Assembly: GCA_963840965.1 (NCBI GenBank)
Contig: CAWJAW010000002.1
Location: 328,185 to 392,184 of the forward strand
DNA: 64,000 bases
Direction: 5' to 3'
Source of the DNA: an uncultured Bacteroidales bacterium
Lineage (GTDB): Bacteria; Bacteroidota; Bacteroidia; Bacteroidales; VadinHA17
Shown here in pieces: positions 1 through 64,000 of this stretch (positions are counted from its first letter, which is position 1; each line of letters begins with the position of its first letter). Under the pieces are notes generated by a model, which saw only the letters and a list, made by a program, of their open reading frames with translations, made no database searches and had not been told where the DNA came from. Made by a program: the position numbers and the translations under genes.

Positions 1-198
1 CTCTGAGGTCTGATCGCTCATCGCATGGACACCGCGGTGAACATTCCCGTTGTAATCGGTATAGACCTTCCTGACTTCGTCAAGAACGCAAAGAGGTTTC
101 TGAGTGGTGGCGCCATTGTCGAAGTATATCAGCGGCTTGCCATATACCTTTTTATGAAGCACCGGAAAATCTGAACGAACTACATCAATATCAATCAT
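1..198 (-). CDS. sufS: Cysteine desulfurase SufS, N-terminal 66 codons; the gene runs off the left edge of the window
   Basis: Reverse-strand translation from ATG (complement of 196-198) gives MIDIDVVRSDFPVLHKKVYGKPLIYFDNGATTQKPLCVLDEVRKVYTDYNGNVHRGVHAMSDQTSE, a typical SufS/CsdA N-terminus. It lies directly downstream of sufD. It is absent from the ORF track because the edge truncates it. Confidence 0.8.
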   Translation of the reverse strand, partial: MIDIDVVRSDFPVLHKKVYGKPLIYFDNGATTQKPLCVLDEVRKVYTDYNGNVHRGVHAMSDQTSE

Positions 199-211
199 CC
201 CGTTTCAGTAA

Positions 212-1570
212 TTACACGCATTTCACCATACAGCTCGCGCATTGCGACAATTCTCCCTTAAGCCTCTGCATAACCAGTCCGTCGAGTCTTTCCTGGAGAG
301 CTTCGACCTTAATGTTCTGGATAACCTCATGGGCAAACCCGAACATCAGCATCAATAGTGCCTGACGCTTGTCGATGCCCCTCGACTGCAGATAAAACAG
401 TGCATTATTGTCGAGCTGCCCGACAGTGGCTCCGTGACTGCATTTCACATCATCGGCATAGATCTCGAGCTGAGGCTTTGTATCCATCCTGGCCTCGTCG
501 GTAAGCAGTATGTTGTTGTTCTTCTGATAGGCAATTGTACCCTGGGCATCCGGGGCAACATAGATCCTGCCGTTGAATGCACCTGTAGATACGTCATCAA
601 GAACCCCTTTGAAGAGCTGGTTGCTGTGGCAATTGGGTGATGCATGATCCACATTGACAAAGTTGTCGACATGCTGCCATTTATCAGCAAGAAAAAGACC
701 GAATGAGTTGCATTCCCCACCTTCGCCTTCAAGCCGGTGATAGGTATTGTTCCTGACCAGCCCTCCGTGAAGGGTGATTATACTTGATGTCGCATGACTG
801 TTCCTTTCCTGGTGAATAAAAGTGTGAGTTATCTTACAGGCATTGTTGTGCTCATTCTGAACCCTTATCAGATCGAAAGAAGAGTTCTCCCCTGCATAAA
901 TCTCTGAGACAGCATTGGTAAGAAACCTTTGTGGTGATAATGTATGATCGCATATAATTACCGCACAACGAGCATTCTCTTCAACTATAATCAGGTTCCT
1001 GTGCTGATTGAACGTGTCCTGGTCCGAATCGACCAGATTAACTACCTGTACCGGCTTCCCGGGGACGGCACCCCTGGGGACATATATAAAAACACCATCC
1101 GAAACCATTGCCGTATTCAGGTGAATAAGCCCGTCGGAATCGTTCTTCGCATATTTGCCGTAGTGCTTCTCCAGAAGATCCGGATATTTTCTTGCTGCTT
1201 CATTAAGGCTTCCGATAATGATTCCTCCTGGCAACTCCCTGAGTTTACCGTTTAAGGTCGGATAAAAACCATTCATCAGAACAATGCCATGTGCGTCCAG
1301 ATCGGTCACATCGCACCGGAAATCCTCGGCTTTCTGAAAATGGGATTCATCGGGAATATAATAGCTCTGATAATCATGCCTGAACCAGGTCTCCAGGTTG
1401 GTATACTTGTAGGACTCCATTTTTTTGGTCGGCACCCCCAGAAGGTTAAATTTCTCAAAAGCTTCTTTCCTGAAAGAATTGAGAAACGGCGTCGACCCTT
1501 CCTCTATCCTGCCAATGTTTTCAGAATAAAGCTTTGAAAAAAACTCCGATACCTCTGATTTTCCGTTCAT
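212..1570 (-). CDS. sufD: Fe-S cluster assembly protein SufD
   Basis: ORF 212..1624. The C-terminal region KPQLEIYADDVKCSHGATVGQLDNNALFYLQSRGI is typical of SufB/SufD. I place the start at ATG 1570 (MNGKSEV...), 1 nt after the sufC stop; the 18 upstream codons overlap sufC. Gene order is sufB-sufC-sufD-sufS. Confidence 0.9.
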   Translation of the reverse strand: MNGKSEVSEFFSKLYSENIGRIEEGSTPFLNSFRKEAFEKFNLLGVPTKKMESYKYTNLETWFRHDYQSYYIPDESHFQKAEDFRCDVTDLDAHGIVLMNGFYPTLNGKLRELPGGIIIGSLNEAARKYPDLLEKHYGKYAKNDSDGLIHLNTAMVSDGVFIYVPRGAVPGKPVQVVNLVDSDQDTFNQHRNLIIVEENARCAVIICDHTLSPQRFLTNAVSEIYAGENSSFDLIRVQNEHNNACKITHTFIHQERNSHATSSIITLHGGLVRNNTYHRLEGEGGECNSFGLFLADKWQHVDNFVNVDHASPNCHSNQLFKGVLDDVSTGAFNGRIYVAPDAQGTIAYQKNNNILLTDEARMDTKPQLEIYADDVKCSHGATVGQLDNNALFYLQSRGIDKRQALLMLMFGFAHEVIQNIKVEALQERLDGLVMQRLKGELSQCASCMVKCV

Positions 1571-1571
1571 G

Positions 1572-2330
1572 TCAATTCTGATTTTCAACCTCTTTCTTGA
1601 TCCAGTCGTAGCCTTTCTCCTCAAGTTCCAGTGCCAGTTCCTTTCCGGCCGTTTTCACTATCCGCCCGTCGTACAGAACATGCACCACATCAGGAACAAT
1701 GTAATCGAGGAGCCTCTGGTAATGTGTGATCACTATCGTAGAATTATCCGGCCTCTTGAGCCTGATTACTCCATTCGCCACAATCCTTAGTGCATCGATG
1801 TCAAGGCCCGAATCAGTTTCATCAAGAATCGCCAGCCGTGGTTCGAGCATAGCCATCTGGAAAATTTCATTCTTCTTTTTCTCCCCGCCCGAGAATCCTT
1901 CGTTTACGGAGCGGTTCGCCAGCTTTGAATCAATTTCGACCAGTTCCTTCTTTTCCCTCATCAGTTTAAGAAAATCGGAGGCGGAGAGAGGTCCAAGACC
2001 CTTGTGCTTCCGGTGCTCATTAACCGCAGTCTTCATGAAATTTACCATGCTGACTCCGGGTATCTCAATAGGATACTGAAACCCGAGGAAGATTCCTTCC
2101 TTCGACCGGTCCTCCGGGGCCATCTGCAAAAGATCCTTTCCAAGATATGTAACTGATCCCCCTCTGATCTCAACCATATCCCTGCCTGCCAGAACAGCAG
2201 CCAGTGTACTCTTTCCCGATCCGTTGGGACCCATTATTGCATGTATCTCACCGGCCTTGACCTCAAGGCTTATTCCTTTCAGGATCATCTTCCCGTTTAT
2301 GCCGGCTTCCAGGTTTTTTATACTAAGCAT
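1572..2330 (-). CDS. sufC: Fe-S cluster assembly ATPase SufC
   Basis: Walker A GPNGSGKST, signature FSGGEKKK, Walker B AILDETDSGLD, H-loop ITHY. 252 aa, between sufB and sufD. Confidence 0.95.
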   Translation of the reverse strand: MLSIKNLEAGINGKMILKGISLEVKAGEIHAIMGPNGSGKSTLAAVLAGRDMVEIRGGSVTYLGKDLLQMAPEDRSKEGIFLGFQYPIEIPGVSMVNFMKTAVNEHRKHKGLGPLSASDFLKLMREKKELVEIDSKLANRSVNEGFSGGEKKKNEIFQMAMLEPRLAILDETDSGLDIDALRIVANGVIRLKRPDNSTIVITHYQRLLDYIVPDVVHVLYDGRIVKTAGKELALELEEKGYDWIKKEVENQN

Positions 2331-2357
2331 GTCAGAATATAATCATTAAATATTGAA

Positions 2358-3806
2358 CTAACCTACACTGCCTTCCAGACTAATCTGAAGGAGTTTCTGG
2401 GCCTCAACTGCAAACTCCATCGGAAGCTTGTTTATCACTTCCCTGGCATAGCCGTTCACTATAAGGCCGATTGCATCCTCTGTCGAGATGCCTCGCTGAT
2501 TGCAGTAAAATATCTGGTCCTCCCCTATCTTAGATGTTGTTGCTTCGTGCTCAACGATAGCACTCTGATTGTCGATTTCAAGGTAAGGAAATGTATGGGC
2601 ACCGCACTTGTCGCCAAGAAGCAGTGAATCACACTGTGAAAAATTGCGGGCATTGGAGGCATTCTTCAGTACCTTCACAAGGCCCCTGTAACTGTTCTGC
2701 CCGTATCCGGCCGATATTCCCTTCGATACGATGGTGCTCTTTGTGTTCTTCCCGATATGGATCATCTTTGTGCCGGTATCAGCCTGCTGATGATTGTTTG
2801 TAACGGCTACCGAATAAAACTCTCCCGTGGAATTATCTCCCCTGAGGATACATGAAGGGTATTTCCAGGTTATCGCCGATCCGGTCTCAACCTGCGTCCA
2901 TGATATTTTTGAATTATCCCCCCTGCATATACCTCTTTTGGTGACAAAATTAAATATCCCTCCCCTTCCTTCCTTGTCGCCCGGGTACCAGTTCTGAACA
3001 GTCGAATACTTCACCTCGGCATTTTTCTCAACAATTATTTCCACAATCGCAGCATGAAGCTGATTCTCATCCCTCATCGGTGCGGTGCAGCCTTCGAGAT
3101 AGCTCACATAGCTTTCCTCATCGGCTACAAGAAGTGTCCGCTCAAACTGGCCTGTATTGGCTGCATTGATCCTGAAATAGGTCGACAGCTCCATCGGGCA
3201 CCGGACTCCCTTTGGAATATAACAGAAGGAACCATCGCTGAACACAGCCGAATTAAGCGACGCAAAATAATTATCAGTATAAGGCACAACCGTTCCCATA
3301 TACCTTCTTACAAGATCGGGATATTCCCTTACGGCTTCACTGAATGAACAGAAAATAATCCCCATTTCCGCCAGCGTCTCCCTGAAGGTGGTCTTTACTG
3401 AAACACTGTCCATAACCGCATCAACTGCCACGCCCGAAAGATGCTTTTGTTCCTCAAGCGGGATCCCGAGCTTGTCGAATGTCCTCTTCAGTTCAGGGTC
3501 TATGTCTTCAAGGCTCTCAAGGGCCGGTCGCTGCTTTGGGGCGGCATAATATATTATCTCCTGAAAATCAATTTGCGGAATCTTAAGGTTCGCCCAGCCC
3601 GGCATCTTCCTGGTCAGCCAGTGCCGGAACGACTTAAGACGGAACTCCAGAAGCCATTCAGGCTCACCCTTTTTCTCCGATATAAGGCGTACTACATCCT
3701 CATTCAAACCCTTTGGTATCTTCTCCGTTTCGATGTCGGTAAAGAAGCCGTATTTGTATTCTCCTGACGTGATATCATTAATTATATCATCCTGGTCTTT
3801 TTCCAT
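2358..3806 (-). CDS. sufB: Fe-S cluster assembly scaffold SufB
   Basis: 482 aa with SufB-typical segments [58 protein letters not shown] and FYCNQRGIS. First gene of the suf operon. Confidence 0.95.
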
Positions 3807-3948
3807 ACAACCGTATAATGCAATTTAATCTCTCATGTTTAACATCGTGAAATGGGAATTGTTAATACTATTACTACATTTCTTTCCCCTCTGAATGCAA
3901 ATATAAACGCCCTCTGGCAACAAAATGAATTCTGTTTGACCTCTTTAT

Positions 3949-3991
3949 CCTTCCCTCTTGGGGGAATCCCGATAGCTATCGGGAGGGAAGG
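3949..3991. promoter_or_regulatory. Perfect 18-bp palindrome TCCCGATAGCTATCGGGA (3967-3984) flanked by CCTTCCC/GGGAAGG arms, in the suf / antiporter divergent intergenic region
   Basis: Read directly from the sequence. It lies about 160 bp upstream of the sufB start. It could be an operator or a hairpin repeat; no family is assigned. Confidence 0.25.
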
Positions 3992-4163
3992 GGGTATAAA
4001 CAATAAAAGTCGACAATCCCTTACATCCTTGCAGTCAGTCATTTTTTTTAACTGTTCTGATCCGTCAAATTCAAATGTCTTCCTTAAATATAATTAATCT
4101 AAATAAGGATGCAAAATTATGAAAAATTAAGGACTTCAGGATAAAATACAATCCAAAATATTC

Positions 4164-4175
4164 GGAACCGGTTCC
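4164..4175. promoter_or_regulatory. Perfect 12-bp palindrome GGAACCGGTTCC upstream of the first antiporter gene
   Basis: Read directly from the sequence. It is flanked by the 12-bp direct repeat ATCCAAAATATT (4151-4162, 4219-4230) and the 9-bp inverted repeat TAAGGATGC/GCATCCTTA (4104-4112, 4240-4248). Confidence 0.25.
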
Positions 4176-4280
4176 TTGATGAAAATCATTAAAAGTATTT
4201 CTGTTGAAGAAACACGTGATCCAAAATATTTATAATTTGGCATCCTTAATTTTCTCAGGTGTTCCCTTAACTCTCCCGAT

Positions 4281-5687
4281 ATGTTGAAAAAAATCTTCAT
4301 GAATGCCGGCATGAAAAGGATCTCCCTTTTCATCTTTGGATTGCTTGTACCGTCTGTGCTGCTTGCATCAGGCGGCAACCACTATTCAATCGGGCCCGTC
4401 AGGCTCGAATTCATATTCTTTGGTATGATACTGCTCGGGGTGGCCCTGTTCCACAAGCATACCTTCTGGGTTGCCCTGACCGGACTTGCCGTTCTTATGA
4501 CCTTCAAGCTTGTAATCGACCCGGAATTCCATTTCATGGAGCACTTCTTCGGAACAACACCCATGGCAGAACAATTTCTGGACAAGGAACTGAGGCAGGG
4601 TGAATGGGGAATCATCCTTAATCTGCTTGGATTGCTGCTTGGATTTGCAGTGCTTTCAAAAATATTCGAGGAATCGGGAGTTCCGGATATGCTTCCAAAA
4701 TACCTTCCCAACGATTGGAAGGGTCCGTTTCTCCTGCTGGTTTTTGTTTTCATCCTTTCATCATTCCTCGACAATATTGCAGCTGCTCTCATCGGAGGCA
4801 CAGTAGCTCTGGTTGTCTTTAAAAACAAGGTACACATCGGCTATATTGCGGCATTGGTAGCCGCCAGCAATGCAGGAGGCTCAGGAAGTGTCGTAGGCGA
4901 CACAACCACTACCATGATGTGGATCGACGGAGTTTCTGCATCCAATGTTATCCATGCCTATGTCGCTGCCTTTGTTGCCCTTCTGTTCTTCGCCTGGTTC
5001 GGAGCTCACCAGCAGGACAAATATCAGAAGATCCAGAGCAACCCCAGTCCCAATGTAAAAATAGACTGGGTAAAACTTTTCAATGTGGCACTTATCCTCG
5101 CCGGAGCAATAATTTCAAATATTGTATACGACATGCCGGCCCTCGGCGTCTGGATAGCGATCATCATAGGGGCATTCATACGAAGGGCCCCATGGAAGGA
5201 GGTCCCTGGTTCGCTCAAGGGAACCATCTTCCTTCTCTGCCTCGTTACCTGCGCATCCCTGATGCCTGTTGAGGAACTTCCCGACGCATCATGGGTAACG
5301 GCATTTTCCCTCGGATTTCTGTCCGCAGTCTTCGATAATATTCCTCTCACAAAACTGTGTCTCGACCAGGGACATTATGACTGGGGAATGCTGGCCTACT
5401 CCGTAGGTTTCGGTGGATCAATGATCTGGTTCGGCTCATCGGCCGGGGTGGCAATCACCAACAAATTTCCCGAGGGAAGGAATGTGGTGCTCTGGATCAA
5501 AAATGGCTGGCATGTCGCCGTAGCCTACGTGATTGGGTTTTTTGCCCTTTTCCTGATAATGAGATGGGAACCTGCTGATAATAAAGAACATAAAATCATC
5601 AACTGTCCGGTGCCGGGATGTCCGATGGCGGACCAGCCAACAGCGGAATTACACACTGTGTCGTACACCGAGCTTGTAAAAGATTGA
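4281..5687 (+). CDS. NhaD/ArsB-type (ion transporter superfamily) Na+/H+ antiporter-like membrane protein, paralogue 1
   Basis: 468 aa and polytopic. Motifs SSFLDNIAAALIGGT and SAVFDNIPLTKLCLDQG resemble NhaD/ArsB permeases. The start could alternatively be ATG 4311 (MKRISLF). C-terminal tail is EHKIINCPVPGCPMA. Confidence 0.75.
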   Translation: MLKKIFMNAGMKRISLFIFGLLVPSVLLASGGNHYSIGPVRLEFIFFGMILLGVALFHKHTFWVALTGLAVLMTFKLVIDPEFHFMEHFFGTTPMAEQFLDKELRQGEWGIILNLLGLLLGFAVLSKIFEESGVPDMLPKYLPNDWKGPFLLLVFVFILSSFLDNIAAALIGGTVALVVFKNKVHIGYIAALVAASNAGGSGSVVGDTTTTMMWIDGVSASNVIHAYVAAFVALLFFAWFGAHQQDKYQKIQSNPSPNVKIDWVKLFNVALILAGAIISNIVYDMPALGVWIAIIIGAFIRRAPWKEVPGSLKGTIFLLCLVTCASLMPVEELPDASWVTAFSLGFLSAVFDNIPLTKLCLDQGHYDWGMLAYSVGFGGSMIWFGSSAGVAITNKFPEGRNVVLWIKNGWHVAVAYVIGFFALFLIMRWEPADNKEHKIINCPVPGCPMADQPTAELHTVSYTELVKD

Positions 5688-5705
5688 AATATATTAATAT
5701 TTGTT

Positions 5706-5713
5706 TATTTTTG
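5706..5713 (+). promoter_or_regulatory. Candidate Bacteroidota -7 promoter box TATTTTTG for antiporter paralogue 2
   Basis: Exact TAnnTTTG match, 40 nt upstream of ATG 5753, in the 65-bp gap between the paralogues. Confidence 0.3.
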
Positions 5714-5752
5714 TCGCCTTGAAAATCCCACTATTTAATAAACAAATTATAC

Positions 5753-7174
5753 ATGGCCTTTGGTAAATTCAAACTTCAAAATCCTTTTGTCAAAAAGGTC
5801 CTTATATTCTTTCTGTTTTCGATAATTCCGCTGATGACATTTGCCTCATCAGGCAATGTGCCCTCCATAGGGCCGATCAGGCTTGAATTTATTCTGTTTG
5901 GTCTTGTGCTTCTCGGTGTTGCCATGTTTCATAAACATACTTTCTGGGTGGCGGTCACCGGACTGACGGTTATCCTGACATTCAAGCTGATCTTTGATCC
6001 CGGATTTCATTTCATGGAACATATGTTCGGAGAACTGCCCCTGAGTGAACAGTTTCTCGACAAGGAAATGCGTCAGGGAGAATGGGGAATTATCCTTAAC
6101 CTCCTTGGACTGCTGCTTGGCTTTGCCATCCTGTCGAAAATATTCGAGGAATCAAAAGTCCCGGAAATTCTTCCGAATTATCTTCCTGATGACTGGAAAG
6201 GCCCTTTTCTGCTTCTGATATTTGTATTCATCATGTCGGCTTTCCTCGATAATATTGCAGCCGCTCTTATCGGCGGGACGATTGCCCTTGTTGTATTCAA
6301 GAACAGGGTACACATAGGATACCTCGCAGCCATTGTCGCTGCGAGCAATGCCGGAGGAGCAGGAAGCGTTGTGGGTGACACCACCACCACAATGATGTGG
6401 ATCGACGGGGTCAGTGCCTTCGACGTTCTCCATGCTTTTATTGCCGCAATTTTCGCCTTTGCCTTCTTCGCATGGTTCGGTTCGCACCAGCAGCATAAAT
6501 ACCAGGTGATCCAGAAGGACGCCAGAACCGGAGTAAGAATCGACTGGCTAAGGATACTTGTGGTCGCCATGATACTTGTCGGAGCAATCCTTTCAAATAT
6601 CCTTTACGATATGCCCGCTCTTGGAGTCTGGATCGCTCTCGTACTGGGAGCATTTATTATAAAGATTCCGTGGAAAGAGGTTCCCGGCTCAATACTCGGT
6701 ACCATTTTCCTGCTCTGCCTGGTAATGTGTGCCTCAATGATGCCGGTGGAAGAACTTCCCAATGCAAGCTATGGAACTGCATTCGCCCTCGGATTTCTCT
6801 CTTCGGTCTTTGATAATATCCCGCTCACAAAGCTGTGCCTCGACCAGGGACACTATGACTGGGGGATTCTTGCCTTTGCAGTTGGTTTCGGCGGATCAAT
6901 GGTGTGGTTCGGATCATCGGCAGGCGTTGCCCTGACAAATAAATTTCCCGAAGGCCGCGATGTTGTAAAGTGGATAAAAAACGGCTGGCATATTCCGATT
7001 GCCTATGTGATAGGGTTCTTTGGCCTTTACCTCATTATGGGATGGCATCCCACCGATAACAAGGAACATAAAATCATTAACTGCCCTGTCCCGGGATGCC
7101 CGATGGCAAATCATACAGAGGCCTTGCTGCCGCCCGGAACTGTCGGTTACCATGATTTATTAATGCAGGAATAG
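5753..7174 (+). CDS. NhaD/ArsB-type Na+/H+ antiporter-like membrane protein, paralogue 2
   Basis: 473 aa and collinear with the upstream gene over the full length (for example HKHTFWVA.TGL, QGEWGIILNLLGLLLGFA, GDTTTTMMWIDGVSA, EHKIINCPVPGCPMA). This is a tandem duplication. Confidence 0.75.
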   Translation: MAFGKFKLQNPFVKKVLIFFLFSIIPLMTFASSGNVPSIGPIRLEFILFGLVLLGVAMFHKHTFWVAVTGLTVILTFKLIFDPGFHFMEHMFGELPLSEQFLDKEMRQGEWGIILNLLGLLLGFAILSKIFEESKVPEILPNYLPDDWKGPFLLLIFVFIMSAFLDNIAAALIGGTIALVVFKNRVHIGYLAAIVAASNAGGAGSVVGDTTTTMMWIDGVSAFDVLHAFIAAIFAFAFFAWFGSHQQHKYQVIQKDARTGVRIDWLRILVVAMILVGAILSNILYDMPALGVWIALVLGAFIIKIPWKEVPGSILGTIFLLCLVMCASMMPVEELPNASYGTAFALGFLSSVFDNIPLTKLCLDQGHYDWGILAFAVGFGGSMVWFGSSAGVALTNKFPEGRDVVKWIKNGWHIPIAYVIGFFGLYLIMGWHPTDNKEHKIINCPVPGCPMANHTEALLPPGTVGYHDLLMQE

Positions 7175-7509
7175 ACTGCACCTTCACGAAGTAAGCCAAT
7201 ATTAAAATCATATTAAGGCAGCAATTATCGGTATGCCGGTAATAACGGGGATAAACATATACATTCCTGAGCTTGCCTGTCCAGGTTATGATGAAATATT
7301 CGTGATCAAAAACTTTGGCTGACAACAGTGAAAACTCCCATCTCTGACAGAAAAATCATTTTAAGGAATACCGGCTTGGAATATATTTAATTAAGAATTA
7401 TTTTTAAATCCATAATGATATTCCCGGGATACCAGGCAATTTCTATATTTCCGCTGTTATTTTACCGGTTATTTATAATAGTCTGTTCATCACCTTATTA
7501 ATAAATTAA

Positions 7510-9306
7510 ATGAGGTATTATATTGTTATTTCCATATTGTGTGTTTTACTAACAAACCAGGTTAATGCCAGGAATAAGGACAATGATCAGGTTGCTGACA
7601 CAGCTGTCATTAATAGCAGGACACGGCAGGCATACACCATTGCCAGAAGTAAACCCGATCTTGCAATAAGGGAAGCACAGAGGTCATTATCAGATTCACG
7701 TGAGATTATGTACAACAAAGGGATTGCTGATGCCTGTCTTGCTCTGGGTCTGGCTTATTTTGCCAGGTTTGATGCCAGCGACAGTGCTGCTTATTACAAT
7801 TACCAGGCTCTAGACTTTTATAATGAGGCCGGCGATATTTATGGTAAAGCACGGGCATATTACTGTCTTGCCTATGTATTCAGCCTTAAAGGTATGCTTG
7901 ACGAATCGGAAAGATATAGCAGGCTGAGCCTGGAAAATTTTGAAGAATCAGGTGATAAGAAAGGTATGATTAATTCGCTCAATGCCCTGATCTATCTGAC
8001 AAGACAGAAGAGTGATTTCGAGGGAGCGCTTGAAATGACAGACAGGGTAATTAAAACAGCCCGGTCAATAAAGGATACTGTTTCTCTTGCAGATGCTCTT
8101 AATACTTTGGGGAATCTATATAAAGATAAATTATTGTTCCACAAGGCAATTCAGTCGTATTTTGAAGCCATGAAACTATGGGAGCGTAAAAATGACTCAG
8201 GCGGACTGGCTATCGCTTATGGCTCAATAGGCCTCATGTATTACTATCAGAAAGAATATGACAAAGCATTAGAGTATAATTTCAGGAAAGTGCCGATATC
8301 GGAACGAAAAGGCGATCTGTGGGAACTGAGCAAGACGCTGAACAATATATCTCAGATTTATGCTGCAAGGAACCAGCATGATAGTTCAATTTTTTACCTT
8401 AGAAAAAGTCTGTACCTGAATGAAAAAATGAACTACCCATCAGGAGTCGCTTCTGCCTGTCATATCATTGCAACAACATTTTTATTAAAAGATGAGCTCG
8501 ACTCGGCAAATTATTATAATTCCAGATCCGTAAGCATTGCAAGAAGGATAAATGATTCCGAATTGCCGTCATATCTTACAACCCTCGGACATATTCAGAA
8601 AAAGAGGAAGAATTATGATGAAGCACTGCAGAACGCCAAAAATGCCTATAAAATGTCTGTGGACCAGAATGTTCCTCTAAAGATTTCTGTTGCAGCAGGA
8701 CTTATCAGTGATATCTACAGTGAAACAGGAAGAAAAGACCTCGCTTTTGACTATCTGAAAGAATATTATACTATCAATGAGCAAATAAACCAGGCTGAAT
8801 CTAAAAAGCAACTTGCAGAACTTCTTACCCGCTACGAAACCGAGAAGAAAGAACAACAGATCAAAATACTTGAACAGGCTAACTTATTGAATAAAAACAG
8901 GATCCGTCTCCAGTTATTGATCATAGGGATAATGGTGTTAATTGGCTTAATACTAATAGCATCAAGCTGGCTGTGGATAAGAAACAAGAATCAGGAGCTA
9001 CGGCGAATGAATGAACAATTGCATTTCTTTATTATCAAGCAGGAGCAACAGGATAAAACCACCGAACAAGAAGAATCTGCTCCTGAGCCTGGTGAAATGT
9101 ATAAAAAATGGGGACTTACCGGTAGGGAAAGTGAAATTTTATACTATCTGGGTATCGGCTGTTCAAATACTACCATAGCTGAAAAACTATTTATATCGGA
9201 AAACACTGTCAAATTTCACATTAAGAATATCTATCTCAAACTTGATGTAAAAAACCGTATCCAGGCGCTTCTAAGATGCAGAAATGATGAGCCTCTGGGT
9301 GTCTGA
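7510..9306 (+). CDS. Membrane-anchored TPR-repeat sensor fused to a LuxR/GerE-type HTH (one-component regulator)
   Basis: N-terminal signal-like segment, then repeated TPR-like units (ALNTLGNLYKDKLLFHKAIQSYFEAMKLWE and others). A coiled coil is followed by one TM helix (LQLLIIGIMVLIGLILIASSWLWI). C-terminal HTH is LTGRESEILYYLGIGCSNTTIAEKLFISENTVKFHIKNIYLKLDVKNR. Confidence 0.8.
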   Translation: MRYYIVISILCVLLTNQVNARNKDNDQVADTAVINSRTRQAYTIARSKPDLAIREAQRSLSDSREIMYNKGIADACLALGLAYFARFDASDSAAYYNYQALDFYNEAGDIYGKARAYYCLAYVFSLKGMLDESERYSRLSLENFEESGDKKGMINSLNALIYLTRQKSDFEGALEMTDRVIKTARSIKDTVSLADALNTLGNLYKDKLLFHKAIQSYFEAMKLWERKNDSGGLAIAYGSIGLMYYYQKEYDKALEYNFRKVPISERKGDLWELSKTLNNISQIYAARNQHDSSIFYLRKSLYLNEKMNYPSGVASACHIIATTFLLKDELDSANYYNSRSVSIARRINDSELPSYLTTLGHIQKKRKNYDEALQNAKNAYKMSVDQNVPLKISVAAGLISDIYSETGRKDLAFDYLKEYYTINEQINQAESKKQLAELLTRYETEKKEQQIKILEQANLLNKNRIRLQLLIIGIMVLIGLILIASSWLWIRNKNQELRRMNEQLHFFIIKQEQQDKTTEQEESAPEPGEMYKKWGLTGRESEILYYLGIGCSNTTIAEKLFISENTVKFHIKNIYLKLDVKNRIQALLRCRNDEPLGV

Positions 9307-9470
9307 ACTCTTTTCAGGTGCCTCGATTACAATTATCTGATCACAGCACCTTCTCTCTTTTATAATTTTTTGGTCTCACATTTTTTCAGGTTTTAGTCAA
9401 AACTACCCAATGGGGTAGGACGCTGCATTTGCATATTGTTGAAATTTATCTGTAAAAAGAAGTCTTCCAG

Positions 9471-9680
9471 ATGAAAAATCAGCCGGTCATAACATCATCT
9501 GATGAAAAAATACTTCTTCTGATGAAAGGGGGTCTTACCAATAACAGCATTGCTAATGTGCTTGGGAAATCACCCAATACAGTAAAGTACCATTTGAAAA
9601 AGATTTATAAAAAGCTTGGAGCCAGAAATAAAATTGAGGCAATTAATAAATACAGTGAACTAATACAAACTAAACGATGA
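9471..9680 (+). CDS. Stand-alone LuxR/GerE-family HTH protein (69 aa)
   Basis: SSDEKILLLMKGGLTNNSIANVLGKSPNTVKYHLKKIYKKLGARNKIEA matches the LuxR C-terminal effector domain. It has no receiver or sensor domain. Its stop is 4 nt before the next gene. Confidence 0.75.
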   Translation: MKNQPVITSSDEKILLLMKGGLTNNSIANVLGKSPNTVKYHLKKIYKKLGARNKIEAINKYSELIQTKR

Positions 9681-9684
9681 GATC

Positions 9685-10932
9685 ATGAAAGCAATTATTT
9701 CGTTATTAATTATGGGCGGCCTTCTCTTCAGCTACAATCAGGTTGCTGACGCCCAGGTTAAAGATCCTGTAAAAAAGACGGAAAAGGAGGGCGAGCAAAG
9801 GGTTAACAGAGGTATTGACAAAACTATTGACAAGGGTTTCGACAAGCTTGAAGAAGGTATAGGAGGACTGTTTAAGAAAAAAAAGAAAGATAAGGACGAC
9901 AAGGGTGAGGCAACAAACGATGAAGGGCAGGCAGCTGAAACAAAACAAGCTGATACTGAAGGCTCTTCCGCAGAAAAGTCAAGCGGTCCTGCTCTGAACT
10001 GGGCTAAATATGACTTTGTTCCCGGCGACAAAGTAATTTATGAAGATAATCTCACAGGCGAGGAGAACGGAGAGTTTCCTTCACGATGGGATCTGCACGA
10101 CGGGAGTATTGAGGTAGCTGCCCTTGACGGTGAAAATGTCATTATGTTCAGGGAGTATGGCTCTACAATCGTCCCTTATATCGAAAAATCGGAATCAGAC
10201 TATCTGCCTGACATATTCACCGTTGAGTTTGATGCCTTTATCCCCCACGATTATATTGCAATTGCGTTTTTTGATAAGAAGAACCAGAGTACTCCCCGGG
10301 GAAGTAACTATCTATACGTAAGGGGATACGGAATGGAACTTAACCCGGCATCCAGCGATCTCCCCGACGGTAAAAACTTTGACAACAGCTGGATCCATGT
10401 TGCCATAGCATACACCAGCGGCAAAATGAAAGCATATATCAACGAAACAAGGTTGATAAATATACCTCGCCTCAGCTTTGATCCCACCGGAATATCTATC
10501 ATGGCAACCCATGCAGGAGATAAGTCACATTATTACATTAAAAATGTAAGGATAGCTGAAGGAGGCGTAAAATACTATGACCGCTTCATGCAGGACGGTA
10601 AGATCATTGCCAACGGAATTCGCTTTGACGTCAATAAAGCTACCCTGAAGCCTGAGTCAATGGGTGTTATAAACGAGATCGCCACCCTGATGAAGGACCA
10701 TCCGGAGGTTAACTTCAGTGTAGAAGGTCATACTGACAGCAACGGTGATGACGCTTTCAATCAGACTCTTTCGGAACAACGTGCAGAAACTGTAGTCAAC
10801 ACACTGAAGGAAATGGGTATCGACGACAGCCGGATGACCTCAAAAGGTTGGGGTGAAAGCAAACCTCTGGACACCAATGCCACAGCGGAGGGCAAAGCTA
10901 ATAACAGGCGTGTGGAGTTTGTAAAACTTTAA
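9685..10932 (+). CDS. Secreted OmpA-family protein: signal peptide, K/D/E-rich linker, central beta-rich domain, C-terminal OmpA-like peptidoglycan-binding domain
   Basis: The C-terminus FSVEGHTDSNGDDAFNQTLSEQRAETVVNTLKEMGIDDSRMTSKGWGESKPLDTNATAEGKANNRRVEFVKL is a classic OmpA_C/MotB motif. The N-terminus is hydrophobic, followed by a KKKKKDKDDKGE low-complexity stretch. Confidence 0.85.
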   Translation: MKAIISLLIMGGLLFSYNQVADAQVKDPVKKTEKEGEQRVNRGIDKTIDKGFDKLEEGIGGLFKKKKKDKDDKGEATNDEGQAAETKQADTEGSSAEKSSGPALNWAKYDFVPGDKVIYEDNLTGEENGEFPSRWDLHDGSIEVAALDGENVIMFREYGSTIVPYIEKSESDYLPDIFTVEFDAFIPHDYIAIAFFDKKNQSTPRGSNYLYVRGYGMELNPASSDLPDGKNFDNSWIHVAIAYTSGKMKAYINETRLINIPRLSFDPTGISIMATHAGDKSHYYIKNVRIAEGGVKYYDRFMQDGKIIANGIRFDVNKATLKPESMGVINEIATLMKDHPEVNFSVEGHTDSNGDDAFNQTLSEQRAETVVNTLKEMGIDDSRMTSKGWGESKPLDTNATAEGKANNRRVEFVKL

Positions 10933-10977
10933 GAATATTAAATCCTTTTATTAAGACACCTTAAAATATCATTTAAA

Positions 10978-11556
10978 ATGAGAAAATTAATTATTGTTGC
11001 AGCAGCCTTCCTGCTGGCAGTACCTGCATTAGCCCAGTTCAGGGCAAAAATGTATTTTACCAGCATGGGCAAAGATCATGTTTTTACTGTCTTTTCGTCG
11101 GATACCGGTTATCGTTACGAATTCAATGAAGACGGCCAGGAAGGTGTGATAATAGCTAAAACGGGCTCCCCGGAAATCTATATCCTGATGCCGCAACAAA
11201 AGATAGCTATGAAGAGTTCCACCACTGACAAGATGAGTATGGGGAACGATCCTGTTGCTTCTTATAAGTATTATCTGAACCAGGGTACCATGAAAGCAGA
11301 AGGGGAAGAAACCGTAAACGGCATTAAATGCACCCGAACAGGACTCTGGAATAAGGAAAATCCCAGTCAGAAAATGTTTACGGTATGGACTTCTGATAAA
11401 TACAACTTCCCGCTAAAAATGATCAACCATATCGACGGTTCAGCCGATGGATCTGTAATGGAACTCAAAGATATAGAATCATGGTCTCCCACTACGGAGA
11501 GTTACGAGATACCTCAGGGATACCAGGTGATGGATATGCCGAATATGATGCCTTAA
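10978..11556 (+). CDS. Hypothetical secreted protein; LolA/DUF4412-like fold is only a guess
   Basis: Signal peptide MRKLIIVAAAFLLAVPALAQ. 192 aa with no catalytic motif recognised. Confidence 0.6.
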   Translation: MRKLIIVAAAFLLAVPALAQFRAKMYFTSMGKDHVFTVFSSDTGYRYEFNEDGQEGVIIAKTGSPEIYILMPQQKIAMKSSTTDKMSMGNDPVASYKYYLNQGTMKAEGEETVNGIKCTRTGLWNKENPSQKMFTVWTSDKYNFPLKMINHIDGSADGSVMELKDIESWSPTTESYEIPQGYQVMDMPNMMP

Positions 11557-11575
11557 TTTATAAATATATGAAATA

Positions 11576-12493
11576 ATGAAAATATATCTGCCGATCCTGC
11601 TAAGTCTGTTCCTGTTCTCCGGTCCTAAAGAAATAAAACAACCAGAGAACACAATATGCATCAACGAAAAACCCACATATGCAATACTTGAAAATATATT
11701 AAAGCCAGAGGGCTTCCTTCCCGTCCTTGTCTCTTTCCAAAGTGATTATATTAAATGCCACCTGATAATAGATCATCAGTTTGATTACAGCAATCCCATG
11801 GTTAACTATAAAATATCCGTAACGGGCAGAATTCCTGTTCAATATGAGGAGAATTTTGCTGTAAAGGTCAGACTAAATGGCAAGGAGTATATTGATTTAG
11901 CATCTACACTGACAGGAAGCGGGAACCTTAAAGTCTCCGGAAGAGGTAATATGAGTGCAGGATCTTTTAAAGTCAATAAGATCAATTATGATTCGCAAAT
12001 ACATGTTAACCTACGGGGGAAAACACGTTATCTGGAACAGGAAGATGGAAGTGTCATACCGGTAATGAATCTGGCTCTTGACGAAAACTGGAACGGAGAT
12101 CTTAATTGGGATATTGAAACTTCAGATCCTGAAAATGATGATCTCAGATATAATATGTTCAAAAAAATTGTACCCACAAAGATCCCTGACTCACCGCATA
12201 CAGGAAAAACCCTGGAATACATAACAGGCTATTTATATGAAGATCAGACCTTCCAGACTGTATCTTCAGTTCCCGGAATGGGCACATTCCGGTGGCGTTA
12301 TACAATCAGCTACTCCTATGTTAAGGATAAATATAATACAGAACCAAAACTAACTGTGAATCCGAAAAATAAACAATTGAATTTCGATGACAAAAGGCCC
12401 AAGCCAAAGGATTATGTAAAAACGTATGAACCCAGGCTGGGGCCGCCTCTTGAAAGCATTGTGTGGGAGATAATTGATCTGGACAAATTATAA
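11576..12493 (+). CDS. Hypothetical exported protein (305 aa), no recognisable domain
   Basis: Hydrophobic N-terminus MKIYLPILLSLFLFSG. Long uninterrupted ORF on the same strand as its neighbours. Confidence 0.6.
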   Translation: MKIYLPILLSLFLFSGPKEIKQPENTICINEKPTYAILENILKPEGFLPVLVSFQSDYIKCHLIIDHQFDYSNPMVNYKISVTGRIPVQYEENFAVKVRLNGKEYIDLASTLTGSGNLKVSGRGNMSAGSFKVNKINYDSQIHVNLRGKTRYLEQEDGSVIPVMNLALDENWNGDLNWDIETSDPENDDLRYNMFKKIVPTKIPDSPHTGKTLEYITGYLYEDQTFQTVSSVPGMGTFRWRYTISYSYVKDKYNTEPKLTVNPKNKQLNFDDKRPKPKDYVKTYEPRLGPPLESIVWEIIDLDKL

Positions 12494-12559
12494 TCCGGTA
12501 TCAATAAGAAATCAATTGTAATTCGGTTCTGATAGAATATACCAACCAATTAATAAATA

Positions 12560-12838
12560 ATGAAAAAGTTAGCAGTATTTACAACTCTGCTGATTATCAG
12601 TTTCATGAATATCACCATAAAAGCATCGAATGATAGTCCTGAAATGATTTCCACAGATATTTTCTCTGATGGTTGTACTCATGAAGTTAGCCAGCCACAC
12701 TGCACTGATAATCCCACACCTGCAGCTGGCGGATGGAACGGCACCCTTAATTTTGAGTTTACAACTCAGTTTGACTGTATCTATAATAATTGGGTCAATC
12801 AGGGAATTCATCAGTTCAAACCAGCAGCAAAAAGATAA
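12560..12838 (+). CDS. Hypothetical small secreted Cys-containing protein; possibly the 5' part of a frameshifted longer gene extending to 13037
   Basis: Signal peptide MKKLAVFTTLLIISFMNITIKA. The ORF stops 3 nt after an A5 run (12829-12833). A second frame continues to 13037 with protein-like sequence. Confidence 0.5.
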   Translation: MKKLAVFTTLLIISFMNITIKASNDSPEMISTDIFSDGCTHEVSQPHCTDNPTPAAGGWNGTLNFEFTTQFDCIYNNWVNQGIHQFKPAAKR

Positions 12839-13124
12839 CACCTGGTCTGAAAAAATGACTATTGCAATTCCATTGCAGATCCATCTGGAAGGGAGCATGA
12901 GTACTGGTGAAAACGGATCAGGAACCATTGTCGCATCTTTCACCGGTAAAGAAGATTTACCTAACGGCAAACCATCATCCTTCGGATGCCCTCCAAAAAT
13001 CAGTATTAAAAACTGCAGATTAACACTTAACAGATAATAAAAAATCAGGTTAAAGACGGCCTGATTATTGTTATTGGACATTTTTCAGAAAGTAGTAACT
13101 TTATATGCTTAATTACAAAAAGGA

Positions 13125-14750
13125 ATGAAGAAATTATTAATAATCTCAATACTGATCATGACCCAGGCACACAACTTGTCTGCCGACACAGAAAAAGACA
13201 TTAAGGCAGTTATTAAGAATGTTACCGTATACCCCGACAGGGCACAGGTGAACCACGAGGGCAGCTTCGATCTGACGGCAGGAACATCCATTCTCAAGCT
13301 CGGATCCCTCTCGCCGTATATCGATCCGGGAAGCATCCAGGCAAAGGGTTTCGGCGATTTCACCATCCTTTCCGTGAATCACAGGAATAATTACCTTGAA
13401 AATCTCGAGGCTATACCCGAAGTGAAAACCATCCGGAGCCAGATTGAAGCCCTGCAGCTCAAGGTCGAGGATGAAAAGGCAGCAATCTCGGTTCTGAGTG
13501 AGAAAGAAGCCTTTCTGGTAGCCAACAGGGCCATCCTTGTAAAGGAAACCACATTTTCGATCGAGCAGCTTAAGACTGTGATGGAACTCTATACCAACAA
13601 CATGGAACAGGTCAAGACCACCGTACTTAAGAAAACAAGGCTCATCAAAGATTATGAGAAACAGATTGAAGCCCTTCAGAAGCAGATCTCCGAGAAATTC
13701 GGGAAACAGCAGCTTCCCTCGGGCGAAATATCCGTTACCGTTTCAGCTGAAAAACCTGTTTCAGGAAAACTTGCCATCAGTTATGTGGTGAACAATGCCG
13801 GATGGTATCCTTCATACGATATCAGGGTTGACAATATAGCCAAACCGGTTACCATTTACTACAAGGCAAATGTCTTTCAGAAAACTGGTGTGACCTGGAA
13901 GGACGTAAAACTCAGTTTCTCAAATGCAACGCCATGGGTGTCGGGCGACATTCCTGTCCTGTATCCGTGGTTTATTGACTATTTCGTTCCGGCCCCCGAA
14001 CCAAGGGTCATGATCAGGGGAGCCAAATCAATGGAGAAGAGGGTAGAGGTCGCCGAATTAAACGAGACAGTTATGGTCGATCAGGAAGCGATGGATCAGT
14101 ATGCCGAAGCTGCACCGGTGGCAATCGAAAAAACCGTCGGTGAAACCACGGTATCCTTCGATGTGGCGGCGCCCTATACAATAGAACCCGACGGCAAGGT
14201 TCAGACTATCGAGATCCAGCGCACCACCACCCCGGCAGAATACAAATACGTTACAGTTCCAAAGCTTTCACCCCTTGCATACCTTACCGCCAATATTTCC
14301 GGATGGGCTGAACAAAACCTTATCGGAGGTGAAGCAACTTTATACTTTGAAAACACTTTCGTGGGAAAATCATTCCTGAATGTGAACCAGCTGAAAGACA
14401 CCCTCACTGTTTCGCTCGGAAATGACAACAGCATACTTGTGAAAAGAGAAAAAAGAAAGGACTTCACGAGCAGGAGGACTTTCGGCTCCAACCTTACGGA
14501 GACCTATTCATTCCTTATCACGGTACGAAACAATAAGTCCAATCCGATAAGGATCACCGTCAACGATCAGATTCCGCTGTCATCCAACAGCGCGATAGAG
14601 GTTGAAACAGAAGAGCTTTCAGGCGGTAATTATAACAGGCAGACCGGTGAAATAAGCTGGGACCTTGAAATCAAACCTCAGGAGACCAGGGAGATTATAC
14701 TGACATACTCGGTTAAATATCCAAAAGACAAGACCATAATTCTCGAATAA
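13125..14750 (+). CDS. DUF4139/DUF4140 (MuiA-like) family exported protein
   Basis: 541 aa with a signal peptide. The N-terminal pattern VTVYPDRAQVNHEGSFDLTAGTSILKLGSLSPYIDPGSIQAKG, a central coiled coil, and the C-terminal WDLEIKPQETREIILTYSVKYPKD resemble this family. The assignment is from memory only. Confidence 0.65.
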   Translation: MKKLLIISILIMTQAHNLSADTEKDIKAVIKNVTVYPDRAQVNHEGSFDLTAGTSILKLGSLSPYIDPGSIQAKGFGDFTILSVNHRNNYLENLEAIPEVKTIRSQIEALQLKVEDEKAAISVLSEKEAFLVANRAILVKETTFSIEQLKTVMELYTNNMEQVKTTVLKKTRLIKDYEKQIEALQKQISEKFGKQQLPSGEISVTVSAEKPVSGKLAISYVVNNAGWYPSYDIRVDNIAKPVTIYYKANVFQKTGVTWKDVKLSFSNATPWVSGDIPVLYPWFIDYFVPAPEPRVMIRGAKSMEKRVEVAELNETVMVDQEAMDQYAEAAPVAIEKTVGETTVSFDVAAPYTIEPDGKVQTIEIQRTTTPAEYKYVTVPKLSPLAYLTANISGWAEQNLIGGEATLYFENTFVGKSFLNVNQLKDTLTVSLGNDNSILVKREKRKDFTSRRTFGSNLTETYSFLITVRNNKSNPIRITVNDQIPLSSNSAIEVETEELSGGNYNRQTGEISWDLEIKPQETREIILTYSVKYPKDKTIILE

Positions 14751-14762
14751 AGACCTGAAAAA

Positions 14763-15137
14763 ATGAAAATTATTGGAAACCTCATCTGGCTTATATTTGG
14801 AGGTATCATTATCGCAATTGAGTACTTTATCGGAAGCATTATCCTTATGCTTACAATCGTAGGTATCCCTTTTGCTCTCCAGACACTCAAAATGGGATCA
14901 TTGTCATTGTGGCCTTTCGGCAGGACAAGCAGGATGGAACCACACGGCTCAGGCTGCCTTTATGTTTTCATGAACGTACTCTGGCTTATATGCGGCGGCA
15001 TCTGGATTGCACTGACACATGCCTTCTTCGGAGTCCTGCTCTATATTACAATAATCGGTATCCCCTTCGGTAACCAGCACTTTAAGCTTACCGAAGTGGC
15101 TATCAATCCTTTCGGACGACGCATCATCCACATCTGA
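14763..15137 (+). CDS. yccF: YccF-family (DUF307) inner membrane protein
   Basis: 124 aa with the duplicated motif IVGIPFALQTLKMGSLSLWPFGR / IIGIPFGNQHFKLTEVAINPFGRR, as in E. coli YccF. Confidence 0.8.
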   Translation: MKIIGNLIWLIFGGIIIAIEYFIGSIILMLTIVGIPFALQTLKMGSLSLWPFGRTSRMEPHGSGCLYVFMNVLWLICGGIWIALTHAFFGVLLYITIIGIPFGNQHFKLTEVAINPFGRRIIHI

Positions 15138-15173
15138 TGCACGATAAAGTTCATATAAAGAGAAACCATATTT

Positions 15174-16211
15174 ATGAGCGATTCTGAGACCAGTAATACA
15201 TCAGCCGGCCGGTTCAGCAAATTCGGACTTATTGAACATATAACCCGGGCAACGGCAATTTACAACAAGAGCACCGTTTCCGGCACAGGCGATGATTCAG
15301 CGGTCATCGACTCCGGTACTGAACTTACACTGGTGTCAACCGATCTTCTTCTCGAAGGGATCCATTTCAACCTTGTTTACACGCCTCTGAAGCACCTCGG
15401 ATACAAGGCTGTTATCAGAGCCATCTCGGATATTTATGCCATGAATGGTACTCCGGAACAGATACTGATTGCGGTTGGGATCAGTTCAAGGTTCAGGGTG
15501 GAACATTTGGAGGAGCTTTACGAAGGCATCGGGCTTGCATGCAAGAGATACAGGACAGACCTGGCAGGAGGAGACACAACCAGTTCCCTAACTGGCATGA
15601 CAATCGGAGTAACTGCCATCGGACGGGCCGGCCGCGATAATATAGTACGCAGAAACGGCGCCAGACCCAATGACCTGATATGCGCAACTGGAAGTTTCGG
15701 AGCTTCCTACATGGGGCTCCAGGTCCTTGAACGCGAAAGGAAGATTTTCGATAAGGATAATCCGGTCCAGCCCGACCTGTCAGGCTATGAATACATTATT
15801 GAGCGCCAGCTGAAACCGGAATTCCCCGAAAAGGTACTGAAGGATCTGGCTGCCGGCAATATACTGCCGACCTCCATGATTGATGTTTCCGACGGACTTG
15901 CCTCCGACCTGATTCACCTATGCAGGATGTCGGGTACAGGCTGCAGGATCTACCACGAGAGGATCCCGGTCGATAATGAAACATGGAAAAGTGCTGAGGA
16001 GTTTAATATTGACCCCATGATTCCGGCCCTCAACGGCGGGGAGGATTATGAGCTGCTGTTCACCGTACCACTGGAATATGCGGAAACAATCCTTACAATA
16101 CCAGACGTCACTCTGATAGGTCACATGACAGTTAAGGAGCAGGGATGCTTCCTGGTTACCGGCGAAGGCAATGAGGTGGAACTAAGGGCACAGGGATGGG
16201 AAAAGGAATAG
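15174..16211 (+). CDS. thiL: Thiamine-monophosphate kinase
   Basis: AIR-synthase-like fold motifs GDDSAVI, STDLLLEGIHF, GYKAVIRAISDIYAMNG, GGDTTSS, DVSDGLASDL and NGGEDYELLFTV. Confidence 0.85.
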   Translation: MSDSETSNTSAGRFSKFGLIEHITRATAIYNKSTVSGTGDDSAVIDSGTELTLVSTDLLLEGIHFNLVYTPLKHLGYKAVIRAISDIYAMNGTPEQILIAVGISSRFRVEHLEELYEGIGLACKRYRTDLAGGDTTSSLTGMTIGVTAIGRAGRDNIVRRNGARPNDLICATGSFGASYMGLQVLERERKIFDKDNPVQPDLSGYEYIIERQLKPEFPEKVLKDLAAGNILPTSMIDVSDGLASDLIHLCRMSGTGCRIYHERIPVDNETWKSAEEFNIDPMIPALNGGEDYELLFTVPLEYAETILTIPDVTLIGHMTVKEQGCFLVTGEGNEVELRAQGWEKE

Positions 16212-16215
16212 TCTG

Positions 16216-16992
16216 CTAACGCGGGCCGCGTATTATTCCTCTTTCCGATTTGCGGATGAAATCAATTATGTAATCGCGGTCATCCGACGGAGTGAATTCC
16301 TTTTCAATATAATCAAGAGCCTGGGATACATTCATCCCGTTCTGATAAACAGCCCTGTAAATGTTGTGAATATTGTCGATCCTCTCTTTCTGAAAGCCCC
16401 GCCTTGTAAGACCGACGGTATTAAGCCCGAGATAAGTCAAGGGGTCCCGGTCAGCCTTGATAAAGGGAGGAACGTCGGTCCTGACCTTTGAACCGCCTCC
16501 GATAATTACATGTCCCCCGATCCTTGCAAACTGGTGCACAAGTGTTCCCGCGCTGAGTATGGCCCAGTCGTCAACCTTCACTTCGCCTGCCAGTCCTGAA
16601 GTGTTGCCCAGAATACAGTTGTTACCCACAATACAGTCGTGCCCGACATGGGCATATGCCATGATGAGGCAATTGGCGCCGATAATTGTCCTTCCGGCAG
16701 ATGCAGTACCACGGTTTACAGTTGCTGCTTCCCTTATTGTGGTTCCGTCTCCGATCTCGGCGGTTGTGTCCTCTCCGATGAATTTAAGATCCTGGGGTAT
16801 GCCTGAAATAACCGCTGATGGAAAAACCTTACAATTCCTTCCTATCCTTGCGCCATAAAGCACAGTAGCATTGGGGCCTATCCAGGTTCCTTCACCTATT
16901 TCAACATAAGCATCGATATAAGCGAACGGCTCCACCGTAACGTTGTCCGCCAGTCTGGCCCTTGGATTGACATATGCTAAATTGGAGACCAT
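16216..16992 (-). CDS. lpxA: Acyl-ACP--UDP-GlcNAc O-acyltransferase LpxA
   Basis: 258 aa. Hexapeptide-repeat left-handed beta-helix followed by a helical C-terminal domain. It is the last gene of the lpxD-lpxC/fabZ-lpxA cluster. Confidence 0.9.
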   Translation of the reverse strand: MVSNLAYVNPRARLADNVTVEPFAYIDAYVEIGEGTWIGPNATVLYGARIGRNCKVFPSAVISGIPQDLKFIGEDTTAEIGDGTTIREAATVNRGTASAGRTIIGANCLIMAYAHVGHDCIVGNNCILGNTSGLAGEVKVDDWAILSAGTLVHQFARIGGHVIIGGGSKVRTDVPPFIKADRDPLTYLGLNTVGLTRRGFQKERIDNIHNIYRAVYQNGMNVSQALDYIEKEFTPSDDRDYIIDFIRKSERGIIRGPR

Positions 16993-17000
16993 TATGCTGA

Positions 17001-18395
17001 TTATTTGTTTTTTACCACCTGTGCCGTCATCTCTCCTTCAGCAACAAGACGATTTCCCACATAGGCGTGTCCGAACATGATGACTATTCCCCTTCTCATT
17101 GGCTCTATCATCTCCATCTTAAGAATCATTGTGTCGCCCGGCACTACTTTATGCTTGAATTTGAGCTTGTCTATCTTAAGAAAATAAGTTGAATACCTCT
17201 CTGGTTCTTCAACGGCGCTCAAAACGAGGATACCTCCGCACTGAGCCAGCGCTTCAACAATAAGAACACCCGGCATCACCGGTTCGTCAGGAAAATGACC
17301 CTGAAAAAACGGCTCATCGAACGTCACATTCTTGATGCCGACAACCGATGTTTCGTCAAGAAAGATAATCTTATCGACAAGCAGGAATGGATGCCGGTGA
17401 GGCAATCTCTTCTTTATATCTTCCAGTGTGTAAACAGGGGGTTCCGAAGGATCGTAGGCAGGAATGTCAAGTTTCGATTGTGATTTTTTTATCTCCTGCC
17501 TTATCAGTCTTGCAAGCCTGGTATTTGCAAAATGGCCGGGGCGTGTAGCCACAACCTTACCCTTCAGAGGCTGGCCTGCCAGCGCAAGGTCGCCCATTAT
17601 GTCGAGAAGTTTGTGCCTTGCCGGTTCATTCGTATATCTCAGCTCGGTGTTGTTCAGGACACCTGCAGTATGCTTTGTTATACCCGGTCTGTTGAACAGC
17701 CTGGCAATCCTGTCGATCTCTTCCTGTTCAACCTCCTTTTCAAGAATAACGACAGCGTTGTCAAGATCGCCTCCCTTGATCAGCCCAATCCTGTGAAGCG
17801 GCTCCAGCTCATGGAAAAATACGAAAGTCCGGCTCCTGCTTATCTCCTCCTCAAAATCGTCAATTGAATCGAGAATGGCATACTGATTCCCAAGTATCTT
17901 TGAGTTGTAGTCAATAAGCACATTAATGCTGAGATGATCGTCGGGATATATGATCAGATCGACTCCCTTTTCCTCATCTGAATAGGTAATCTTCTGCTTT
18001 ATTACGTAATAGTTACGCTCCTCCTTCAGTTCCCTGTAACCTGCTTCCTTGATAGCCTCGGTGAACTTCGAGGCAGCTCCTCCCATAATAGGAGCTTCAG
18101 GTCCGTTCAGTTCTATTAACGCGTTGTCGACCCTTAATCCGTGAAGTGATGCCAGCACATGCTCGATTGTCGATACCGAAGCCCCGTTCTGAGTCAGGGT
18201 GGTCCCTCTTGAAGTGTCGGTCACATTCTCGGCAATTGCATCAATAAGCGGCATACCCGGAAGATCTGTCCTGCAGAACTTGTATCCGTGATTTGCCGGT
18301 GCCGGTTTGAATGTAATGGTTACTTCAATCCCGGTATGTAATCCTTTTCCGCTAAGGATTACCTCTTTTGCAAGAGTTCTTTGTTTCTCGCTCAT
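17001..18395 (-). CDS. lpxC/fabZ: Bifunctional UDP-3-O-acyl-GlcNAc deacetylase / 3-hydroxyacyl-ACP dehydratase (LpxC-FabZ fusion)
   Basis: N-terminal LpxC (GKGLHTGIEV, TIEHVLASLHGL, HKLLDIMGDLAL) and C-terminal FabZ hotdog (LPHRHPFLLVDKI, FFQGHFPDEPVMPGVL). The likely start is ATG 18395 (MSEKQRT); the ORF extends to 18425. Confidence 0.92.
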   Translation of the reverse strand: MSEKQRTLAKEVILSGKGLHTGIEVTITFKPAPANHGYKFCRTDLPGMPLIDAIAENVTDTSRGTTLTQNGASVSTIEHVLASLHGLRVDNALIELNGPEAPIMGGAASKFTEAIKEAGYRELKEERNYYVIKQKITYSDEEKGVDLIIYPDDHLSINVLIDYNSKILGNQYAILDSIDDFEEEISRSRTFVFFHELEPLHRIGLIKGGDLDNAVVILEKEVEQEEIDRIARLFNRPGITKHTAGVLNNTELRYTNEPARHKLLDIMGDLALAGQPLKGKVVATRPGHFANTRLARLIRQEIKKSQSKLDIPAYDPSEPPVYTLEDIKKRLPHRHPFLLVDKIIFLDETSVVGIKNVTFDEPFFQGHFPDEPVMPGVLIVEALAQCGGILVLSAVEEPERYSTYFLKIDKLKFKHKVVPGDTMILKMEMIEPMRRGIVIMFGHAYVGNRLVAEGEMTAQVVKNK

Positions 18396-18453
18396 CAATC
18401 GTAAGGAATTTACATCCGGGTACAAAAAAAATCAAAAAAACCGAACATACAAA

Positions 18454-19491
18454 TTATTCTTCCTTAAGAAGCCTTATCTGCTTTTCCAGGTCCTCAACCT
18501 TTCTGTATATTTCAGGAAGGCGCTTGAAGATGATGGATGACCTAATGAAATCCCTGTGATCTATCGCCGGATAACCCAGAAGCACAGAGTTTTCCTTCTT
18601 AATATCGCCCGGGATACCAGACTGAGCACCAATTTTCGTACCGTCAGCTACTTTAATATGACCTGATAGTCCGACCTGTCCGCCGAACATGCAGTTTCTA
18701 CCAACCCTGGTCGAACCTGCAATACCGGTCTGGGCAGCCATTACGGTATTCTCGCCGATCTCCACATTATGCCCGACCTGGATAAGATTGTCAAGCTTGA
18801 CTCCCCTGCGTATTACGGTAGATCCCATTGTGGCCCTGTCGATGGTAACATTCGCCCCGATTTCCACATTGTCTTCGAGTATAACATTCCCCACCTGGGG
18901 GATCTTCATGAACTCCGTCTCCGACTGGGGGGCAAACCCGAAACCATCGCTTCCTATAACACTCCCTGCATGAACCGTGCAGTTATTACCTACTATACAG
19001 TCGTGGTAGATAACCACACCCGGATTCAATGTACACTTCTTCCCGAGCCTTGTATTGTCGCCAATATACACATTGGGATATAGAGAACACTCATCTTCTA
19101 CAACGCAGTTTTCACCGACGTAAACGAAGGGACCAATGTACACGTCCTTCCCTATTACCGCCGACGTCTCAATTACAGCCGTGGGATGAATGCCCTTCTT
19201 CACCGGCCTTGCCTGGTCGACAAGCTGAAGAAGGGAGGCAAAGGACTCATAGGCATTTTTAACCTTTATCAAAGTGGCTCCGATTTCCGCAACCGGCACA
19301 AAATCGCTGTTTACCAGAACTATCGATGATAAGGTGGTGTAGATGTAATGTTCATACTTTGGATTGGCAAGAAATGAGAGGGCACCCGGGTGACCTTCCT
19401 CAATCTTTGCAATTGTATTTACCCTGACTTCCGGATCCCCCACTATCTCACCCTTCAGGAATCCGGCAAGGGTAGCAGCATTAAATTCCAT
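18454..19491 (-). CDS. lpxD: UDP-3-O-acylglucosamine N-acyltransferase LpxD
   Basis: N-terminal uridine-binding region followed by a long hexapeptide-repeat helix. I place the start at ATG 19491 ([19 protein letters not shown]), 5 nt after the upstream stop; the ORF extends to 19527. Confidence 0.9.
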
Positions 19492-19496
19492 ATAGC

Positions 19497-20756
19497 TTAC
19501 TGTTTTTTTATCTCTTTGGGATAACATAAATAATACTTTGTGACACGCTCCGAAAGCAGCCTGTGTTCAAACATATCGGAAACTTCCGTAATATCTGCCG
19601 TTGAACCATTTTTCAGAAGGATCATTACCTCCGGGGAATCAGGTGCGTAGGTGCGATTTGACACCGTACCTGAAAAGACATAGTATCCTGCCAGTTCCGG
19701 ACTTATTTTCAAATTTCCGGCCGCCATGCCGGTAAGCTCTCCGATCCTGGCTGCAGGAAAAGGATCGTTCTGTAGCTCGACGAAAAGCAGGTTTCTCCCC
19801 AGCAATCTCCGCGACAGGTCCGACAGAATAAAGTCAGAACTGTCAGCCCAGTATTTTGCTGATGCAAGAATATCAGAATCATCAAGCCGGGTGAAATTTG
19901 AAGCAATTATTCCCGGACTAAAAAGACCGCCGGGTCCGAGGTCGGCAGGACCGATATTATTCCTGAGAAAAAACTTCAGTGCCGGAGTGGCAAAGATTTC
20001 AACTCCCTGAAGCGAAACCTCCCTGGCTCGCCTAAGAACTTTTACCAGAAGACTTTCCGACGAAAGGACCGTCTTATGCATGTACACCTGCCAGTACATT
20101 AGTCTGCGGGCTATCAGGAACTTCTCAAGGGAATAAATTCCCTTTTCATCCATCACCAGGCTGTCATTTACGACATTAAGCATCCTGATGATCCTGTCGG
20201 AGCCTACCGATCCTTCAATGACACCCGTAAAAAATGAATCCCTCCTCAGGTAATCGAGTCTGTCCATATCCATCTGCCCCGAAATGAGCTCATGCAGGAA
20301 CTTCCTGCCGTATGTGCCTTTGAAAATTTCGATTGCCAGGCTAAGCTTTCCCTCAAATTCGTCATTGAGCCTCTCCATGAGCAGAAGAGAGAGGTCCTCA
20401 TGCCTGATGCAGCTGATAATCGAGTTCTCCAGCGCATGGGAGAAAGGACCATGCCCGATGTCGTGAAGCAGAATCGCAATCAGGGCAGCCTCCTCTTCCT
20501 CCGGAGAGATATCGATTCCCTTGCTCCTGAGCGTCTTCAGAGCATTGTCCATAAGGTACAGAGCACCCAGACAATGCTGGAACCTGCTGTGATTTGCGCC
20601 CGGGTAAACAAAGCTTGTAAGACCAAGCTGCCTTACGTTCCTCAGGCGCTGAACCCACGGGTGCTGTATGATGTCATATATAAGATCGCCCGGTATACTT
20701 ATGAAACCGTATACCGGATCATTAATGATCTTTCTTTTATTTGTATGATATGCCAC
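19497..20756 (-). CDS. HD-domain metal-dependent phosphohydrolase (dGTPase-like)
   Basis: HSRFQHCLG...[12 protein letters not shown]...[11 protein letters not shown] are HD-superfamily motifs. 419 aa. The start codon at 20754-20756 is GTG. It is the first gene of the lpx operon. Confidence 0.8.
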
Positions 20757-20775
20757 CCCTCGCTTACTTAAGGTA

Positions 20776-20783
20776 CAAAAATA
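20776..20783 (-). promoter_or_regulatory. Candidate -7 promoter box TATTTTTG for the HD/lpxD/lpxC-fabZ/lpxA operon
   Basis: Exact TAnnTTTG on the minus strand, 20 nt upstream of the GTG start. Confidence 0.45.
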
Positions 20784-20790
20784 TGAATTT

Positions 20791-20818
20791 GTTTCGATTG
20801 CGCTTAATTAATCGAAAC
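20791..20818. promoter_or_regulatory. 9-bp inverted repeat GTTTCGATT-N10-AATCGAAAC between the divergent lpx and efflux operons
   Basis: Read directly from the sequence. A weak -7-like box CATATTTG lies at 20882-20889, 62 nt before ATG 20951. Candidate operator only. Confidence 0.25.
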
Positions 20819-20950
20819 CCGTCTTATTCAGACAAATTCTTAATTTTACAAAAAAGACGATAAAAATTCACCTTTAACTGTCATATTTGAAATTTTTACC
20901 GTCTTTATATCGTCAAAGCTCTGCTAAGACAGCCAAATCTACCCTGAAAC

Positions 20951-21841
20951 ATGAAGATCGAGATCCGTAACCTCAATATGATTTATTCAAACGGAAATCA
21001 TGCGCTTAAGGATATCGATCTTGAGATCGGAACGGGGATGTTCGGGCTTCTCGGACCGAACGGGGCAGGCAAGTCAAGCCTGATGCGAATCCTGGTGACT
21101 CTTATGAAACCAACTTCAGGAGTAGTCCTTGCCAATGGCCGCGATATCCAGACAATCCGTAAGGAGTACCGCAGCCTGCTTGGTTACCTGCCCCAGGACT
21201 TTCGCTTCTTCACCTCACTTAAAACCTGGGAATTCCTCGATTATTCGGGATCGCTTGCAGGCCTGAGGAACAGAAAGCTCAGGATTGCCGAGGTTGACAG
21301 GCTTCTTGATCAGGTCGGACTTCTGGAAGTGCGCGACCGGCAGGCAAACAGACTCTCGGGGGGGATGAAAAGAAGGCTCGGAATAGCACAGGCCCTGATA
21401 GGAAACCCGGGGATCATTGTTGTGGATGAACCAACCACCGGACTTGACCCAGATGAAAGAATAAGGTTCCGTAACATACTTTCGGAGCTTAGCCAGAATG
21501 ACGTGACAATAATCTTGTCGACACATATCGTCGGGGACATATCCTCAACCTGCCAGACAATGACATTGCTTAACCGCGGGGAGGTGGTTTTCTCAGGTTC
21601 TCCGGAAAACCTGGTTAAAAAAGCCGAAGATCATGTGTTCAGGCTTACCCTTTCGCAGCAGGAATACGACACGGTGAAGGAAAAGTACAATGTGATATCA
21701 ACCATTCCGGTCGACGGCGGCTGGGAAGTACAGATCGTTTCGGATGATCCTCCTCCTTTCAGCCATACTGCAATAATACCCAATATTGAACACTCCTATG
21801 TATATTATATGGAGCACAAACTCAAGGCTGACTTAACCTGA
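20951..21841 (+). CDS. ABC transporter ATP-binding protein (ABC-2/DrrA-like subfamily) with a C-terminal accessory domain
   Basis: Walker A GLLGPNGAGKSS, Q-loop LGYLPQD, signature LSGGMKRR, Walker B IIVVDEPTTGLD, H-loop LSTHIV. Its stop overlaps the next start (TGATG, 21839-21843). Confidence 0.92.
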   Translation: MKIEIRNLNMIYSNGNHALKDIDLEIGTGMFGLLGPNGAGKSSLMRILVTLMKPTSGVVLANGRDIQTIRKEYRSLLGYLPQDFRFFTSLKTWEFLDYSGSLAGLRNRKLRIAEVDRLLDQVGLLEVRDRQANRLSGGMKRRLGIAQALIGNPGIIVVDEPTTGLDPDERIRFRNILSELSQNDVTIILSTHIVGDISSTCQTMTLLNRGEVVFSGSPENLVKKAEDHVFRLTLSQQEYDTVKEKYNVISTIPVDGGWEVQIVSDDPPPFSHTAIIPNIEHSYVYYMEHKLKADLT

Positions 21842-24800
21842 TGGAACTCATTCACAACATAAGGACTGTGGCAAGGTACGAAGCCAGGATACTCAGGAGA
21901 AGCTGGTTCTTCAGACTGTTTTCACTTGGTGCCCTTTTCATTTTCACCATCCTCAACCTGGGACTATTCTCGCCCATTGGCGATGAGGATTGGCAGATGG
22001 TTGCATTCCCTGCATCGGTACCTCATATAAACCTTTATTTGTTGAATATCGGACAGGCCATTGTTGTGATCTTTCTTGCTTCCGACTTCCTCAAAAGAGA
22101 CAAGAAGGTTGATACCAACGAAGTCCTTTATACACGATCGATGTCGAACTTCGAGTATATAACAGGCAAAACCACCGGGGTCCTCCGGCTTTTCCTCGGC
22201 CTCGATATCATTATACTCCTTATAGGACTTCTGATGAACATAATTTCGAAGACCATGACAATCGATCTGGCTTCGTACTTCTGGTTCCTTTTAATTATTT
22301 GCATCCCGACTATCATCTTCAGCCTCGGACTTTCATTCATGCTGATGTCGCTCCTACGGAACCAGGCTATCACCTTCCTGATACTCCTTGGCATCGCGGC
22401 GCTCAATATGTTCTGGCTGAACTTCAGGTTCGGATATATCTTCGACTACATGGCATTCGGCCTCCCGGTATTCAAATCAGGCATGACAGGATTTGACAAT
22501 CCGTCGCTAATCCTGAACCAGCGGCTTACCTGGTTCTTCCTGGGGCTTTCTCTCATTCTCGCAACCATTCTGCTCTTTAAGCGTCTTCCTCAATCCAGGG
22601 TCCTTACAACGGTTTCGGCAGTCTTCATGGTTATTTTTTTCGCCTTAACCGCCTTCTGCGCATGGAATACATGGTCGGTTTACAGGACCGACCTCAACGA
22701 TAAAAGAACTGTAATCGACACCAACAGGAAATTTGAGAACAGCAGTTTTGTAAGCCTCAGCAAGGCTGAGATCGATTTCGAACATCTCGGCGATTCTTTC
22801 AGCGCTTCCGCCGACCTTCATTTCACAAACAATAACGCCCTGCCTCTCGATACTTATCTGTTTTCCCTGAATCCGGGCCTCAGTGTCGGCAGGGTAAGCT
22901 CATCTGGTAAAGATCTGAACTACAAAATGACAGGTCATATTATCGCGATCGCCCCCCCTAAACCGCTGGCCCCGGGTGAAAAAGACAGTATAAATATAAC
23001 ATGGTCAGGTAAAGTCGATGAAACATTTTGCTTTCCCGATAATCATGATAACGTGAATACTGCACCCTACAGGGTGGCGATGCTGAATGTAAATAAAAGA
23101 CAGGCCTTCCTTACTCCCGATTACGTGCTGCTTACACCGGAATCGCACTGGTACCCCGTGCCGGGACTTAACTATTACCCCTCAAACCCTGCTAGACTTA
23201 AGGTCGACTTTACTGAATTTATCTTAAAGGTTAAGACAAAGGAAGATCTTATGCCGGTTGCGCAGGGAAACATGAAAAAAGAAGGTTATAACAATGTTAT
23301 AACGTCCGATTCACCCCTCACCGGACTCTCACTTGCTATAGGAAACTACAGGTCCGACACACTTACCGTCGACTCGGTAACTTATATAACTTATTATTAT
23401 CCCGGACACGACTATTACAAAAAGGATCTGGCCGAATTAAAAGACACTCTCAGTTTTCTTGTCTCGGGAATAATGAGGGATTTAGAAACCAGTTTCTCTG
23501 CCGAATATCCGTTCAGTACACTTAAACTGGTGGAGGTCCCGGTTCAGTTCCATTCCTTTCCGCGGATGAGCACTCAGACCATGGCTGAACTTCAGCCTTC
23601 AATGGTTCTGCTCCCCGAAAAGTTGTCTATGATCGATAATGCCGGCTTCCAGAAACGTTTCACCCGGCAGAAGAACAGAAATACCAGAAACAACCAGGTG
23701 ATCACCGACAAGGAGCTGCAGGTAAGGTTGTTCAACGATTTTGCAAGGAACGCTTTCATAAGCGGAGAAAAGACCAGGTACGTTAACGGGGAAAGGCTGT
23801 CCGAGCCTGTACGCTACAGACTGGGACCGAACTTCTATTTTTTCAGGAATAATTTCCACTCAGCCGAATACCCGGTAATAAATGCTGTTTTTGAATCCCA
23901 TCTTCAGAAACATATTTCGGAAACGGCCCAGTTCAGCAGTATGTCGGGGAACCTGCAGGAAAATGACAGGGCCAACCTCGTCCTGAGAAACACCAGCTTC
24001 AGGGATGTCCTGGCCATGAATCCCAAAGGAGATACCATAAGGAACGTACTTACCCTTAAGGGCGATTACCTCTTCAACCTCTTCAGGGCGAAGGCAGGCA
24101 TCGATGAGTTCAACGACTGGTTCACCGCTTATCTCGACAGTCACCGGTACCAGAGCATCGAAGTAACTGACCTCAACGCAGACATGAAAGAAAAGTTCGG
24201 ATTTGAGTTCTATCCCTTCCTCCACGACTGGTTCAACAGCAAGGACCAGCCAGGATTTATCTTTTCAAGCCTTCAGTCCCGGGAAATTATCGTGGACGAC
24301 AGGGTAAGATTCCTTGTAACATTTACGGCATCCAATCACGAACCGGTTACCGGGATATTTAATGTGACCTTCCGGACGGCAGCAGAAGGCGGCCGCCAGA
24401 TTACCGGCTACTACGAGGGTTCAGGCCGTGGGGGAAGTTACAGTATAATGATGCAGGGCCAGGGACCCGGTTCTGATATTTCAAGAATAGTGGTGCTCGG
24501 ACCTTCAGAAGCAAAAAAAATAAGCATTATTCTGGATGCCGAACCACGCGAGATGATAGCTAACTCTCTTTTCGCGAAAAACATTCCCGGAGAAATAGTC
24601 CTCCCAATCGATAACATAGTGAAATCCAGAAATCACACCGCTTATACCGAAGGGGAAGAACTTCTTCCTTCAGTTCCTCCCCTTGAGTCGCCTGGAGAAA
24701 TAGTAGTTGACAACGAGGACCCCGGCTTCTCAACCGACAACTCCACAGTAATGAGCCCGCTGAAAAGGATTCTCGGAGTCAGGAAAAGACAGGCCGATTC

Positions 24801-25260
24801 CTATCAACCGGTCAATATGTTCTGGGCGCCGCAATTCTGGCAGGCGGGAGTGATGTCGTCCTACTACGGCAAATATATCCGGTCGTCGGTGTTTACCCGC
24901 GGTTCACGGGGTGAAAAACGTGTGACCTGGGTAACTCCTCTCATGAAAGCGGATTACTACGACATATATTGTTATATTGGAAAATCAGCCGACAGGATGG
25001 TTGTACGCTCAGGCGGAGGACCGCCGCCGCCTCCTGGTGAAACACCTCAGGGTGATAACCTGTACAAGGATTTGCACTACAGAATTTACCACGACGAAGG
25101 CACTGAAGATATTTCTATTGATTTTGGAAATGCCGAACCAGGCTGGAACCTGCTCGGCCGCTATTATATCTCATCCGATTCGGCAAGGGTGGAAATGACA
25201 AACCAGTCGGCCGGCCGTGTGGTAATAGGCGATGCCGTGAAATGGGTAAGGGCAAACTGA
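21841..25260 (+). CDS. 1139-aa membrane protein: N-terminal ABC-2-type permease-like TM domain (about 280 aa) fused to a roughly 850-aa extracytoplasmic region
   Basis: Six to seven hydrophobic helices lie in aa 20-280, then a long hydrophilic region. I found no HEXXH. A Pro5 run (GGGPPPPPGE) is present. The C-terminal approx. 190 aa (VDNEDPGFS...GRVVIGDAVKWVRAN) resemble a golvesin-C-like binding module, an assignment from memory only. Confidence 0.7.
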   Translation: MELIHNIRTVARYEARILRRSWFFRLFSLGALFIFTILNLGLFSPIGDEDWQMVAFPASVPHINLYLLNIGQAIVVIFLASDFLKRDKKVDTNEVLYTRSMSNFEYITGKTTGVLRLFLGLDIIILLIGLLMNIISKTMTIDLASYFWFLLIICIPTIIFSLGLSFMLMSLLRNQAITFLILLGIAALNMFWLNFRFGYIFDYMAFGLPVFKSGMTGFDNPSLILNQRLTWFFLGLSLILATILLFKRLPQSRVLTTVSAVFMVIFFALTAFCAWNTWSVYRTDLNDKRTVIDTNRKFENSSFVSLSKAEIDFEHLGDSFSASADLHFTNNNALPLDTYLFSLNPGLSVGRVSSSGKDLNYKMTGHIIAIAPPKPLAPGEKDSINITWSGKVDETFCFPDNHDNVNTAPYRVAMLNVNKRQAFLTPDYVLLTPESHWYPVPGLNYYPSNPARLKVDFTEFILKVKTKEDLMPVAQGNMKKEGYNNVITSDSPLTGLSLAIGNYRSDTLTVDSVTYITYYYPGHDYYKKDLAELKDTLSFLVSGIMRDLETSFSAEYPFSTLKLVEVPVQFHSFPRMSTQTMAELQPSMVLLPEKLSMIDNAGFQKRFTRQKNRNTRNNQVITDKELQVRLFNDFARNAFISGEKTRYVNGERLSEPVRYRLGPNFYFFRNNFHSAEYPVINAVFESHLQKHISETAQFSSMSGNLQENDRANLVLRNTSFRDVLAMNPKGDTIRNVLTLKGDYLFNLFRAKAGIDEFNDWFTAYLDSHRYQSIEVTDLNADMKEKFGFEFYPFLHDWFNSKDQPGFIFSSLQSREIIVDDRVRFLVTFTASNHEPVTGIFNVTFRTAAEGGRQITGYYEGSGRGGSYSIMMQGQGPGSDISRIVVLGPSEAKKISIILDAEPREMIANSLFAKNIPGEIVLPIDNIVKSRNHTAYTEGEELLPSVPPLESPGEIVVDNEDPGFSTDNSTVMSPLKRILGVRKRQADSYQPVNMFWAPQFWQAGVMSSYYGKYIRSSVFTRGSRGEKRVTWVTPLMKADYYDIYCYIGKSADRMVVRSGGGPPPPPGETPQGDNLYKDLHYRIYHDEGTEDISIDFGNAEPGWNLLGRYYISSDSARVEMTNQSAGRVVIGDAVKWVRAN

Positions 25261-25298
25261 ACTTTATATACTGTTTATTAAATGATAGTAGGGAAATT

Positions 25299-26792
25299 AT
25301 GATACAAAGGATAAAACAAGTTAAAACAACAACCAGAAAGCTGGCTTTTCTGATTGTTCTGGCAGCTTCAGGCCTGTTTTCATCAGCCCAGCAGGGACTA
25401 ACCCTTGAACAGTCACTCCAGATAGCCGAATCAAACAGCCCTGCAATGAAACGTACAAGGCTCAGCCTTATCAGGAGCCAGGAAAACCTTAATGCCCAGA
25501 ACGCCTCGCTTAAATCACAGTTCTCACTGTCGGTAAACCCAATTGGCTACAGCCAGAACAGGTCGTTCAATGAACTGATCTCCAAATGGAATTCAGTGAA
25601 AACTACCGAAAGTTTTGGCCTTTTCACCATTTCGCAACCGATAGTGTTCACCGATGCAAGGCTATCACTGACTAACAGGTTCGGATACACGGATTCGTAC
25701 AGCGAGTACAGTAATTCCACAACAAAAGGATTCAGCAACAGCCTGTCGCTTAATCTCGACCAGCCGCTCTTTACCTACAACAGGACAAAGCTCCAGCTAA
25801 GGGAACTTGAACTGGCTCTTGAAAACTCCCAGATAAGCTATGCTGTCCAGCTCCTGTCGCTCGAAAGGGGCGTCTCCCAGGCATTTTACTATGTGTACCA
25901 GCAGCAGCAGAGTTACGAGATAGCCCGTCAGGCATTCGATAATATGCAAAAGAGTTATGAAATAATAAAAAACAAGGTCGACGCAGGCATCTCAGCCCGC
26001 GAGGAAGGTTTCCAGGCTGAACTGAACCTTGCAACCGCTAGGTCTGATTATGAAAACCGTCAGGTCGATCTTGAGAATGCAAAGGATGAGTTCAAAATCC
26101 TGATCGGACTGAGCCTGTACGACGATATCATTGTGCTGCCAAATATCCAGGTCGATACGGTACAGGTTGATATTGCCCTGGCAATCGACCAGGGTCTTGC
26201 AAACAGGATGGAACTCCGCCAGCGTGAAATCGACATTGAAGCCTCACAATTTGACCTGATCCAGACAAAATCGCTGAATGAATTCAGGGGAAGCCTGGGT
26301 CTTTCAATCGGATTATTCGGCGACAATGAGAAACTGGGTGACGTCTATGCCAATCCAACTGACAACGAAGACGTCTCCCTTTCATTCAGCATTCCACTCT
26401 GGGACTGGGGAGAGAGAAAATCAAGGATAAAAGCTTCTGAGGCTGCAATAGAATCAGCAGAGATTTCACTGGATGAAGAAAAAAATGATATAATACTTGG
26501 CATCAGGAAAGTCTTCAGAAACCTTATAAATCTCAGGAACCAGATCGACATTGCCCGGCAGAATGTCACCAATGCACAACTCACCTATGACCTCAACCTT
26601 GAAAGATACAGAAACGGAGATCTTACAGGTATGGACCTGAACCTTTTCCAGGAACAGCTCTCACAAAAACAACTGTCGTACACCAATTCGCTGATCTCCT
26701 ACAAGCTCGAATTGCTTAACCTCAAGATACAAACCCTTTACGATTTTGAGAAGAATGAACAGGTTTCACCTGTAATGACACTGGAACAATAA
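25299..26792 (+). CDS. TolC-family outer membrane efflux protein
   Basis: Signal peptide (LAFLIVLAASGLFSSAQQ) and the two-repeat OMF pattern (LTLEQSLQIAESNSPAMK ... LTYDLNLERYRNGD). The ORF opens at 25242 and overlaps the upstream gene. The more likely start is ATG 25299 (MIQRIKQ). Confidence 0.85.
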   Translation: MIQRIKQVKTTTRKLAFLIVLAASGLFSSAQQGLTLEQSLQIAESNSPAMKRTRLSLIRSQENLNAQNASLKSQFSLSVNPIGYSQNRSFNELISKWNSVKTTESFGLFTISQPIVFTDARLSLTNRFGYTDSYSEYSNSTTKGFSNSLSLNLDQPLFTYNRTKLQLRELELALENSQISYAVQLLSLERGVSQAFYYVYQQQQSYEIARQAFDNMQKSYEIIKNKVDAGISAREEGFQAELNLATARSDYENRQVDLENAKDEFKILIGLSLYDDIIVLPNIQVDTVQVDIALAIDQGLANRMELRQREIDIEASQFDLIQTKSLNEFRGSLGLSIGLFGDNEKLGDVYANPTDNEDVSLSFSIPLWDWGERKSRIKASEAAIESAEISLDEEKNDIILGIRKVFRNLINLRNQIDIARQNVTNAQLTYDLNLERYRNGDLTGMDLNLFQEQLSQKQLSYTNSLISYKLELLNLKIQTLYDFEKNEQVSPVMTLEQ

Positions 26793-26808
26793 AAAAAATC
26801 AATATAAA

Positions 26809-27861
26809 ATGAAAAGAATAATAATTCTGTTTGCAGCTTCCCTCATAGCAGCTGGCGGATGCAGGAACCAGGACCAGAGCCTGACCGCCGACGTCGAAAT
26901 TCCCGTCTCCGTTCAGGACCTGAAGCTGAAACCGATAGAAGAATATGTCAATACCACAGGTACGGCATTCCCGAAAGGCGAAATTGAACTGAATTCCAAA
27001 ATCGCGGCAGACTATTTCCTGGAAAGAAATCCCAGGACAGGCAGACTCTGGCAGCTTGGCGACCGCGTCAGCAAGGGTAACGTGATAGCCCGTCTTGAGG
27101 ACCAGGAATATGTAAACTCGGTTAAGATGGAAACCAACCAGCTGAACCTGGAACTCATGGAAAGTGAACTTAAGAAACAACAGTCGCTTTATGAAAAGGG
27201 TGGCGTAACACTCAAGGAACTGAAGACTGCTGAGATCAACTACGAAAACGCCCGCACCACCGTAGTAACCGCAAGGCTACAGCTCGAAAAAACAAGTTTG
27301 ACCGCCCCTATCGACGGAGTTATTGTCGATTTACCTTATTATACCCAGGGAACCCATATTGAAGCAGGTGTTGCAATTGTAAAGATAATGGACTACCGGA
27401 CCATGTACATGGATGTCCAGCTACCTGAAAAATACATACCCGTCATCAAGCCCGGCCAGGTTGTCAGGATGACCAACTACACAATCCCCGACGATACGAT
27501 CGTCGGCAATGTAACACAGTTGTCTCCTGCCATCAATCCCGATACCAGAACCTTCAGGGGATCCATTTCCATAGATAATCCTGATATGCTGCTGCGCCCG
27601 GGAATGTTCGTCAGGGCCGATATTGTAACGAACCGGAAGGACTCTGCTATTGTTATTCCCAAAAACATTATCCTTTCGAGGCAGAGAGGAAAAACCGTAT
27701 TTGTGGTTGACAGGGGGCTGGCAGTTGAAAGAATCATAGAGACCGGCCTCGAAAATATTACCGACGTCGAGGTAACAAGGGGTCTGGAAAAAAATGAGCG
27801 CGTTGTAACAAGTGGCTTCGAAACACTGAGCAACAGGTCAAAGGTGAAAATTATCAAGTAA
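26809..27861 (+). CDS. RND efflux periplasmic adaptor (membrane fusion protein)
   Basis: Lipoprotein-like N-terminus (LIAAGGC), lipoyl-like motif GDRVSKGNVIARLED, a coiled-coil hairpin, and beta-barrel/MP domains. It sits between the TolC and RND genes. Confidence 0.88.
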   Translation: MKRIIILFAASLIAAGGCRNQDQSLTADVEIPVSVQDLKLKPIEEYVNTTGTAFPKGEIELNSKIAADYFLERNPRTGRLWQLGDRVSKGNVIARLEDQEYVNSVKMETNQLNLELMESELKKQQSLYEKGGVTLKELKTAEINYENARTTVVTARLQLEKTSLTAPIDGVIVDLPYYTQGTHIEAGVAIVKIMDYRTMYMDVQLPEKYIPVIKPGQVVRMTNYTIPDDTIVGNVTQLSPAINPDTRTFRGSISIDNPDMLLRPGMFVRADIVTNRKDSAIVIPKNIILSRQRGKTVFVVDRGLAVERIIETGLENITDVEVTRGLEKNERVVTSGFETLSNRSKVKIIK

Positions 27862-27963
27862 CTGCCATGAAACCCACATGATTGATTTCAAACGTAAACA
27901 CTTAATAAACATAAATTTCAATCATGTGCGGTTCCATCATACCTTTAAAATCAAAATAATCCA

Positions 27964-30900
27964 ATGATGAACTCCATTGCCCGATTTGCTGTAAATAACC
28001 CTGTAACGGTTCTCATGCTTGTACTGGCGATCATCCTGCTGGGATTCATTTCCTTCGGGAAGCTGGGAACCGATCTTTTCCCCGATCTCAATACTCCAAA
28101 AATATATATAGAACTCAGGGCAGGAGAGAAACCTCCTGAAGAAATCGAGAAGAACTATGTCGACCAGATTGAATCGCTGGCAATGCGGCAGAGCGATGTT
28201 GTAAGTGTTTCATCAGCCTCCCGGGGAGGAACAGCCATGATAACAGTCGAATACAGCTGGAACAAGGATATGGATGAAGCTTTCCTCGACCTTCAGAAGG
28301 AACTCAGCTCATTCAGCCAGAATTCCGACCTTGAGGATTTCACTATTTCACAGTACGATCCCAATGCCTCACCAGTGATGATTGTCGGTCTCCGGAATCC
28401 ACGTATCGAAAATATGGATGAACTGAGAAAGGTGGCTGAGAACTATGTAAGAAATGAACTCGTAAGGATTGAAGGAGTGGCTGACGTAAGGATAGCAGGA
28501 AAGGAAGAAAGCGAAGTGGTCATCGAGACCAACAAGTACCTGCTCGAATCGTTCGGACTCACCACCGAAGCCATTGCCGCCCAGATAATGAACTATAACA
28601 GGAATGTATCGGGAGGTTCCATTGTCGACATGGGTACCAAATATGTCGTTAAGGGTGTCAGCGTTCTGGAAGATACGGAAGATCTTCAGAATATAATAGT
28701 CGGATTCCTTACCCCGTCCCCGGCAGTTAGCGGGCAGTCTGCGGCAGGTCAGGTCGCTGGCCAGGCTCAGGGTAATGCCTCCGCCGGTGAAAGGGTACCT
28801 GTTTACCTCAGGGATGTGGCCAGGATTGGATATGAAAACAAGGATCCGGAAAATATAGTAACCATCAACGGCGAAAGATGCATCGGCCTGTCAATTTACA
28901 AGGAGCCAAAATTTAACACCGTCGATGTGGTAGAAAGCCTCTCAACAGCCTTTGACCAGCTCGGCAAGGCCCTACCCGGTTATGAATTTGTAAAAGTCCT
29001 CGATCAGGGAACCTATATTCAGAATTCAATAGGCGAGGTGAAAAACACCCTGCTCATCGGGATCTTCCTTGCTGTAATAGTTTTGTACGTCTTTCTGAGA
29101 AGGATTGGTGTAACCCTCGTCATAAGCCTTGCCATCCCGATCTCAATTATTGCAACCTTCAACCTTATGTATTTCAGCAATCTGACACTGAATATAATGA
29201 CGCTTGGGGGACTTGCACTGGGCGCCGGGATGCTGGTCGATAATGCAATAGTCGTGCTGGAGAACATAACCCGCAACAGGGATGAAGGACTGCCTTTGAA
29301 AGAAGCCATTATAACAGGCACAGCCCAGGTAGGCGGAGCAATCACCGCCTCCACTATCACAACCATAGTCGTGTTCCTCCCCATCGTCTACCTGAGGGAC
29401 GCCTCGAGCGAGATGTTCCGCGACCAGGCCTGGACAGTGGCTTTTGCACTGATCTCATCCCTCATCGTGGCTATGCTTGTTATACCGATGCTGGTATCAA
29501 CACTTCTGCCGTCAGAAAAGAAAAAGACTGTTCCTGTCAATGTATTGAATTTCACCGGGTACCACAAATACCTTGGCAGGATCCTCAAAAAAAGAAAACT
29601 TGTGATTCTTCTTTCAGTGATAATCCTTGGTGCAACGGGATTTCTTGTTCCGCGGCTTGGTAGCGAATTCATGCCCCGTTCCGAATCGGCCGAATTCACG
29701 GTAAGGCTCAGTCTCCCTGAAGGAACCAGCCTTGAAAGAACAAATAATACCGCCGTGAGAACGGAGGAGATTATAAATAGTCTTCTGGGAGAAAAGGTCA
29801 GACTGATCTATACCCAATCGGGCAGTGACAATACTTCATCACTGTCACTTTCTTCAGGATCGAAGGGTGAGAACAACGCCTCCCTGAAAGTAATTCTGGA
29901 GGATGAATTTGCCTCCGAAACCGAAGACGCAATCACCCTGGTACAGTCATATCTCAGCACTATCCCCGACGTTGAAGTAAGCTTCTCAAGGGAAGAAACA
30001 GCCCTCCAGTCGTCGCTTGGAACCACCGAATCGCCTTTTGCCCTCGAGATATCAGGAAAGGATTTTTCTGAAATGGAAAGGATACTGAGGGAATCGGAAG
30101 CAATACTTAAGGAAAATAATGGCCTAAGCAATATCACAACATCACTCGACGAAGGAACTCCGGAGGTGGAGGTGGAAATCGACCGGTTCAAGACAAGCTA
30201 TTATGGGGTGACGGTCGAAAACGTCATTAGTCAGGTAAGGGGTTATCTGCAGGGCGCCGCAGCCGGAACCTTCGAAAAGGATGGCGAACTTAAGGACATT
30301 ACAATCAAACTGGGCGATATCTCCCTGAGCCAGCTCAGCGACCTTATAATAACAGCAGGAAATATAAAAGTCCCCCTTAGCGAAATCGCCCGTGTAAGTA
30401 CCATAACCAGCCCGCGGGAAATCACACGCCGTAACCAGTCAAGAACCTGTTATATCTATGCAATGACAGACAAGGATCAGCCTTTTGATAAAATCATCAG
30501 GGATGCCGGGACTTCACTGCAGTCCGTGGCCCTTCCATCCGACTACAAACTGGATTTCACCGGCGAGGAACTCAAGCGGAGGGAATCAATGTCGAACCTG
30601 ACATTTGCGCTCGTCCTTTCACTTGTACTGGTGTTTATGGTACTGGCCTCACAGTTCGAATCAATATTACAGCCGTTCATAGTAATGCTGACCATACCAC
30701 TGGCAGGAGTGGGTACCGTACTAACCTTCTTCTTCCTGGGCAAGCCCCTGAATATGATGGCATACATTGGGATAATCATGCTTGCAGGGATCGCGGTGAA
30801 CAACGCTATAATCCTGATCGACCGTATAAACCAGCTCAGGGAATCGGGAACTCCTAAAAAGGATGCCATTATGCTTGCCGGAGCCCAGAGAATAAGACCT

Positions 30901-31311
30901 ATTCTCATGACAAGCATTACAACCATCCTGGCACTTCTGCCTCTTACCATCGGAATGGGCGAAAGTGCATCACTCAGGTCTCCCATGGCCCTCGCAGTGA
31001 TCGGAGGACTTTTCTCCTCCACCCTTCTTACCCTGATCGTTATACCCTGCGTCTACTGGGTATTTGACAGCTTAGGCGATTTATTGACAGGCAGGAATAA
31101 GATGAACAACCAAATGAATAATAAAGCATTAGGAAGGTATGGATTTCATTCTCAAAAGAAAGGTCCTTATCAGCATGCTCTTCATAGGGCTCTCCGTACT
31201 TGGCTATGTATCGTACAGGAAGCTGGCCGTGGAGCTGCTTCCCAATGCCGAATTCCCGACACTTATAGTACAGGTAGGCTCACCTCTCGAGGTCGATCCC
31301 TCCTACATTGA
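27964..31311 (+). CDS. RND (AcrB/HAE1-type) efflux permease 1
   Basis: Twelve-TM RND layout. Conserved TM4 is GGLALGAGMLVDNAIVVLENI and TM10 is GIIMLAGIAVNNAIILIDRINQL. The RND fold ends near VYWVFDSLG (approx. 31075). The ORF then has no stop until 31311 and overlaps the next gene by 173 nt. Confidence 0.88.
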   Translation: MMNSIARFAVNNPVTVLMLVLAIILLGFISFGKLGTDLFPDLNTPKIYIELRAGEKPPEEIEKNYVDQIESLAMRQSDVVSVSSASRGGTAMITVEYSWNKDMDEAFLDLQKELSSFSQNSDLEDFTISQYDPNASPVMIVGLRNPRIENMDELRKVAENYVRNELVRIEGVADVRIAGKEESEVVIETNKYLLESFGLTTEAIAAQIMNYNRNVSGGSIVDMGTKYVVKGVSVLEDTEDLQNIIVGFLTPSPAVSGQSAAGQVAGQAQGNASAGERVPVYLRDVARIGYENKDPENIVTINGERCIGLSIYKEPKFNTVDVVESLSTAFDQLGKALPGYEFVKVLDQGTYIQNSIGEVKNTLLIGIFLAVIVLYVFLRRIGVTLVISLAIPISIIATFNLMYFSNLTLNIMTLGGLALGAGMLVDNAIVVLENITRNRDEGLPLKEAIITGTAQVGGAITASTITTIVVFLPIVYLRDASSEMFRDQAWTVAFALISSLIVAMLVIPMLVSTLLPSEKKKTVPVNVLNFTGYHKYLGRILKKRKLVILLSVIILGATGFLVPRLGSEFMPRSESAEFTVRLSLPEGTSLERTNNTAVRTEEIINSLLGEKVRLIYTQSGSDNTSSLSLSSGSKGENNASLKVILEDEFASETEDAITLVQSYLSTIPDVEVSFSREETALQSSLGTTESPFALEISGKDFSEMERILRESEAILKENNGLSNITTSLDEGTPEVEVEIDRFKTSYYGVTVENVISQVRGYLQGAAAGTFEKDGELKDITIKLGDISLSQLSDLIITAGNIKVPLSEIARVSTITSPREITRRNQSRTCYIYAMTDKDQPFDKIIRDAGTSLQSVALPSDYKLDFTGEELKRRESMSNLTFALVLSLVLVFMVLASQFESILQPFIVMLTIPLAGVGTVLTFFFLGKPLNMMAYIGIIMLAGIAVNNAIILIDRINQLRESGTPKKDAIMLAGAQRIRPILMTSITTILALLPLTIGMGESASLRSPMALAVIGGLFSSTLLTLIVIPCVYWVFDSLGDLLTGRNKMNNQMNNKALGRYGFHSQKKGPYQHALHRALRTWLCIVQEAGRGAASQCRIPDTYSTGRLTSRGRSLLH

Positions 31312-34300
31312 AAACCAGGCCATCATCCCCATCGAAGGCGCCATCGGAACTCTCGAGGATGTGGAAAAGATAGAATCAAATATAACGTCCAGGTACGGAA
31401 CCATATTTATCTATTATGCCAAGAATGCCGATCTCAAATATGCAAACCTGAAGCTTCAGGAGAAGATAGACCTTTTAAGGAATACCATACCATCGGAATT
31501 CTTTGTAAATGTAATCAAGATTGACCTCGAACAGCTTACCAACCAGTTCATGGCTCTTCAGGTACGGGGCGAGGGAGGCGTTGACAGGATACGCAACATA
31601 ACCGACAGGGAGATCAAGCCTGAACTCGAAAATATCGACGGCATTGCAGGTGTTCAGGTTTACGGAGGCCAGGAAAACGCCATCGAGGTGCGGCTTAACA
31701 GAAGGGCATGCAAATCGCTTGGCGTGACAATGAACCAGATAAGCTCCCTGCTTAACAATAACGGGAGGGAGAAAACCTTTGCCGGCAAAGTTATCGACGG
31801 AAGCCGGGAAATGTATGTAAACATTACCTCTTCCTACACCGATGTTAAGGACCTGGGAAACATAATAGTCAAACAGGACGGGCCGGTTCTTCTCAGGGAT
31901 ATCGCTGAGATCTTTTACGGTGTCAAGGAACAGAGTACCATAAGCCGTGTAAACGGTCTCGATGAGATTACCGTCAACCTGGTAAATGACCGGCAGGCAA
32001 ACCTTATCGGGCTGTCACATACCACACTGGAAGAAATTAACAGGCTGAACAGGAAACTTGCTCCCTCAGGAGTTGAAATTACCGTCCAGTACAACAGTGC
32101 CGAAACAATGGAAAAGAACATAAACCAGATAATAAGCCTGGCTCTTACAGGAGGCTTGCTGGCCGTTCTTATCCTGTGGTTCTTTTTGCGGAACATCCGT
32201 CTTGTCACCGTCATTGCCATTTCTTTGCCCATATCCGTCTACACAGCGTTCAATTTTTTCTATGCCTTCAACATCAGCATAAACAGCCTTACCCTTGTAG
32301 GCATCGCACTGGCAATAGGCATGCTGGTCGACAATTCGGTTGTTGTGCTGGAAAACATCTACAGGCTGGCCGGGGCGGGAAAGGATCCGGAAACATCGGT
32401 CAAACAGGGGCTGAAGGAGGTAATGCGCGCTATTTTTGCTTCTACCGTTACAACCATTATCGTATTTCTCCCGTTCCTGTTCACAACCAACTTCCTGATT
32501 AAACTTATAGGGAAAAACATAAGTGTATCGATAATCTCAACACTTCTGGTTTCGCTCAGCGTGGCCCTGATGGTTATACCGATGGCGACTTTTTATCTTC
32601 TGTCCGGTAAGCCGTCCGATAATTCCGGGGTCTTCAAGAAGCTCTCCATTCACGACAGACTTATTCAGGCTTACAGCCTTGTTCTGAAAGCCTGTATGAG
32701 AAACCCTGCCGCAACAATAATAGGTACACTGGTGCTATTTTTCGCGGCACTACTGGTCAGCCTCGGGCTCAGCCTGAGCTCAGGCAATGAAGTGGAAACT
32801 TCCGAATTCAGGATGAGCGTCACAATGCCTGCCGGATCGACACTGGCAAAAACCGATGCTGTGGTTTCCGAAATAGAGTCGAGACTTGCATCAATTCCTG
32901 AAAAGGAAGATATCGTTAGCCGTATCGGGGAAGATCAGGCAACGGTTACAATCAACCTCAAGGAAGACTGGGACAAGGAAAGCAGGAGAAAACTGGCGGA
33001 GATAAAAAACGATATTTCAGAGAAGACAAAGAATATATCCTCGGCAGAAATCAGCATGGACGAGATTTCAACAAGCGGGGGGTTCACAAGCAGCAGCGAG
33101 AGTGCAGGCATGAACAACCCCGGGGCCGATTTCGAATCACTCCTCGGAATCGGATCAAAGCCGGAATCGGTAATCATAAAGGGACAGAACTTCGAGCAGA
33201 TGAAAGACCTGGCTGATGATATCAGAACATATATCAACAACCTCGAAACAGTCGACAATGCAAGGGTAAATGTTCAGGACAACACTCCGGAGGTCCGGCT
33301 GCATTTCGACATGGATTACATCGCCCGCAACGGCTATACCCTTGGCGATCTGGCATCAGCCCTTTCATCGTTCGGAAGAGAATACTCCTCCGGTGCCACC
33401 TTCCGTCAGGGAACGGAAAGCTACGACATAATGATCAAATACGCCGATACGGATTCTCTTGACAACTCTTCAGCCGAAAAAACCATTGACGACCTTAAAC
33501 GACTCGAGGTATCGGGGCAGAACGGGGCTGTGATGGAAATGGAAGAACTGGCGGATGTCATTTTCTCCTACGGCATGGGAAACATTCACCGCGAGAACCA
33601 GGAAAAAAGAGTGACCGTCACCTATAGTTACAAGGATGAAATAAAATCATCCAAGGATCTCCTCACAGGGGCTCGCGCTGAAGTTGAGTCAATTGTTTCG
33701 GGACTGAATATCCCATCGGGAATTGCAGTCGAAATAATTCAGGAAGAAGACCAGTTAAAGGAATTCTATTACCTGATTGGTATAGCTTTCCTTCTTATTT
33801 TCATGGTCCTCGCGGCAGTGTTCGAATCCCTTTCAACTCCGGTCGTTCTGCTTTTCAGCATACCCCTGGCAGCCCTCGGATCGCTGATAGCGCTAATCCT
33901 GACGGGGAACACCCTGCTGAGCGTCAACACCCTCACCGGATTCCTCATCCTCCTCGGGGTTGTGGTGAACAACGGCATAATCCTTATCGATTATACAAAT
34001 ATCCTGAGGAATAGAGGCTTCCGCCGGTCAAGAGCCCTGATGACAGCAGGAATGGCAAGGATCCGACCGATAATCATTACAGCCTCAACAACTGTCATAG
34101 CAATGCTTCCGCTGGCAATGGGAAAGGCGGAGTTTGTTTCGGTGATCGGAGCCTCATTCGCCATAACAGTTATCGGCGGACTTACACTGAGCACTTTGCT
34201 TACGCTTGTGTTTATTCCTACCTTCTACTCAGGTCTCGAAAACGCACTTGATTGGATAGGATCGCTCAACTGGAAAGTCAAGGCAGTGCAGCTGGCCATA

Positions 34301-35893
34301 TTCGGAATTCTGATATTTCTTATTTATACCCATATCGATAAGTTCATCTGGAAGCTGATCACCTCCATTCTCGTTCTGATAATCGTGCCGGCGGCAACAT
34401 GGTTCGTAATGAACAGCCTCAGAAAAGCCAGGGAAACGGTTATCCCTCCCGACGTGCCCATAAAAATCCGGGTTCAGAGTCTTGTAAAGATCTACGAAAG
34501 AGAAAACAGGTGGAGCCGCGAATGGAAGGCCGGCGCACGGATAAGGGAACGGCTCGGTCTAAAAACGCACTTCAGGAAATGGAAAGACCTGATGACCGTT
34601 TCATGGGAACTCCCCCTGTTTGCCTTTATGATTTATTTTACTTACTTCTATCTCAACTCAGGATTCTGGATATTCTTCTTCAGTGTAATTGTATGGTTTT
34701 TCCTTTCCGCCATCTGGAACCAGTTCAGGGAACTATTCAAAAACCTTTCCTCTGAATCCGGAAGGAAGATGCCTGCAAGGCTTATCCCGGTCATAAGTTT
34801 CGTAGTCTTCTGGATGGTGCCCCTGCTGAACCTGTTTATGTTCCAGCTGAAATGGGACAACATCGCGGTTGTAATTATTATTGGCGTCCTCTGGTTCACC
34901 GGGCTGTTCATCTACACTACCGGACAAAAACTGAGTGAGGAAAATATCGATATATACCGGCTCGAAGGGAAATTCAGGGGACTGAGAAAAACAATCTACA
35001 AAATTGTCGCTGCAGTTCCGATGATCGGCAAGAAGCTTAAGCCTTTCAAGGCCCTGAGCTGTGTATCTCTCAACATAGAAAACGGAATGTTCGGACTGCT
35101 CGGACCAAACGGTGCCGGAAAAACAACCCTCATGAGAATTATTTGCGGGATCCTTGAGCAGAGCTACGGAAAGGTCTGGATCAACGGACTCGACACCCAG
35201 CTGAAGCGCGAGGAGCTTCAGGGCCTCATAGGCTACCTTCCCCAGGAATTCGGAAGCTATGAGAACATGACCGCCCACGAATACCTCCATTACCAGGCTA
35301 TGCTGAAGAACATCATCGATTCAGAAACCAGGGAAGACAGGGTGACTTACGTGCTGAAAGCAGTCCACATGGATGAACACAGGCATGAACGGATAGGTTC
35401 ATTCTCGGGAGGGATGAAGCAAAGGATGGGAATAGCGATGATACTCCTTCATCTGCCCAGAATACTTGTTGTCGATGAACCTACAGCCGGACTTGACCCC
35501 AGGGAAAGAATAAGATTCAGGAACCTGCTTGTGGAACTGAGCCGCGAAAGGATAGTTATCTTCTCCACTCACATCATCGAAGATATCTCAAGCTCGTGCA
35601 ACCAGGTTGCAGTTCTCAACAAAGGCAGGCTGAGATATCTTGGAAAACCCTCTGATATGACCAAAGAGGCCGTTGGACGAGTCTGGCAGTTTAAGATCCC
35701 TGCCTCCGAATTTACAAAAATGGCAGCCAGCCATCTCGTTGTCCATCATATGTCGGAAGGCGACAGTATAAGAGTTAGGGTCATTTCGGAATCACAACCC
35801 TGGGCTTACGCAGTGACCACAGCCCCCAACCTGGAGGATGCATACCTGTGGCTTCTAAGGAGAAAAGATATCAACCATATTAACGGAATATGA
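31139..35893 (+). CDS. RND (AcrB-type) permease 2 fused in frame to extra TM helices and a complete ABC ATPase domain (1584 aa)
   Basis: RND part aa 1 to approx. 1035 (TM4 GIALAIGMLVDNSVVVLENI, TM10 GFLILLGVVVNNGIILIDYTNIL). Two TM helices (nt approx. 34265-34414). ABC strand IKIRVQSLVKIYEREN (34460-34504). Four-TM insertion (approx. 34505-35038). Walker A GPNGAGKTT (35102-35128), Q-loop YLPQE, signature FSGGMKQR, Walker B LVVDEPTAGLD, H-loop FSTHII. No stop codon anywhere in the ORF. Confidence 0.85.
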   Translation: MDFILKRKVLISMLFIGLSVLGYVSYRKLAVELLPNAEFPTLIVQVGSPLEVDPSYIENQAIIPIEGAIGTLEDVEKIESNITSRYGTIFIYYAKNADLKYANLKLQEKIDLLRNTIPSEFFVNVIKIDLEQLTNQFMALQVRGEGGVDRIRNITDREIKPELENIDGIAGVQVYGGQENAIEVRLNRRACKSLGVTMNQISSLLNNNGREKTFAGKVIDGSREMYVNITSSYTDVKDLGNIIVKQDGPVLLRDIAEIFYGVKEQSTISRVNGLDEITVNLVNDRQANLIGLSHTTLEEINRLNRKLAPSGVEITVQYNSAETMEKNINQIISLALTGGLLAVLILWFFLRNIRLVTVIAISLPISVYTAFNFFYAFNISINSLTLVGIALAIGMLVDNSVVVLENIYRLAGAGKDPETSVKQGLKEVMRAIFASTVTTIIVFLPFLFTTNFLIKLIGKNISVSIISTLLVSLSVALMVIPMATFYLLSGKPSDNSGVFKKLSIHDRLIQAYSLVLKACMRNPAATIIGTLVLFFAALLVSLGLSLSSGNEVETSEFRMSVTMPAGSTLAKTDAVVSEIESRLASIPEKEDIVSRIGEDQATVTINLKEDWDKESRRKLAEIKNDISEKTKNISSAEISMDEISTSGGFTSSSESAGMNNPGADFESLLGIGSKPESVIIKGQNFEQMKDLADDIRTYINNLETVDNARVNVQDNTPEVRLHFDMDYIARNGYTLGDLASALSSFGREYSSGATFRQGTESYDIMIKYADTDSLDNSSAEKTIDDLKRLEVSGQNGAVMEMEELADVIFSYGMGNIHRENQEKRVTVTYSYKDEIKSSKDLLTGARAEVESIVSGLNIPSGIAVEIIQEEDQLKEFYYLIGIAFLLIFMVLAAVFESLSTPVVLLFSIPLAALGSLIALILTGNTLLSVNTLTGFLILLGVVVNNGIILIDYTNILRNRGFRRSRALMTAGMARIRPIIITASTTVIAMLPLAMGKAEFVSVIGASFAITVIGGLTLSTLLTLVFIPTFYSGLENALDWIGSLNWKVKAVQLAIFGILIFLIYTHIDKFIWKLITSILVLIIVPAATWFVMNSLRKARETVIPPDVPIKIRVQSLVKIYERENRWSREWKAGARIRERLGLKTHFRKWKDLMTVSWELPLFAFMIYFTYFYLNSGFWIFFFSVIVWFFLSAIWNQFRELFKNLSSESGRKMPARLIPVISFVVFWMVPLLNLFMFQLKWDNIAVVIIIGVLWFTGLFIYTTGQKLSEENIDIYRLEGKFRGLRKTIYKIVAAVPMIGKKLKPFKALSCVSLNIENGMFGLLGPNGAGKTTLMRIICGILEQSYGKVWINGLDTQLKREELQGLIGYLPQEFGSYENMTAHEYLHYQAMLKNIIDSETREDRVTYVLKAVHMDEHRHERIGSFSGGMKQRMGIAMILLHLPRILVVDEPTAGLDPRERIRFRNLLVELSRERIVIFSTHIIEDISSSCNQVAVLNKGRLRYLGKPSDMTKEAVGRVWQFKIPASEFTKMAASHLVVHHMSEGDSIRVRVISESQPWAYAVTTAPNLEDAYLWLLRRKDINHINGI

Positions 35894-36606
35894 ACCCGGT
35901 CACAATTAGAAATTATTACACGCTCATCATCAGGATGATACTTTATAACCTCCGGATCATCTTCGCCAATAAGTTTATCTGGTTCCTGGCAGGATCGGTT
36001 GTTTTCTACCTCGGATTATCGGTTATATACGTTCTGTCACAAGACGTTTCGGCGATGCACGATCTTTACGGGGTATTTATGTTCTCCGGCATTCTCCTCG
36101 TATTCTACCCGGTTGTTTTCGGCATCCAGAACGATCAGGATGCCCGAACCATCGAGATCCTTTTCGGCATACCAAACTACAGGTACAAGGTGTGGCTCGT
36201 AAGGATCATTCTTATTTTTGTGATAGCCTTCCTTATCATGCTTTTCTTTACCTTCCTTTCAAATATCCTTATTGTAAAGTTCGAGTTCGTTTATGTCACC
36301 ATTCAGGTTATGATACCTGTACTGTTCCTGGGAATGATGTCATTCATGCTGTCGACGGTAGTAAGGAACGGAAACGGAACTGCAGTGATTATGATCATAC
36401 TGGGAATCCTCTTTCTGTTCTTTGATGATGTGCTTCGGAAAAGCCAGTGGAACATATTCCTGAATCCGTTCAATCCGGCCTGGGATGTGAGTGAGACCAC
36501 CTGGGCCATCATCTCCCTCAAAAACCGGATCATACTCATCGCAGGCAGCATACTGTTCCTGCTCGCCGGCCTGTACAATCTCCAGAAGAGGGAAAAATTC
36601 ATGTAG
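35890..36606 (+). CDS. ABC-2-type permease-like membrane protein (238 aa, about 6 TM)
   Basis: Its start overlaps the upstream stop (ATGA, 35890-35893). It has six hydrophobic helices and an ABC-2-like DQDARTIEILFGIP motif after TM2. Confidence 0.75.
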   Translation: MNPVTIRNYYTLIIRMILYNLRIIFANKFIWFLAGSVVFYLGLSVIYVLSQDVSAMHDLYGVFMFSGILLVFYPVVFGIQNDQDARTIEILFGIPNYRYKVWLVRIILIFVIAFLIMLFFTFLSNILIVKFEFVYVTIQVMIPVLFLGMMSFMLSTVVRNGNGTAVIMIILGILFLFFDDVLRKSQWNIFLNPFNPAWDVSETTWAIISLKNRIILIAGSILFLLAGLYNLQKREKFM

Positions 36607-36680
36607 ACTGGGATCAGACCTGCTCTTTATACGCATCTTTTTGTTAATCACTGATGATTCTTGTTAATTCATGCTTCCTG

Positions 36681-36744
36681 AAATCCACCCCTAAATCCCC
36701 CAAGGGGGACTTGAAATCCTCTTCATTGGTGGATTTATTTTCCT
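36681..36744 (+). terminator. Candidate compound hairpin terminator of the efflux operon
   Basis: AAATCCACC (36681-36689) pairs with GGTGGATTT (36728-36736), enclosing the inner hairpin TCCCCC-AA-GGGGGA. A TTTATTTT tract follows. Confidence 0.35.
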
Positions 36745-36780
36745 TAAAGACTATAAAATATTCAATGTCTGATTCTTAAA

Positions 36781-36863
36781 GCCCCCCCTGGGGGGTTTGG
36801 GGGTAAATCGCCCGGTGGTTCAGGATTCTAAACCTGGGGGGTTGGGGGTAAAAACCGGCGAGG
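36781..36863. repeat. Poly-C/poly-G hairpin plus approx. 30-bp direct repeat (CTGGGGGGTTTGGGGGTAAATCGCC / CTGGGGGGTTGGGGGTAAAAACCGG)
   Basis: Read directly from the sequence. GCCCCCCCTGGGGGG lies at 36781-36795. Four G5-6 runs occur on the plus strand within 70 nt. Confidence 0.6.
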
Positions 36864-36870
36864 TAAAACC

Positions 36871-37812
36871 CTATTCAAACGGATGGTCCCTTGAAAAATC
36901 AGGCCTGTAGTTCAGGCAGCTTTCCGGATCCTGTATCCAGCCATTCCTGAAACCCAATTCTTCCATTTCCTTTACAACCGAGTCATATTCAGCCTTATAG
37001 AGAGCTCTGCCCAGCACAGGATGCCCGGCAGTATCGGGCGTGGGATGATACTGTGACATAAGCGAAATATTCACCCCCGGCGACAGCTCCTCTGCTATCT
37101 TCCTGAGAACCTGCTTGCTTTCATCAGCATGACCGGGCAGCACAAGGTGCCGGATCAGGATCCCTCCCACCGCCCTGCCCTCACTATCGGTCCGAAGAGG
37201 AGATCCCTTCATCCAGTACATAAGTTTCAGCGCACCAAGGGCAACAGACGGGTAATCTGCAGCATCTGAATATTCGAGGGCAACAGCTTCACTTGCATAT
37301 TTATAATCGGGAAGCCATACATCTATCAGCCCCTCCAGGCTGCCGATAACCTCTGGCTTGTCGTAACCGTTTGTATTGTAAACAAAGACCGGACTTAAAC
37401 CCCTTGAATGTAGTCCGCGTATAATGGCTTTTACCTGAGGTATCACATGCGACGGGGAAACAAATCCGACTGCTTTGACACCATCCCCGAGCAGACTCTC
37501 AATTACATCAAGAGCCTCGTCAAGCCCGGTTATCCCCGGCCTGAATCCGCAATCCGGTCTGCTTATCTCAAAATTCTGACAATAAACGCACCTCAGGTTG
37601 CAGCCTGAGAAGAATATATTGCAGATGCCCGAAGGACCGCTTACCGGGGGCTCTTCCCCCCTGTGAATGCAGACAGAGGCAATATTCATTCCGGCGTCAG
37701 CCCCGCAATATCCGGGCCTTCCCGCAAATCTGTCTGCATGGCATTCCCTCGGACACAAAGTGCAGTCAGATAAAAGGGCTCTTTCCGGGTCAGTGTAAAT
37801 ATCCTTAATCAT
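36871..37812 (-). CDS. Radical SAM protein, PflX-like (pyruvate formate-lyase activating enzyme homologue)
   Basis: CxxxCxxC motif in FFSGCNLRCVYCQNFE, plus an N-terminal Cys cluster CTLCPRECHADRFAGRPGYCG. The ORF track starts at a TTG (37824); ATG 37812 (MIKDIY) is more likely. Confidence 0.8.
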   Translation of the reverse strand: MIKDIYTDPERALLSDCTLCPRECHADRFAGRPGYCGADAGMNIASVCIHRGEEPPVSGPSGICNIFFSGCNLRCVYCQNFEISRPDCGFRPGITGLDEALDVIESLLGDGVKAVGFVSPSHVIPQVKAIIRGLHSRGLSPVFVYNTNGYDKPEVIGSLEGLIDVWLPDYKYASEAVALEYSDAADYPSVALGALKLMYWMKGSPLRTDSEGRAVGGILIRHLVLPGHADESKQVLRKIAEELSPGVNISLMSQYHPTPDTAGHPVLGRALYKAEYDSVVKEMEELGFRNGWIQDPESCLNYRPDFSRDHPFE

Positions 37813-37821
37813 CACTGACAC

Positions 37822-37829
37822 CAAAATTA
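37822..37829 (-). promoter_or_regulatory. Candidate -7 promoter box TAATTTTG for the PflX-like gene
   Basis: Exact TAnnTTTG on the minus strand, only 10 nt before ATG 37812. This implies a very short or absent leader. Confidence 0.4.
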
Positions 37830-37862
37830 ACTATATGCAGATTAAAAAAAACAACAGAATTT

Positions 37863-37898
37863 TTATCGTTTTACGATATCCTGGTTATCGTTTTACGA
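37863..37898. repeat. 14-bp direct repeat TTATCGTTTTACGA x2 with 22-bp periodicity, in a divergent intergenic region
   Basis: Copies at 37863-37876 and 37885-37898, read directly from the sequence, between the PflX-like gene and rimP. Confidence 0.5.
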
Positions 37899-37993
37899 CA
37901 AATTTTTTACCTGAAACGATATGTTTCTGAAGACAATGTCCGGTGTATCAGAAAAAAGATCACCAATTATATTGCGTATTTTCAAACAATCAT

Positions 37994-38001
37994 TATCTTT
38001 G
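37994..38001 (+). promoter_or_regulatory. Candidate -7 promoter box TATCTTTG for rimP-nusA-infB
   Basis: Exact TAnnTTTG. The extended ATTATCTTTGCA is identical to the box upstream of the tRNA at 59411-59422. It is 69 nt before ATG 38070. Confidence 0.5.
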
Positions 38002-38029
38002 CATCCGAATTGAGGGGCAATTGAGTAAC

Positions 38030-38057
38030 AGGGGACCAGAGTCCCCTATTTTATTAT
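38030..38057 (+). promoter_or_regulatory. Terminator-like hairpin in the rimP-nusA-infB 5' leader (possible attenuator)
   Basis: Stem AGGGGAC (38030-38036) / GTCCCCT (38041-38047) with loop CAGA, followed by ATTTTATTAT. It lies between the predicted promoter and the rimP ATG. Confidence 0.4.
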
Positions 38058-38069
38058 CAGTTTCAGCGG

Positions 38070-38522
38070 ATGACAGACAGGGATAAGATAGAGGAATTGA
38101 TAAAGGAACACATGAGTGGTACCGGGATGTTCCTGGTGTCGGTGAAGGTCAGCGCCGCAAACAGGATTACGGTGCTTGCCGATACAAGGGAGGGTATCAC
38201 AATCGATGAGTGCGTGCTGTTGCACCGTCATATTGAGAACGGGCTCGACCGCGATGCCGGGGATTTTGAACTGCAGGTGTCATCGCCGGGGCTCGGCTCG
38301 CCCTTCACGGTGATTGAGCAGTACTACAAGAACGAAGGAAAGAAGATCTCCGTCGTCGACAATGAGGGAATGAAATACTCGGGTATCCTCAAAAATGTTA
38401 CAAAGGGAGGCTTCGATCTTGAAACTGAAGTGAAGATCAAGGGAAAGGGAAAGGAAAAAAAGGATATCCCCTTTAACTTTGATCAGGTAAAAACGACAAA
38501 AATTGTTCTAACGATAACATAA
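38070..38522 (+). CDS. rimP: Ribosome maturation factor RimP
   Basis: 150 aa. Conserved FELQVSSPGLGSPF motif. It is immediately upstream of nusA. Confidence 0.88.
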   Translation: MTDRDKIEELIKEHMSGTGMFLVSVKVSAANRITVLADTREGITIDECVLLHRHIENGLDRDAGDFELQVSSPGLGSPFTVIEQYYKNEGKKISVVDNEGMKYSGILKNVTKGGFDLETEVKIKGKGKEKKDIPFNFDQVKTTKIVLTIT

Positions 38523-38542
38523 CATCAAGAAGATTTCAGAAG

Positions 38543-39781
38543 ATGGAAAATATCAATTTGATCGACACCTTTTCGGAATTCAAAGAGCTTAAGAATATCG
38601 ACCGCCCGACCATGATGAGCGTGCTTGAAGACGTTTTCAGAAGCATGCTTGCAAAGAGATACGGTGAGGCCGACAATTTTGACATTATCGTCAATATCGA
38701 CAAGGGCGACTTTGAAATCTGGAGGAACAGGGTGGTTGTGGAAGACGATGAACTGGTTGATCCCAACCTGCAGATACCATTGTCGAAGGCAAAGGAGATC
38801 GATGAGGATTACGAGGTGGGTGAAGAAGTCTCGGATGAGGTCAAATTTCTCGATTTCGGACGGAGAGCCATCCTGTCGCTCAGACAAAACCTTACGGCAA
38901 GGATCCTCGACCTCGAGAAGAACAACATATACATAAAATACAAGGACAGGATCGGTGAAATAGTCACCGGTGAAGTTTACCAGGTTTGGAAAAGGGAAAT
39001 ACTTGTCCTTGACGATGACGGAAATGAACTGATAATTCCGAAAAGCGAGCAGATCCCTTCCGATCATTTCCGCAAGGGCGATTCAATCCGTGCAGTTGTG
39101 ATAAAGGTTGAAATGAGGAACAACACCCCTTTCATCATTCTAAGCCGTACATCGCCTGTCTTCCTCGAAAGGTTATTTGAACTTGAGGTTCCTGAGATTT
39201 TCGACGGGCTCATAACGATCAAGAAGATCGTCCGCGTACCGGGCGAACGCGCCAAGGTTGCCGTTGAATCGTACGACGAAAGGATCGACCCGGTAGGAGC
39301 CTGCGTGGGTATGAAAGGATCAAGGATACATGGTATTGTAAGGGAACTCAGAAACGAAAACATCGATGTGATCAATTACACATCCAATAACCAGCTGTTC
39401 ATTCAAAGAGCGCTGAGCCCCGCAAAAATAACATCTATCAAACTCGTTGAAGAGACAAAAAGGGCTGAGATCTATCTGAAGCCCAACGAAGTATCGCTAG
39501 CCATCGGAAAAGGCGGCCTCAATATAAAGCTGGCCAGCCAGCTTACAGGTTATGAAATTGATGTTTACAGAGAACCGGGAGGCGAGGATGAAGAAGATGT
39601 GAACCTTGAAGAATTCAGCGATGAGATCGATGAGTGGATAATCGAGGAACTCAAATCAATTGGCTGTGATACTGCCAGAAGCGTTCTGAACCTTTCCATC
39701 CACGACCTTGTCAAACGCACCGATCTCGAAGAAGAGACTGTCAGGGAGGTAATTAATATCCTTAAAGCCGAATTTGAATAG
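38543..39781 (+). CDS. nusA: Transcription termination/antitermination factor NusA
   Basis: N-terminal domain, S1 domain (GEIVTGEVYQV) and KH domains (DPVGACVGMKGSRI; EVSLAIGKGGLNIKLAS). 412 aa. Confidence 0.95.
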   Translation: MENINLIDTFSEFKELKNIDRPTMMSVLEDVFRSMLAKRYGEADNFDIIVNIDKGDFEIWRNRVVVEDDELVDPNLQIPLSKAKEIDEDYEVGEEVSDEVKFLDFGRRAILSLRQNLTARILDLEKNNIYIKYKDRIGEIVTGEVYQVWKREILVLDDDGNELIIPKSEQIPSDHFRKGDSIRAVVIKVEMRNNTPFIILSRTSPVFLERLFELEVPEIFDGLITIKKIVRVPGERAKVAVESYDERIDPVGACVGMKGSRIHGIVRELRNENIDVINYTSNNQLFIQRALSPAKITSIKLVEETKRAEIYLKPNEVSLAIGKGGLNIKLASQLTGYEIDVYREPGGEDEEDVNLEEFSDEIDEWIIEELKSIGCDTARSVLNLSIHDLVKRTDLEEETVREVINILKAEFE

Positions 39782-39831
39782 AAATTATCATAATACCCGC
39801 TTGAGATTTAAGAAAGACTGAGGACTTATCT

Positions 39832-42810
39832 ATGACTGAAGATATCAAGGCAACAAGATTAAGCAAAGCAGCCCGCGAATTTAACGTAGGGATCTCTACC
39901 ATTGTGGAATTCCTCCACAAAAAGGGGTTTGATCTTGATCCCAATCCAAATACCAAACTGCCTCATGAAGCTTACGTTCTTTTGCTGAAAGAATACAGCG
40001 GCGACCTCAACGTCAAGAAGGAGTCAGAAAAGCTGATGCTGAAAGATCTCCACAGGAAAAAGGAGACTGTTTCGATCGATGATGTGCCAGGCGAAAAAAG
40101 CGAAGATCAGGACAGGGACGAAGAAGTTATGATAAAGGATACTTCACCTGTCAAAAAGGCTGTTGACATCAAGACTGAGATCCCAAAGCCCGACATCAAA
40201 CTTGTTGGCAAGATTGATCTCGAAAAGACTCTCAAACCAAAGGTTGTTCAGCCCGAGAAACCTGTTCAGCCTGAACCAGCCAAAACAGGAAAAGTAACTT
40301 CCCCACCTGCTGACCCGGTTAAAAAGCCGGCAGCAGAAATACCCCCCACTGAAGAAAAAGAAACTGAAAAGAAAGAACAAACAAAAACTCCAATCGATCT
40401 GCACATAGTCGGTAAAATCGATCTCGATAAAGTTGCAAAAGAATCCAGGCCTGCAAAAAAGGAAGAAAAAGAACCATCCTCACCCAAAGCCCCTGCTAAA
40501 GAACAAAAAGCTCCGGTTAAGGAGAAGGATGTTCCGGCAGAAGCAGATCAGAAACCGGTTGAACAGCCTGTAATTACGCCCGAAGTTCCCGCTGAAGTAC
40601 AGGAAGAACCTGTTGCAGCACAGGCCGCTGAGGAAGAAAAGGCCGACTCCGGAATATTCAAGCCGCATGTTGAAAAACTCATGGGACTTACTGTTGTCGG
40701 GAAAATCAACCTTCCGGCGGAAGAAAAGAAAAAATCGGGCTACCAGCAGGTAAACGTGAACGGTGATTCTGATTTCAGAAGGAAAAAGAAAAGAAAAAGG
40801 ATAACAAAGGAGAAAGAGGTTGCTCCTGTTTCGAAACCTCTCCCGACCGACAAGAAAAACGCACAGACAAAGAAACCGCTGCTCAAGAAAAGACCTGTTC
40901 GCACGGAAGTAGATGAGGGAGAAGTTCAGAAGCAGATCAAGGAAACCCTCGCTCGCCTTACCACAAAGGGCAAATCAAAAGGTTCAAGGTACCGCAGGGA
41001 AAAAAGGGACCTTATAAGCATGAAAAACCGTGAGTCAGAGGACAGAATTGAAGAAGAAAAGAATATCCTGAAAGTCACGGAATTCGTCTCGGCCAATGAA
41101 CTCGCGTCGATGATGAACGTCCCCGTGACAGAGATCATCTCCACTTGTATGAACCTCGGACTTTTCGTTTCAATAAACCAGAGGCTTGACGCCGAGACCC
41201 TTGCTCTTCTTGCCGATGAGTTCGGACACAAGATTGAATTCGTAAGCGCCGAATTGCAGGAAACCGTCAAGGAGGAGGAAGACGAAGAGGAAGAACTCAA
41301 ACCAAGACCGCCTATTGTTACGGTAATGGGACATGTTGACCATGGAAAAACAAAACTGCTCGACCATATAAGACGGACCAACGTGATTGCCGGTGAAGCA
41401 GGAGGTATTACTCAGCATATCGGAGCCTATGCAGTGCAGCTCGACGATGGCCGCAAGCTGACCTTCCTCGACACACCGGGTCACGAAGCCTTCACCGCTA
41501 TGCGTGCCAGGGGAGCACAGATTACCGATATAGCAATTATTGTTGTTGCAGCTGACGACGGTGTGATGCCCCAGACAAAGGAGGCGATAAACCATGCAGC
41601 AGCAGCAGGTGTGCCTATCGTCTTCGCAATAAATAAAATAGATAAGCCAACAGCCAATCCTGAAAAAATCAAAGAAGCCCTGGCAAATATGAACTTCCTG
41701 GTCGAAGACTGGGGCGGGAAGTATCAGTCGCAGGAGATATCTGCAAAAAACGGGCTTAATATTGAGCTTCTTCTTGAAAAAGTGCTGCTTGAGGCAGAGA
41801 TGCTCGAACTTAAAGCCAACCCCGACAAACCGGCAGTTGGAACAATTATTGAATCATCGCTCGACAAGGGCCGCGGATTCACCGCAACCGTTCTGGTGAA
41901 AGCCGGAACCCTAAGGGTGGGCGATATTATGATCGCCGGAACTGCCTACGGTCATATCAAGGCCATGTATAACGAAAGAGGAGGCAAGGTGGATGAAGTG
42001 GGACCGGCAACTCCGGCTCTCGTGCTCGGACTGAACGGGGCCCCGCAGGCCGGTGACAAATTCAATGTGATGGAGAGCGACCGCGAAGCCAAGGACATAG
42101 CCACAAAGAGAGCCCAGTTACAGAGAGAACAGGGGTTACGCACACAGAAACACATTACCCTCGATGAGATAGGCAGACGTATCGCAATAGGCAACTTCCA
42201 GGAACTCAACATTATCGTAAAAGGTGACGTCGACGGTTCGATCGAGGCCCTGAGTGACTCGCTAATAAAACTGTCCACTCCTGAAATTCAGCTTAACATC
42301 ATTCATAAGGCAGTAGGTCAGATCTCCGAATCGGATATTCTTCTGGCAGCAGCCTCGAACGCCATTATTATTGGATTCCAGGTAAGACCATCCCTCAGCG
42401 CCCGCAAACTGGCAGAGAAGGAGGAAATCGACATCCGTCTCTATTCAATCATTTACGATGCTATCGAGGAGATAAGATCGGCAATGGAAGGAATGCTCTC
42501 ACCCGAGCTTAAAGAAGAAATAGTGGCCACCCTTGAGATAAGGGACCTCTTCAAGGTAACCAAGATCGGCACTGTTGCAGGATGTTACGTCAAGGAAGGA
42601 AAGATCACCAGAAACACAAAAATACGTGTGATCCGCGACGGCATCGTAATCTATACCGGCGAACTGGGCTCCCTGAAACGCTTCAAGGATGATGTGAAAG
42701 AAGTTGTCGGCGGCTATGAATGTGGCCTGAACATTACAAACTTCAACGACCTTAAGGTCGGCGACATTGTAGAGGGATACCACCAAGTGGAGGTCAAAAA
42801 GACCTTATAG
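39832..42810 (+). CDS. infB: Translation initiation factor IF-2
   Basis: K/E/P-rich N-terminal region, G domain ([28 protein letters not shown]) and a C-terminal beta-barrel. 992 aa. Confidence 0.95.
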
Positions 42811-43179
42811 AAGTTCCATATACTTTTCAGCTGAAAGAAGTGATTCTGCCTCAACGGGATCAATTATCCTGACCTTAATCATCCATCCTTCCCCGTACGG
42901 GTCCTTGTTGACCAGATCGGGCGAATCGCCAAGGGCCGGGTTCACCTCAAGAATCTCACCTCCAACAGGCATGAAGAGATCGGATACGGTCTTCACCGCT
43001 TCAATAGTCCCGAATACCTCGTCCTTCTCAAGTGTCTCCCCTTCTGTCTCTATCTCCAGGAAAACAATATCCCCAAGCTCACCCTGGGCAAAATCAGTCA
43101 CTCCTACATAGCCTAAATCACCTTGGATACGGAGCCATTCATGGTCTTTGGTATAAAGCAAATCTGCCGGTACGTTCAT
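42805..43179 (-). CDS. gcvH: Glycine cleavage system protein H
   Basis: 124 aa with lipoyl-lysine motif TIEAVKTVSDL. Its 3' end overlaps the infB stop by 6 nt (convergent genes). Confidence 0.92.
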   Translation of the reverse strand: MNVPADLLYTKDHEWLRIQGDLGYVGVTDFAQGELGDIVFLEIETEGETLEKDEVFGTIEAVKTVSDLFMPVGGEILEVNPALGDSPDLVNKDPYGEGWMIKVRIIDPVEAESLLSAEKYMELL

Positions 43180-43201
43180 ATATTTGGATTTTTGTGTACT
43201 C

Positions 43202-43209
43202 CAAATTTA
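43202..43209 (-). promoter_or_regulatory. Candidate -7 promoter box TAAATTTG for gcvH
   Basis: Exact TAnnTTTG on the minus strand, 23 nt before ATG 43179. Confidence 0.45.
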
Positions 43210-43257
43210 TTGTTTTTTTTTATATCCCCTAACTATGAGGATTCCTTAAGTTAAAAA

Positions 43258-46200
43258 CTACTGGGCAAGCGTGAATTTCAGGCTGAATCCGAAATTGGTG
43301 TTGGATGTCGGGAAGGTATTTGCGACAAACGGGTTATTCATAGTATGATCTGCAAAGATCTGAAGGTTGAACCGGTCGCTCAGAACATAATCGGCGGTTG
43401 CCCCCACCGTCATCACCTTGATACCGGCCACAGGCTGGTTTACATCCTCTATAAGCTTCCTGGCAACCGTCTTGTTGTCCCTGAGCGAAAGGTCGAGCCT
43501 TAGATTCAGATCGCTCTTGAGCGTTTTCTGCCCGCCTCCGGTCTTCAACACTATCTGGACATCATCAAAACGGTAGCCGGCCCCAACCACAAGCTCGTTG
43601 ATACGGCTGTCGGTAACCTGGTTGCCGGTGAGATTAAGGGAAATTGTCCTCGACTTTCTCCACTCAAACCTCGAGGTCAGGTTGCTCTTCCAGTTCATGT
43701 CAATATTAATCATCGGGCTGAACTGTTCGCTGACGGTTACTGTATTTATCTCATATTGCTGAATGAAATTCTTCTGAAGGTCCCTGATGTTATTTATCCC
43801 GTTGCCATCGACGAAATAATTCAGGTTTGTTGTATAAGATCCGATCTGGTAAACACTCCTGTACTGATGGGTGATGTTGATCGACCTGAAAACCTTCTGG
43901 ACAAACTCAAACTTTGAAAAGCCGTCGAATGTTATTCTCCAGTTCGGCATCATCCTGAAAGCAGAAGGGAAGGTCGACAGACCGACCTTGTCGGGATCGG
44001 ATTTTGTATAGGCAGCATAAAAGGCGGGGATAAGTACCTCACGTGATGTTTTTCCGTAGCCGCTCTTGAAACCATCAGTCAAAGGCTGCCCGGTCTCGGG
44101 ATCGATATCCGGATCGTATCCGGGATCTGCCTCCTGCCTCGCTTCAGCCCGCCGGCCCGAAATGATAACAGCATTCCTCTTGAAATTTTCGAATGTGGCT
44201 GATACATAGTTATTTTCCTTTGATATCTTTTCGAATGCGGTACCCCATGAGATCACTGAAATGGAGAAGTTACCGCTGATAACCCTGTTTCGTGTACTGT
44301 CGGGGAAGTTGCCGTTGTAATCGGCAGTATAATATGAACTTTCGTTTTCAAGGAACCTCCTGTCGGCATTGATGTCGATCTTCAGCCCGGGGAAAGGTTC
44401 GACGACACTTCTGATTGACAGATCCCTCCTGTTGTTATAAATAGCCGGTGTATTCAGCAGGGTGTCTGTGGTAAGCCAGCCGTTTTCAACAGCCTTGTCT
44501 AAAAATCTCCTGTCGCTGAAACCCAGCATAAAGGGCAAACCGGGTGCTGATACATTGTTAACCCTTGACTGGCCCAAAAACCTTGACTCCGGAAGGAAAC
44601 CCGGCAGATACTGGCCCTGGGATGAGGTATAGGTCATGCTTACAGATCGTATCCCCATTATGGCACGCAACATATATTCCCCGGTAACGGTCATCGGATT
44701 GCGCTTTTTGGGAACCCTTCCCTCGATCGTCACCAGTGTGCCTTCAACAGCCTCACCGGTGGTAAAATTGACCCTGTTGTCGCTGATTATCTCCACATTG
44801 CCCTTGAGCTCGGTGCCATCCTTTCTGGTAATAATCACCTTGACGTCTTTTGTCTTAAGATTGTGAACCAGGGGCCGCATCACATTCGGCCTGAAGTTAA
44901 CATTGTTCCTGGTAAAAACTACAGTCTTGTACTCTGTTTGCATCCTCCTGACAGCTCCCGGCCTTGTGTTATCCTCAACGCTCTTGAGAAATTTCGACTT
45001 GCTGTACAGGCTCGCCAGGTTGGCCGTACCCGACAGGGTAAGTTCGTTGTGATTCTTAATTGCATTTCCGAGATTGATGTTCATCGAATCGGGATAAAGA
45101 GCCCCTGCAAGCCATGAGTAGTCAGCCCCGAACCTTGCATTTGCCGTTACCCACGAAAGCCCCGGTAGCTTATTTATGGGAACGTTGTAGGTTGCATTGA
45201 TATAATGGTTATAAGAAGTTGTCCTGCCAAAGCGCTTCAGGTTGGTCATAACAGAGTCGCGCCAGTTTTCGTAGTCGCTCTGGTACCTGCGGCGGTCGGC
45301 AGCTCCTTCCGGTTCATCGATCCTCGCCACATTCGTCGAGGTGAAATCTATCTTGAGCGCGCGGGTGAGATCATACTTTACATCAAACATCCTGGTCCAT
45401 TCAAAATCCTTCCTGAAAGTCGGGGTTATTAACAGGTTGGGATTGTTTATGTTCCTGGTCTTGACCTCATTGTAATATCTGGCAAGATCGGTCCTGAATG
45501 AAATGCTTCTCGGGAAGGGATAGAAATTGAAATCCTTAATTATCCTGAAAATCGGCGAATTCAGAAACTTTACATTTTTAAACGGCATTATGTTCTTTGG
45601 CTGGGCCTCATAATTGTAGTTGATCCCGCCCTTGTAGTTCCTTTCGAGGTCTATCTCTGTTTTTGTGTTACTCCTGTAAACTTCGTTAAATGTATAATTG
45701 ACGCTGAAGTTGGCAAGGTCCCATACCCGGGGTTTTTCACCCCTTTTGGTGATCCCCGCGTTGTTTATGGAGATGGTCTTCCGCCTCGTATAGTCCTCTG
45801 ATATCGCCCTGATGGAATCTCTTGCTTCCTTGTCAGGTGCTTCGTCAAGCGCATCCTTCAGGGTTATGTCGGGATCGAGTGGATTATACTGGGGCTTCAC
45901 CCTGGTCTCAGAAAAACCCATATATACTGGCAGTCTTACTCCTGCATCCTCGGGGAAGAATTTTCCCAGTTCCATTGTAGATGATATATCATACTTGAGA
46001 ACCTCTTCCTTGCTCCTTTCGTTCACCTTCTTGTCGATGCTTCCCCATCCGGGGGTGCTTGCCTGACCAACCATGTCAATAGTTCCGAGATCGGCCAGTC
46101 TGGCCTGCAGGTGAGCATTTGCCGCCCATCCTCCGTTTTCGATGAAATCACTGAGTCTTAATTCATTAACCCAAACCTCGGCCGATTTTGAATCCCCGTT

Positions 46201-49200
46201 GTCGGCAGCGGGATTCCTGGTTTTAATGGGGTTACGGATACCGACCATGATAACCTTTACATTGCTCAGATTAGGATTTCCGCAAACATATACCCTGTTT
46301 GAATCGTCCCTGAAAGCAAATACATCCGAAAGGCTAAGTACCGAACCGCTTTCCTGAAGCTGCCGGTTCCTCTCTTTCTTGGCCTCCTGCAAAACAGTCA
46401 GGTCAATATCGAACCTGTTGCCCTCAGGCCATACAATCGCCCTGTCCTCCTCCGAGTCGTTGTCATAATCGTCGCCGGGAGGTGTAAGGCTGAGAGGTAT
46501 CTCATATTCATAAAAGTTCGATTTGTAATCCGACCCCAACCTGACAAAGGCTGTAATCTCATCATCGTAAAGAGGCTGGCCGATAAGCGCTTCAGCATGA
46601 ACTTCCATCCTGAGCCTGCGATACTGGCGGAAATCAAGGTTTACATTTCTGTATGCGGCACGTGCATCGCCGTCGGCCAGATCAACTACCTTCAGAACCA
46701 TCGACTGCTCGTCGAGCTGCCTGAGCTGTGGATTCTGGGGATCGACGACCCTGTCGAATCCGGGAGGAAGCACATAATTCACCGGCTTTTTACCTGCATT
46801 ATCCTCGATACTCACCGAACTGATCTCAAATGTGCCGTCCTCAGGTTCCGGAGTTGTGATCCTCTCCCCTCCCTCCATGAATGTGATGTTGTATTTCCTC
46901 CATTCAGCCCTTACCAGGTTAAGTTCTGCAAATCGCATCACCACGGGATCGCTGAAATTCTTGAGGAACATCCTCATGAACCTTATTGACTTGAAATCGC
47001 TTATAACACCCACCCTCCTCTGATATTCCGTTACAGGTATCTTGAACTGGTACCATTTCACCTTTGATTCCGTTCCATCAGCCATGGTCACCGTCGGTTC
47101 GATCTCATCGACGATGTAGTTCATTCCTACCTTCATGTTCTCCGGCCTCAGGCTTACCCTGTACTGGTAATAACTTTCCGTCTCGCTGAGGGTATTGTCG
47201 CGGTTAATGTCTTCCATATCAGGCAGGGTCGAGCCGGATGTAGGATATGATTCCGACGACATCTCCGATGTAGGGGAGTTGCCATCCTGCCCGTTGTATC
47301 TCTTGTATCTTTCGAGTATCCCCAGCTGTTCCAGATCGTAATCGGAACCCCTGAAATAGTGAAAGTCATCATTCGACGGGTCCTTAAGCAAATCGGTATA
47401 GGCTTCAGGACTCAGAATGGCTTCAGACCTCTGGAGATAATCCATAAAGAATGCCTGTTCGTCCTGGTTCCTCAGCCCGTCGAGCCCCACGTCCTGGTAC
47501 ATCCTCGACTCGGAATTGTTGTCAAACGCATGGACCACCGATTGAACCGTCGGGACCCTTCCCCATGACGTGGAATCGACATTCTGAAGATCGGGCGAAC
47601 CCGGAAGTCCGTTCTCAAAACTCTTGCGGGAGTCCTTCAGGATGTCTTCCGAAATGTTTCCAAGGTTGAAATAGAGATCACCTCCCTGGTGAACCGGATC
47701 CTCAACAAAAGGATCCATCATCCAGAATTCAATGTATTGAATATTTGCCGTTTCAAAATCGCTTGTAAGGACCTCCCTCATCATGCCCCCCCATCTCGAC
47801 TGGGGATTGTTAAGAAATCCTGAGGCATTTATTCCCCCCGAATATGAACCCGGATCAGTGTCATAGTTGTACGGCCCTTTTTCGCCCGGATAATAAGCCA
47901 CGTTAAGCACCGATATCGTGGTGGGGATTCCGCTGGTGCTTTCCCTGTTGGGGAAGATCTCATTTTCGTATATCTCCCTCACAAAATGACTCGATTGCGT
48001 GGAAGGATCCTGCTTTATATGACCGGGTGTAGAGGATCCATTTCTCAGAAACAAGGGGTCGATCACATACCACGAGATCTTCGCCCTGTTGTTTCCGCTG
48101 GCCGGATCGTTATTAAGAGAAGCTTCGGGGAACAGCTGATCCTGGCCTTGCGGGATGCTTGAAATTGACCAGGCATTGAATGACTTAAGATCGAGCGGGA
48201 TCTCACTCGACTCGAAATCATCAATATAGGAGTTGCCTGCATTTGAGATTGCGCGTGAATGGCCAGGAATCAGCTCTGCAAATTCCCCATTGAAAGAAAT
48301 GGTTGATGGTGCTTTGGTTTCAAGAAGGGGGATCTTGTCAATAAGTTTGGTAAGAAACTGCGACTGCCCCCTGTATGAAGTATTTAGTCCCCAGATTGTG
48401 TTGGAGATCGGTTCTTCCCCGAAATTTACTTTCTGGGTATATGGTCTCTCATTCAGATGCAGCAATGTTGCACCTACATTGAAATTATCCGAAAACCTGT
48501 AATCGAGATGGGTACCCACCAGTGTTTTAGTCTGGAACCCGAAGAACTGGTTGCTTTCGAGTGAAACCTGAATGGGTGTCTGCGATTCGATAAGAGCGGA
48601 ATTGATGATAGTTACCACCCCCATGTTGTAATCGACAGTGTAATCGATGTTCTCGTTGAGAGTCACCCCCCCTGCCGTAACAATTATAGAACCTGCCGGT
48701 ATGTTTGTGGCATTGAGCCTGATCTCTGAACCCGACTCGGAGGAATACTGGCCGGTCATCTTGAACTTGTTCCTTTCCGCCATCTGCCGGGCTATCGTCT
48801 GGGTCGAATCGTAAAGCTCCTGGAAAATATACTTTTCAGCTATCTGGTTATCGCCTATCTTCTCCTTCAGGTAACTTCCGAAAGGCTCGTTAACGGGAAA
48901 TATGATCTTCCCGCGGCTTACATTTATTGTAACCCCGTCGATGAAGTCAAAATAACCGTCAGGCTGACGGTCCTGCTGGCTGTTGAGATTATCAAGGCCA
49001 AGCACCTGAAGAAGAATTGTGTTCGCTATCCTTCCCTCAGGGAGATAATTGATGGCATTACCGGTCTTGTCATCTTCATAAAGAATATTAAGCTGGAAGT
49101 CGCCGCTCTCAAGCCTGCCTGAACCAAGCGAGTAAATATTCTTCATCATCAGGTCCCAGGTGGGGTATTTCGGACTAAGCGTCGTCCCCTTGAGGAGCTT

Positions 49201-50691
49201 CAGCGCAAGAGCCTGAGGAGCCGTGATACCGTCGGTCGAAAACTCGCCCACCTTGAAAACCTGTCCGTTAAGGGTATACTCGTAGGCAACGGCAAGAACC
49301 TCATCGGTGTTCAGGGCAGTGTTAAGTGATATATAACCGAGCATAGGATTCAGGGTGTACTCCCTTTCATTCAGTTTCCTCGCATTCTCAATTTTTTCAA
49401 AGTCGCGGCCTATCTGGAACCCCGGGTACAGAGAGGCAAAAACCGTGGTAACCTGGTCGACATCCCTCATACCGGCGTAGTTGGTCTGAAGCTGGCTGTA
49501 AAGCTGATTGGCCGCGTTGTCGGGAAATCGTGAAGCCCCGGGAGGAGCCTGAAACTCCGGTACGTTGTTGTATATGTGGCTGCTGTTTTCAGCAAGATCG
49601 GAGAATGCAACAATGTTCCTGGTCTCCTCGTAACTGCTGGTCTTATTTGTGATCCATACTTCAATACGGGTGATATTCAATCCTGAACTTACTGCAGGCA
49701 GGCTTTTTAAGGACTCGTCGAAAATATCCCTGAAATGATGTGCCAGAAAGAAGTGCCGGTTGGCTTCATAGTCGTCGGCATATATCTCAAACTCACTCAG
49801 CTGGGCTCCCCCCTTAACTGAGATAGTTGATGTCTCTCCTTTCTGCTGCGACAGGACCGTTGTCATGTTCAGCTTCCCGAACTGCATCTCCGTCTTCAGC
49901 CCGAAAAGGCTGTAGCTTCCCGTGATCAGGGTTCCCGGAAGAGGCAGGGTTACATCTCCCACCTCAATTTTTTTTAATATCTCATCCTCCTTGCCCGAGT
50001 ACTGCAGCTTTGTACGGTTCTCGAACTCAAACATGGCGTCGGTGTTGTAATTGACACCCAGCTCCATCTTGTCGCCGATAGTACCGGTGACATTCATTTG
50101 TATCTTCTCCTTGAAGTCGAAGGTCGGAATGGTTCTCAGTTTCTCTGAAAGAGTCGGATTTTGTGTCCTTGAAATGTTTATCCCGAAGACCAGTTCAGCC
50201 GATCCCTGGGGAATTATGTTTATCACATTGCTTCCGAAAACCTTGTCAAAAGTCGCTCCGCCTATTTCGATCTGGGGGATGAGACCCGATTTGAAGCCCG
50301 ACATCTCACCTGCCACCCTGGCTTGCCAGTATTCTCTCATCTCCTTGTTAAACTGATACATGCGATACTCTTCAGGCGACATGTAAACAGGGTTCCTGTA
50401 ATCAAACGATCCGACCTTCTGGAAGATCATGTATTCGTTCTTGTCCGGATCATAGACAGCCCCCGTAGTGATGTTCGATGGGTTATTGAGAAAGAGAGGG
50501 GTTCTGCGCGACTCCTCATAGGGATTTCCTGAAACGTCTTTAAGCCTGAGCGGTGACCTGACTGTGGTGTCGGGAGTGGATGCCGTGACCGGTATCTGAC
50601 CATTCACTTCATTTGATAAAAGGATCAAAGAAGCAAATAATGCAAAATATATGAATTTCAGCAGATTTTTATATGATATCCCTGATCCCAA
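43258..50691 (-). CDS. sprA: SprA (Sov)-like type IX secretion system translocon protein
   Basis: 2477-aa single ORF with a signal peptide and beta-rich composition ending in an OM beta-barrel-like C-terminus (FGFSLKFTLAQ). Its size and its position directly downstream of ruvA are typical of Bacteroidota sprA. The assignment is from memory only. Confidence 0.85.
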   Translation of the reverse strand: MGSGISYKNLLKFIYFALFASLILLSNEVNGQIPVTASTPDTTVRSPLRLKDVSGNPYEESRRTPLFLNNPSNITTGAVYDPDKNEYMIFQKVGSFDYRNPVYMSPEEYRMYQFNKEMREYWQARVAGEMSGFKSGLIPQIEIGGATFDKVFGSNVINIIPQGSAELVFGINISRTQNPTLSEKLRTIPTFDFKEKIQMNVTGTIGDKMELGVNYNTDAMFEFENRTKLQYSGKEDEILKKIEVGDVTLPLPGTLITGSYSLFGLKTEMQFGKLNMTTVLSQQKGETSTISVKGGAQLSEFEIYADDYEANRHFFLAHHFRDIFDESLKSLPAVSSGLNITRIEVWITNKTSSYEETRNIVAFSDLAENSSHIYNNVPEFQAPPGASRFPDNAANQLYSQLQTNYAGMRDVDQVTTVFASLYPGFQIGRDFEKIENARKLNEREYTLNPMLGYISLNTALNTDEVLAVAYEYTLNGQVFKVGEFSTDGITAPQALALKLLKGTTLSPKYPTWDLMMKNIYSLGSGRLESGDFQLNILYEDDKTGNAINYLPEGRIANTILLQVLGLDNLNSQQDRQPDGYFDFIDGVTINVSRGKIIFPVNEPFGSYLKEKIGDNQIAEKYIFQELYDSTQTIARQMAERNKFKMTGQYSSESGSEIRLNATNIPAGSIIVTAGGVTLNENIDYTVDYNMGVVTIINSALIESQTPIQVSLESNQFFGFQTKTLVGTHLDYRFSDNFNVGATLLHLNERPYTQKVNFGEEPISNTIWGLNTSYRGQSQFLTKLIDKIPLLETKAPSTISFNGEFAELIPGHSRAISNAGNSYIDDFESSEIPLDLKSFNAWSISSIPQGQDQLFPEASLNNDPASGNNRAKISWYVIDPLFLRNGSSTPGHIKQDPSTQSSHFVREIYENEIFPNRESTSGIPTTISVLNVAYYPGEKGPYNYDTDPGSYSGGINASGFLNNPQSRWGGMMREVLTSDFETANIQYIEFWMMDPFVEDPVHQGGDLYFNLGNISEDILKDSRKSFENGLPGSPDLQNVDSTSWGRVPTVQSVVHAFDNNSESRMYQDVGLDGLRNQDEQAFFMDYLQRSEAILSPEAYTDLLKDPSNDDFHYFRGSDYDLEQLGILERYKRYNGQDGNSPTSEMSSESYPTSGSTLPDMEDINRDNTLSETESYYQYRVSLRPENMKVGMNYIVDEIEPTVTMADGTESKVKWYQFKIPVTEYQRRVGVISDFKSIRFMRMFLKNFSDPVVMRFAELNLVRAEWRKYNITFMEGGERITTPEPEDGTFEISSVSIEDNAGKKPVNYVLPPGFDRVVDPQNPQLRQLDEQSMVLKVVDLADGDARAAYRNVNLDFRQYRRLRMEVHAEALIGQPLYDDEITAFVRLGSDYKSNFYEYEIPLSLTPPGDDYDNDSEEDRAIVWPEGNRFDIDLTVLQEAKKERNRQLQESGSVLSLSDVFAFRDDSNRVYVCGNPNLSNVKVIMVGIRNPIKTRNPAADNGDSKSAEVWVNELRLSDFIENGGWAANAHLQARLADLGTIDMVGQASTPGWGSIDKKVNERSKEEVLKYDISSTMELGKFFPEDAGVRLPVYMGFSETRVKPQYNPLDPDITLKDALDEAPDKEARDSIRAISEDYTRRKTISINNAGITKRGEKPRVWDLANFSVNYTFNEVYRSNTKTEIDLERNYKGGINYNYEAQPKNIMPFKNVKFLNSPIFRIIKDFNFYPFPRSISFRTDLARYYNEVKTRNINNPNLLITPTFRKDFEWTRMFDVKYDLTRALKIDFTSTNVARIDEPEGAADRRRYQSDYENWRDSVMTNLKRFGRTTSYNHYINATYNVPINKLPGLSWVTANARFGADYSWLAGALYPDSMNINLGNAIKNHNELTLSGTANLASLYSKSKFLKSVEDNTRPGAVRRMQTEYKTVVFTRNNVNFRPNVMRPLVHNLKTKDVKVIITRKDGTELKGNVEIISDNRVNFTTGEAVEGTLVTIEGRVPKKRNPMTVTGEYMLRAIMGIRSVSMTYTSSQGQYLPGFLPESRFLGQSRVNNVSAPGLPFMLGFSDRRFLDKAVENGWLTTDTLLNTPAIYNNRRDLSIRSVVEPFPGLKIDINADRRFLENESSYYTADYNGNFPDSTRNRVISGNFSISVISWGTAFEKISKENNYVSATFENFKRNAVIISGRRAEARQEADPGYDPDIDPETGQPLTDGFKSGYGKTSREVLIPAFYAAYTKSDPDKVGLSTFPSAFRMMPNWRITFDGFSKFEFVQKVFRSINITHQYRSVYQIGSYTTNLNYFVDGNGINNIRDLQKNFIQQYEINTVTVSEQFSPMINIDMNWKSNLTSRFEWRKSRTISLNLTGNQVTDSRINELVVGAGYRFDDVQIVLKTGGGQKTLKSDLNLRLDLSLRDNKTVARKLIEDVNQPVAGIKVMTVGATADYVLSDRFNLQIFADHTMNNPFVANTFPTSNTNFGFSLKFTLAQ

Positions 50692-50710
50692 ATGAAAAAA
50701 ATATTCTTAT

Positions 50711-51292
50711 TTACAGGCATTTAAGAGCTCTCTTTATAAGGTCCTCAACTGTCAGGTTTTTCTCTTGCCTGATGATCCCGTCGAGTGCCTTCAAGACAGC
50801 GCTTTTGCCAAACCCAAGCATCACTAAAGCTGATAACGCCTCTTCACGTTTGGTATTGTCTGTAAATGCAAATATTTCACCTGTTCCGGTGTGTTTTCCG
50901 ATCTTGTCCTTAAGATCTACAATTATCCTTTGTGCAGTCTTCAGCCCTATACCCTTTATTCCCTTCAGGGTATTGACATCTGATCCTAAAATTGCCTTTT
51001 CAACCTCGTCGTGTGTGAGCGAGGAAAGCATCATTCGTGCAGTGTTGGCTCCCACCCCCGATACGGTGATAAGAAGCCTGAATATATCCCTTTCGTCCTT
51101 GTCAGAAAAGCCATAAAGCTGATGACTGTCTTCCCTGATCACTTCATGTACCAGCAATCTGCATTCAGCCTTCCCTTCAAGACTGCTGTATGTTGAAAGC
51201 GATATACTGGCAAAATAACCTATTCCTCCGTTGTCAACAACAACAAATGCAGGAGTCAGCTCTGCTATCCGGCCGGTAACGTAATCTATCAT
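50711..51292 (-). CDS. ruvA: Holliday junction DNA helicase subunit RuvA
   Basis: MIDYVTGRI...YGF, plus the paired HhH motifs LITVSGVGANTARMML and LKGIKGIGLKTAQRI. 193 aa. Confidence 0.93.
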   Translation of the reverse strand: MIDYVTGRIAELTPAFVVVDNGGIGYFASISLSTYSSLEGKAECRLLVHEVIREDSHQLYGFSDKDERDIFRLLITVSGVGANTARMMLSSLTHDEVEKAILGSDVNTLKGIKGIGLKTAQRIIVDLKDKIGKHTGTGEIFAFTDNTKREEALSALVMLGFGKSAVLKALDGIIRQEKNLTVEDLIKRALKCL

Positions 51293-52395
51293 AAGTGCGG
51301 ATCGGAGTTTGGTATCTCTGGAGGAAGTTCATCAACCCTGTCGGCATGCAGGTCTATATCCTGGTGCTTAAGAGGATTTCGGGATATTTCAGCATGGAGC
51401 TGCCGGTTCCTGAAGATATCGCAGGCGAGGAACAAGGCATGGCGGAAGGAGCTTTCTGAAGCTTCGCCCTTGCCTGCTATCTGGAATGCCGTTCCATGAC
51501 CGGGAGAAGTCCGGACAAATGGCAGGCCGGCCGTGAAATTGACACCGGTGTCGAACGACAGAGCCTTGAACGGGGTAAGCCCCTGGTCGTGATACATTGC
51601 AAGAATCCCGTCGAACTTTGAAAATGACCCTGCCCCGAAAAATCCGTCGGCAGGAAAAGGACCGAAAACAAGGATATTTTCTTTGGTGGCCTGCTGTATG
51701 GCCGGAGTTATCACTCCTGCCTCTTCCTTACCCAGAAGGGAGTTGTCGCCTGCATGAGGGTTAAGTCCAAGAACCGCAATTCTTGGCTTGCTTATCCCGA
51801 AATCAAGGACAAGCGACTGACTCATCAGCCTGATCTTCCTCAATAAAAGATCGACAGTGATCATATCCGGCACTTCCCTGAGCGGAACATGACCGGTAGC
51901 AACACCTATCTTCAGGCTCTCACTAACCATGAACATAAGCACATCCTTTACTCCGGCCTTCTCCATCAGGTATTCGGTATGACCGCTGAAACGGAAATTG
52001 TCCGACTGAATGTTGTTCTTGTCGATGGGAGCCGTTACAAGCACATCCAGCTTTCCGCTCCCAAGATCGGCTACAGCTCTTTCTAGCGAGGCAAACGCAG
52101 CCTCTCCTCCCTGAGGCGTCGATTTCCCCAGCTCAACCCTTACATTGTCGTCGAGACAGTTGATAAGATTTGCCTTCTGGCTGTGTGCCTCCTCAACAGA
52201 TCTGATATTATTGAAACTGAAACTATTAATATTCAAGGCTTTGCGGTGATATGCAGCCACCTTGGGGGAACCGTAGATCACCGGAATGCAGCTATCGTTG
52301 ATCTCGGCATCTATAAGAGTCTTAATTATGACTTCATATCCTATTCCATTGATATCCCCCTGAGATATCCCGGCAATTATCTTTTTCCTGTCCAT
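51289..52395 (-). CDS. pdxA: 4-hydroxythreonine-4-phosphate dehydrogenase PdxA
   Basis: Motifs GDINGIGYEV, FSGHTEYL, LNPHAGD and TSPGHGTAFQIAGKG. It overlaps the ruvA start by 4 nt. Confidence 0.88.
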   Translation of the reverse strand: MDRKKIIAGISQGDINGIGYEVIIKTLIDAEINDSCIPVIYGSPKVAAYHRKALNINSFSFNNIRSVEEAHSQKANLINCLDDNVRVELGKSTPQGGEAAFASLERAVADLGSGKLDVLVTAPIDKNNIQSDNFRFSGHTEYLMEKAGVKDVLMFMVSESLKIGVATGHVPLREVPDMITVDLLLRKIRLMSQSLVLDFGISKPRIAVLGLNPHAGDNSLLGKEEAGVITPAIQQATKENILVFGPFPADGFFGAGSFSKFDGILAMYHDQGLTPFKALSFDTGVNFTAGLPFVRTSPGHGTAFQIAGKGEASESSFRHALFLACDIFRNRQLHAEISRNPLKHQDIDLHADRVDELPPEIPNSDPHL

Positions 52396-53865
52396 TTATC
52401 CTAAGTTCTTTTTTAATAAACTGCCGGCAAATCTCCTGAGAAAATCAGCAAGCAGCCTGGCACCCGTTCCCGGGCCTTCCTTAAGCCTGTAATAGTCATC
52501 CTTCTTCAGCATTCCGGGACCGGCAATATCCAGATGAATAAGCGGATATTCGGCAAAGCGTTCCAGGAATTTTCCCGCGGTGATCGCACCTGCTTCCCTT
52601 CCTCCAATATTCCTGACATCAGCAATATCCGATTTGATAAGTTCTCCGTATTCTTCCCAGAAAGGCATTTCAGCGATTCTCTCATATACCTCGTTGCCGC
52701 TTTCCTCCAGCATCCTGAAATACTTCCTGTCGGCATTGCCCATTACAGCAACAGCCTGTATCCCAAATGCCATTGCTGCCGAGCCTGTAAGAGTTGCTAC
52801 ATCAATGATCAGCTCAGGCTTATATTTTGAAGCATAGCTGATTGCATCAGCCAGAATAAGTCTTCCTTCGGCATCAGTATTACCGACCTCAACCGTCATC
52901 TTGTTAAACATGGTAATGATCTCACCCTGGGTATAGGCGTTGCCTCCCGGCCGGTTGTCTGTAGCAGGTACGAGTCCCACAACATGAAGCGGAAGTCCGG
53001 CTTTGGCTATGGTACGAATGGCTCCCGTGACTGCTGCTGCCCCGGCCATGTCTCCCTTCATGTTTTCCATATAGTCGCCCGGTTTGATATTCAGTCCGCC
53101 GGTGTCATAAACAACTCCCTTGCCCACCAGAACAACAGGTTTCTTGTTAAGCACCTTCTCCGGCTTCCATTCAAGAATACAGAAAACCGGCGGATCAACG
53201 CTTCCCCTGTTCACTGCCAGAAGTCCGCCCATTTTCAGGGCCTCAATCCTGCCCCGGGTAAGAACCTCAACATTGAATCCCGACTCTTCTCCTGCCCGTT
53301 TGATCTCCTCCGCGAGTGCAGGCGCATTCAGATGACTTACCGGCTCATTGATGAGGTCGCGGATGAGCCAGACCGAATCGGTCAGATCAGCAAGCCACTT
53401 CAGTTCTTCATCATCCGGACCTTCATAAAGCAGAAGCCTTGACGGGTAAGCCGTTTTCTCCCTGTCGTCCCCGACGGTTTTGTACTTGTCAAATGAATAA
53501 AAGCTAAGCAGCAGGCCTTCAGTGAAAGCGCCGGCAGCCCCGCTGAAAGTCATGTGAGGGGCAATGACAAGCCCGGAATGGTTGTTGGACTTTATTATCT
53601 TTCTGAGATTGGAAGCCGTTTTCCTTAGCTCTTCCTTCTGCCTGTACTCCGGGAGATTATCCTTCACCCTGACAATGTAGCTAACCTTGAAGTATGAATT
53701 GATAACTACATACTCCTCATTGGCCTGAAGTTGTTTGAGGGCGTACTCCTTTTCCGGTTTCGAAAGTTCGAGCCACTCGGGGAGCCCGTATTCGCCTGTA
53801 ATGCAAATAACTGACTGATCGGGAGATATTTGTGAAATCTTTTGTAATTCGGGTAAGTTCGGCAT
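52396..53865 (-). CDS. pepA: M17 leucyl aminopeptidase
   Basis: Motifs VGKGVVYDTGGLNIKP, MKGDMAGAA and NTDAEGRLILADA. 489 aa. Confidence 0.9.
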   Translation of the reverse strand: MPNLPELQKISQISPDQSVICITGEYGLPEWLELSKPEKEYALKQLQANEEYVVINSYFKVSYIVRVKDNLPEYRQKEELRKTASNLRKIIKSNNHSGLVIAPHMTFSGAAGAFTEGLLLSFYSFDKYKTVGDDREKTAYPSRLLLYEGPDDEELKWLADLTDSVWLIRDLINEPVSHLNAPALAEEIKRAGEESGFNVEVLTRGRIEALKMGGLLAVNRGSVDPPVFCILEWKPEKVLNKKPVVLVGKGVVYDTGGLNIKPGDYMENMKGDMAGAAAVTGAIRTIAKAGLPLHVVGLVPATDNRPGGNAYTQGEIITMFNKMTVEVGNTDAEGRLILADAISYASKYKPELIIDVATLTGSAAMAFGIQAVAVMGNADRKYFRMLEESGNEVYERIAEMPFWEEYGELIKSDIADVRNIGGREAGAITAGKFLERFAEYPLIHLDIAGPGMLKKDDYYRLKEGPGTGARLLADFLRRFAGSLLKKNLG

Positions 53866-53927
53866 AACCGGAAATTTTTGAAGCAGTAAAGTTAATCAAA
53901 TTATTCATTGCTTATTTTCTAAAGAGT

Positions 53928-53935
53928 TACCTTTG
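53928..53935 (+). promoter_or_regulatory. Candidate -7 promoter box TACCTTTG for the MqnC/MqnE-like gene
   Basis: Exact TAnnTTTG, 8 nt before ATG 53943. This implies a near-leaderless transcript. Confidence 0.4.
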
Positions 53936-53942
53936 TTGCTTC

Positions 53943-55028
53943 ATGGAACTGGACTACCTTTACAATAAAGCACTCGATCTGTTGCCTCTTTCTGTCGAAG
54001 AGGGAACCTTCCTTTATCATAATGCACCTGTGGAAGAGTTGATCTACATAGGAGATACTCTCCGGCAAACCCACGTCCCGGGGAAAAATGCCGGCTGGAT
54101 CATCGACAGGAACATCAATATCACCAATATCTGTTTCTCCCATTGTAAATTCTGTAATTTCTGCCGCCGACAGGATGATGATGATGCCTATGTAACAACC
54201 ATTGAAGAATACAGAACAAAGATTGATGAGCTTTTCTCGCTGGGAGGCGACCAGATACTTCTGCAGGGGGGTATGAATCCTGACCTGGGACTGGATTTCT
54301 ACACAACTCTGTTCAGGAATCTGAAGGAAATATATCCTGAGCTCAAACTCCATGCCCTGGGGCCTCCCGAAGTGGCCTATCTTTCCCGCAAGGAACAGCT
54401 CCCTTATTCCGCCGTCCTGAAAAGACTTGCTGAGGCAGGTCTCGACTCACTTCCGGGGGCCGGAGCGGAAATCCTGTCCGACAGGGTCAGGAAAATTGTA
54501 TCACCGGCCAAGGCAACAACTTCCGAATGGCTCGGCGTGATGCGTGAAGCTCACAGATTGAACCTGCCCACTTCTGCCACAATGATGTACGGCCATATTG
54601 AAACCGTAACGGAAAGAATTGAACACCTGGTAAAGCTGAGAGAACTCCAGGAAGAACGACCGGATGGGACCTGGGGATTCATTGCCTTCATTCCCTGGCC
54701 TTTTCAGGATGAGGGGACACTTCTTGCAATGAGGAATGGAATAAAAAGCAGGTACAATGCTCCCGATTACATCAGGCTGATTGCAATCAGCAGGATCATG
54801 CTCAACAACATAATAAACATCCAGTCGTCGCTTCTGACAGTAGGAAAAGAGGTTGCGATGCTTTCGCTTCACTCGGGGGCAAACGACCTCGGATCAATAA
54901 TGATTGAGGAAAACGTGGTGAGCTCAGCAGGCTCTCATAACCGATTCAACGCGGAAGAGATCCAGTCGATAATAAAAGAAGCGGGATTTATTCCGGTAAG
55001 AAGAAATCAGAAATACGAAACAGTTTGA
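53943..55028 (+). CDS. Radical SAM enzyme of the CofH/MqnC/MqnE family (menaquinone biosynthesis via futalosine)
   Basis: CxxxCxxC in NICFSHCKFCNF, LLQGGMNPD, GAGAEIL, TSATMMYGHIET and the FIPWPFQ tail are typical of this family. I cannot separate MqnC from MqnE by eye. Confidence 0.8.
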   Translation: MELDYLYNKALDLLPLSVEEGTFLYHNAPVEELIYIGDTLRQTHVPGKNAGWIIDRNINITNICFSHCKFCNFCRRQDDDDAYVTTIEEYRTKIDELFSLGGDQILLQGGMNPDLGLDFYTTLFRNLKEIYPELKLHALGPPEVAYLSRKEQLPYSAVLKRLAEAGLDSLPGAGAEILSDRVRKIVSPAKATTSEWLGVMREAHRLNLPTSATMMYGHIETVTERIEHLVKLRELQEERPDGTWGFIAFIPWPFQDEGTLLAMRNGIKSRYNAPDYIRLIAISRIMLNNIINIQSSLLTVGKEVAMLSLHSGANDLGSIMIEENVVSSAGSHNRFNAEEIQSIIKEAGFIPVRRNQKYETV

Positions 55029-55035
55029 ACAGTTA

Positions 55036-55195
55036 TGCAGGTCTTGCAGGTCTTGCAGGTCAGGAACCATTAGGTGACTTGCACGACTTGCACTTCTTCG
55101 CTGAAGCTACGAAGTGCAAAGCTTGCATGACTTGCACGACTTGCACGACACTTCTTCGCTGAAGCTACGAAGTGCAAAGCTTGCACGACTTGCAC
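55036..55195 (+). repeat. Composite tandem repeat array: 9-mers TGCAGGTCT x3 and GACTTGCAC x5, nested in a 53/58-bp duplicated unit carrying a CTTCG...CGAAG hairpin
   Basis: Read directly from the sequence. Units lie at 55076-55128 and 55129-55186. The hexamer CTTGCA occurs nine times on one strand. The array lies between convergent genes. Confidence 0.8.
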
Positions 55196-55252
55196 GACCT
55201 GCCCTTACGCTAACGGTCAGGGTCTCCGCTACGCTCCGACACGATTTATCTA

Positions 55253-55278
55253 TAAAAAAAAGGGCTGCTTACCAGCCC
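55253..55278 (-). terminator. Rho-independent terminator of tatA
   Basis: The minus strand reads GGGCTG-GTAAG-CAGCCC followed by T8. It lies about 30 nt after the tatA stop. Confidence 0.7.
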
Positions 55279-55306
55279 CCTATACTTTTTCAGGATTAAG
55301 AAATTC

Positions 55307-55474
55307 CTATTTTGTAGCTTCCTTTTCGCCGTCGGCCTCAACCTTTGAAGCCTTCTTGAATTCCTTCATGCCCTGGCCAATACCTTTCATGAGTTCAGGA
55401 ATTTTGCGGCCTCCGAACAAAAGCACAACAACAAGCAGAATAAGAATTATCTCAGTTAAACCAATCTTTCCCAT
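55307..55474 (-). CDS. tatA: Twin-arginine translocase subunit TatA/E (55 aa; below the ORF-track size cutoff)
   Basis: My own translation is [55 protein letters not shown]. It shows the canonical TM helix, the FGxxKxP hinge and an amphipathic helix. Confidence 0.85.
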
Positions 55475-55497
55475 CTCTTTAAGTTTTTGAATTTGTG

Positions 55498-55505
55498 CAA
55501 AGGTA
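55498..55505 (-). promoter_or_regulatory. Candidate -7 promoter box TACCTTTG for tatA
   Basis: Exact TAnnTTTG on the minus strand, 24 nt before ATG 55474. Confidence 0.5.
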
Positions 55506-55546
55506 TAAAAATAGTGTGTCGTTGTACCAGGAGGTAAAAATAAATC

Positions 55547-56878
55547 TTAATTCCTTATTAGTCTTAGTATATCATTCCCGTTGGCGAGGATAAGCAGGCC
55601 CAGAAGTATTATCATTCCGGTTACCTGGGCATATTCCAGGAATTTGTCGCTGGGCTTCCTGCCGGTCACCACCTCGTAAAGCAGGAACATCACATGTCCG
55701 CCGTCGAGTGCCGGGATGGGAAGTATGTTCATCACAGCAAGTATTATAGAAAGAAGGGCTGTAAGATTCCAGAACGACTGCCAGTCCCAGACTCCCGGGA
55801 AGATGCTCCCGATTGTAATGAACCCGCCAAGAGACTCATATGCTTTTGTGTGCTTTGAGAAGATCACCCTGAACTGTTTGACATAATCGCCTATCGTCTT
55901 GAATCCCTTGCTTATTCCTGCCGGAATTGATGCAAGGAATCCGTAGTTCACTGTCTTCAGCTCGAATATCTGGGCGTAGGTACGTGAGCTCCCTACCCCA
56001 AGCGTTCCTTCAGCAGACAGAACAACGGGTATATCAACCTGGTTTCCGTTCCTGACAACGTTAACCAGCACCTCTTTGCCCCGGTTCCGGGAGAGATAGC
56101 TCTGAAATTCATCAAACCACTGGAAATTGTTGCCGTCGATGCCCACAAATTCATCCCCTTCTGTGATTCCAGCCAGTAAGGCAGGCGATTCTTTGCCGAA
56201 TCCGGAAACCACGTAGGGCCTGAACGGAGTCCTGGGTTCCAGCATTCCCTCCCCTTTCAGCATCCTGGCAATGAACTCGACCGGTATTGGTATGTTTATT
56301 ATTTCCCCGTTCCTGTCAACCTGGATAGTCTTGCGGTCATTAAGGATTATATCAGACGGTATCTCATTGAAATTATCAATCTTCACATTATCCACCGACA
56401 CAATCTTGTCACCATTCCTGAGGCCTATTGCATAGCTTGCCGAGTCGGTCACAATTCCATATTTTACGTTCGCTGTCGGAAGATAGGTTTCTCCCCATGC
56501 ATAAAGAACTCCTACGTAAATTATCAGAGCCGAGATAAAATTAAAGATAACGCCCGCTGTCATTATCAAAAGTCTCTGCCCGGAACTCTTTGACCGGAAC
56601 TCATAGGGCTGGGGAGGCTGTTTCATCTGTTCCTTGTCCATCGACTCATCAATCATCCCCGATATCTTAACATATCCTCCAAGGGGAACCCATCCGATTC
56701 CGTATTCGGTCTCCCCGGCCTTGCGCTTGAAAAGGGCGAACCATGGATCAAAGAACAGGTAGAATTTCTCGACCCTGGTCTTGAAAAGCTTCGCAAACAG
56801 AAAATGTCCGAATTCGTGGATTATTACTATTATTGAGAGGCTTAGAAGAAACTGAAGTATCTTTATTAGTATGGTCAT
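55547..56878 (-). CDS. rseP: RIP (site-2) zinc metalloprotease RseP, M50 family
   Basis: HEFGHF motif in TM1, a central PDZ region, and the C-terminal NILPIPALDGG motif. It overlaps the dxr stop by 4 nt. Confidence 0.92.
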   Translation of the reverse strand: MTILIKILQFLLSLSIIVIIHEFGHFLFAKLFKTRVEKFYLFFDPWFALFKRKAGETEYGIGWVPLGGYVKISGMIDESMDKEQMKQPPQPYEFRSKSSGQRLLIMTAGVIFNFISALIIYVGVLYAWGETYLPTANVKYGIVTDSASYAIGLRNGDKIVSVDNVKIDNFNEIPSDIILNDRKTIQVDRNGEIINIPIPVEFIARMLKGEGMLEPRTPFRPYVVSGFGKESPALLAGITEGDEFVGIDGNNFQWFDEFQSYLSRNRGKEVLVNVVRNGNQVDIPVVLSAEGTLGVGSSRTYAQIFELKTVNYGFLASIPAGISKGFKTIGDYVKQFRVIFSKHTKAYESLGGFITIGSIFPGVWDWQSFWNLTALLSIILAVMNILPIPALDGGHVMFLLYEVVTGRKPSDKFLEYAQVTGMIILLGLLILANGNDILRLIRN

Positions 56879-58044
56879 GATCGTTTACATAGTTCGTTAA
56901 TATAATTCTGGGCCTCGGATCTGGCCAGCAAATTCGTGGTTTCAAGGTATCCAAGCCCGGGTGAAGCAAAGTATTCAGTCTTCTCCATTGTATGTTCAAC
57001 AACATCCGACATCTGAAGGAAGCCTATTTTCCCTGCCAGAAAGGCGCTGACGGCCATCTCATTGGCAGCATTCAGGATACAGGGCATATTACCTCCCTCG
57101 TTAAGGGCGTGATAAGCCAGGGCCAGGTTGCGGAACCGTCTAGTGTCGGGTGGAATAAACGACAAAGCGCCGCATTGGCTCAGATCCAGTTTAGGCAGAT
57201 CGGAGGCCAGCCTGTCGGGGTAGCTCAGTGAATATAAAATCGGAATTCTCATATCCGGCACACCCATCTGAGCCTTAACAGACCCGTCGGCGAAGTGAAC
57301 CATTGAATGAATTATCGACTGAGGGTGGATCATGACTTCAATCTTTTCGGGGAGCAGGTCAAACAGCCATCTTGCCTCGATGACTTCAAGGCCTTTATTC
57401 ATCATTGATGCCGAATCGATTGTAACCTTGTTGCCCATCTCCCAGTTGGGATGCCTGAGGGCTTCATGGGGTTTTACATTCTCAAGCATCTCCATTGTAT
57501 AATTCAGGAAAGGACCTCCCGAGGCTGTAAGAGTGATTTTGTCAACGGGATTGCCCATTTCCCCTGCGAGGCACTGGAAGATAGCGGAATGTTCGGAATC
57601 GACCGGAATGATTTTGCTGCCTGATTCCTTAATAAGCTTTTTTATTATTTCACCGGCGATAACCAGTGTCTCCTTATTTGCAAGGGCAATTTTCTTACCT
57701 GCCCTGATGGCTGAGATGGCAGGCTTCAGACCAGAGTAGCCGACCATTGCAGCAACTACCAGATCTATGTTTGAACCTCTTACAACCTGCTCTATGGCTT
57801 CTTCTCCGGCATACACTTTTACAGGATAGTCTTTCAGGGCTTCCCTGAGCTGCTGATAGTACGACTGATCGCCAATAACAACCGAATCGGGCTGATAAGT
57901 GATCGCCTGCCGGGCCAGAAGCTTTACGTTGCTGCCAGCCGTCAGTACCTCGACCGAAAACTCCCTGGGATACCTGGAAATAACATCCAGGGTCTGGGTT
58001 CCGATCGAGCCTGTTGATCCGAGTATGGCAATTTTTTTTGGCAT
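56875..58044 (-). CDS. dxr: 1-deoxy-D-xylulose-5-phosphate reductoisomerase
   Basis: Motifs ILGSTGSIGTQTLDV, LANKETLV, PVDSEHSAIFQCL and HPNWEMG. Confidence 0.95.
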   Translation of the reverse strand: MPKKIAILGSTGSIGTQTLDVISRYPREFSVEVLTAGSNVKLLARQAITYQPDSVVIGDQSYYQQLREALKDYPVKVYAGEEAIEQVVRGSNIDLVVAAMVGYSGLKPAISAIRAGKKIALANKETLVIAGEIIKKLIKESGSKIIPVDSEHSAIFQCLAGEMGNPVDKITLTASGGPFLNYTMEMLENVKPHEALRHPNWEMGNKVTIDSASMMNKGLEVIEARWLFDLLPEKIEVMIHPQSIIHSMVHFADGSVKAQMGVPDMRIPILYSLSYPDRLASDLPKLDLSQCGALSFIPPDTRRFRNLALAYHALNEGGNMPCILNAANEMAVSAFLAGKIGFLQMSDVVEHTMEKTEYFASPGLGYLETTNLLARSEAQNYINELCKRS

Positions 58045-58058
58045 AAAAACCCCTGCTT

Positions 58059-58922
58059 TTAGAAGATGACGTATTTCTCCGGATCCAGAGGACTTCCCTT
58101 GTACCAGATCTCAAAATGAAGATGCGGTCCGGAGGTATACATTTCGCCCGAGTTGCCTACAATCGCAATGGCTTCACCGGTTCGAACCAGATCGCCGGTC
58201 TCCTTCAGCAGCGAAGCATTATGCTTATAAACAGATACAATATTATTTGCATGCTGAACCTCGATAACATATCCGGTCTCCCTCGTCCACCCAGTGAATA
58301 TTACAGTGCCTGCAAGCGCGGCGTCGACCTGCGATTTAGGTTTCGTTACAATGTCGGTCCCGTAATGCCTGAGGGAAGGATCGAATTTACCGGATACTAT
58401 TCCCCTGACTGGAGGGAAGAAGTGAAGGCTGGCGAGACTTGTTTCAGCTGCCGGCAGGTACTGACCCTGAGAAATATTAAACTTTCCCTCCGTTTCAATC
58501 TGTGCCTTTAAAGCCGAATCTTCGGGGGAGGTGCGGAAAGAGATGCTGTTGTAGTTCATGGTAGAATCCCGCAAAGCCATTGAACTGGCCGGTCTGTCGC
58601 CGGAAATAATAGCAGTCAGGTTTTCAAAATAATGGTCCCTCAATGCGAGTTCCCTTTCAAGTGAATCAAGTCTGATGGCATTCAGAAGGATATTCCTCCG
58701 CATAGTCACATCGGGGTAGCCCGGAATGAATTCCCTGATATTTGTAAAGGCTATCAGGGACGCTGTTGCTCCAACAATAAAAAAGACCACAAAAAAAATC
58801 ATCAGGAACGAGTTGTACCTTGTCAGCCTTACCCTCCATACCTCCTCGAAGGTGGTATCATTGGTTACTGCAAACTTGAACTTGTCGCGCCAGCTGGTTT
58901 TCTTCTTTTCGTTTTTAGCCAT
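58059..58922 (-). CDS. M23-family metallopeptidase (membrane-anchored)
   Basis: N-terminal TM helix. C-terminal HYGTDIV...VQHANNIVSVYKHN...GNSGEMYTSGPHLHFEIW carries the HxxxD and HxH motifs. Confidence 0.88.
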   Translation of the reverse strand: MAKNEKKKTSWRDKFKFAVTNDTTFEEVWRVRLTRYNSFLMIFFVVFFIVGATASLIAFTNIREFIPGYPDVTMRRNILLNAIRLDSLERELALRDHYFENLTAIISGDRPASSMALRDSTMNYNSISFRTSPEDSALKAQIETEGKFNISQGQYLPAAETSLASLHFFPPVRGIVSGKFDPSLRHYGTDIVTKPKSQVDAALAGTVIFTGWTRETGYVIEVQHANNIVSVYKHNASLLKETGDLVRTGEAIAIVGNSGEMYTSGPHLHFEIWYKGSPLDPEKYVIF

Positions 58923-58943
58923 ATTCCCTCAATGATTGGCCAG

Positions 58944-58951
58944 CAAAGATA
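58944..58951 (-). promoter_or_regulatory. Candidate -7 promoter box TATCTTTG for the M23-dxr-rseP operon
   Basis: Exact TAnnTTTG on the minus strand, 22 nt before ATG 58922. Confidence 0.45.
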
Positions 58952-58958
58952 ATAAACC

Positions 58959-59342
58959 TCAGACAACCTTTACCGGTTTCTCTTCACTTTGCCACAATCC
59001 GTGCTTTGAGCATACCGACATTGCACAAAGGTTCATCGACACATCAGGAGCCACAATATGAAAATCGACCTCAACGTGGGCGGGCAGGTTGCCGTATACG
59101 CCTGGTGTGTAGCGGGCCTCGGCCAGAAGTGTCTCCCTGTTCCAGAGCTGGATCAGGCTTATTGAATGGTCGTATTCGTCAGGGTGGGGATAATCCTCAC
59201 CGATCCTGACCTTTATAACAAATTTTTCACCTCTCTTTGCCTCATCGGCACAGATTACGTGAGGCATATGACGGTCAAGATAATCACGTTTCAGTTCTTT
59301 CTCTTCCTCTTCTATATTCAGTGCTTGAAATACTCGTGGCAT
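58959..59342 (-). CDS. Superoxide reductase (1Fe neelaredoxin / desulfoferrodoxin centre-II type)
   Basis: Iron ligand pattern RHMPHV...YPHPDEYDHSI...CSKHGLW matches the SOR pattern KHVPVI...HPM..EHyI...CN.HGLW. 127 aa. Confidence 0.8.
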   Translation of the reverse strand: MPRVFQALNIEEEEKELKRDYLDRHMPHVICADEAKRGEKFVIKVRIGEDYPHPDEYDHSISLIQLWNRETLLAEARYTPGVYGNLPAHVEVDFHIVAPDVSMNLCAMSVCSKHGLWQSEEKPVKVV

Positions 59343-59364
59343 GTTTTTTTGTTTTTGTATTTAG

Positions 59365-59372
59365 CAAAAATA
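59365..59372 (-). promoter_or_regulatory. Candidate -7 promoter box TATTTTTG for the superoxide reductase gene
   Basis: Exact TAnnTTTG on the minus strand, 23 nt before ATG 59342. Confidence 0.45.
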
Positions 59373-59413
59373 ATTCTTATTACATTTTAATTTGTCATTT
59401 TCCGGGGAAATAT

Positions 59414-59421
59414 TATCTTTG
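59414..59421 (+). promoter_or_regulatory. Candidate -7 promoter box TATCTTTG for tRNA-fMet
   Basis: Exact TAnnTTTG, 10 nt before the tRNA 5' end. It shares the ATTATCTTTGCA context with the rimP promoter. Confidence 0.55.
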
Positions 59422-59430
59422 CACCCACAA

Positions 59431-59493
<63 letters not shown>

Positions 59494-59503
<10 letters not shown>

Positions 59504-59540
59504 AAAGAAAAAGCCCTGTCGCGTTAGCGGCGGGGTTTTT
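59494..59540 (+). repeat. 47-bp direct repeat, copy 1 (last 9 nt of the tRNA plus its terminator)
   Basis: CCTCCGCTACAAAGAAAAAGCCCTGTCGCGTTAGCGGCGGGGTTTTT. Copy 2 lies at 61718-61764 with one mismatch. Confidence 0.85.
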
Positions 59541-59541
59541 T
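59514..59541 (+). terminator. Rho-independent terminator after tRNA-fMet
   Basis: Stem CCCTGTCGC / GCGGCGGGG (9 bp including 2 G:U pairs), loop GTTA, then T6. Confidence 0.7.
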
Positions 59542-59666
59542 ATTTCGAACTGAGTATCAAACGCAGTTTGAATGCGAGGTGAAGAAATAAAAAACACCGA
59601 CAGCCGACGGAGGAGGCTGACAGGGCTTTTTATTTGTTAAGCATCCCCCCAGAGGATCATGCAAAT

Positions 59667-59685
59667 AATCCTCCCTCCGCTACAA
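59667..59685 (+). repeat. 19-bp duplicate of the tRNA 3' end (AATCCTCCCTCCGCTACAA)
   Basis: Identical to 59487-59505 and located 180 bp downstream of the tRNA. Confidence 0.8.
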
Positions 59686-59950
59686 GAGAAGACTCCTCAT
59701 CATTTTTGATGGGGAATTATTCTTTCCTCTCCTCTGAAGTTCTCATAAATTATGACTTTGCGAGAAATAAAGAATTAACATTGGAGATTAGATATGACCA
59801 CCTATCTTTAGTATTGATGACAGTTCCTTCAGAAAACAGTATCCCTTAGTTCGGAAAATGATTCTGCCTGACCATAGGTAATTTTTTGAGAGAATATTGA
59901 GTAAAAAATTAGATCTGGCAACTCCGATTTGTAATACATGTTAAAAGAAA

Positions 59951-61273
59951 TTATTGTTTTAGTGGTGATGAATGTTCTAACTCCATTCCTACCGATGTCC
60001 TGTTTTTAAAGCCGGGCCATGTTTTTATATCCTTGTCCTCAGCTGCCTTAAAATATTCTTCATAATCCAGATTTTTCAAGTGAATCCCCATAAATGCTGT
60101 CACAAAATGCTGATTTATGTTGTTTATCCTTCTCTGGTCCCAGGCTGGTTCAGCATAATGATAGTAGAAATCAAATGGTAGGCCTGCCTCCAGCGATTCT
60201 TTCGGAGGAGGGTTAGGAGCAACGTTATGCCTTGCATTAACATAGGTAAAGAGGTATCTGTCGCAGTTAACTGCCCCGTTATACACAGCCTTTGTTCCGT
60301 TTTCATATCCTGAAATATCATCCATGCTGCCTGCGACAAAAAAAGTTGGTATTTTCAATCCTTTAAGTCCCTCGCTATCCCAGGCACCACGTTCCATTCC
60401 CCAGGGTGCAAAAGCAACAACAGCCTTAATACGCAGATCACGTGATGCCATGTATTCAGGATTATTACTTGTAAGGACTTCAATAGCTTTACTCCCCCCT
60501 GCCATAGAACTGAATAATGAAATCATTTTCGGACTGTATCCAGCTCCTGCTGCATTAAGAACACCATATCCTCCCATTGAATACCCTATAAGTCCGGTGT
60601 TTTCTGCATCAGCAAGCCCGGAAAGAAAGCCTCCATTCCCACTTTTCCCCATTTCAGCTATCTGGCTAAGTACAAAAAGAATGTCCTTTGCCCTGTTCAG
60701 GAGTGTGCTCTGAAAGCCTCCTGCATCCTGATACGTTGATTCAAGGTGATCGATAGATACAACAACATAGCCCTTCGACGCTAAATTCTCAGTAAGGTAT
60801 GTCATGAGCAGACGTGATCCGACATAACCATGAGAGACAATAAGGAGTGGGTATGGACCTTTGCTCCTGTCAGGAGTTGCATCTCGTAAAGCCCTTCCCT
60901 GAAATGAAAATTGCAGAAATGGTCTCCTGGGATCATCCCTGACTCCCCTTGTCTCAGTATAAGTAACATTTTCGCTGACACCCGACAGGATCAAAGCAGG
61001 ATACCAAACCTCAAGCTTCAGATTCCTGTCGTAATGAGGTTCTAATCCATCTTTTGCCTTCAGTATGTCAATCTGGTCTTTATGAACAACTTCGATCGTC
61101 CGGACGCCAACCTTAAATTCCCCTCTCAGGGCCAGTTCAGGTGCATCCGGAAGTGCATCTCCATAAACAAAATCCTTAGATGCAAGCTGTGAAAAAGACA
61201 ATACCGGATTAGTATAGCTTAACAAAATAGCTCCGGAGAGCATAAACAGGTATTTTATAGAAGCAGGTTTCAT
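59951..61273 (-). CDS. Secreted alpha/beta hydrolase (dienelactone hydrolase / PAF-acetylhydrolase-like lipase-esterase)
   Basis: Signal peptide, oxyanion region LLIVSHGYVGSR, nucleophile elbow GYSMGG, later D and H candidates. 440 aa. The segment is visibly more AT-rich than the flanking genes. Confidence 0.7.
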   Translation of the reverse strand: MKPASIKYLFMLSGAILLSYTNPVLSFSQLASKDFVYGDALPDAPELALRGEFKVGVRTIEVVHKDQIDILKAKDGLEPHYDRNLKLEVWYPALILSGVSENVTYTETRGVRDDPRRPFLQFSFQGRALRDATPDRSKGPYPLLIVSHGYVGSRLLMTYLTENLASKGYVVVSIDHLESTYQDAGGFQSTLLNRAKDILFVLSQIAEMGKSGNGGFLSGLADAENTGLIGYSMGGYGVLNAAGAGYSPKMISLFSSMAGGSKAIEVLTSNNPEYMASRDLRIKAVVAFAPWGMERGAWDSEGLKGLKIPTFFVAGSMDDISGYENGTKAVYNGAVNCDRYLFTYVNARHNVAPNPPPKESLEAGLPFDFYYHYAEPAWDQRRINNINQHFVTAFMGIHLKNLDYEEYFKAAEDKDIKTWPGFKNRTSVGMELEHSSPLKQ

Positions 61274-61717
61274 ATCAGAATAGATTTGTATACAACTAGA
61301 ACAAGTAATTCAATTTAATCAGAAATATATTTTTGGGGGATACATTACATAACTCTTTGTATGAATCTCCGATAAAAGCATCCGAAGATATTGTCCTTCC
61401 CAACGGGTCAGGCGGGCTGTACTCTTTCTCCGTATTAATCCGTGATACCTGTTGTTTATAAGACTACAAAGCTTTATTTAACGTCTACTATTTTAATTTC
61501 ACTTTCATTAATACTGGATTATCTGTTTCTGTTAATTATTTAAGTTACCATTATTTACAATCATTAGATCATGATAAGCAACAAACACTAATGAAATCGT
61601 TGAAACGTATTAAATACTTCCTTCCTCCTGACAACGTTCTTTCAAATATAGAAAATATTTATCTTTTTTATAATCCAAATCGATCTATAATAAGGTCAAG
61701 TAAATATGTGATATCAG

Positions 61718-61764
61718 CCTCCGCTACAAAGAAAAAGCCCTGTCGAGTTAGCGGCGGGGTTTTT
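61718..61764 (+). repeat. 47-bp direct repeat, copy 2 (tRNA 3' end plus terminator)
   Basis: CCTCCGCTACAAAGAAAAAGCCCTGTCGAGTTAGCGGCGGGGTTTTT. It matches 59494-59540 at 46 of 47 positions. Confidence 0.85.
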
Positions 61765-61814
61765 CCTAATCAAGCTCCCCGAAGTATGAAGTTAAAGTAA
61801 GAACGAAGAACAAA

Positions 61815-61842
61815 CCTTCGCTTAAGCTATGGTTTGCAAAGC
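61815..61842 (+). repeat. Dispersed copy of the 55-kb repeat core (CCTTCGCTTAAGCTA-N5-TGCAAAGC)
   Basis: It matches CTTCGCTGAAGCTA-N5-TGCAAAGC at 55097-55123 and 55154-55180 with one mismatch in the fixed positions. The adjacent hairpin is GTTTGC-AAA-GCAAAC. Confidence 0.5.
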
Positions 61843-61891
61843 AAACAAACAGTTAATTAAGAAGTTCTGCATTCCGTACGACGAAAGCAGA

Positions 61892-63526
61892 TTACGGCCG
61901 TGGAAATTCACGCATCGGACTGTAGCGGATATAGGTGTCAAAAATTTCGGTATCCGGACCAACGATCCTGGGATCTTCCGATCTTATGAGTTCCCGGATG
62001 AGTTCTTCTTTCATTTCCTGTTCAACCGGTAAAAATTCAGTATTTCCGGAAAGATTAATGAGGCAATCAGGGTCATTTATCACATCATAAAGCTCATATT
62101 CAGGTCGTTTGGCAAAAGCCAGATTAAAGAACCTGCTGATCTCAGCATCGGAATGATTTTCAGCTATGAAAGATTTTGACGGAGCAGCATCCACGTCGGT
62201 GAATGCCCAGTCGGAATTATGTTTACCAGTCTCGTCGATCCCGAAAAGAGGTAAAAGTTCTGTCTCTGAGCCCGGTTTCAGCCTCTGAGGGTCACCGGCC
62301 GGCCAAAGATCAGGCTTCATGTTCCAGATAAGCAGGTATTGTGAACTGCGTATGGCGCGCTGTGGATAGCCAAGGTTATCGTATCTTGATGATGAATGTC
62401 GTTCTCTTCCTGCAAAAACATATTTCTTTGTTTCATCAACAATTCCGGATATTTTTGATCGCAGAATATTAACCAGGCTCCTTCCGGATATCGTCATCAT
62501 GCCATCAGGTCTGATACCGGTCATTTCAAGAATGGTAGGGGCAAAATCAGTAAAACTGACCGGATCGTCGACAATCCTTCTGCCCGGGAACCCTTCAGGA
62601 TAACTTACTGCAAGAGGCACATGAACGCCATACTCAAAACAATTGGCTTTAGCTCTCGGGAAAGGCATTCCGTTATCCCCTGTTACGATCACTATAGTGT
62701 TATTCAACTCCCCTATCGAATCGAGGTAATCGAGCATCCTTACAAGATGAAAATCAAACCATTCTATCTCAACAGCATAGTCAAGAAGATCACCTCTTAT
62801 TTCGTCATTATCAGGCAAAAAACCGGGCACCTCAGCCATTTTCAGGTCTTTCCCGTTCCTTTTCCATGAATCTTTTTCATAATCCCTGTGAGGTTCGGTG
62901 GCTCCGTACCAGAAATAAAAAGGTTTGCCTTCATCCCGACTGTTCATAAAATCCCTGAAGTTTGCATAATAGTTATTGCCACCTATTCCTCCGGCAATTC
63001 TTTCATCTCCCTCATCCCCTTTCGCATACTGATAGCTGTTAAAGGCCGGTCCGGCTGCATTCTCCTTCCTCCATAACGAATCCATCTCATTTCTTGCGTA
63101 CTGGAAGGGTCCGACCCCTTTACCCGTAAAGCCTGAATAATAACCGTTATCTGCAAGGAGGTCACAAAATGGAATATGTTTTTTCATCCAGCTCGATGCA
63201 TGTTGTCCGCTCTGCTCATTCTGCCAGTGATATCGACCCGTCACAAGCGAACTGCGGGATGGAGCTGACCCGGGCGAACCTGCATAGCAATTTGAAAAGT
63301 AAATACCATTGCGGGCTATCCTGTCAAATCCCGGCGTATTAACGAATTTACAGCCTGTAAAGCTTGTGTGGAGCCACGACTGATCATCGCTTATGGCTAT
63401 GAGGATGTTGGGACGGTCTTTTTGCTGAGGGGTCTCAGACTGGCATGCACCAAGTAACATGGTTCCTCCAAGCGAACAATAAATTGCAGTTCTAATGCTA
63501 TCCATATTTGCTGTGTCCTGACTCAT
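61892..63526 (-). CDS. Sulfatase (formylglycine-dependent family) with a Ser-type active-site motif; probable lipoprotein
   Basis: NILIAISDDQSW, the active-site box GSAPSRSSLVTGRY (S-x-P-x-R) and GDNGMPFPRAKANCFEYGVHVP. The start at 63526 overlaps the upstream stop (ATGA); ATG 63505 is an alternative. LLGAC is a lipobox-like sequence. Confidence 0.85.
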   Translation of the reverse strand: MSQDTANMDSIRTAIYCSLGGTMLLGACQSETPQQKDRPNILIAISDDQSWLHTSFTGCKFVNTPGFDRIARNGIYFSNCYAGSPGSAPSRSSLVTGRYHWQNEQSGQHASSWMKKHIPFCDLLADNGYYSGFTGKGVGPFQYARNEMDSLWRKENAAGPAFNSYQYAKGDEGDERIAGGIGGNNYYANFRDFMNSRDEGKPFYFWYGATEPHRDYEKDSWKRNGKDLKMAEVPGFLPDNDEIRGDLLDYAVEIEWFDFHLVRMLDYLDSIGELNNTIVIVTGDNGMPFPRAKANCFEYGVHVPLAVSYPEGFPGRRIVDDPVSFTDFAPTILEMTGIRPDGMMTISGRSLVNILRSKISGIVDETKKYVFAGRERHSSSRYDNLGYPQRAIRSSQYLLIWNMKPDLWPAGDPQRLKPGSETELLPLFGIDETGKHNSDWAFTDVDAAPSKSFIAENHSDAEISRFFNLAFAKRPEYELYDVINDPDCLINLSGNTEFLPVEQEMKEELIRELIRSEDPRIVGPDTEIFDTYIRYSPMREFPRP

Positions 63527-64000
63527 TGATAAAGATAGTAAATCAATTCCATCATCCGGAACGCAGGTTGCCCCCATAATTCCTTGTAATTATGCAACAC
63601 TGCAGCTTTCCAGTATGGAATATCAAGATCATCCCTCGTCAGTATGCCAACGGGAAGTCCCCCCACGATATCATCTGTAAACACTGCATATTGAGGTGTG
63701 AAATCGTACCCTTCACCATACATCAGGCTCTGGCTGAAAGGATTCTTCCCCTGCATCCATTCCAACTGGGCCAGAGCAACGCTATGCATTTCAGGATCTT
63801 TAAGAAGACGGTTTGCTGATGCAAGTCCCTGGGCGGGAGACAAGATAACAGAACTGTTGCCCCTGAAGGCCTGCCATACAGGGAACATCCTTAAATAATG
63901 GTTCTCGTCCAGCTTTATACCCTGCAGTATCTGCACATCATCCTCCGTTCCGTTCAGCCGGTAAATATTTGCCGGTATCATATAATAAGGGGCAGTAAGT
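63523..64000 (-). CDS. C-terminal part of an unidentified protein, possibly an (alpha/alpha)6-barrel glycoside-hydrolase-like enzyme; the gene continues beyond the right edge
   Basis: The frame is open to nt 64000. LAQLEWMQGKNPFSQSLMYGEGYDFTPQY resembles the C-terminal helices of six-hairpin glycosidases, which is a weak assignment. It is translationally coupled to the sulfatase. Confidence 0.5.
   Translation of the reverse strand, partial: LTAPYYMIPANIYRLNGTEDDVQILQGIKLDENHYLRMFPVWQAFRGNSSVILSPAQGLASANRLLKDPEMHSVALAQLEWMQGKNPFSQSLMYGEGYDFTPQYAVFTDDIVGGLPVGILTRDDLDIPYWKAAVLHNYKELWGQPAFRMMELIYYLYQ

Follow-up and report, generated by a model that had tools for sequence, protein, structure and literature searches.

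Two ABC-2-type modules and a TolC/adaptor/double-RND system encoded as one conserved seven-gene unit in an uncultured Bacteroidales bacterium

Seven co-oriented, tightly spaced genes in the 64,000-nucleotide stretch of DNA analysed here (the window), which comes from an uncultured Bacteroidales bacterium, form one conserved unit. They encode two ABC-2-type modules, one made of a free ATPase (g1) and a large membrane protein (g2) and the other of an ATPase fused to an RND permease (g6) and a small permease (g7), together with a TolC-like channel (g3), an adaptor (g4) and a further RND permease (g5). The central claim of an earlier note on this DNA, that two ABC modules and a TolC/adaptor/double-RND system, with a covalent link between RND and ABC, constitute one unit, is supported. 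Sequence comparisons show conservation of the fusion and the gene order from Bacteroidales to Acidobacteriota, and we infer a single transcript for the seven genes.

Gene content and junctions

The seven plus-strand ORFs that the earlier note had described were all recovered at the same coordinates, and Pfam and NCBIfam profile matches agree with its domain assignments (ABC, TolC, MFP, two RND and an RND2-ABC fusion). g1 (20951..21841) encodes an ABC ATPase of 296 aa (Pfam ABC_tran, 2.6e-29), and g2 (21841..25260) a membrane protein of 1139 aa with a Golvesin_C match and, in its family, weak Peptidase_M1 and ABC-2 signals. The g3 product (25299..26792, probably 497 aa) is a TolC-like outer-membrane factor with a signal peptide and two OEP repeats (Pfam, 5.7e-44). 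g4 (26809..27861, 350 aa) is an RND-type periplasmic adaptor (MFP), which scores 196 bits against TIGR01730 RND_mfp (cut-off 94.9), also matches HlyD_D23, and is a lipoprotein with the lipobox AAGG-C18. g5 (27964..31311) encodes RND1, an HAE1-like RND permease (ACR_tran, 5.2e-218, residues 5-1034). g6 consists of an RND part, RND2 (31139..34240, aa 1-1034; ACR_tran, 9.8e-166, residues 2-1031), a linker (34241..35044) and an ATPase part (35045..35893; ABC_tran, 3.4e-27, residues 1309-1450). g7 (35890..36606) encodes a divergent ABC-2 permease of 238 aa with 6 TM helices, assigned from ABC2_membrane matches in family members.

The proposed coupling of the genes by overlaps and short gaps holds in part, as truly overlapping starts occur only at g1/g2, where stop and start share TGATG (21839-21843), and at g6/g7, where the g7 start overlaps the g6 stop in ATGA (35890-35893). 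The 16-nt gap between g3 and g4 was found at 26793-26808. The suggested g2/g3 overlap (25242-25260) is unlikely: the g3 ORF opens at 25242, but the TolC proteins of relatives are 494-498 aa long and fit a start at 25299 (M20), which leaves a g2/g3 gap of 38 nt, identical to that in locus L003.

The 102-nt spacing between MFP and RND1 is real but not ancestral, since about 100 nt of it (27867..27966, plus strand) is a lineage-specific miniature insertion. It sits after the old RND1 start ATGAA, and its 3' end, ATGATGAA, restores the RND1 start codon. The insertion is missing from L001, L003 and L005; in relatives with 87-97% identical MFP and RND1 the gap is 5 nt, with equal spacing in L010. 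It folds as a hairpin (dG -19.9, z -4.5) and contains a perfect 11-bp inverted repeat (27875-27928), the pattern of which was matched in at least 120 metagenome contigs with unrelated flanks. The insertion is mobile and lies outside the ancestral operon.

The 173-nt overlap reported between RND1 and RND2 is likewise a product of the window, because one extra T at 31129 or 31130 destroys the RND1 stop TAG. At this junction the window reads GCATTAGGAAGG, and relatives read GCA-TAGGAAGG. The conserved RND1 body spans 27964-31128 (1055 aa), in agreement with lengths of 1036-1056 aa in relatives, and the last 59 aa (31129-31308) form a read-through tail that relatives lack. Across 70 loci RND2 starts 8-63 nt past the last aligned RND1 codon, and no overlap occurs.

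Conservation of the fusion and the gene order

More than 120 independent clusters, drawn from NCBI, JGI, ENA and Logan assemblies, carry the fusion at 1567-1604 aa with both ACR_tran and ABC_tran. After clustering at 50% identity, the two domains still occur together in about 35 representatives, the most distant of which are 32% identical. P0308, recorded as a stand-alone version, lies on a contig of 2x coverage, directly 3' of a truncated ACR_tran gene.

Synteny was analysed in 80 loci from a one-genome-per-species collection, all but one of which are labelled Bacteroidota. In 54 loci the eight segments are complete, colinear and on a single strand; in the remaining 26 a contig end truncates the set, and a rearranged gene order was seen in none of the 80. 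Six further loci (L001-L006) contain gene 1 too. Homologous loci with unlinked ABC and RND parts, which the earlier note had named as evidence against its claim, did not appear among the 80, all of which are colinear. On an Acidobacteriota contig of 70% GC the order is kept without TolC (ABC, big protein, MFP, RND1, RND2::ABC and a 246-aa protein), and the linker and ATPase region is about 34% identical.

The fusion and its ABC-2 permease make up the smallest conserved unit observed. In the distant locus L090 the fusion stands alone with an overlapping permease gene, and no adaptor or outer-membrane gene was seen within 10 kb on each side; none was seen near the fusion in L092 either, also a distant locus, where the upstream contig extends only 600 bp. 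From L090 and L092, the fused unit may also work outside a tripartite pump.

Architecture of the ABC and RND components

g1 is an ABC-2 ATPase of the DrrA/GldA-like type with a C-terminal accessory domain. Its best NCBIfam matches are drrA (182 bits) and GldA (181 bits), both under their cut-offs. Walker A lies at residue 35, the Q-loop GYLPQ at 78, LSGGM at 135, Walker B (IIVVDEP) at 155 and the H-loop at 189. The claimed paralogy of the free and fused ATPases is borne out by 39% identity over 273 aa, including the accessory domain (E 4e-67), and the catalytic motifs are intact in both.

The description of g2 as a giant ABC-2-like permease stands in a weaker form, as it draws on weak family-level signals, with weak ABC2_membrane_2 or _4 matches in 5 of the 32 family members. 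Hydropathy and DSSP indicate an ABC-2-like membrane domain of seven helices (aa 1-297, nt 21841-22731), which is followed by an M1-aminopeptidase-like region (about aa 300-800, nt 22738-24240), a beta-sandwich (about aa 806-957) and the Golvesin_C domain (aa 1069-1136, nt 25045-25248), which is matched in all 32 members. The AF2 model is poor (pLDDT 54.6); in a Foldseek search of the PDB with this model, the best 50 matches listed were all M1 aminopeptidases (E about 1e-10, TM 0.14-0.36). A PDB profile match to the M1 enzyme 3cia (E 0.77) has a segment in common with these matches. Peptidase_M1 is weakly matched in 16/32 members (best E 0.0011), and the weak sequence matches cover the end of the M1 catalytic domain. 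Neither HExxH, the zinc motif, nor GxMEN was found in the 32 sequences. The predicted fold at about 300 to 800 resembles the M1 aminopeptidases APN, ERAP1, IRAP and a two-domain M1 of Deinococcus, but in g2 their motifs are missing, a 7-TM ABC-2-like domain anchors the region, and Golvesin_C comes after it. The M1-like domain is probably a binding module and not an enzyme, and we assume that Golvesin_C binds carbohydrate.

RND2 is a complete 12-TM RND permease, the best solved-structure match of which is MdtB (PDB 9lyq, 5e-65), a subunit of the heteromeric MdtBC pump. Both RND genes, each with a full-length ACR_tran match, share one adaptor gene. Two adjacent RND genes with one adaptor and a TolC-family channel are also found in MdtABC-TolC of E. 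coli and in MuxABC-OpmB; these systems lack an ABC component, whereas here one RND protein bears six extra TM helices and an ATPase. The earlier note called the RND system classical, which does not fully apply, because D408 and K940 are replaced. AcrB, MdtB and MdtC have an Asp-Asp-Lys relay, in contrast to the Asp-Asn and Asn found here: D426, N427 (D408 position), N946 (K940 position) and R978 in RND1, and D398, N399, N944 and R976 in RND2. Asn occupies the D408 position in 58 of 61 RND1 sequences and the K940 position in 56 of 61; in RND2 each position is Asn in 70/71, and distant fusions are alike. D408 and K940 are each essential in AcrB. With Asn at both positions in almost every member, proton drive cannot be taken for granted. 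On the other hand, D407, R971 and T978 are invariant in the 61 RND1 and 71 RND2 sequences, which is compatible with proton coupling.

The AF2 model of the linker (pLDDT 85.9, pTM 0.71) comprises the elements H11-31, H35-64, E76-85, H123-137, H141-173, H177-205 and H208-233. Two extra TM helices (nt 34271-34432) precede the first beta-strand of the ATPase, IKIRVQSLVKIY (nt 34466-34495), which is followed by an amphipathic helix and an insert of four TM helices (nt 34607-34939). In the species-genome collection, 346 stretches fit the beta-1 motif I[KRV][IV][RQY][NSR]LVKIY, and 326 of them were confirmed. The four-helix membrane insert splits the fused ATPase domain. The predicted topology is coherent: TM12 of the RND part would end on the cytoplasmic side, and because two TM helices precede beta-1 and four come after it, all ATPase segments would be cytoplasmic. 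Walker A of the fused ATPase lies at 1322 and Walker B (ILVVDEP) at 1442, with E1447 as the catalytic Glu; the motifs are all intact across loci of 35% to 70% GC. Its C-terminal domain is of the regulatory type, and its top Foldseek matches are TM_1403 (4yer), NosF of NosDFY, LptB and the ABCA family.

g7 presumably partners the fused ATPase. Its designation as a small ABC-2 permease again draws on weak family-level signals: among 18 members, ABC2_membrane_2 is matched in six (best 1e-8) and ABC2_membrane_3 and ABC2_membrane_4 in three each. The motif R86-T87-x-E89 is invariant, and the g7 equivalent after the distant fusion in L090 (243 aa) is recorded as ABC2_membrane_2.

An ATPase fold with a C-terminal regulatory-type domain and permeases of about 240 aa with 6 TM helices are shared with the type V systems NosDFY, DrrAB, GldAFG, Wzm/Wzt and ABCA, and, as with NosY and NosD, one permease here is tied to a large periplasmic domain. 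Unlike in these systems, one ATPase here is fused to an RND protein and split by a 4-TM insert, g1 scores under the GldA and DrrA cut-offs, and there is no NosD, GldG or Wzt-type partner. MacAB-TolC, DevBCA-HgdD and PvdRT-OpmQ also bring together an ATPase, an adaptor and a TolC-family channel. However, MacB belongs to the type VII ABC proteins, with an N-terminal ATPase, a 4-TM FtsX domain and a periplasmic domain, whereas both ATPases here are ABC-2-type, a Pfam search of the seven genes found neither an FtsX nor a MacB domain, and the adaptor matches the RND subfamily (TIGR01730).

Possible function and alternative explanations

We tentatively favour, at slightly less than even confidence, a two-stage, envelope-spanning composite exporter in which the ABC-2 modules and the RND/adaptor/TolC system together export an amphipathic product of the cell. 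The products moved by ABC-2 exporters are typically lipid-linked or amphipathic, and RND pumps draw substrates from the periplasm or the outer leaflet. The ATP-driven ABC-2 modules would take up an amphipathic, cell-made molecule, perhaps resembling a glycolipid or a lipopeptide, on the cytoplasmic side of the inner membrane and extract or flip it to the periplasmic face. RND1 and RND2 may assemble into an MdtBC-like heterotrimer; with one RND1 per two RND2, a stoichiometry that is purely inferential, it would supply exactly the two ATPase domains needed by an ABC-2 unit with two g7 subunits. The tethered trimer, powered by the proton gradient via a relay with a single Asp (D407, R971, T978), would capture the substrate in the periplasm and export it by way of the adaptor and TolC. 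The periplasmic domain of g2, with its dead M1-peptidase fold and Golvesin_C, may bind or present the substrate or a cell-envelope polymer, and g1 and g2 would contact the RND complex. Several observations speak against this reading: biosynthetic genes are not consistently found next to the locus, the lpx link described below is confined to four related Bacteroidales genomes, the fusion in L090 and L092 has no adaptor or outer-membrane gene seen close by, D408 and K940 are replaced, and the g2 model is poor. Analysis of the locus for promoters and terminators gave no assignments.

It seems rather unlikely that the locus merely brings together a conventional RND tripartite pump and two conventional ABC-2 exporters that work independently, with the shared operon and one fusion event serving co-regulation only, for example in a stress or detoxification island. 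Every component type is common alone, automated annotations name multidrug efflux components, and the fusion also occurs without a nearby adaptor or TolC gene. However, a neutral fusion would not be expected to last, with its linker conserved, at 30-50% identity across genomes of 35-70% GC, the six- or seven-gene order is held in two phyla, and in many members the starts of g2 and g7 overlap the stop of the gene before.

We regard as improbable an ATP-coupled or ATP-gated RND pump, in which the fused ATPase dimer and g7 carry no substrate and pass ATP-driven movement to the RND membrane domain or its adaptor, much as FtsEX, LolCDE and NosDFY pass force to periplasmic partners, and so replace or gate the degenerate proton relay. 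The covalent tether kept across phyla, the presence of NosF among the closest structures and the Asn substitutions, also present in distant fusions, agree with such a mechanism, and the six extra TM helices could be where the RND and ABC membrane domains meet. Yet unfused RND1 has the same substitutions, which are thus not specific to the fused protomer, the invariance of D407, R971 and T978 is expected if protons are still used, and g7, as a full 6-TM ABC-2 permease, looks transport-competent.

A role in envelope biogenesis, in which lipid A, LPS or another outer-membrane or surface component is handled instead of a secreted metabolite and the g2 periplasmic domain binds or acts on the cell-wall or glycan layer, has a similarly low probability. 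The ubiquity of Golvesin_C in g2 relatives favours it if carbohydrate binding is assumed, as does a divergent minus-strand operon (16216..20756; Pfam) of an HD-domain gene, lpxD, lpxC-fabZ and lpxA (lipid A synthesis), which adjoins g1 in the window and likewise in the Bacteroidales loci L087, L088 and L089, while the neighbours on the downstream side differ. This adjacency may instead be inherited synteny of one order; it was seen only in these four related Bacteroidales genomes, and the arrangement is absent at the Acidobacteriota locus. All loci come from MAGs without a genus except one Rikenella microfusus record, also a MAG, which argues against an essential general role.

An assembly or sequencing artefact, in which a missed stop or frameshift joins RND and ABC, is refuted and has next to no probability: the window does hold a frameshifting extra base at the nearby RND1 stop, and some stand-alone database versions are frameshift products, but the uninterrupted frame of the fusion recurs in the more than 120 clusters and in the 80 genome loci.

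In the composite exporter that we favour, the logic would resemble two-step relays such as EntS followed by AcrB/AcrD/MdtABC-TolC, or PvdE followed by PvdRT-OpmQ, in which an inner-membrane transporter feeds the periplasm and a tripartite pump expels the substrate. Our literature search found no published description of RND and ABC pump types combined by a conserved covalent fusion. The steps of the known relays are separate proteins, usually encoded apart, whereas here they would be covalently joined and co-encoded.

Gene content and junctions of the cluster

The cluster occupies positions 20951–36606 of the window and comprises seven ORFs (hereafter g1–g7), all on the plus strand, as the earlier note had claimed. 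g1 is an ABC ATPase whose best curated matches, DrrA and GldA, each fall below cut-off. g2 is a membrane protein of 1139 aa, matched significantly in Pfam by Golvesin_C alone, at the C-terminus. g3 is a TolC-family OEP protein (OEP, 150.6 bits; cut-off 22) and g4 is an RND-type adaptor (TIGR01730 RND_mfp, 196 bits; cut-off 94.9). g5 (RND1) is a complete RND permease covering ACR_tran profile positions 1–1020 of 1021 (E = 5e-218), and g6 (RND2) contains a second one (residues 2–1031, profile positions 3–1018 of 1021, E = 1e-165), followed in frame by a C-terminal ABC ATPase (ABC_tran at residues 1309–1450). One adaptor gene serves the two RND genes. g7 is a polytopic protein of 238 aa with six hydrophobic segments. 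The assignments of the ATPase, TolC, adaptor, RND1 and RND2-ABC proteins therefore stand, whereas the ABC-2 calls for g2 and g7 come down to weak matches. The proposed paralogy of the free and fused ATPases is borne out: 39% of 273 aligned residues are identical (E = 4e-67), and the alignment takes in the C-terminal accessory domain.

The TGATG at the g1/g2 junction, the ATGA at the g6/g7 junction and the 16-nt spacer between g3 and g4 are present in the sequence as described, but comparison with relatives changes the other junctions. The possible overlap at 25242–25260 disappears when TolC starts at 25299, which gives a protein of 497 aa and a 38-nt spacer like those of the relatives. The 173-nt overlap between RND1 and RND2 is due to one extra T: at the end of RND1, AAAGCATTAGGAAGGTATG in the window corresponds to AAAGCA-TAGGAAGGCATG in relatives of 87–95% identity. 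This T, at 31129 or 31130, is seen against all relatives and abolishes the RND1 stop codon TAG, resulting in a 59-residue out-of-frame tail that overlaps RND2 and is missing from the relatives. In the relatives, RND1 is 1036–1056 aa long, and in 70 loci RND2 starts 8–63 nt past the last aligned RND1 codon with zero overlap. The extra T may be a true mutation or a homopolymer sequencing error.

The 102-nt gap in front of RND1 is likewise not ancestral spacing but an insertion of about 100 nt, which the homologous loci L001, L003 and L005 lack; their adaptor–RND1 spacing of 5 nt recurs in L010. The inserted element (27867–27966) lies exactly on the RND1 gene start and carries an 11-bp perfect inverted repeat (CACATGATTGA / TCAATCATGTG). 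Its left border is ATGAA, and its right end ATGATGAA restores the start codon, so that a four-codon upstream ORF (MKPT and a stop) and a strong hairpin (dG -19.9) now precede RND1. Searching metagenomes for an exact 27-nt stretch of the insertion gave no match; the inverted-repeat pattern recurs in at least 120 metagenome contigs, whose flanks are unrelated. ATGAA lies directly left of the element in 92 of 98 orientable copies, the element end is GATGAA, and in 76 of the 98 an ORF of 80 codons or more begins at the terminal ATG. The element appears to be mobile, landing on ATGAA start codons and rebuilding the start. It could belong to the IS200/IS605 type of MITEs, with ATGAA as its target.

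Rfam searches returned no match for the element or elsewhere within the cluster; the sole Rfam match in the window is a tRNA gene at 59431–59502 (plus strand, 66.8 bits). A scan for sigma-70 promoters and terminators stayed near the shuffled expectation, with a model that does not apply to Bacteroidota promoters, and the Bacteroidota -7 motif TAnnTTTG occurs in none of the intergenic spacers of the cluster.

Conservation of the fusion and of the gene order

The RND2–ATPase fusion is real. The best 120 matches of g6 are all cluster representatives of 1540–1604 aa with both ACR_tran and ABC_tran, and they stem from four independent assembly sources. When the linker and ATPase (550 aa) were searched exhaustively against 50%-identity representatives, about 35 more fusions were obtained, of which about 29 are long forms (1550–1601 aa, identity down to 32%) and six are short forms (1389–1451 aa) without the membrane insert. 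We also considered, and set aside, the apparent stand-alone linker-plus-ATPase proteins as a free-living ancestor. The only one examined, P0308 (539 aa; L095, 300–3433), lies directly behind a truncated ACR_tran gene and overlaps it on a contig of 2x coverage, and is probably a frameshifted fusion.

We scanned one genome per species with the first β-strand motif of the split ATPase, taken from a five-sequence linker alignment, since a 15-sequence alignment offered no conserved stretch. The scan matched 346 stretches, 326 of which were confirmed. The best 80 matches are MAGs throughout; 79 are labelled Bacteroidota (Bacteroidales, 'Rikenellaceae', Marinilabiliaceae and similar) and one Chloroflexota. 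The latter (L045, JBLNAO010000361.1) carries a Bacteroidales-type cluster at 64–85% identity, and its label is probably a binning error and not a transfer.

Searching these 80 loci by tblastn with the proteins of the window places the C-terminal part of g2, TolC, adaptor, RND1, RND2, linker, ATPase and g7 colinearly on one strand in 54 loci. The other 26 are colinear too but interrupted by contig ends, and a rearranged order was found in none of the 80; g1 is also there in six loci with longer upstream sequence. On a contig of Acidobacteriota (UBA4820) with 70% GC, the gene order is that of the window without the outer-membrane gene: an ABC protein of 295 aa, a big protein of 1136 aa with Golvesin_C, adaptor, RND1, an RND2::ABC fusion of 1568 aa and a 246-aa protein. 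Latescibacterota records occur among the members of one fusion cluster, so that the source labels of the fusion comprise Bacteroidota, Latescibacterota and Acidobacteriota. Given the synteny across loci and the Acidobacteriota contig, the ABC and RND parts are not routinely unlinked, which the earlier note had named as the observation that would speak against its operon. The cluster is one unit.

Distant fusions occur in simpler contexts. In L090, seen with 10 kb on each side, the fusion is accompanied only by a 243-aa ABC2_membrane_2 permease that overlaps it, and L092 has a short-form fusion alone on a contig with 600 bp upstream. The smallest recurrent unit therefore pairs the RND::ATPase fusion with an ABC-2 permease.

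Proton relay, split ATPase and permeases

Our RND alignment comprised 61 RND1 and 71 RND2 sequences plus AcrB, MdtB and MdtC of E. coli. In AcrB numbering, D407, R971 and T978 are invariant across both sets. Position 408, Asp in AcrB, is Asn in 58 of the 61 RND1 and 70 of the 71 RND2 sequences; position 940, Lys in AcrB, is Asn in 56 and 70, respectively. The canonical relay D407-D408-K940-R971-T978 is complete in neither RND1 nor RND2. Since Asn predominates at both positions in both proteins, the relay of this clade is, as judged from the alignment, non-canonical in the fused and unfused paralogue alike. L090, L091 and L092, whose fusions are distant, show the same pattern. MdtB is the best solved-structure match of RND2. 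All NCBIfam equivalog models for g5 and g6 score far under their cut-offs; for the curated multidrug RND subfamily (RND_permease_1/_2, MdtB, MdtC, AcrB), g5 reaches 567 and g6 456 bits against a cut-off of 1250.

An AF2 model of the last 550 residues of g6 (34-sequence alignment; pLDDT 85.9, pTM 0.71) places, past TM12 of the RND part, two TM helices, a β-strand, an amphipathic helix, four TM helices, the remaining ATPase and a C-terminal domain. The β-strand, IKIRVQSLVKIY, is equivalent to strand 1 of ABC ATPases, and its counterpart in g1 is MKIEIRNLNMIY. Since the helix counts are even, every ATPase segment is predicted to be cytoplasmic. Walker A, Q-loop, signature, Walker B and H-loop are all intact in g1 and in the C-terminus of g6, and these catalytic motifs are also intact in fusions from genomes of 35–70% GC. 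The Foldseek neighbours of the soluble part are TM_1403, NosF of NosDFY, LptB and ABCA proteins.

Neither g2 nor g7 matched an NCBIfam family. For g7 of the window, the ABC2_membrane_4 match reaches just E = 0.087; in a set of 18 relatives, ABC2_membrane_2 was found in six (best 1e-8) and ABC2_membrane_3 and ABC2_membrane_4 in three each. A g7-family profile gave just chance-level MscS matches in the PDB. Weak ABC-2 membrane matches were found in five of 32 g2 relatives. Profile–profile alignment (hhalign) pairs g7 69–178 with g2 74–192, weakly (E = 0.044, probability 1.2%), and within it a (D/R)-T-x-E-(I/V)-L motif after TM2 is common to both.

g2 starts with seven helices, and therefore its big C-terminal region would be periplasmic. 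The AF2 model of whole g2 is poor (pLDDT 54.6). Its best 50 listed PDB matches in Foldseek are M1 aminopeptidases only (E about 1e-10, probability 1.00), with low TM-scores of 0.14–0.36. A weak Pfam Peptidase_M1 match covers the same segment in 16 of the 32 relatives. A single-sequence search of the PDB gave no match for g2, and the top match of the g2 profile is an M1 enzyme (3cia, E = 0.77). A regular-expression search found HExxH(x18)E and GxMEN in none of the 32 relatives. Since M1 fold matches coincide with the absence of the zinc and exopeptidase motifs, we read this region as a putative M1-like binding module that lacks peptidase chemistry. A β-sandwich comes next and then Golvesin_C, which is present in all 32 relatives.

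Possible export routes and their implications

RND pumps are proton-driven trimers and ABC transporters are ATP-driven dimers, and the two are taught as alternative engines of tripartite efflux. The cluster shares full-length ACR_tran, an RND_mfp adaptor and an outer-membrane factor with HAE1-like RND tripartite systems, and shares its ATPase fold with the ABC-2 (type V) ATPases NosF, TM_1403 and ABCA. MacB-type (type VII) pumps, in contrast, combine a four-TM FtsX region and the MacB periplasmic domain with a fused ATPase; a match to FtsX or MacB_PCD was found in none of the seven proteins. Neither does the cluster resemble GldA/GldF/GldG: g1 reaches 181 bits against the GldA cut-off of 402.6, and neither GldF nor GldG is matched by g2 or g7.

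The analysis shows which parts are encoded, that they are conserved, that both ATPases keep their motifs and what topology the fusion has. Beyond this, we tentatively favor, at somewhat short of probable, an inner-membrane step by ABC-2 followed by an RND/TolC export relay. The ABC-2 modules would carry out the ATP-driven inner-membrane step, and an RND heterotrimer resembling MdtBC would, together with adaptor and TolC, carry the substrate from the periplasm to the outside. The tether would set proximity and possibly an RND1:RND2 ratio of 1:2, which would supply the two ATPase domains needed by one ABC unit. This two-step reading fits the general behavior of ABC-2 exporters, RND pumps and known two-step relays.

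Several alternatives are less favored. The transporters could be independent and merely co-regulated; with a conserved covalent link and a colinear order, this seems unlikely. It is quite unlikely that the RND part is coupled to, or gated by, ATP, a reading that would suit a clade with Asn at the two positions where canonical RND pumps have the D408/K940 relay; D407, R971 and T978 are nonetheless retained.

A role in envelope biogenesis tied to lipid A or LPS, which is compatible with two-step export, is similarly improbable. The divergent genes upstream of the cluster (16216–20756, minus strand) are an HD-domain gene and, after it, lpxD, lpxC-fabZ and lpxA. This arrangement also stands beside g1 in three Bacteroidales loci (L087–L089; g2 identity 61–63%), but not at the Acidobacteriota locus, and the genes downstream of the cluster vary between genomes. 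We take the lpx adjacency as a weak hint of function. Elsewhere in the neighborhood, a DUF4140/DUF4139 protein (13125–14750, plus strand) is encoded upstream of the lpx genes, at the same position in L087–L089. The region 8001–14000 has a G+C content of 0.38–0.42, versus about 0.47 in the remaining window, and a positive AT skew. A 2477-aa ORF at 43258–50691 (minus strand) encodes the T9SS outer-membrane translocon SprA/Sov (TIGR04189, 2707 bits), which agrees with a Bacteroidota origin of the window.

In a very doubtful hybrid of primary and secondary pump, one RND1 and two RND2 would place two ATPases on a (g7)2 core, with ATP hydrolysis mechanically coupled, via the six extra helices, to an RND cycle that lacks the canonical Asp-Asp-Lys relay; if true, ATP would here power or gate an RND pump. 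An artefact is practically negligible for a fusion recovered from independent assemblies.

Full-text searches for an RND-ABC fusion, an ABC-2/M1 fusion and Golvesin-ABC gave no relevant paper within a coverage that leaves out most subscription journals, and database records carry automated names alone ('efflux RND transporter permease subunit', 'ABC transporter ATP-binding protein', 'hypothetical protein'). The parts are of known kinds; what appears to be new is that they are combined obligately and covalently, that one ATPase domain is split and that a permease has an apparently dead M1 fold. Two families without known function gain a conserved genetic setting from the cluster, namely this ABC-2 permease with its putative dead M1-peptidase fold and the ABC ATPase split by a membrane insert. 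The covalent RND/ABC fusion poses questions of stoichiometry, energy coupling and substrate hand-off that structural biology can tackle directly. If ATP drives the RND part, this would be a new mode of energy coupling in the RND superfamily. If the modules act as a relay, the cluster would be the first hard-wired two-step export path, hitherto inferred only genetically.
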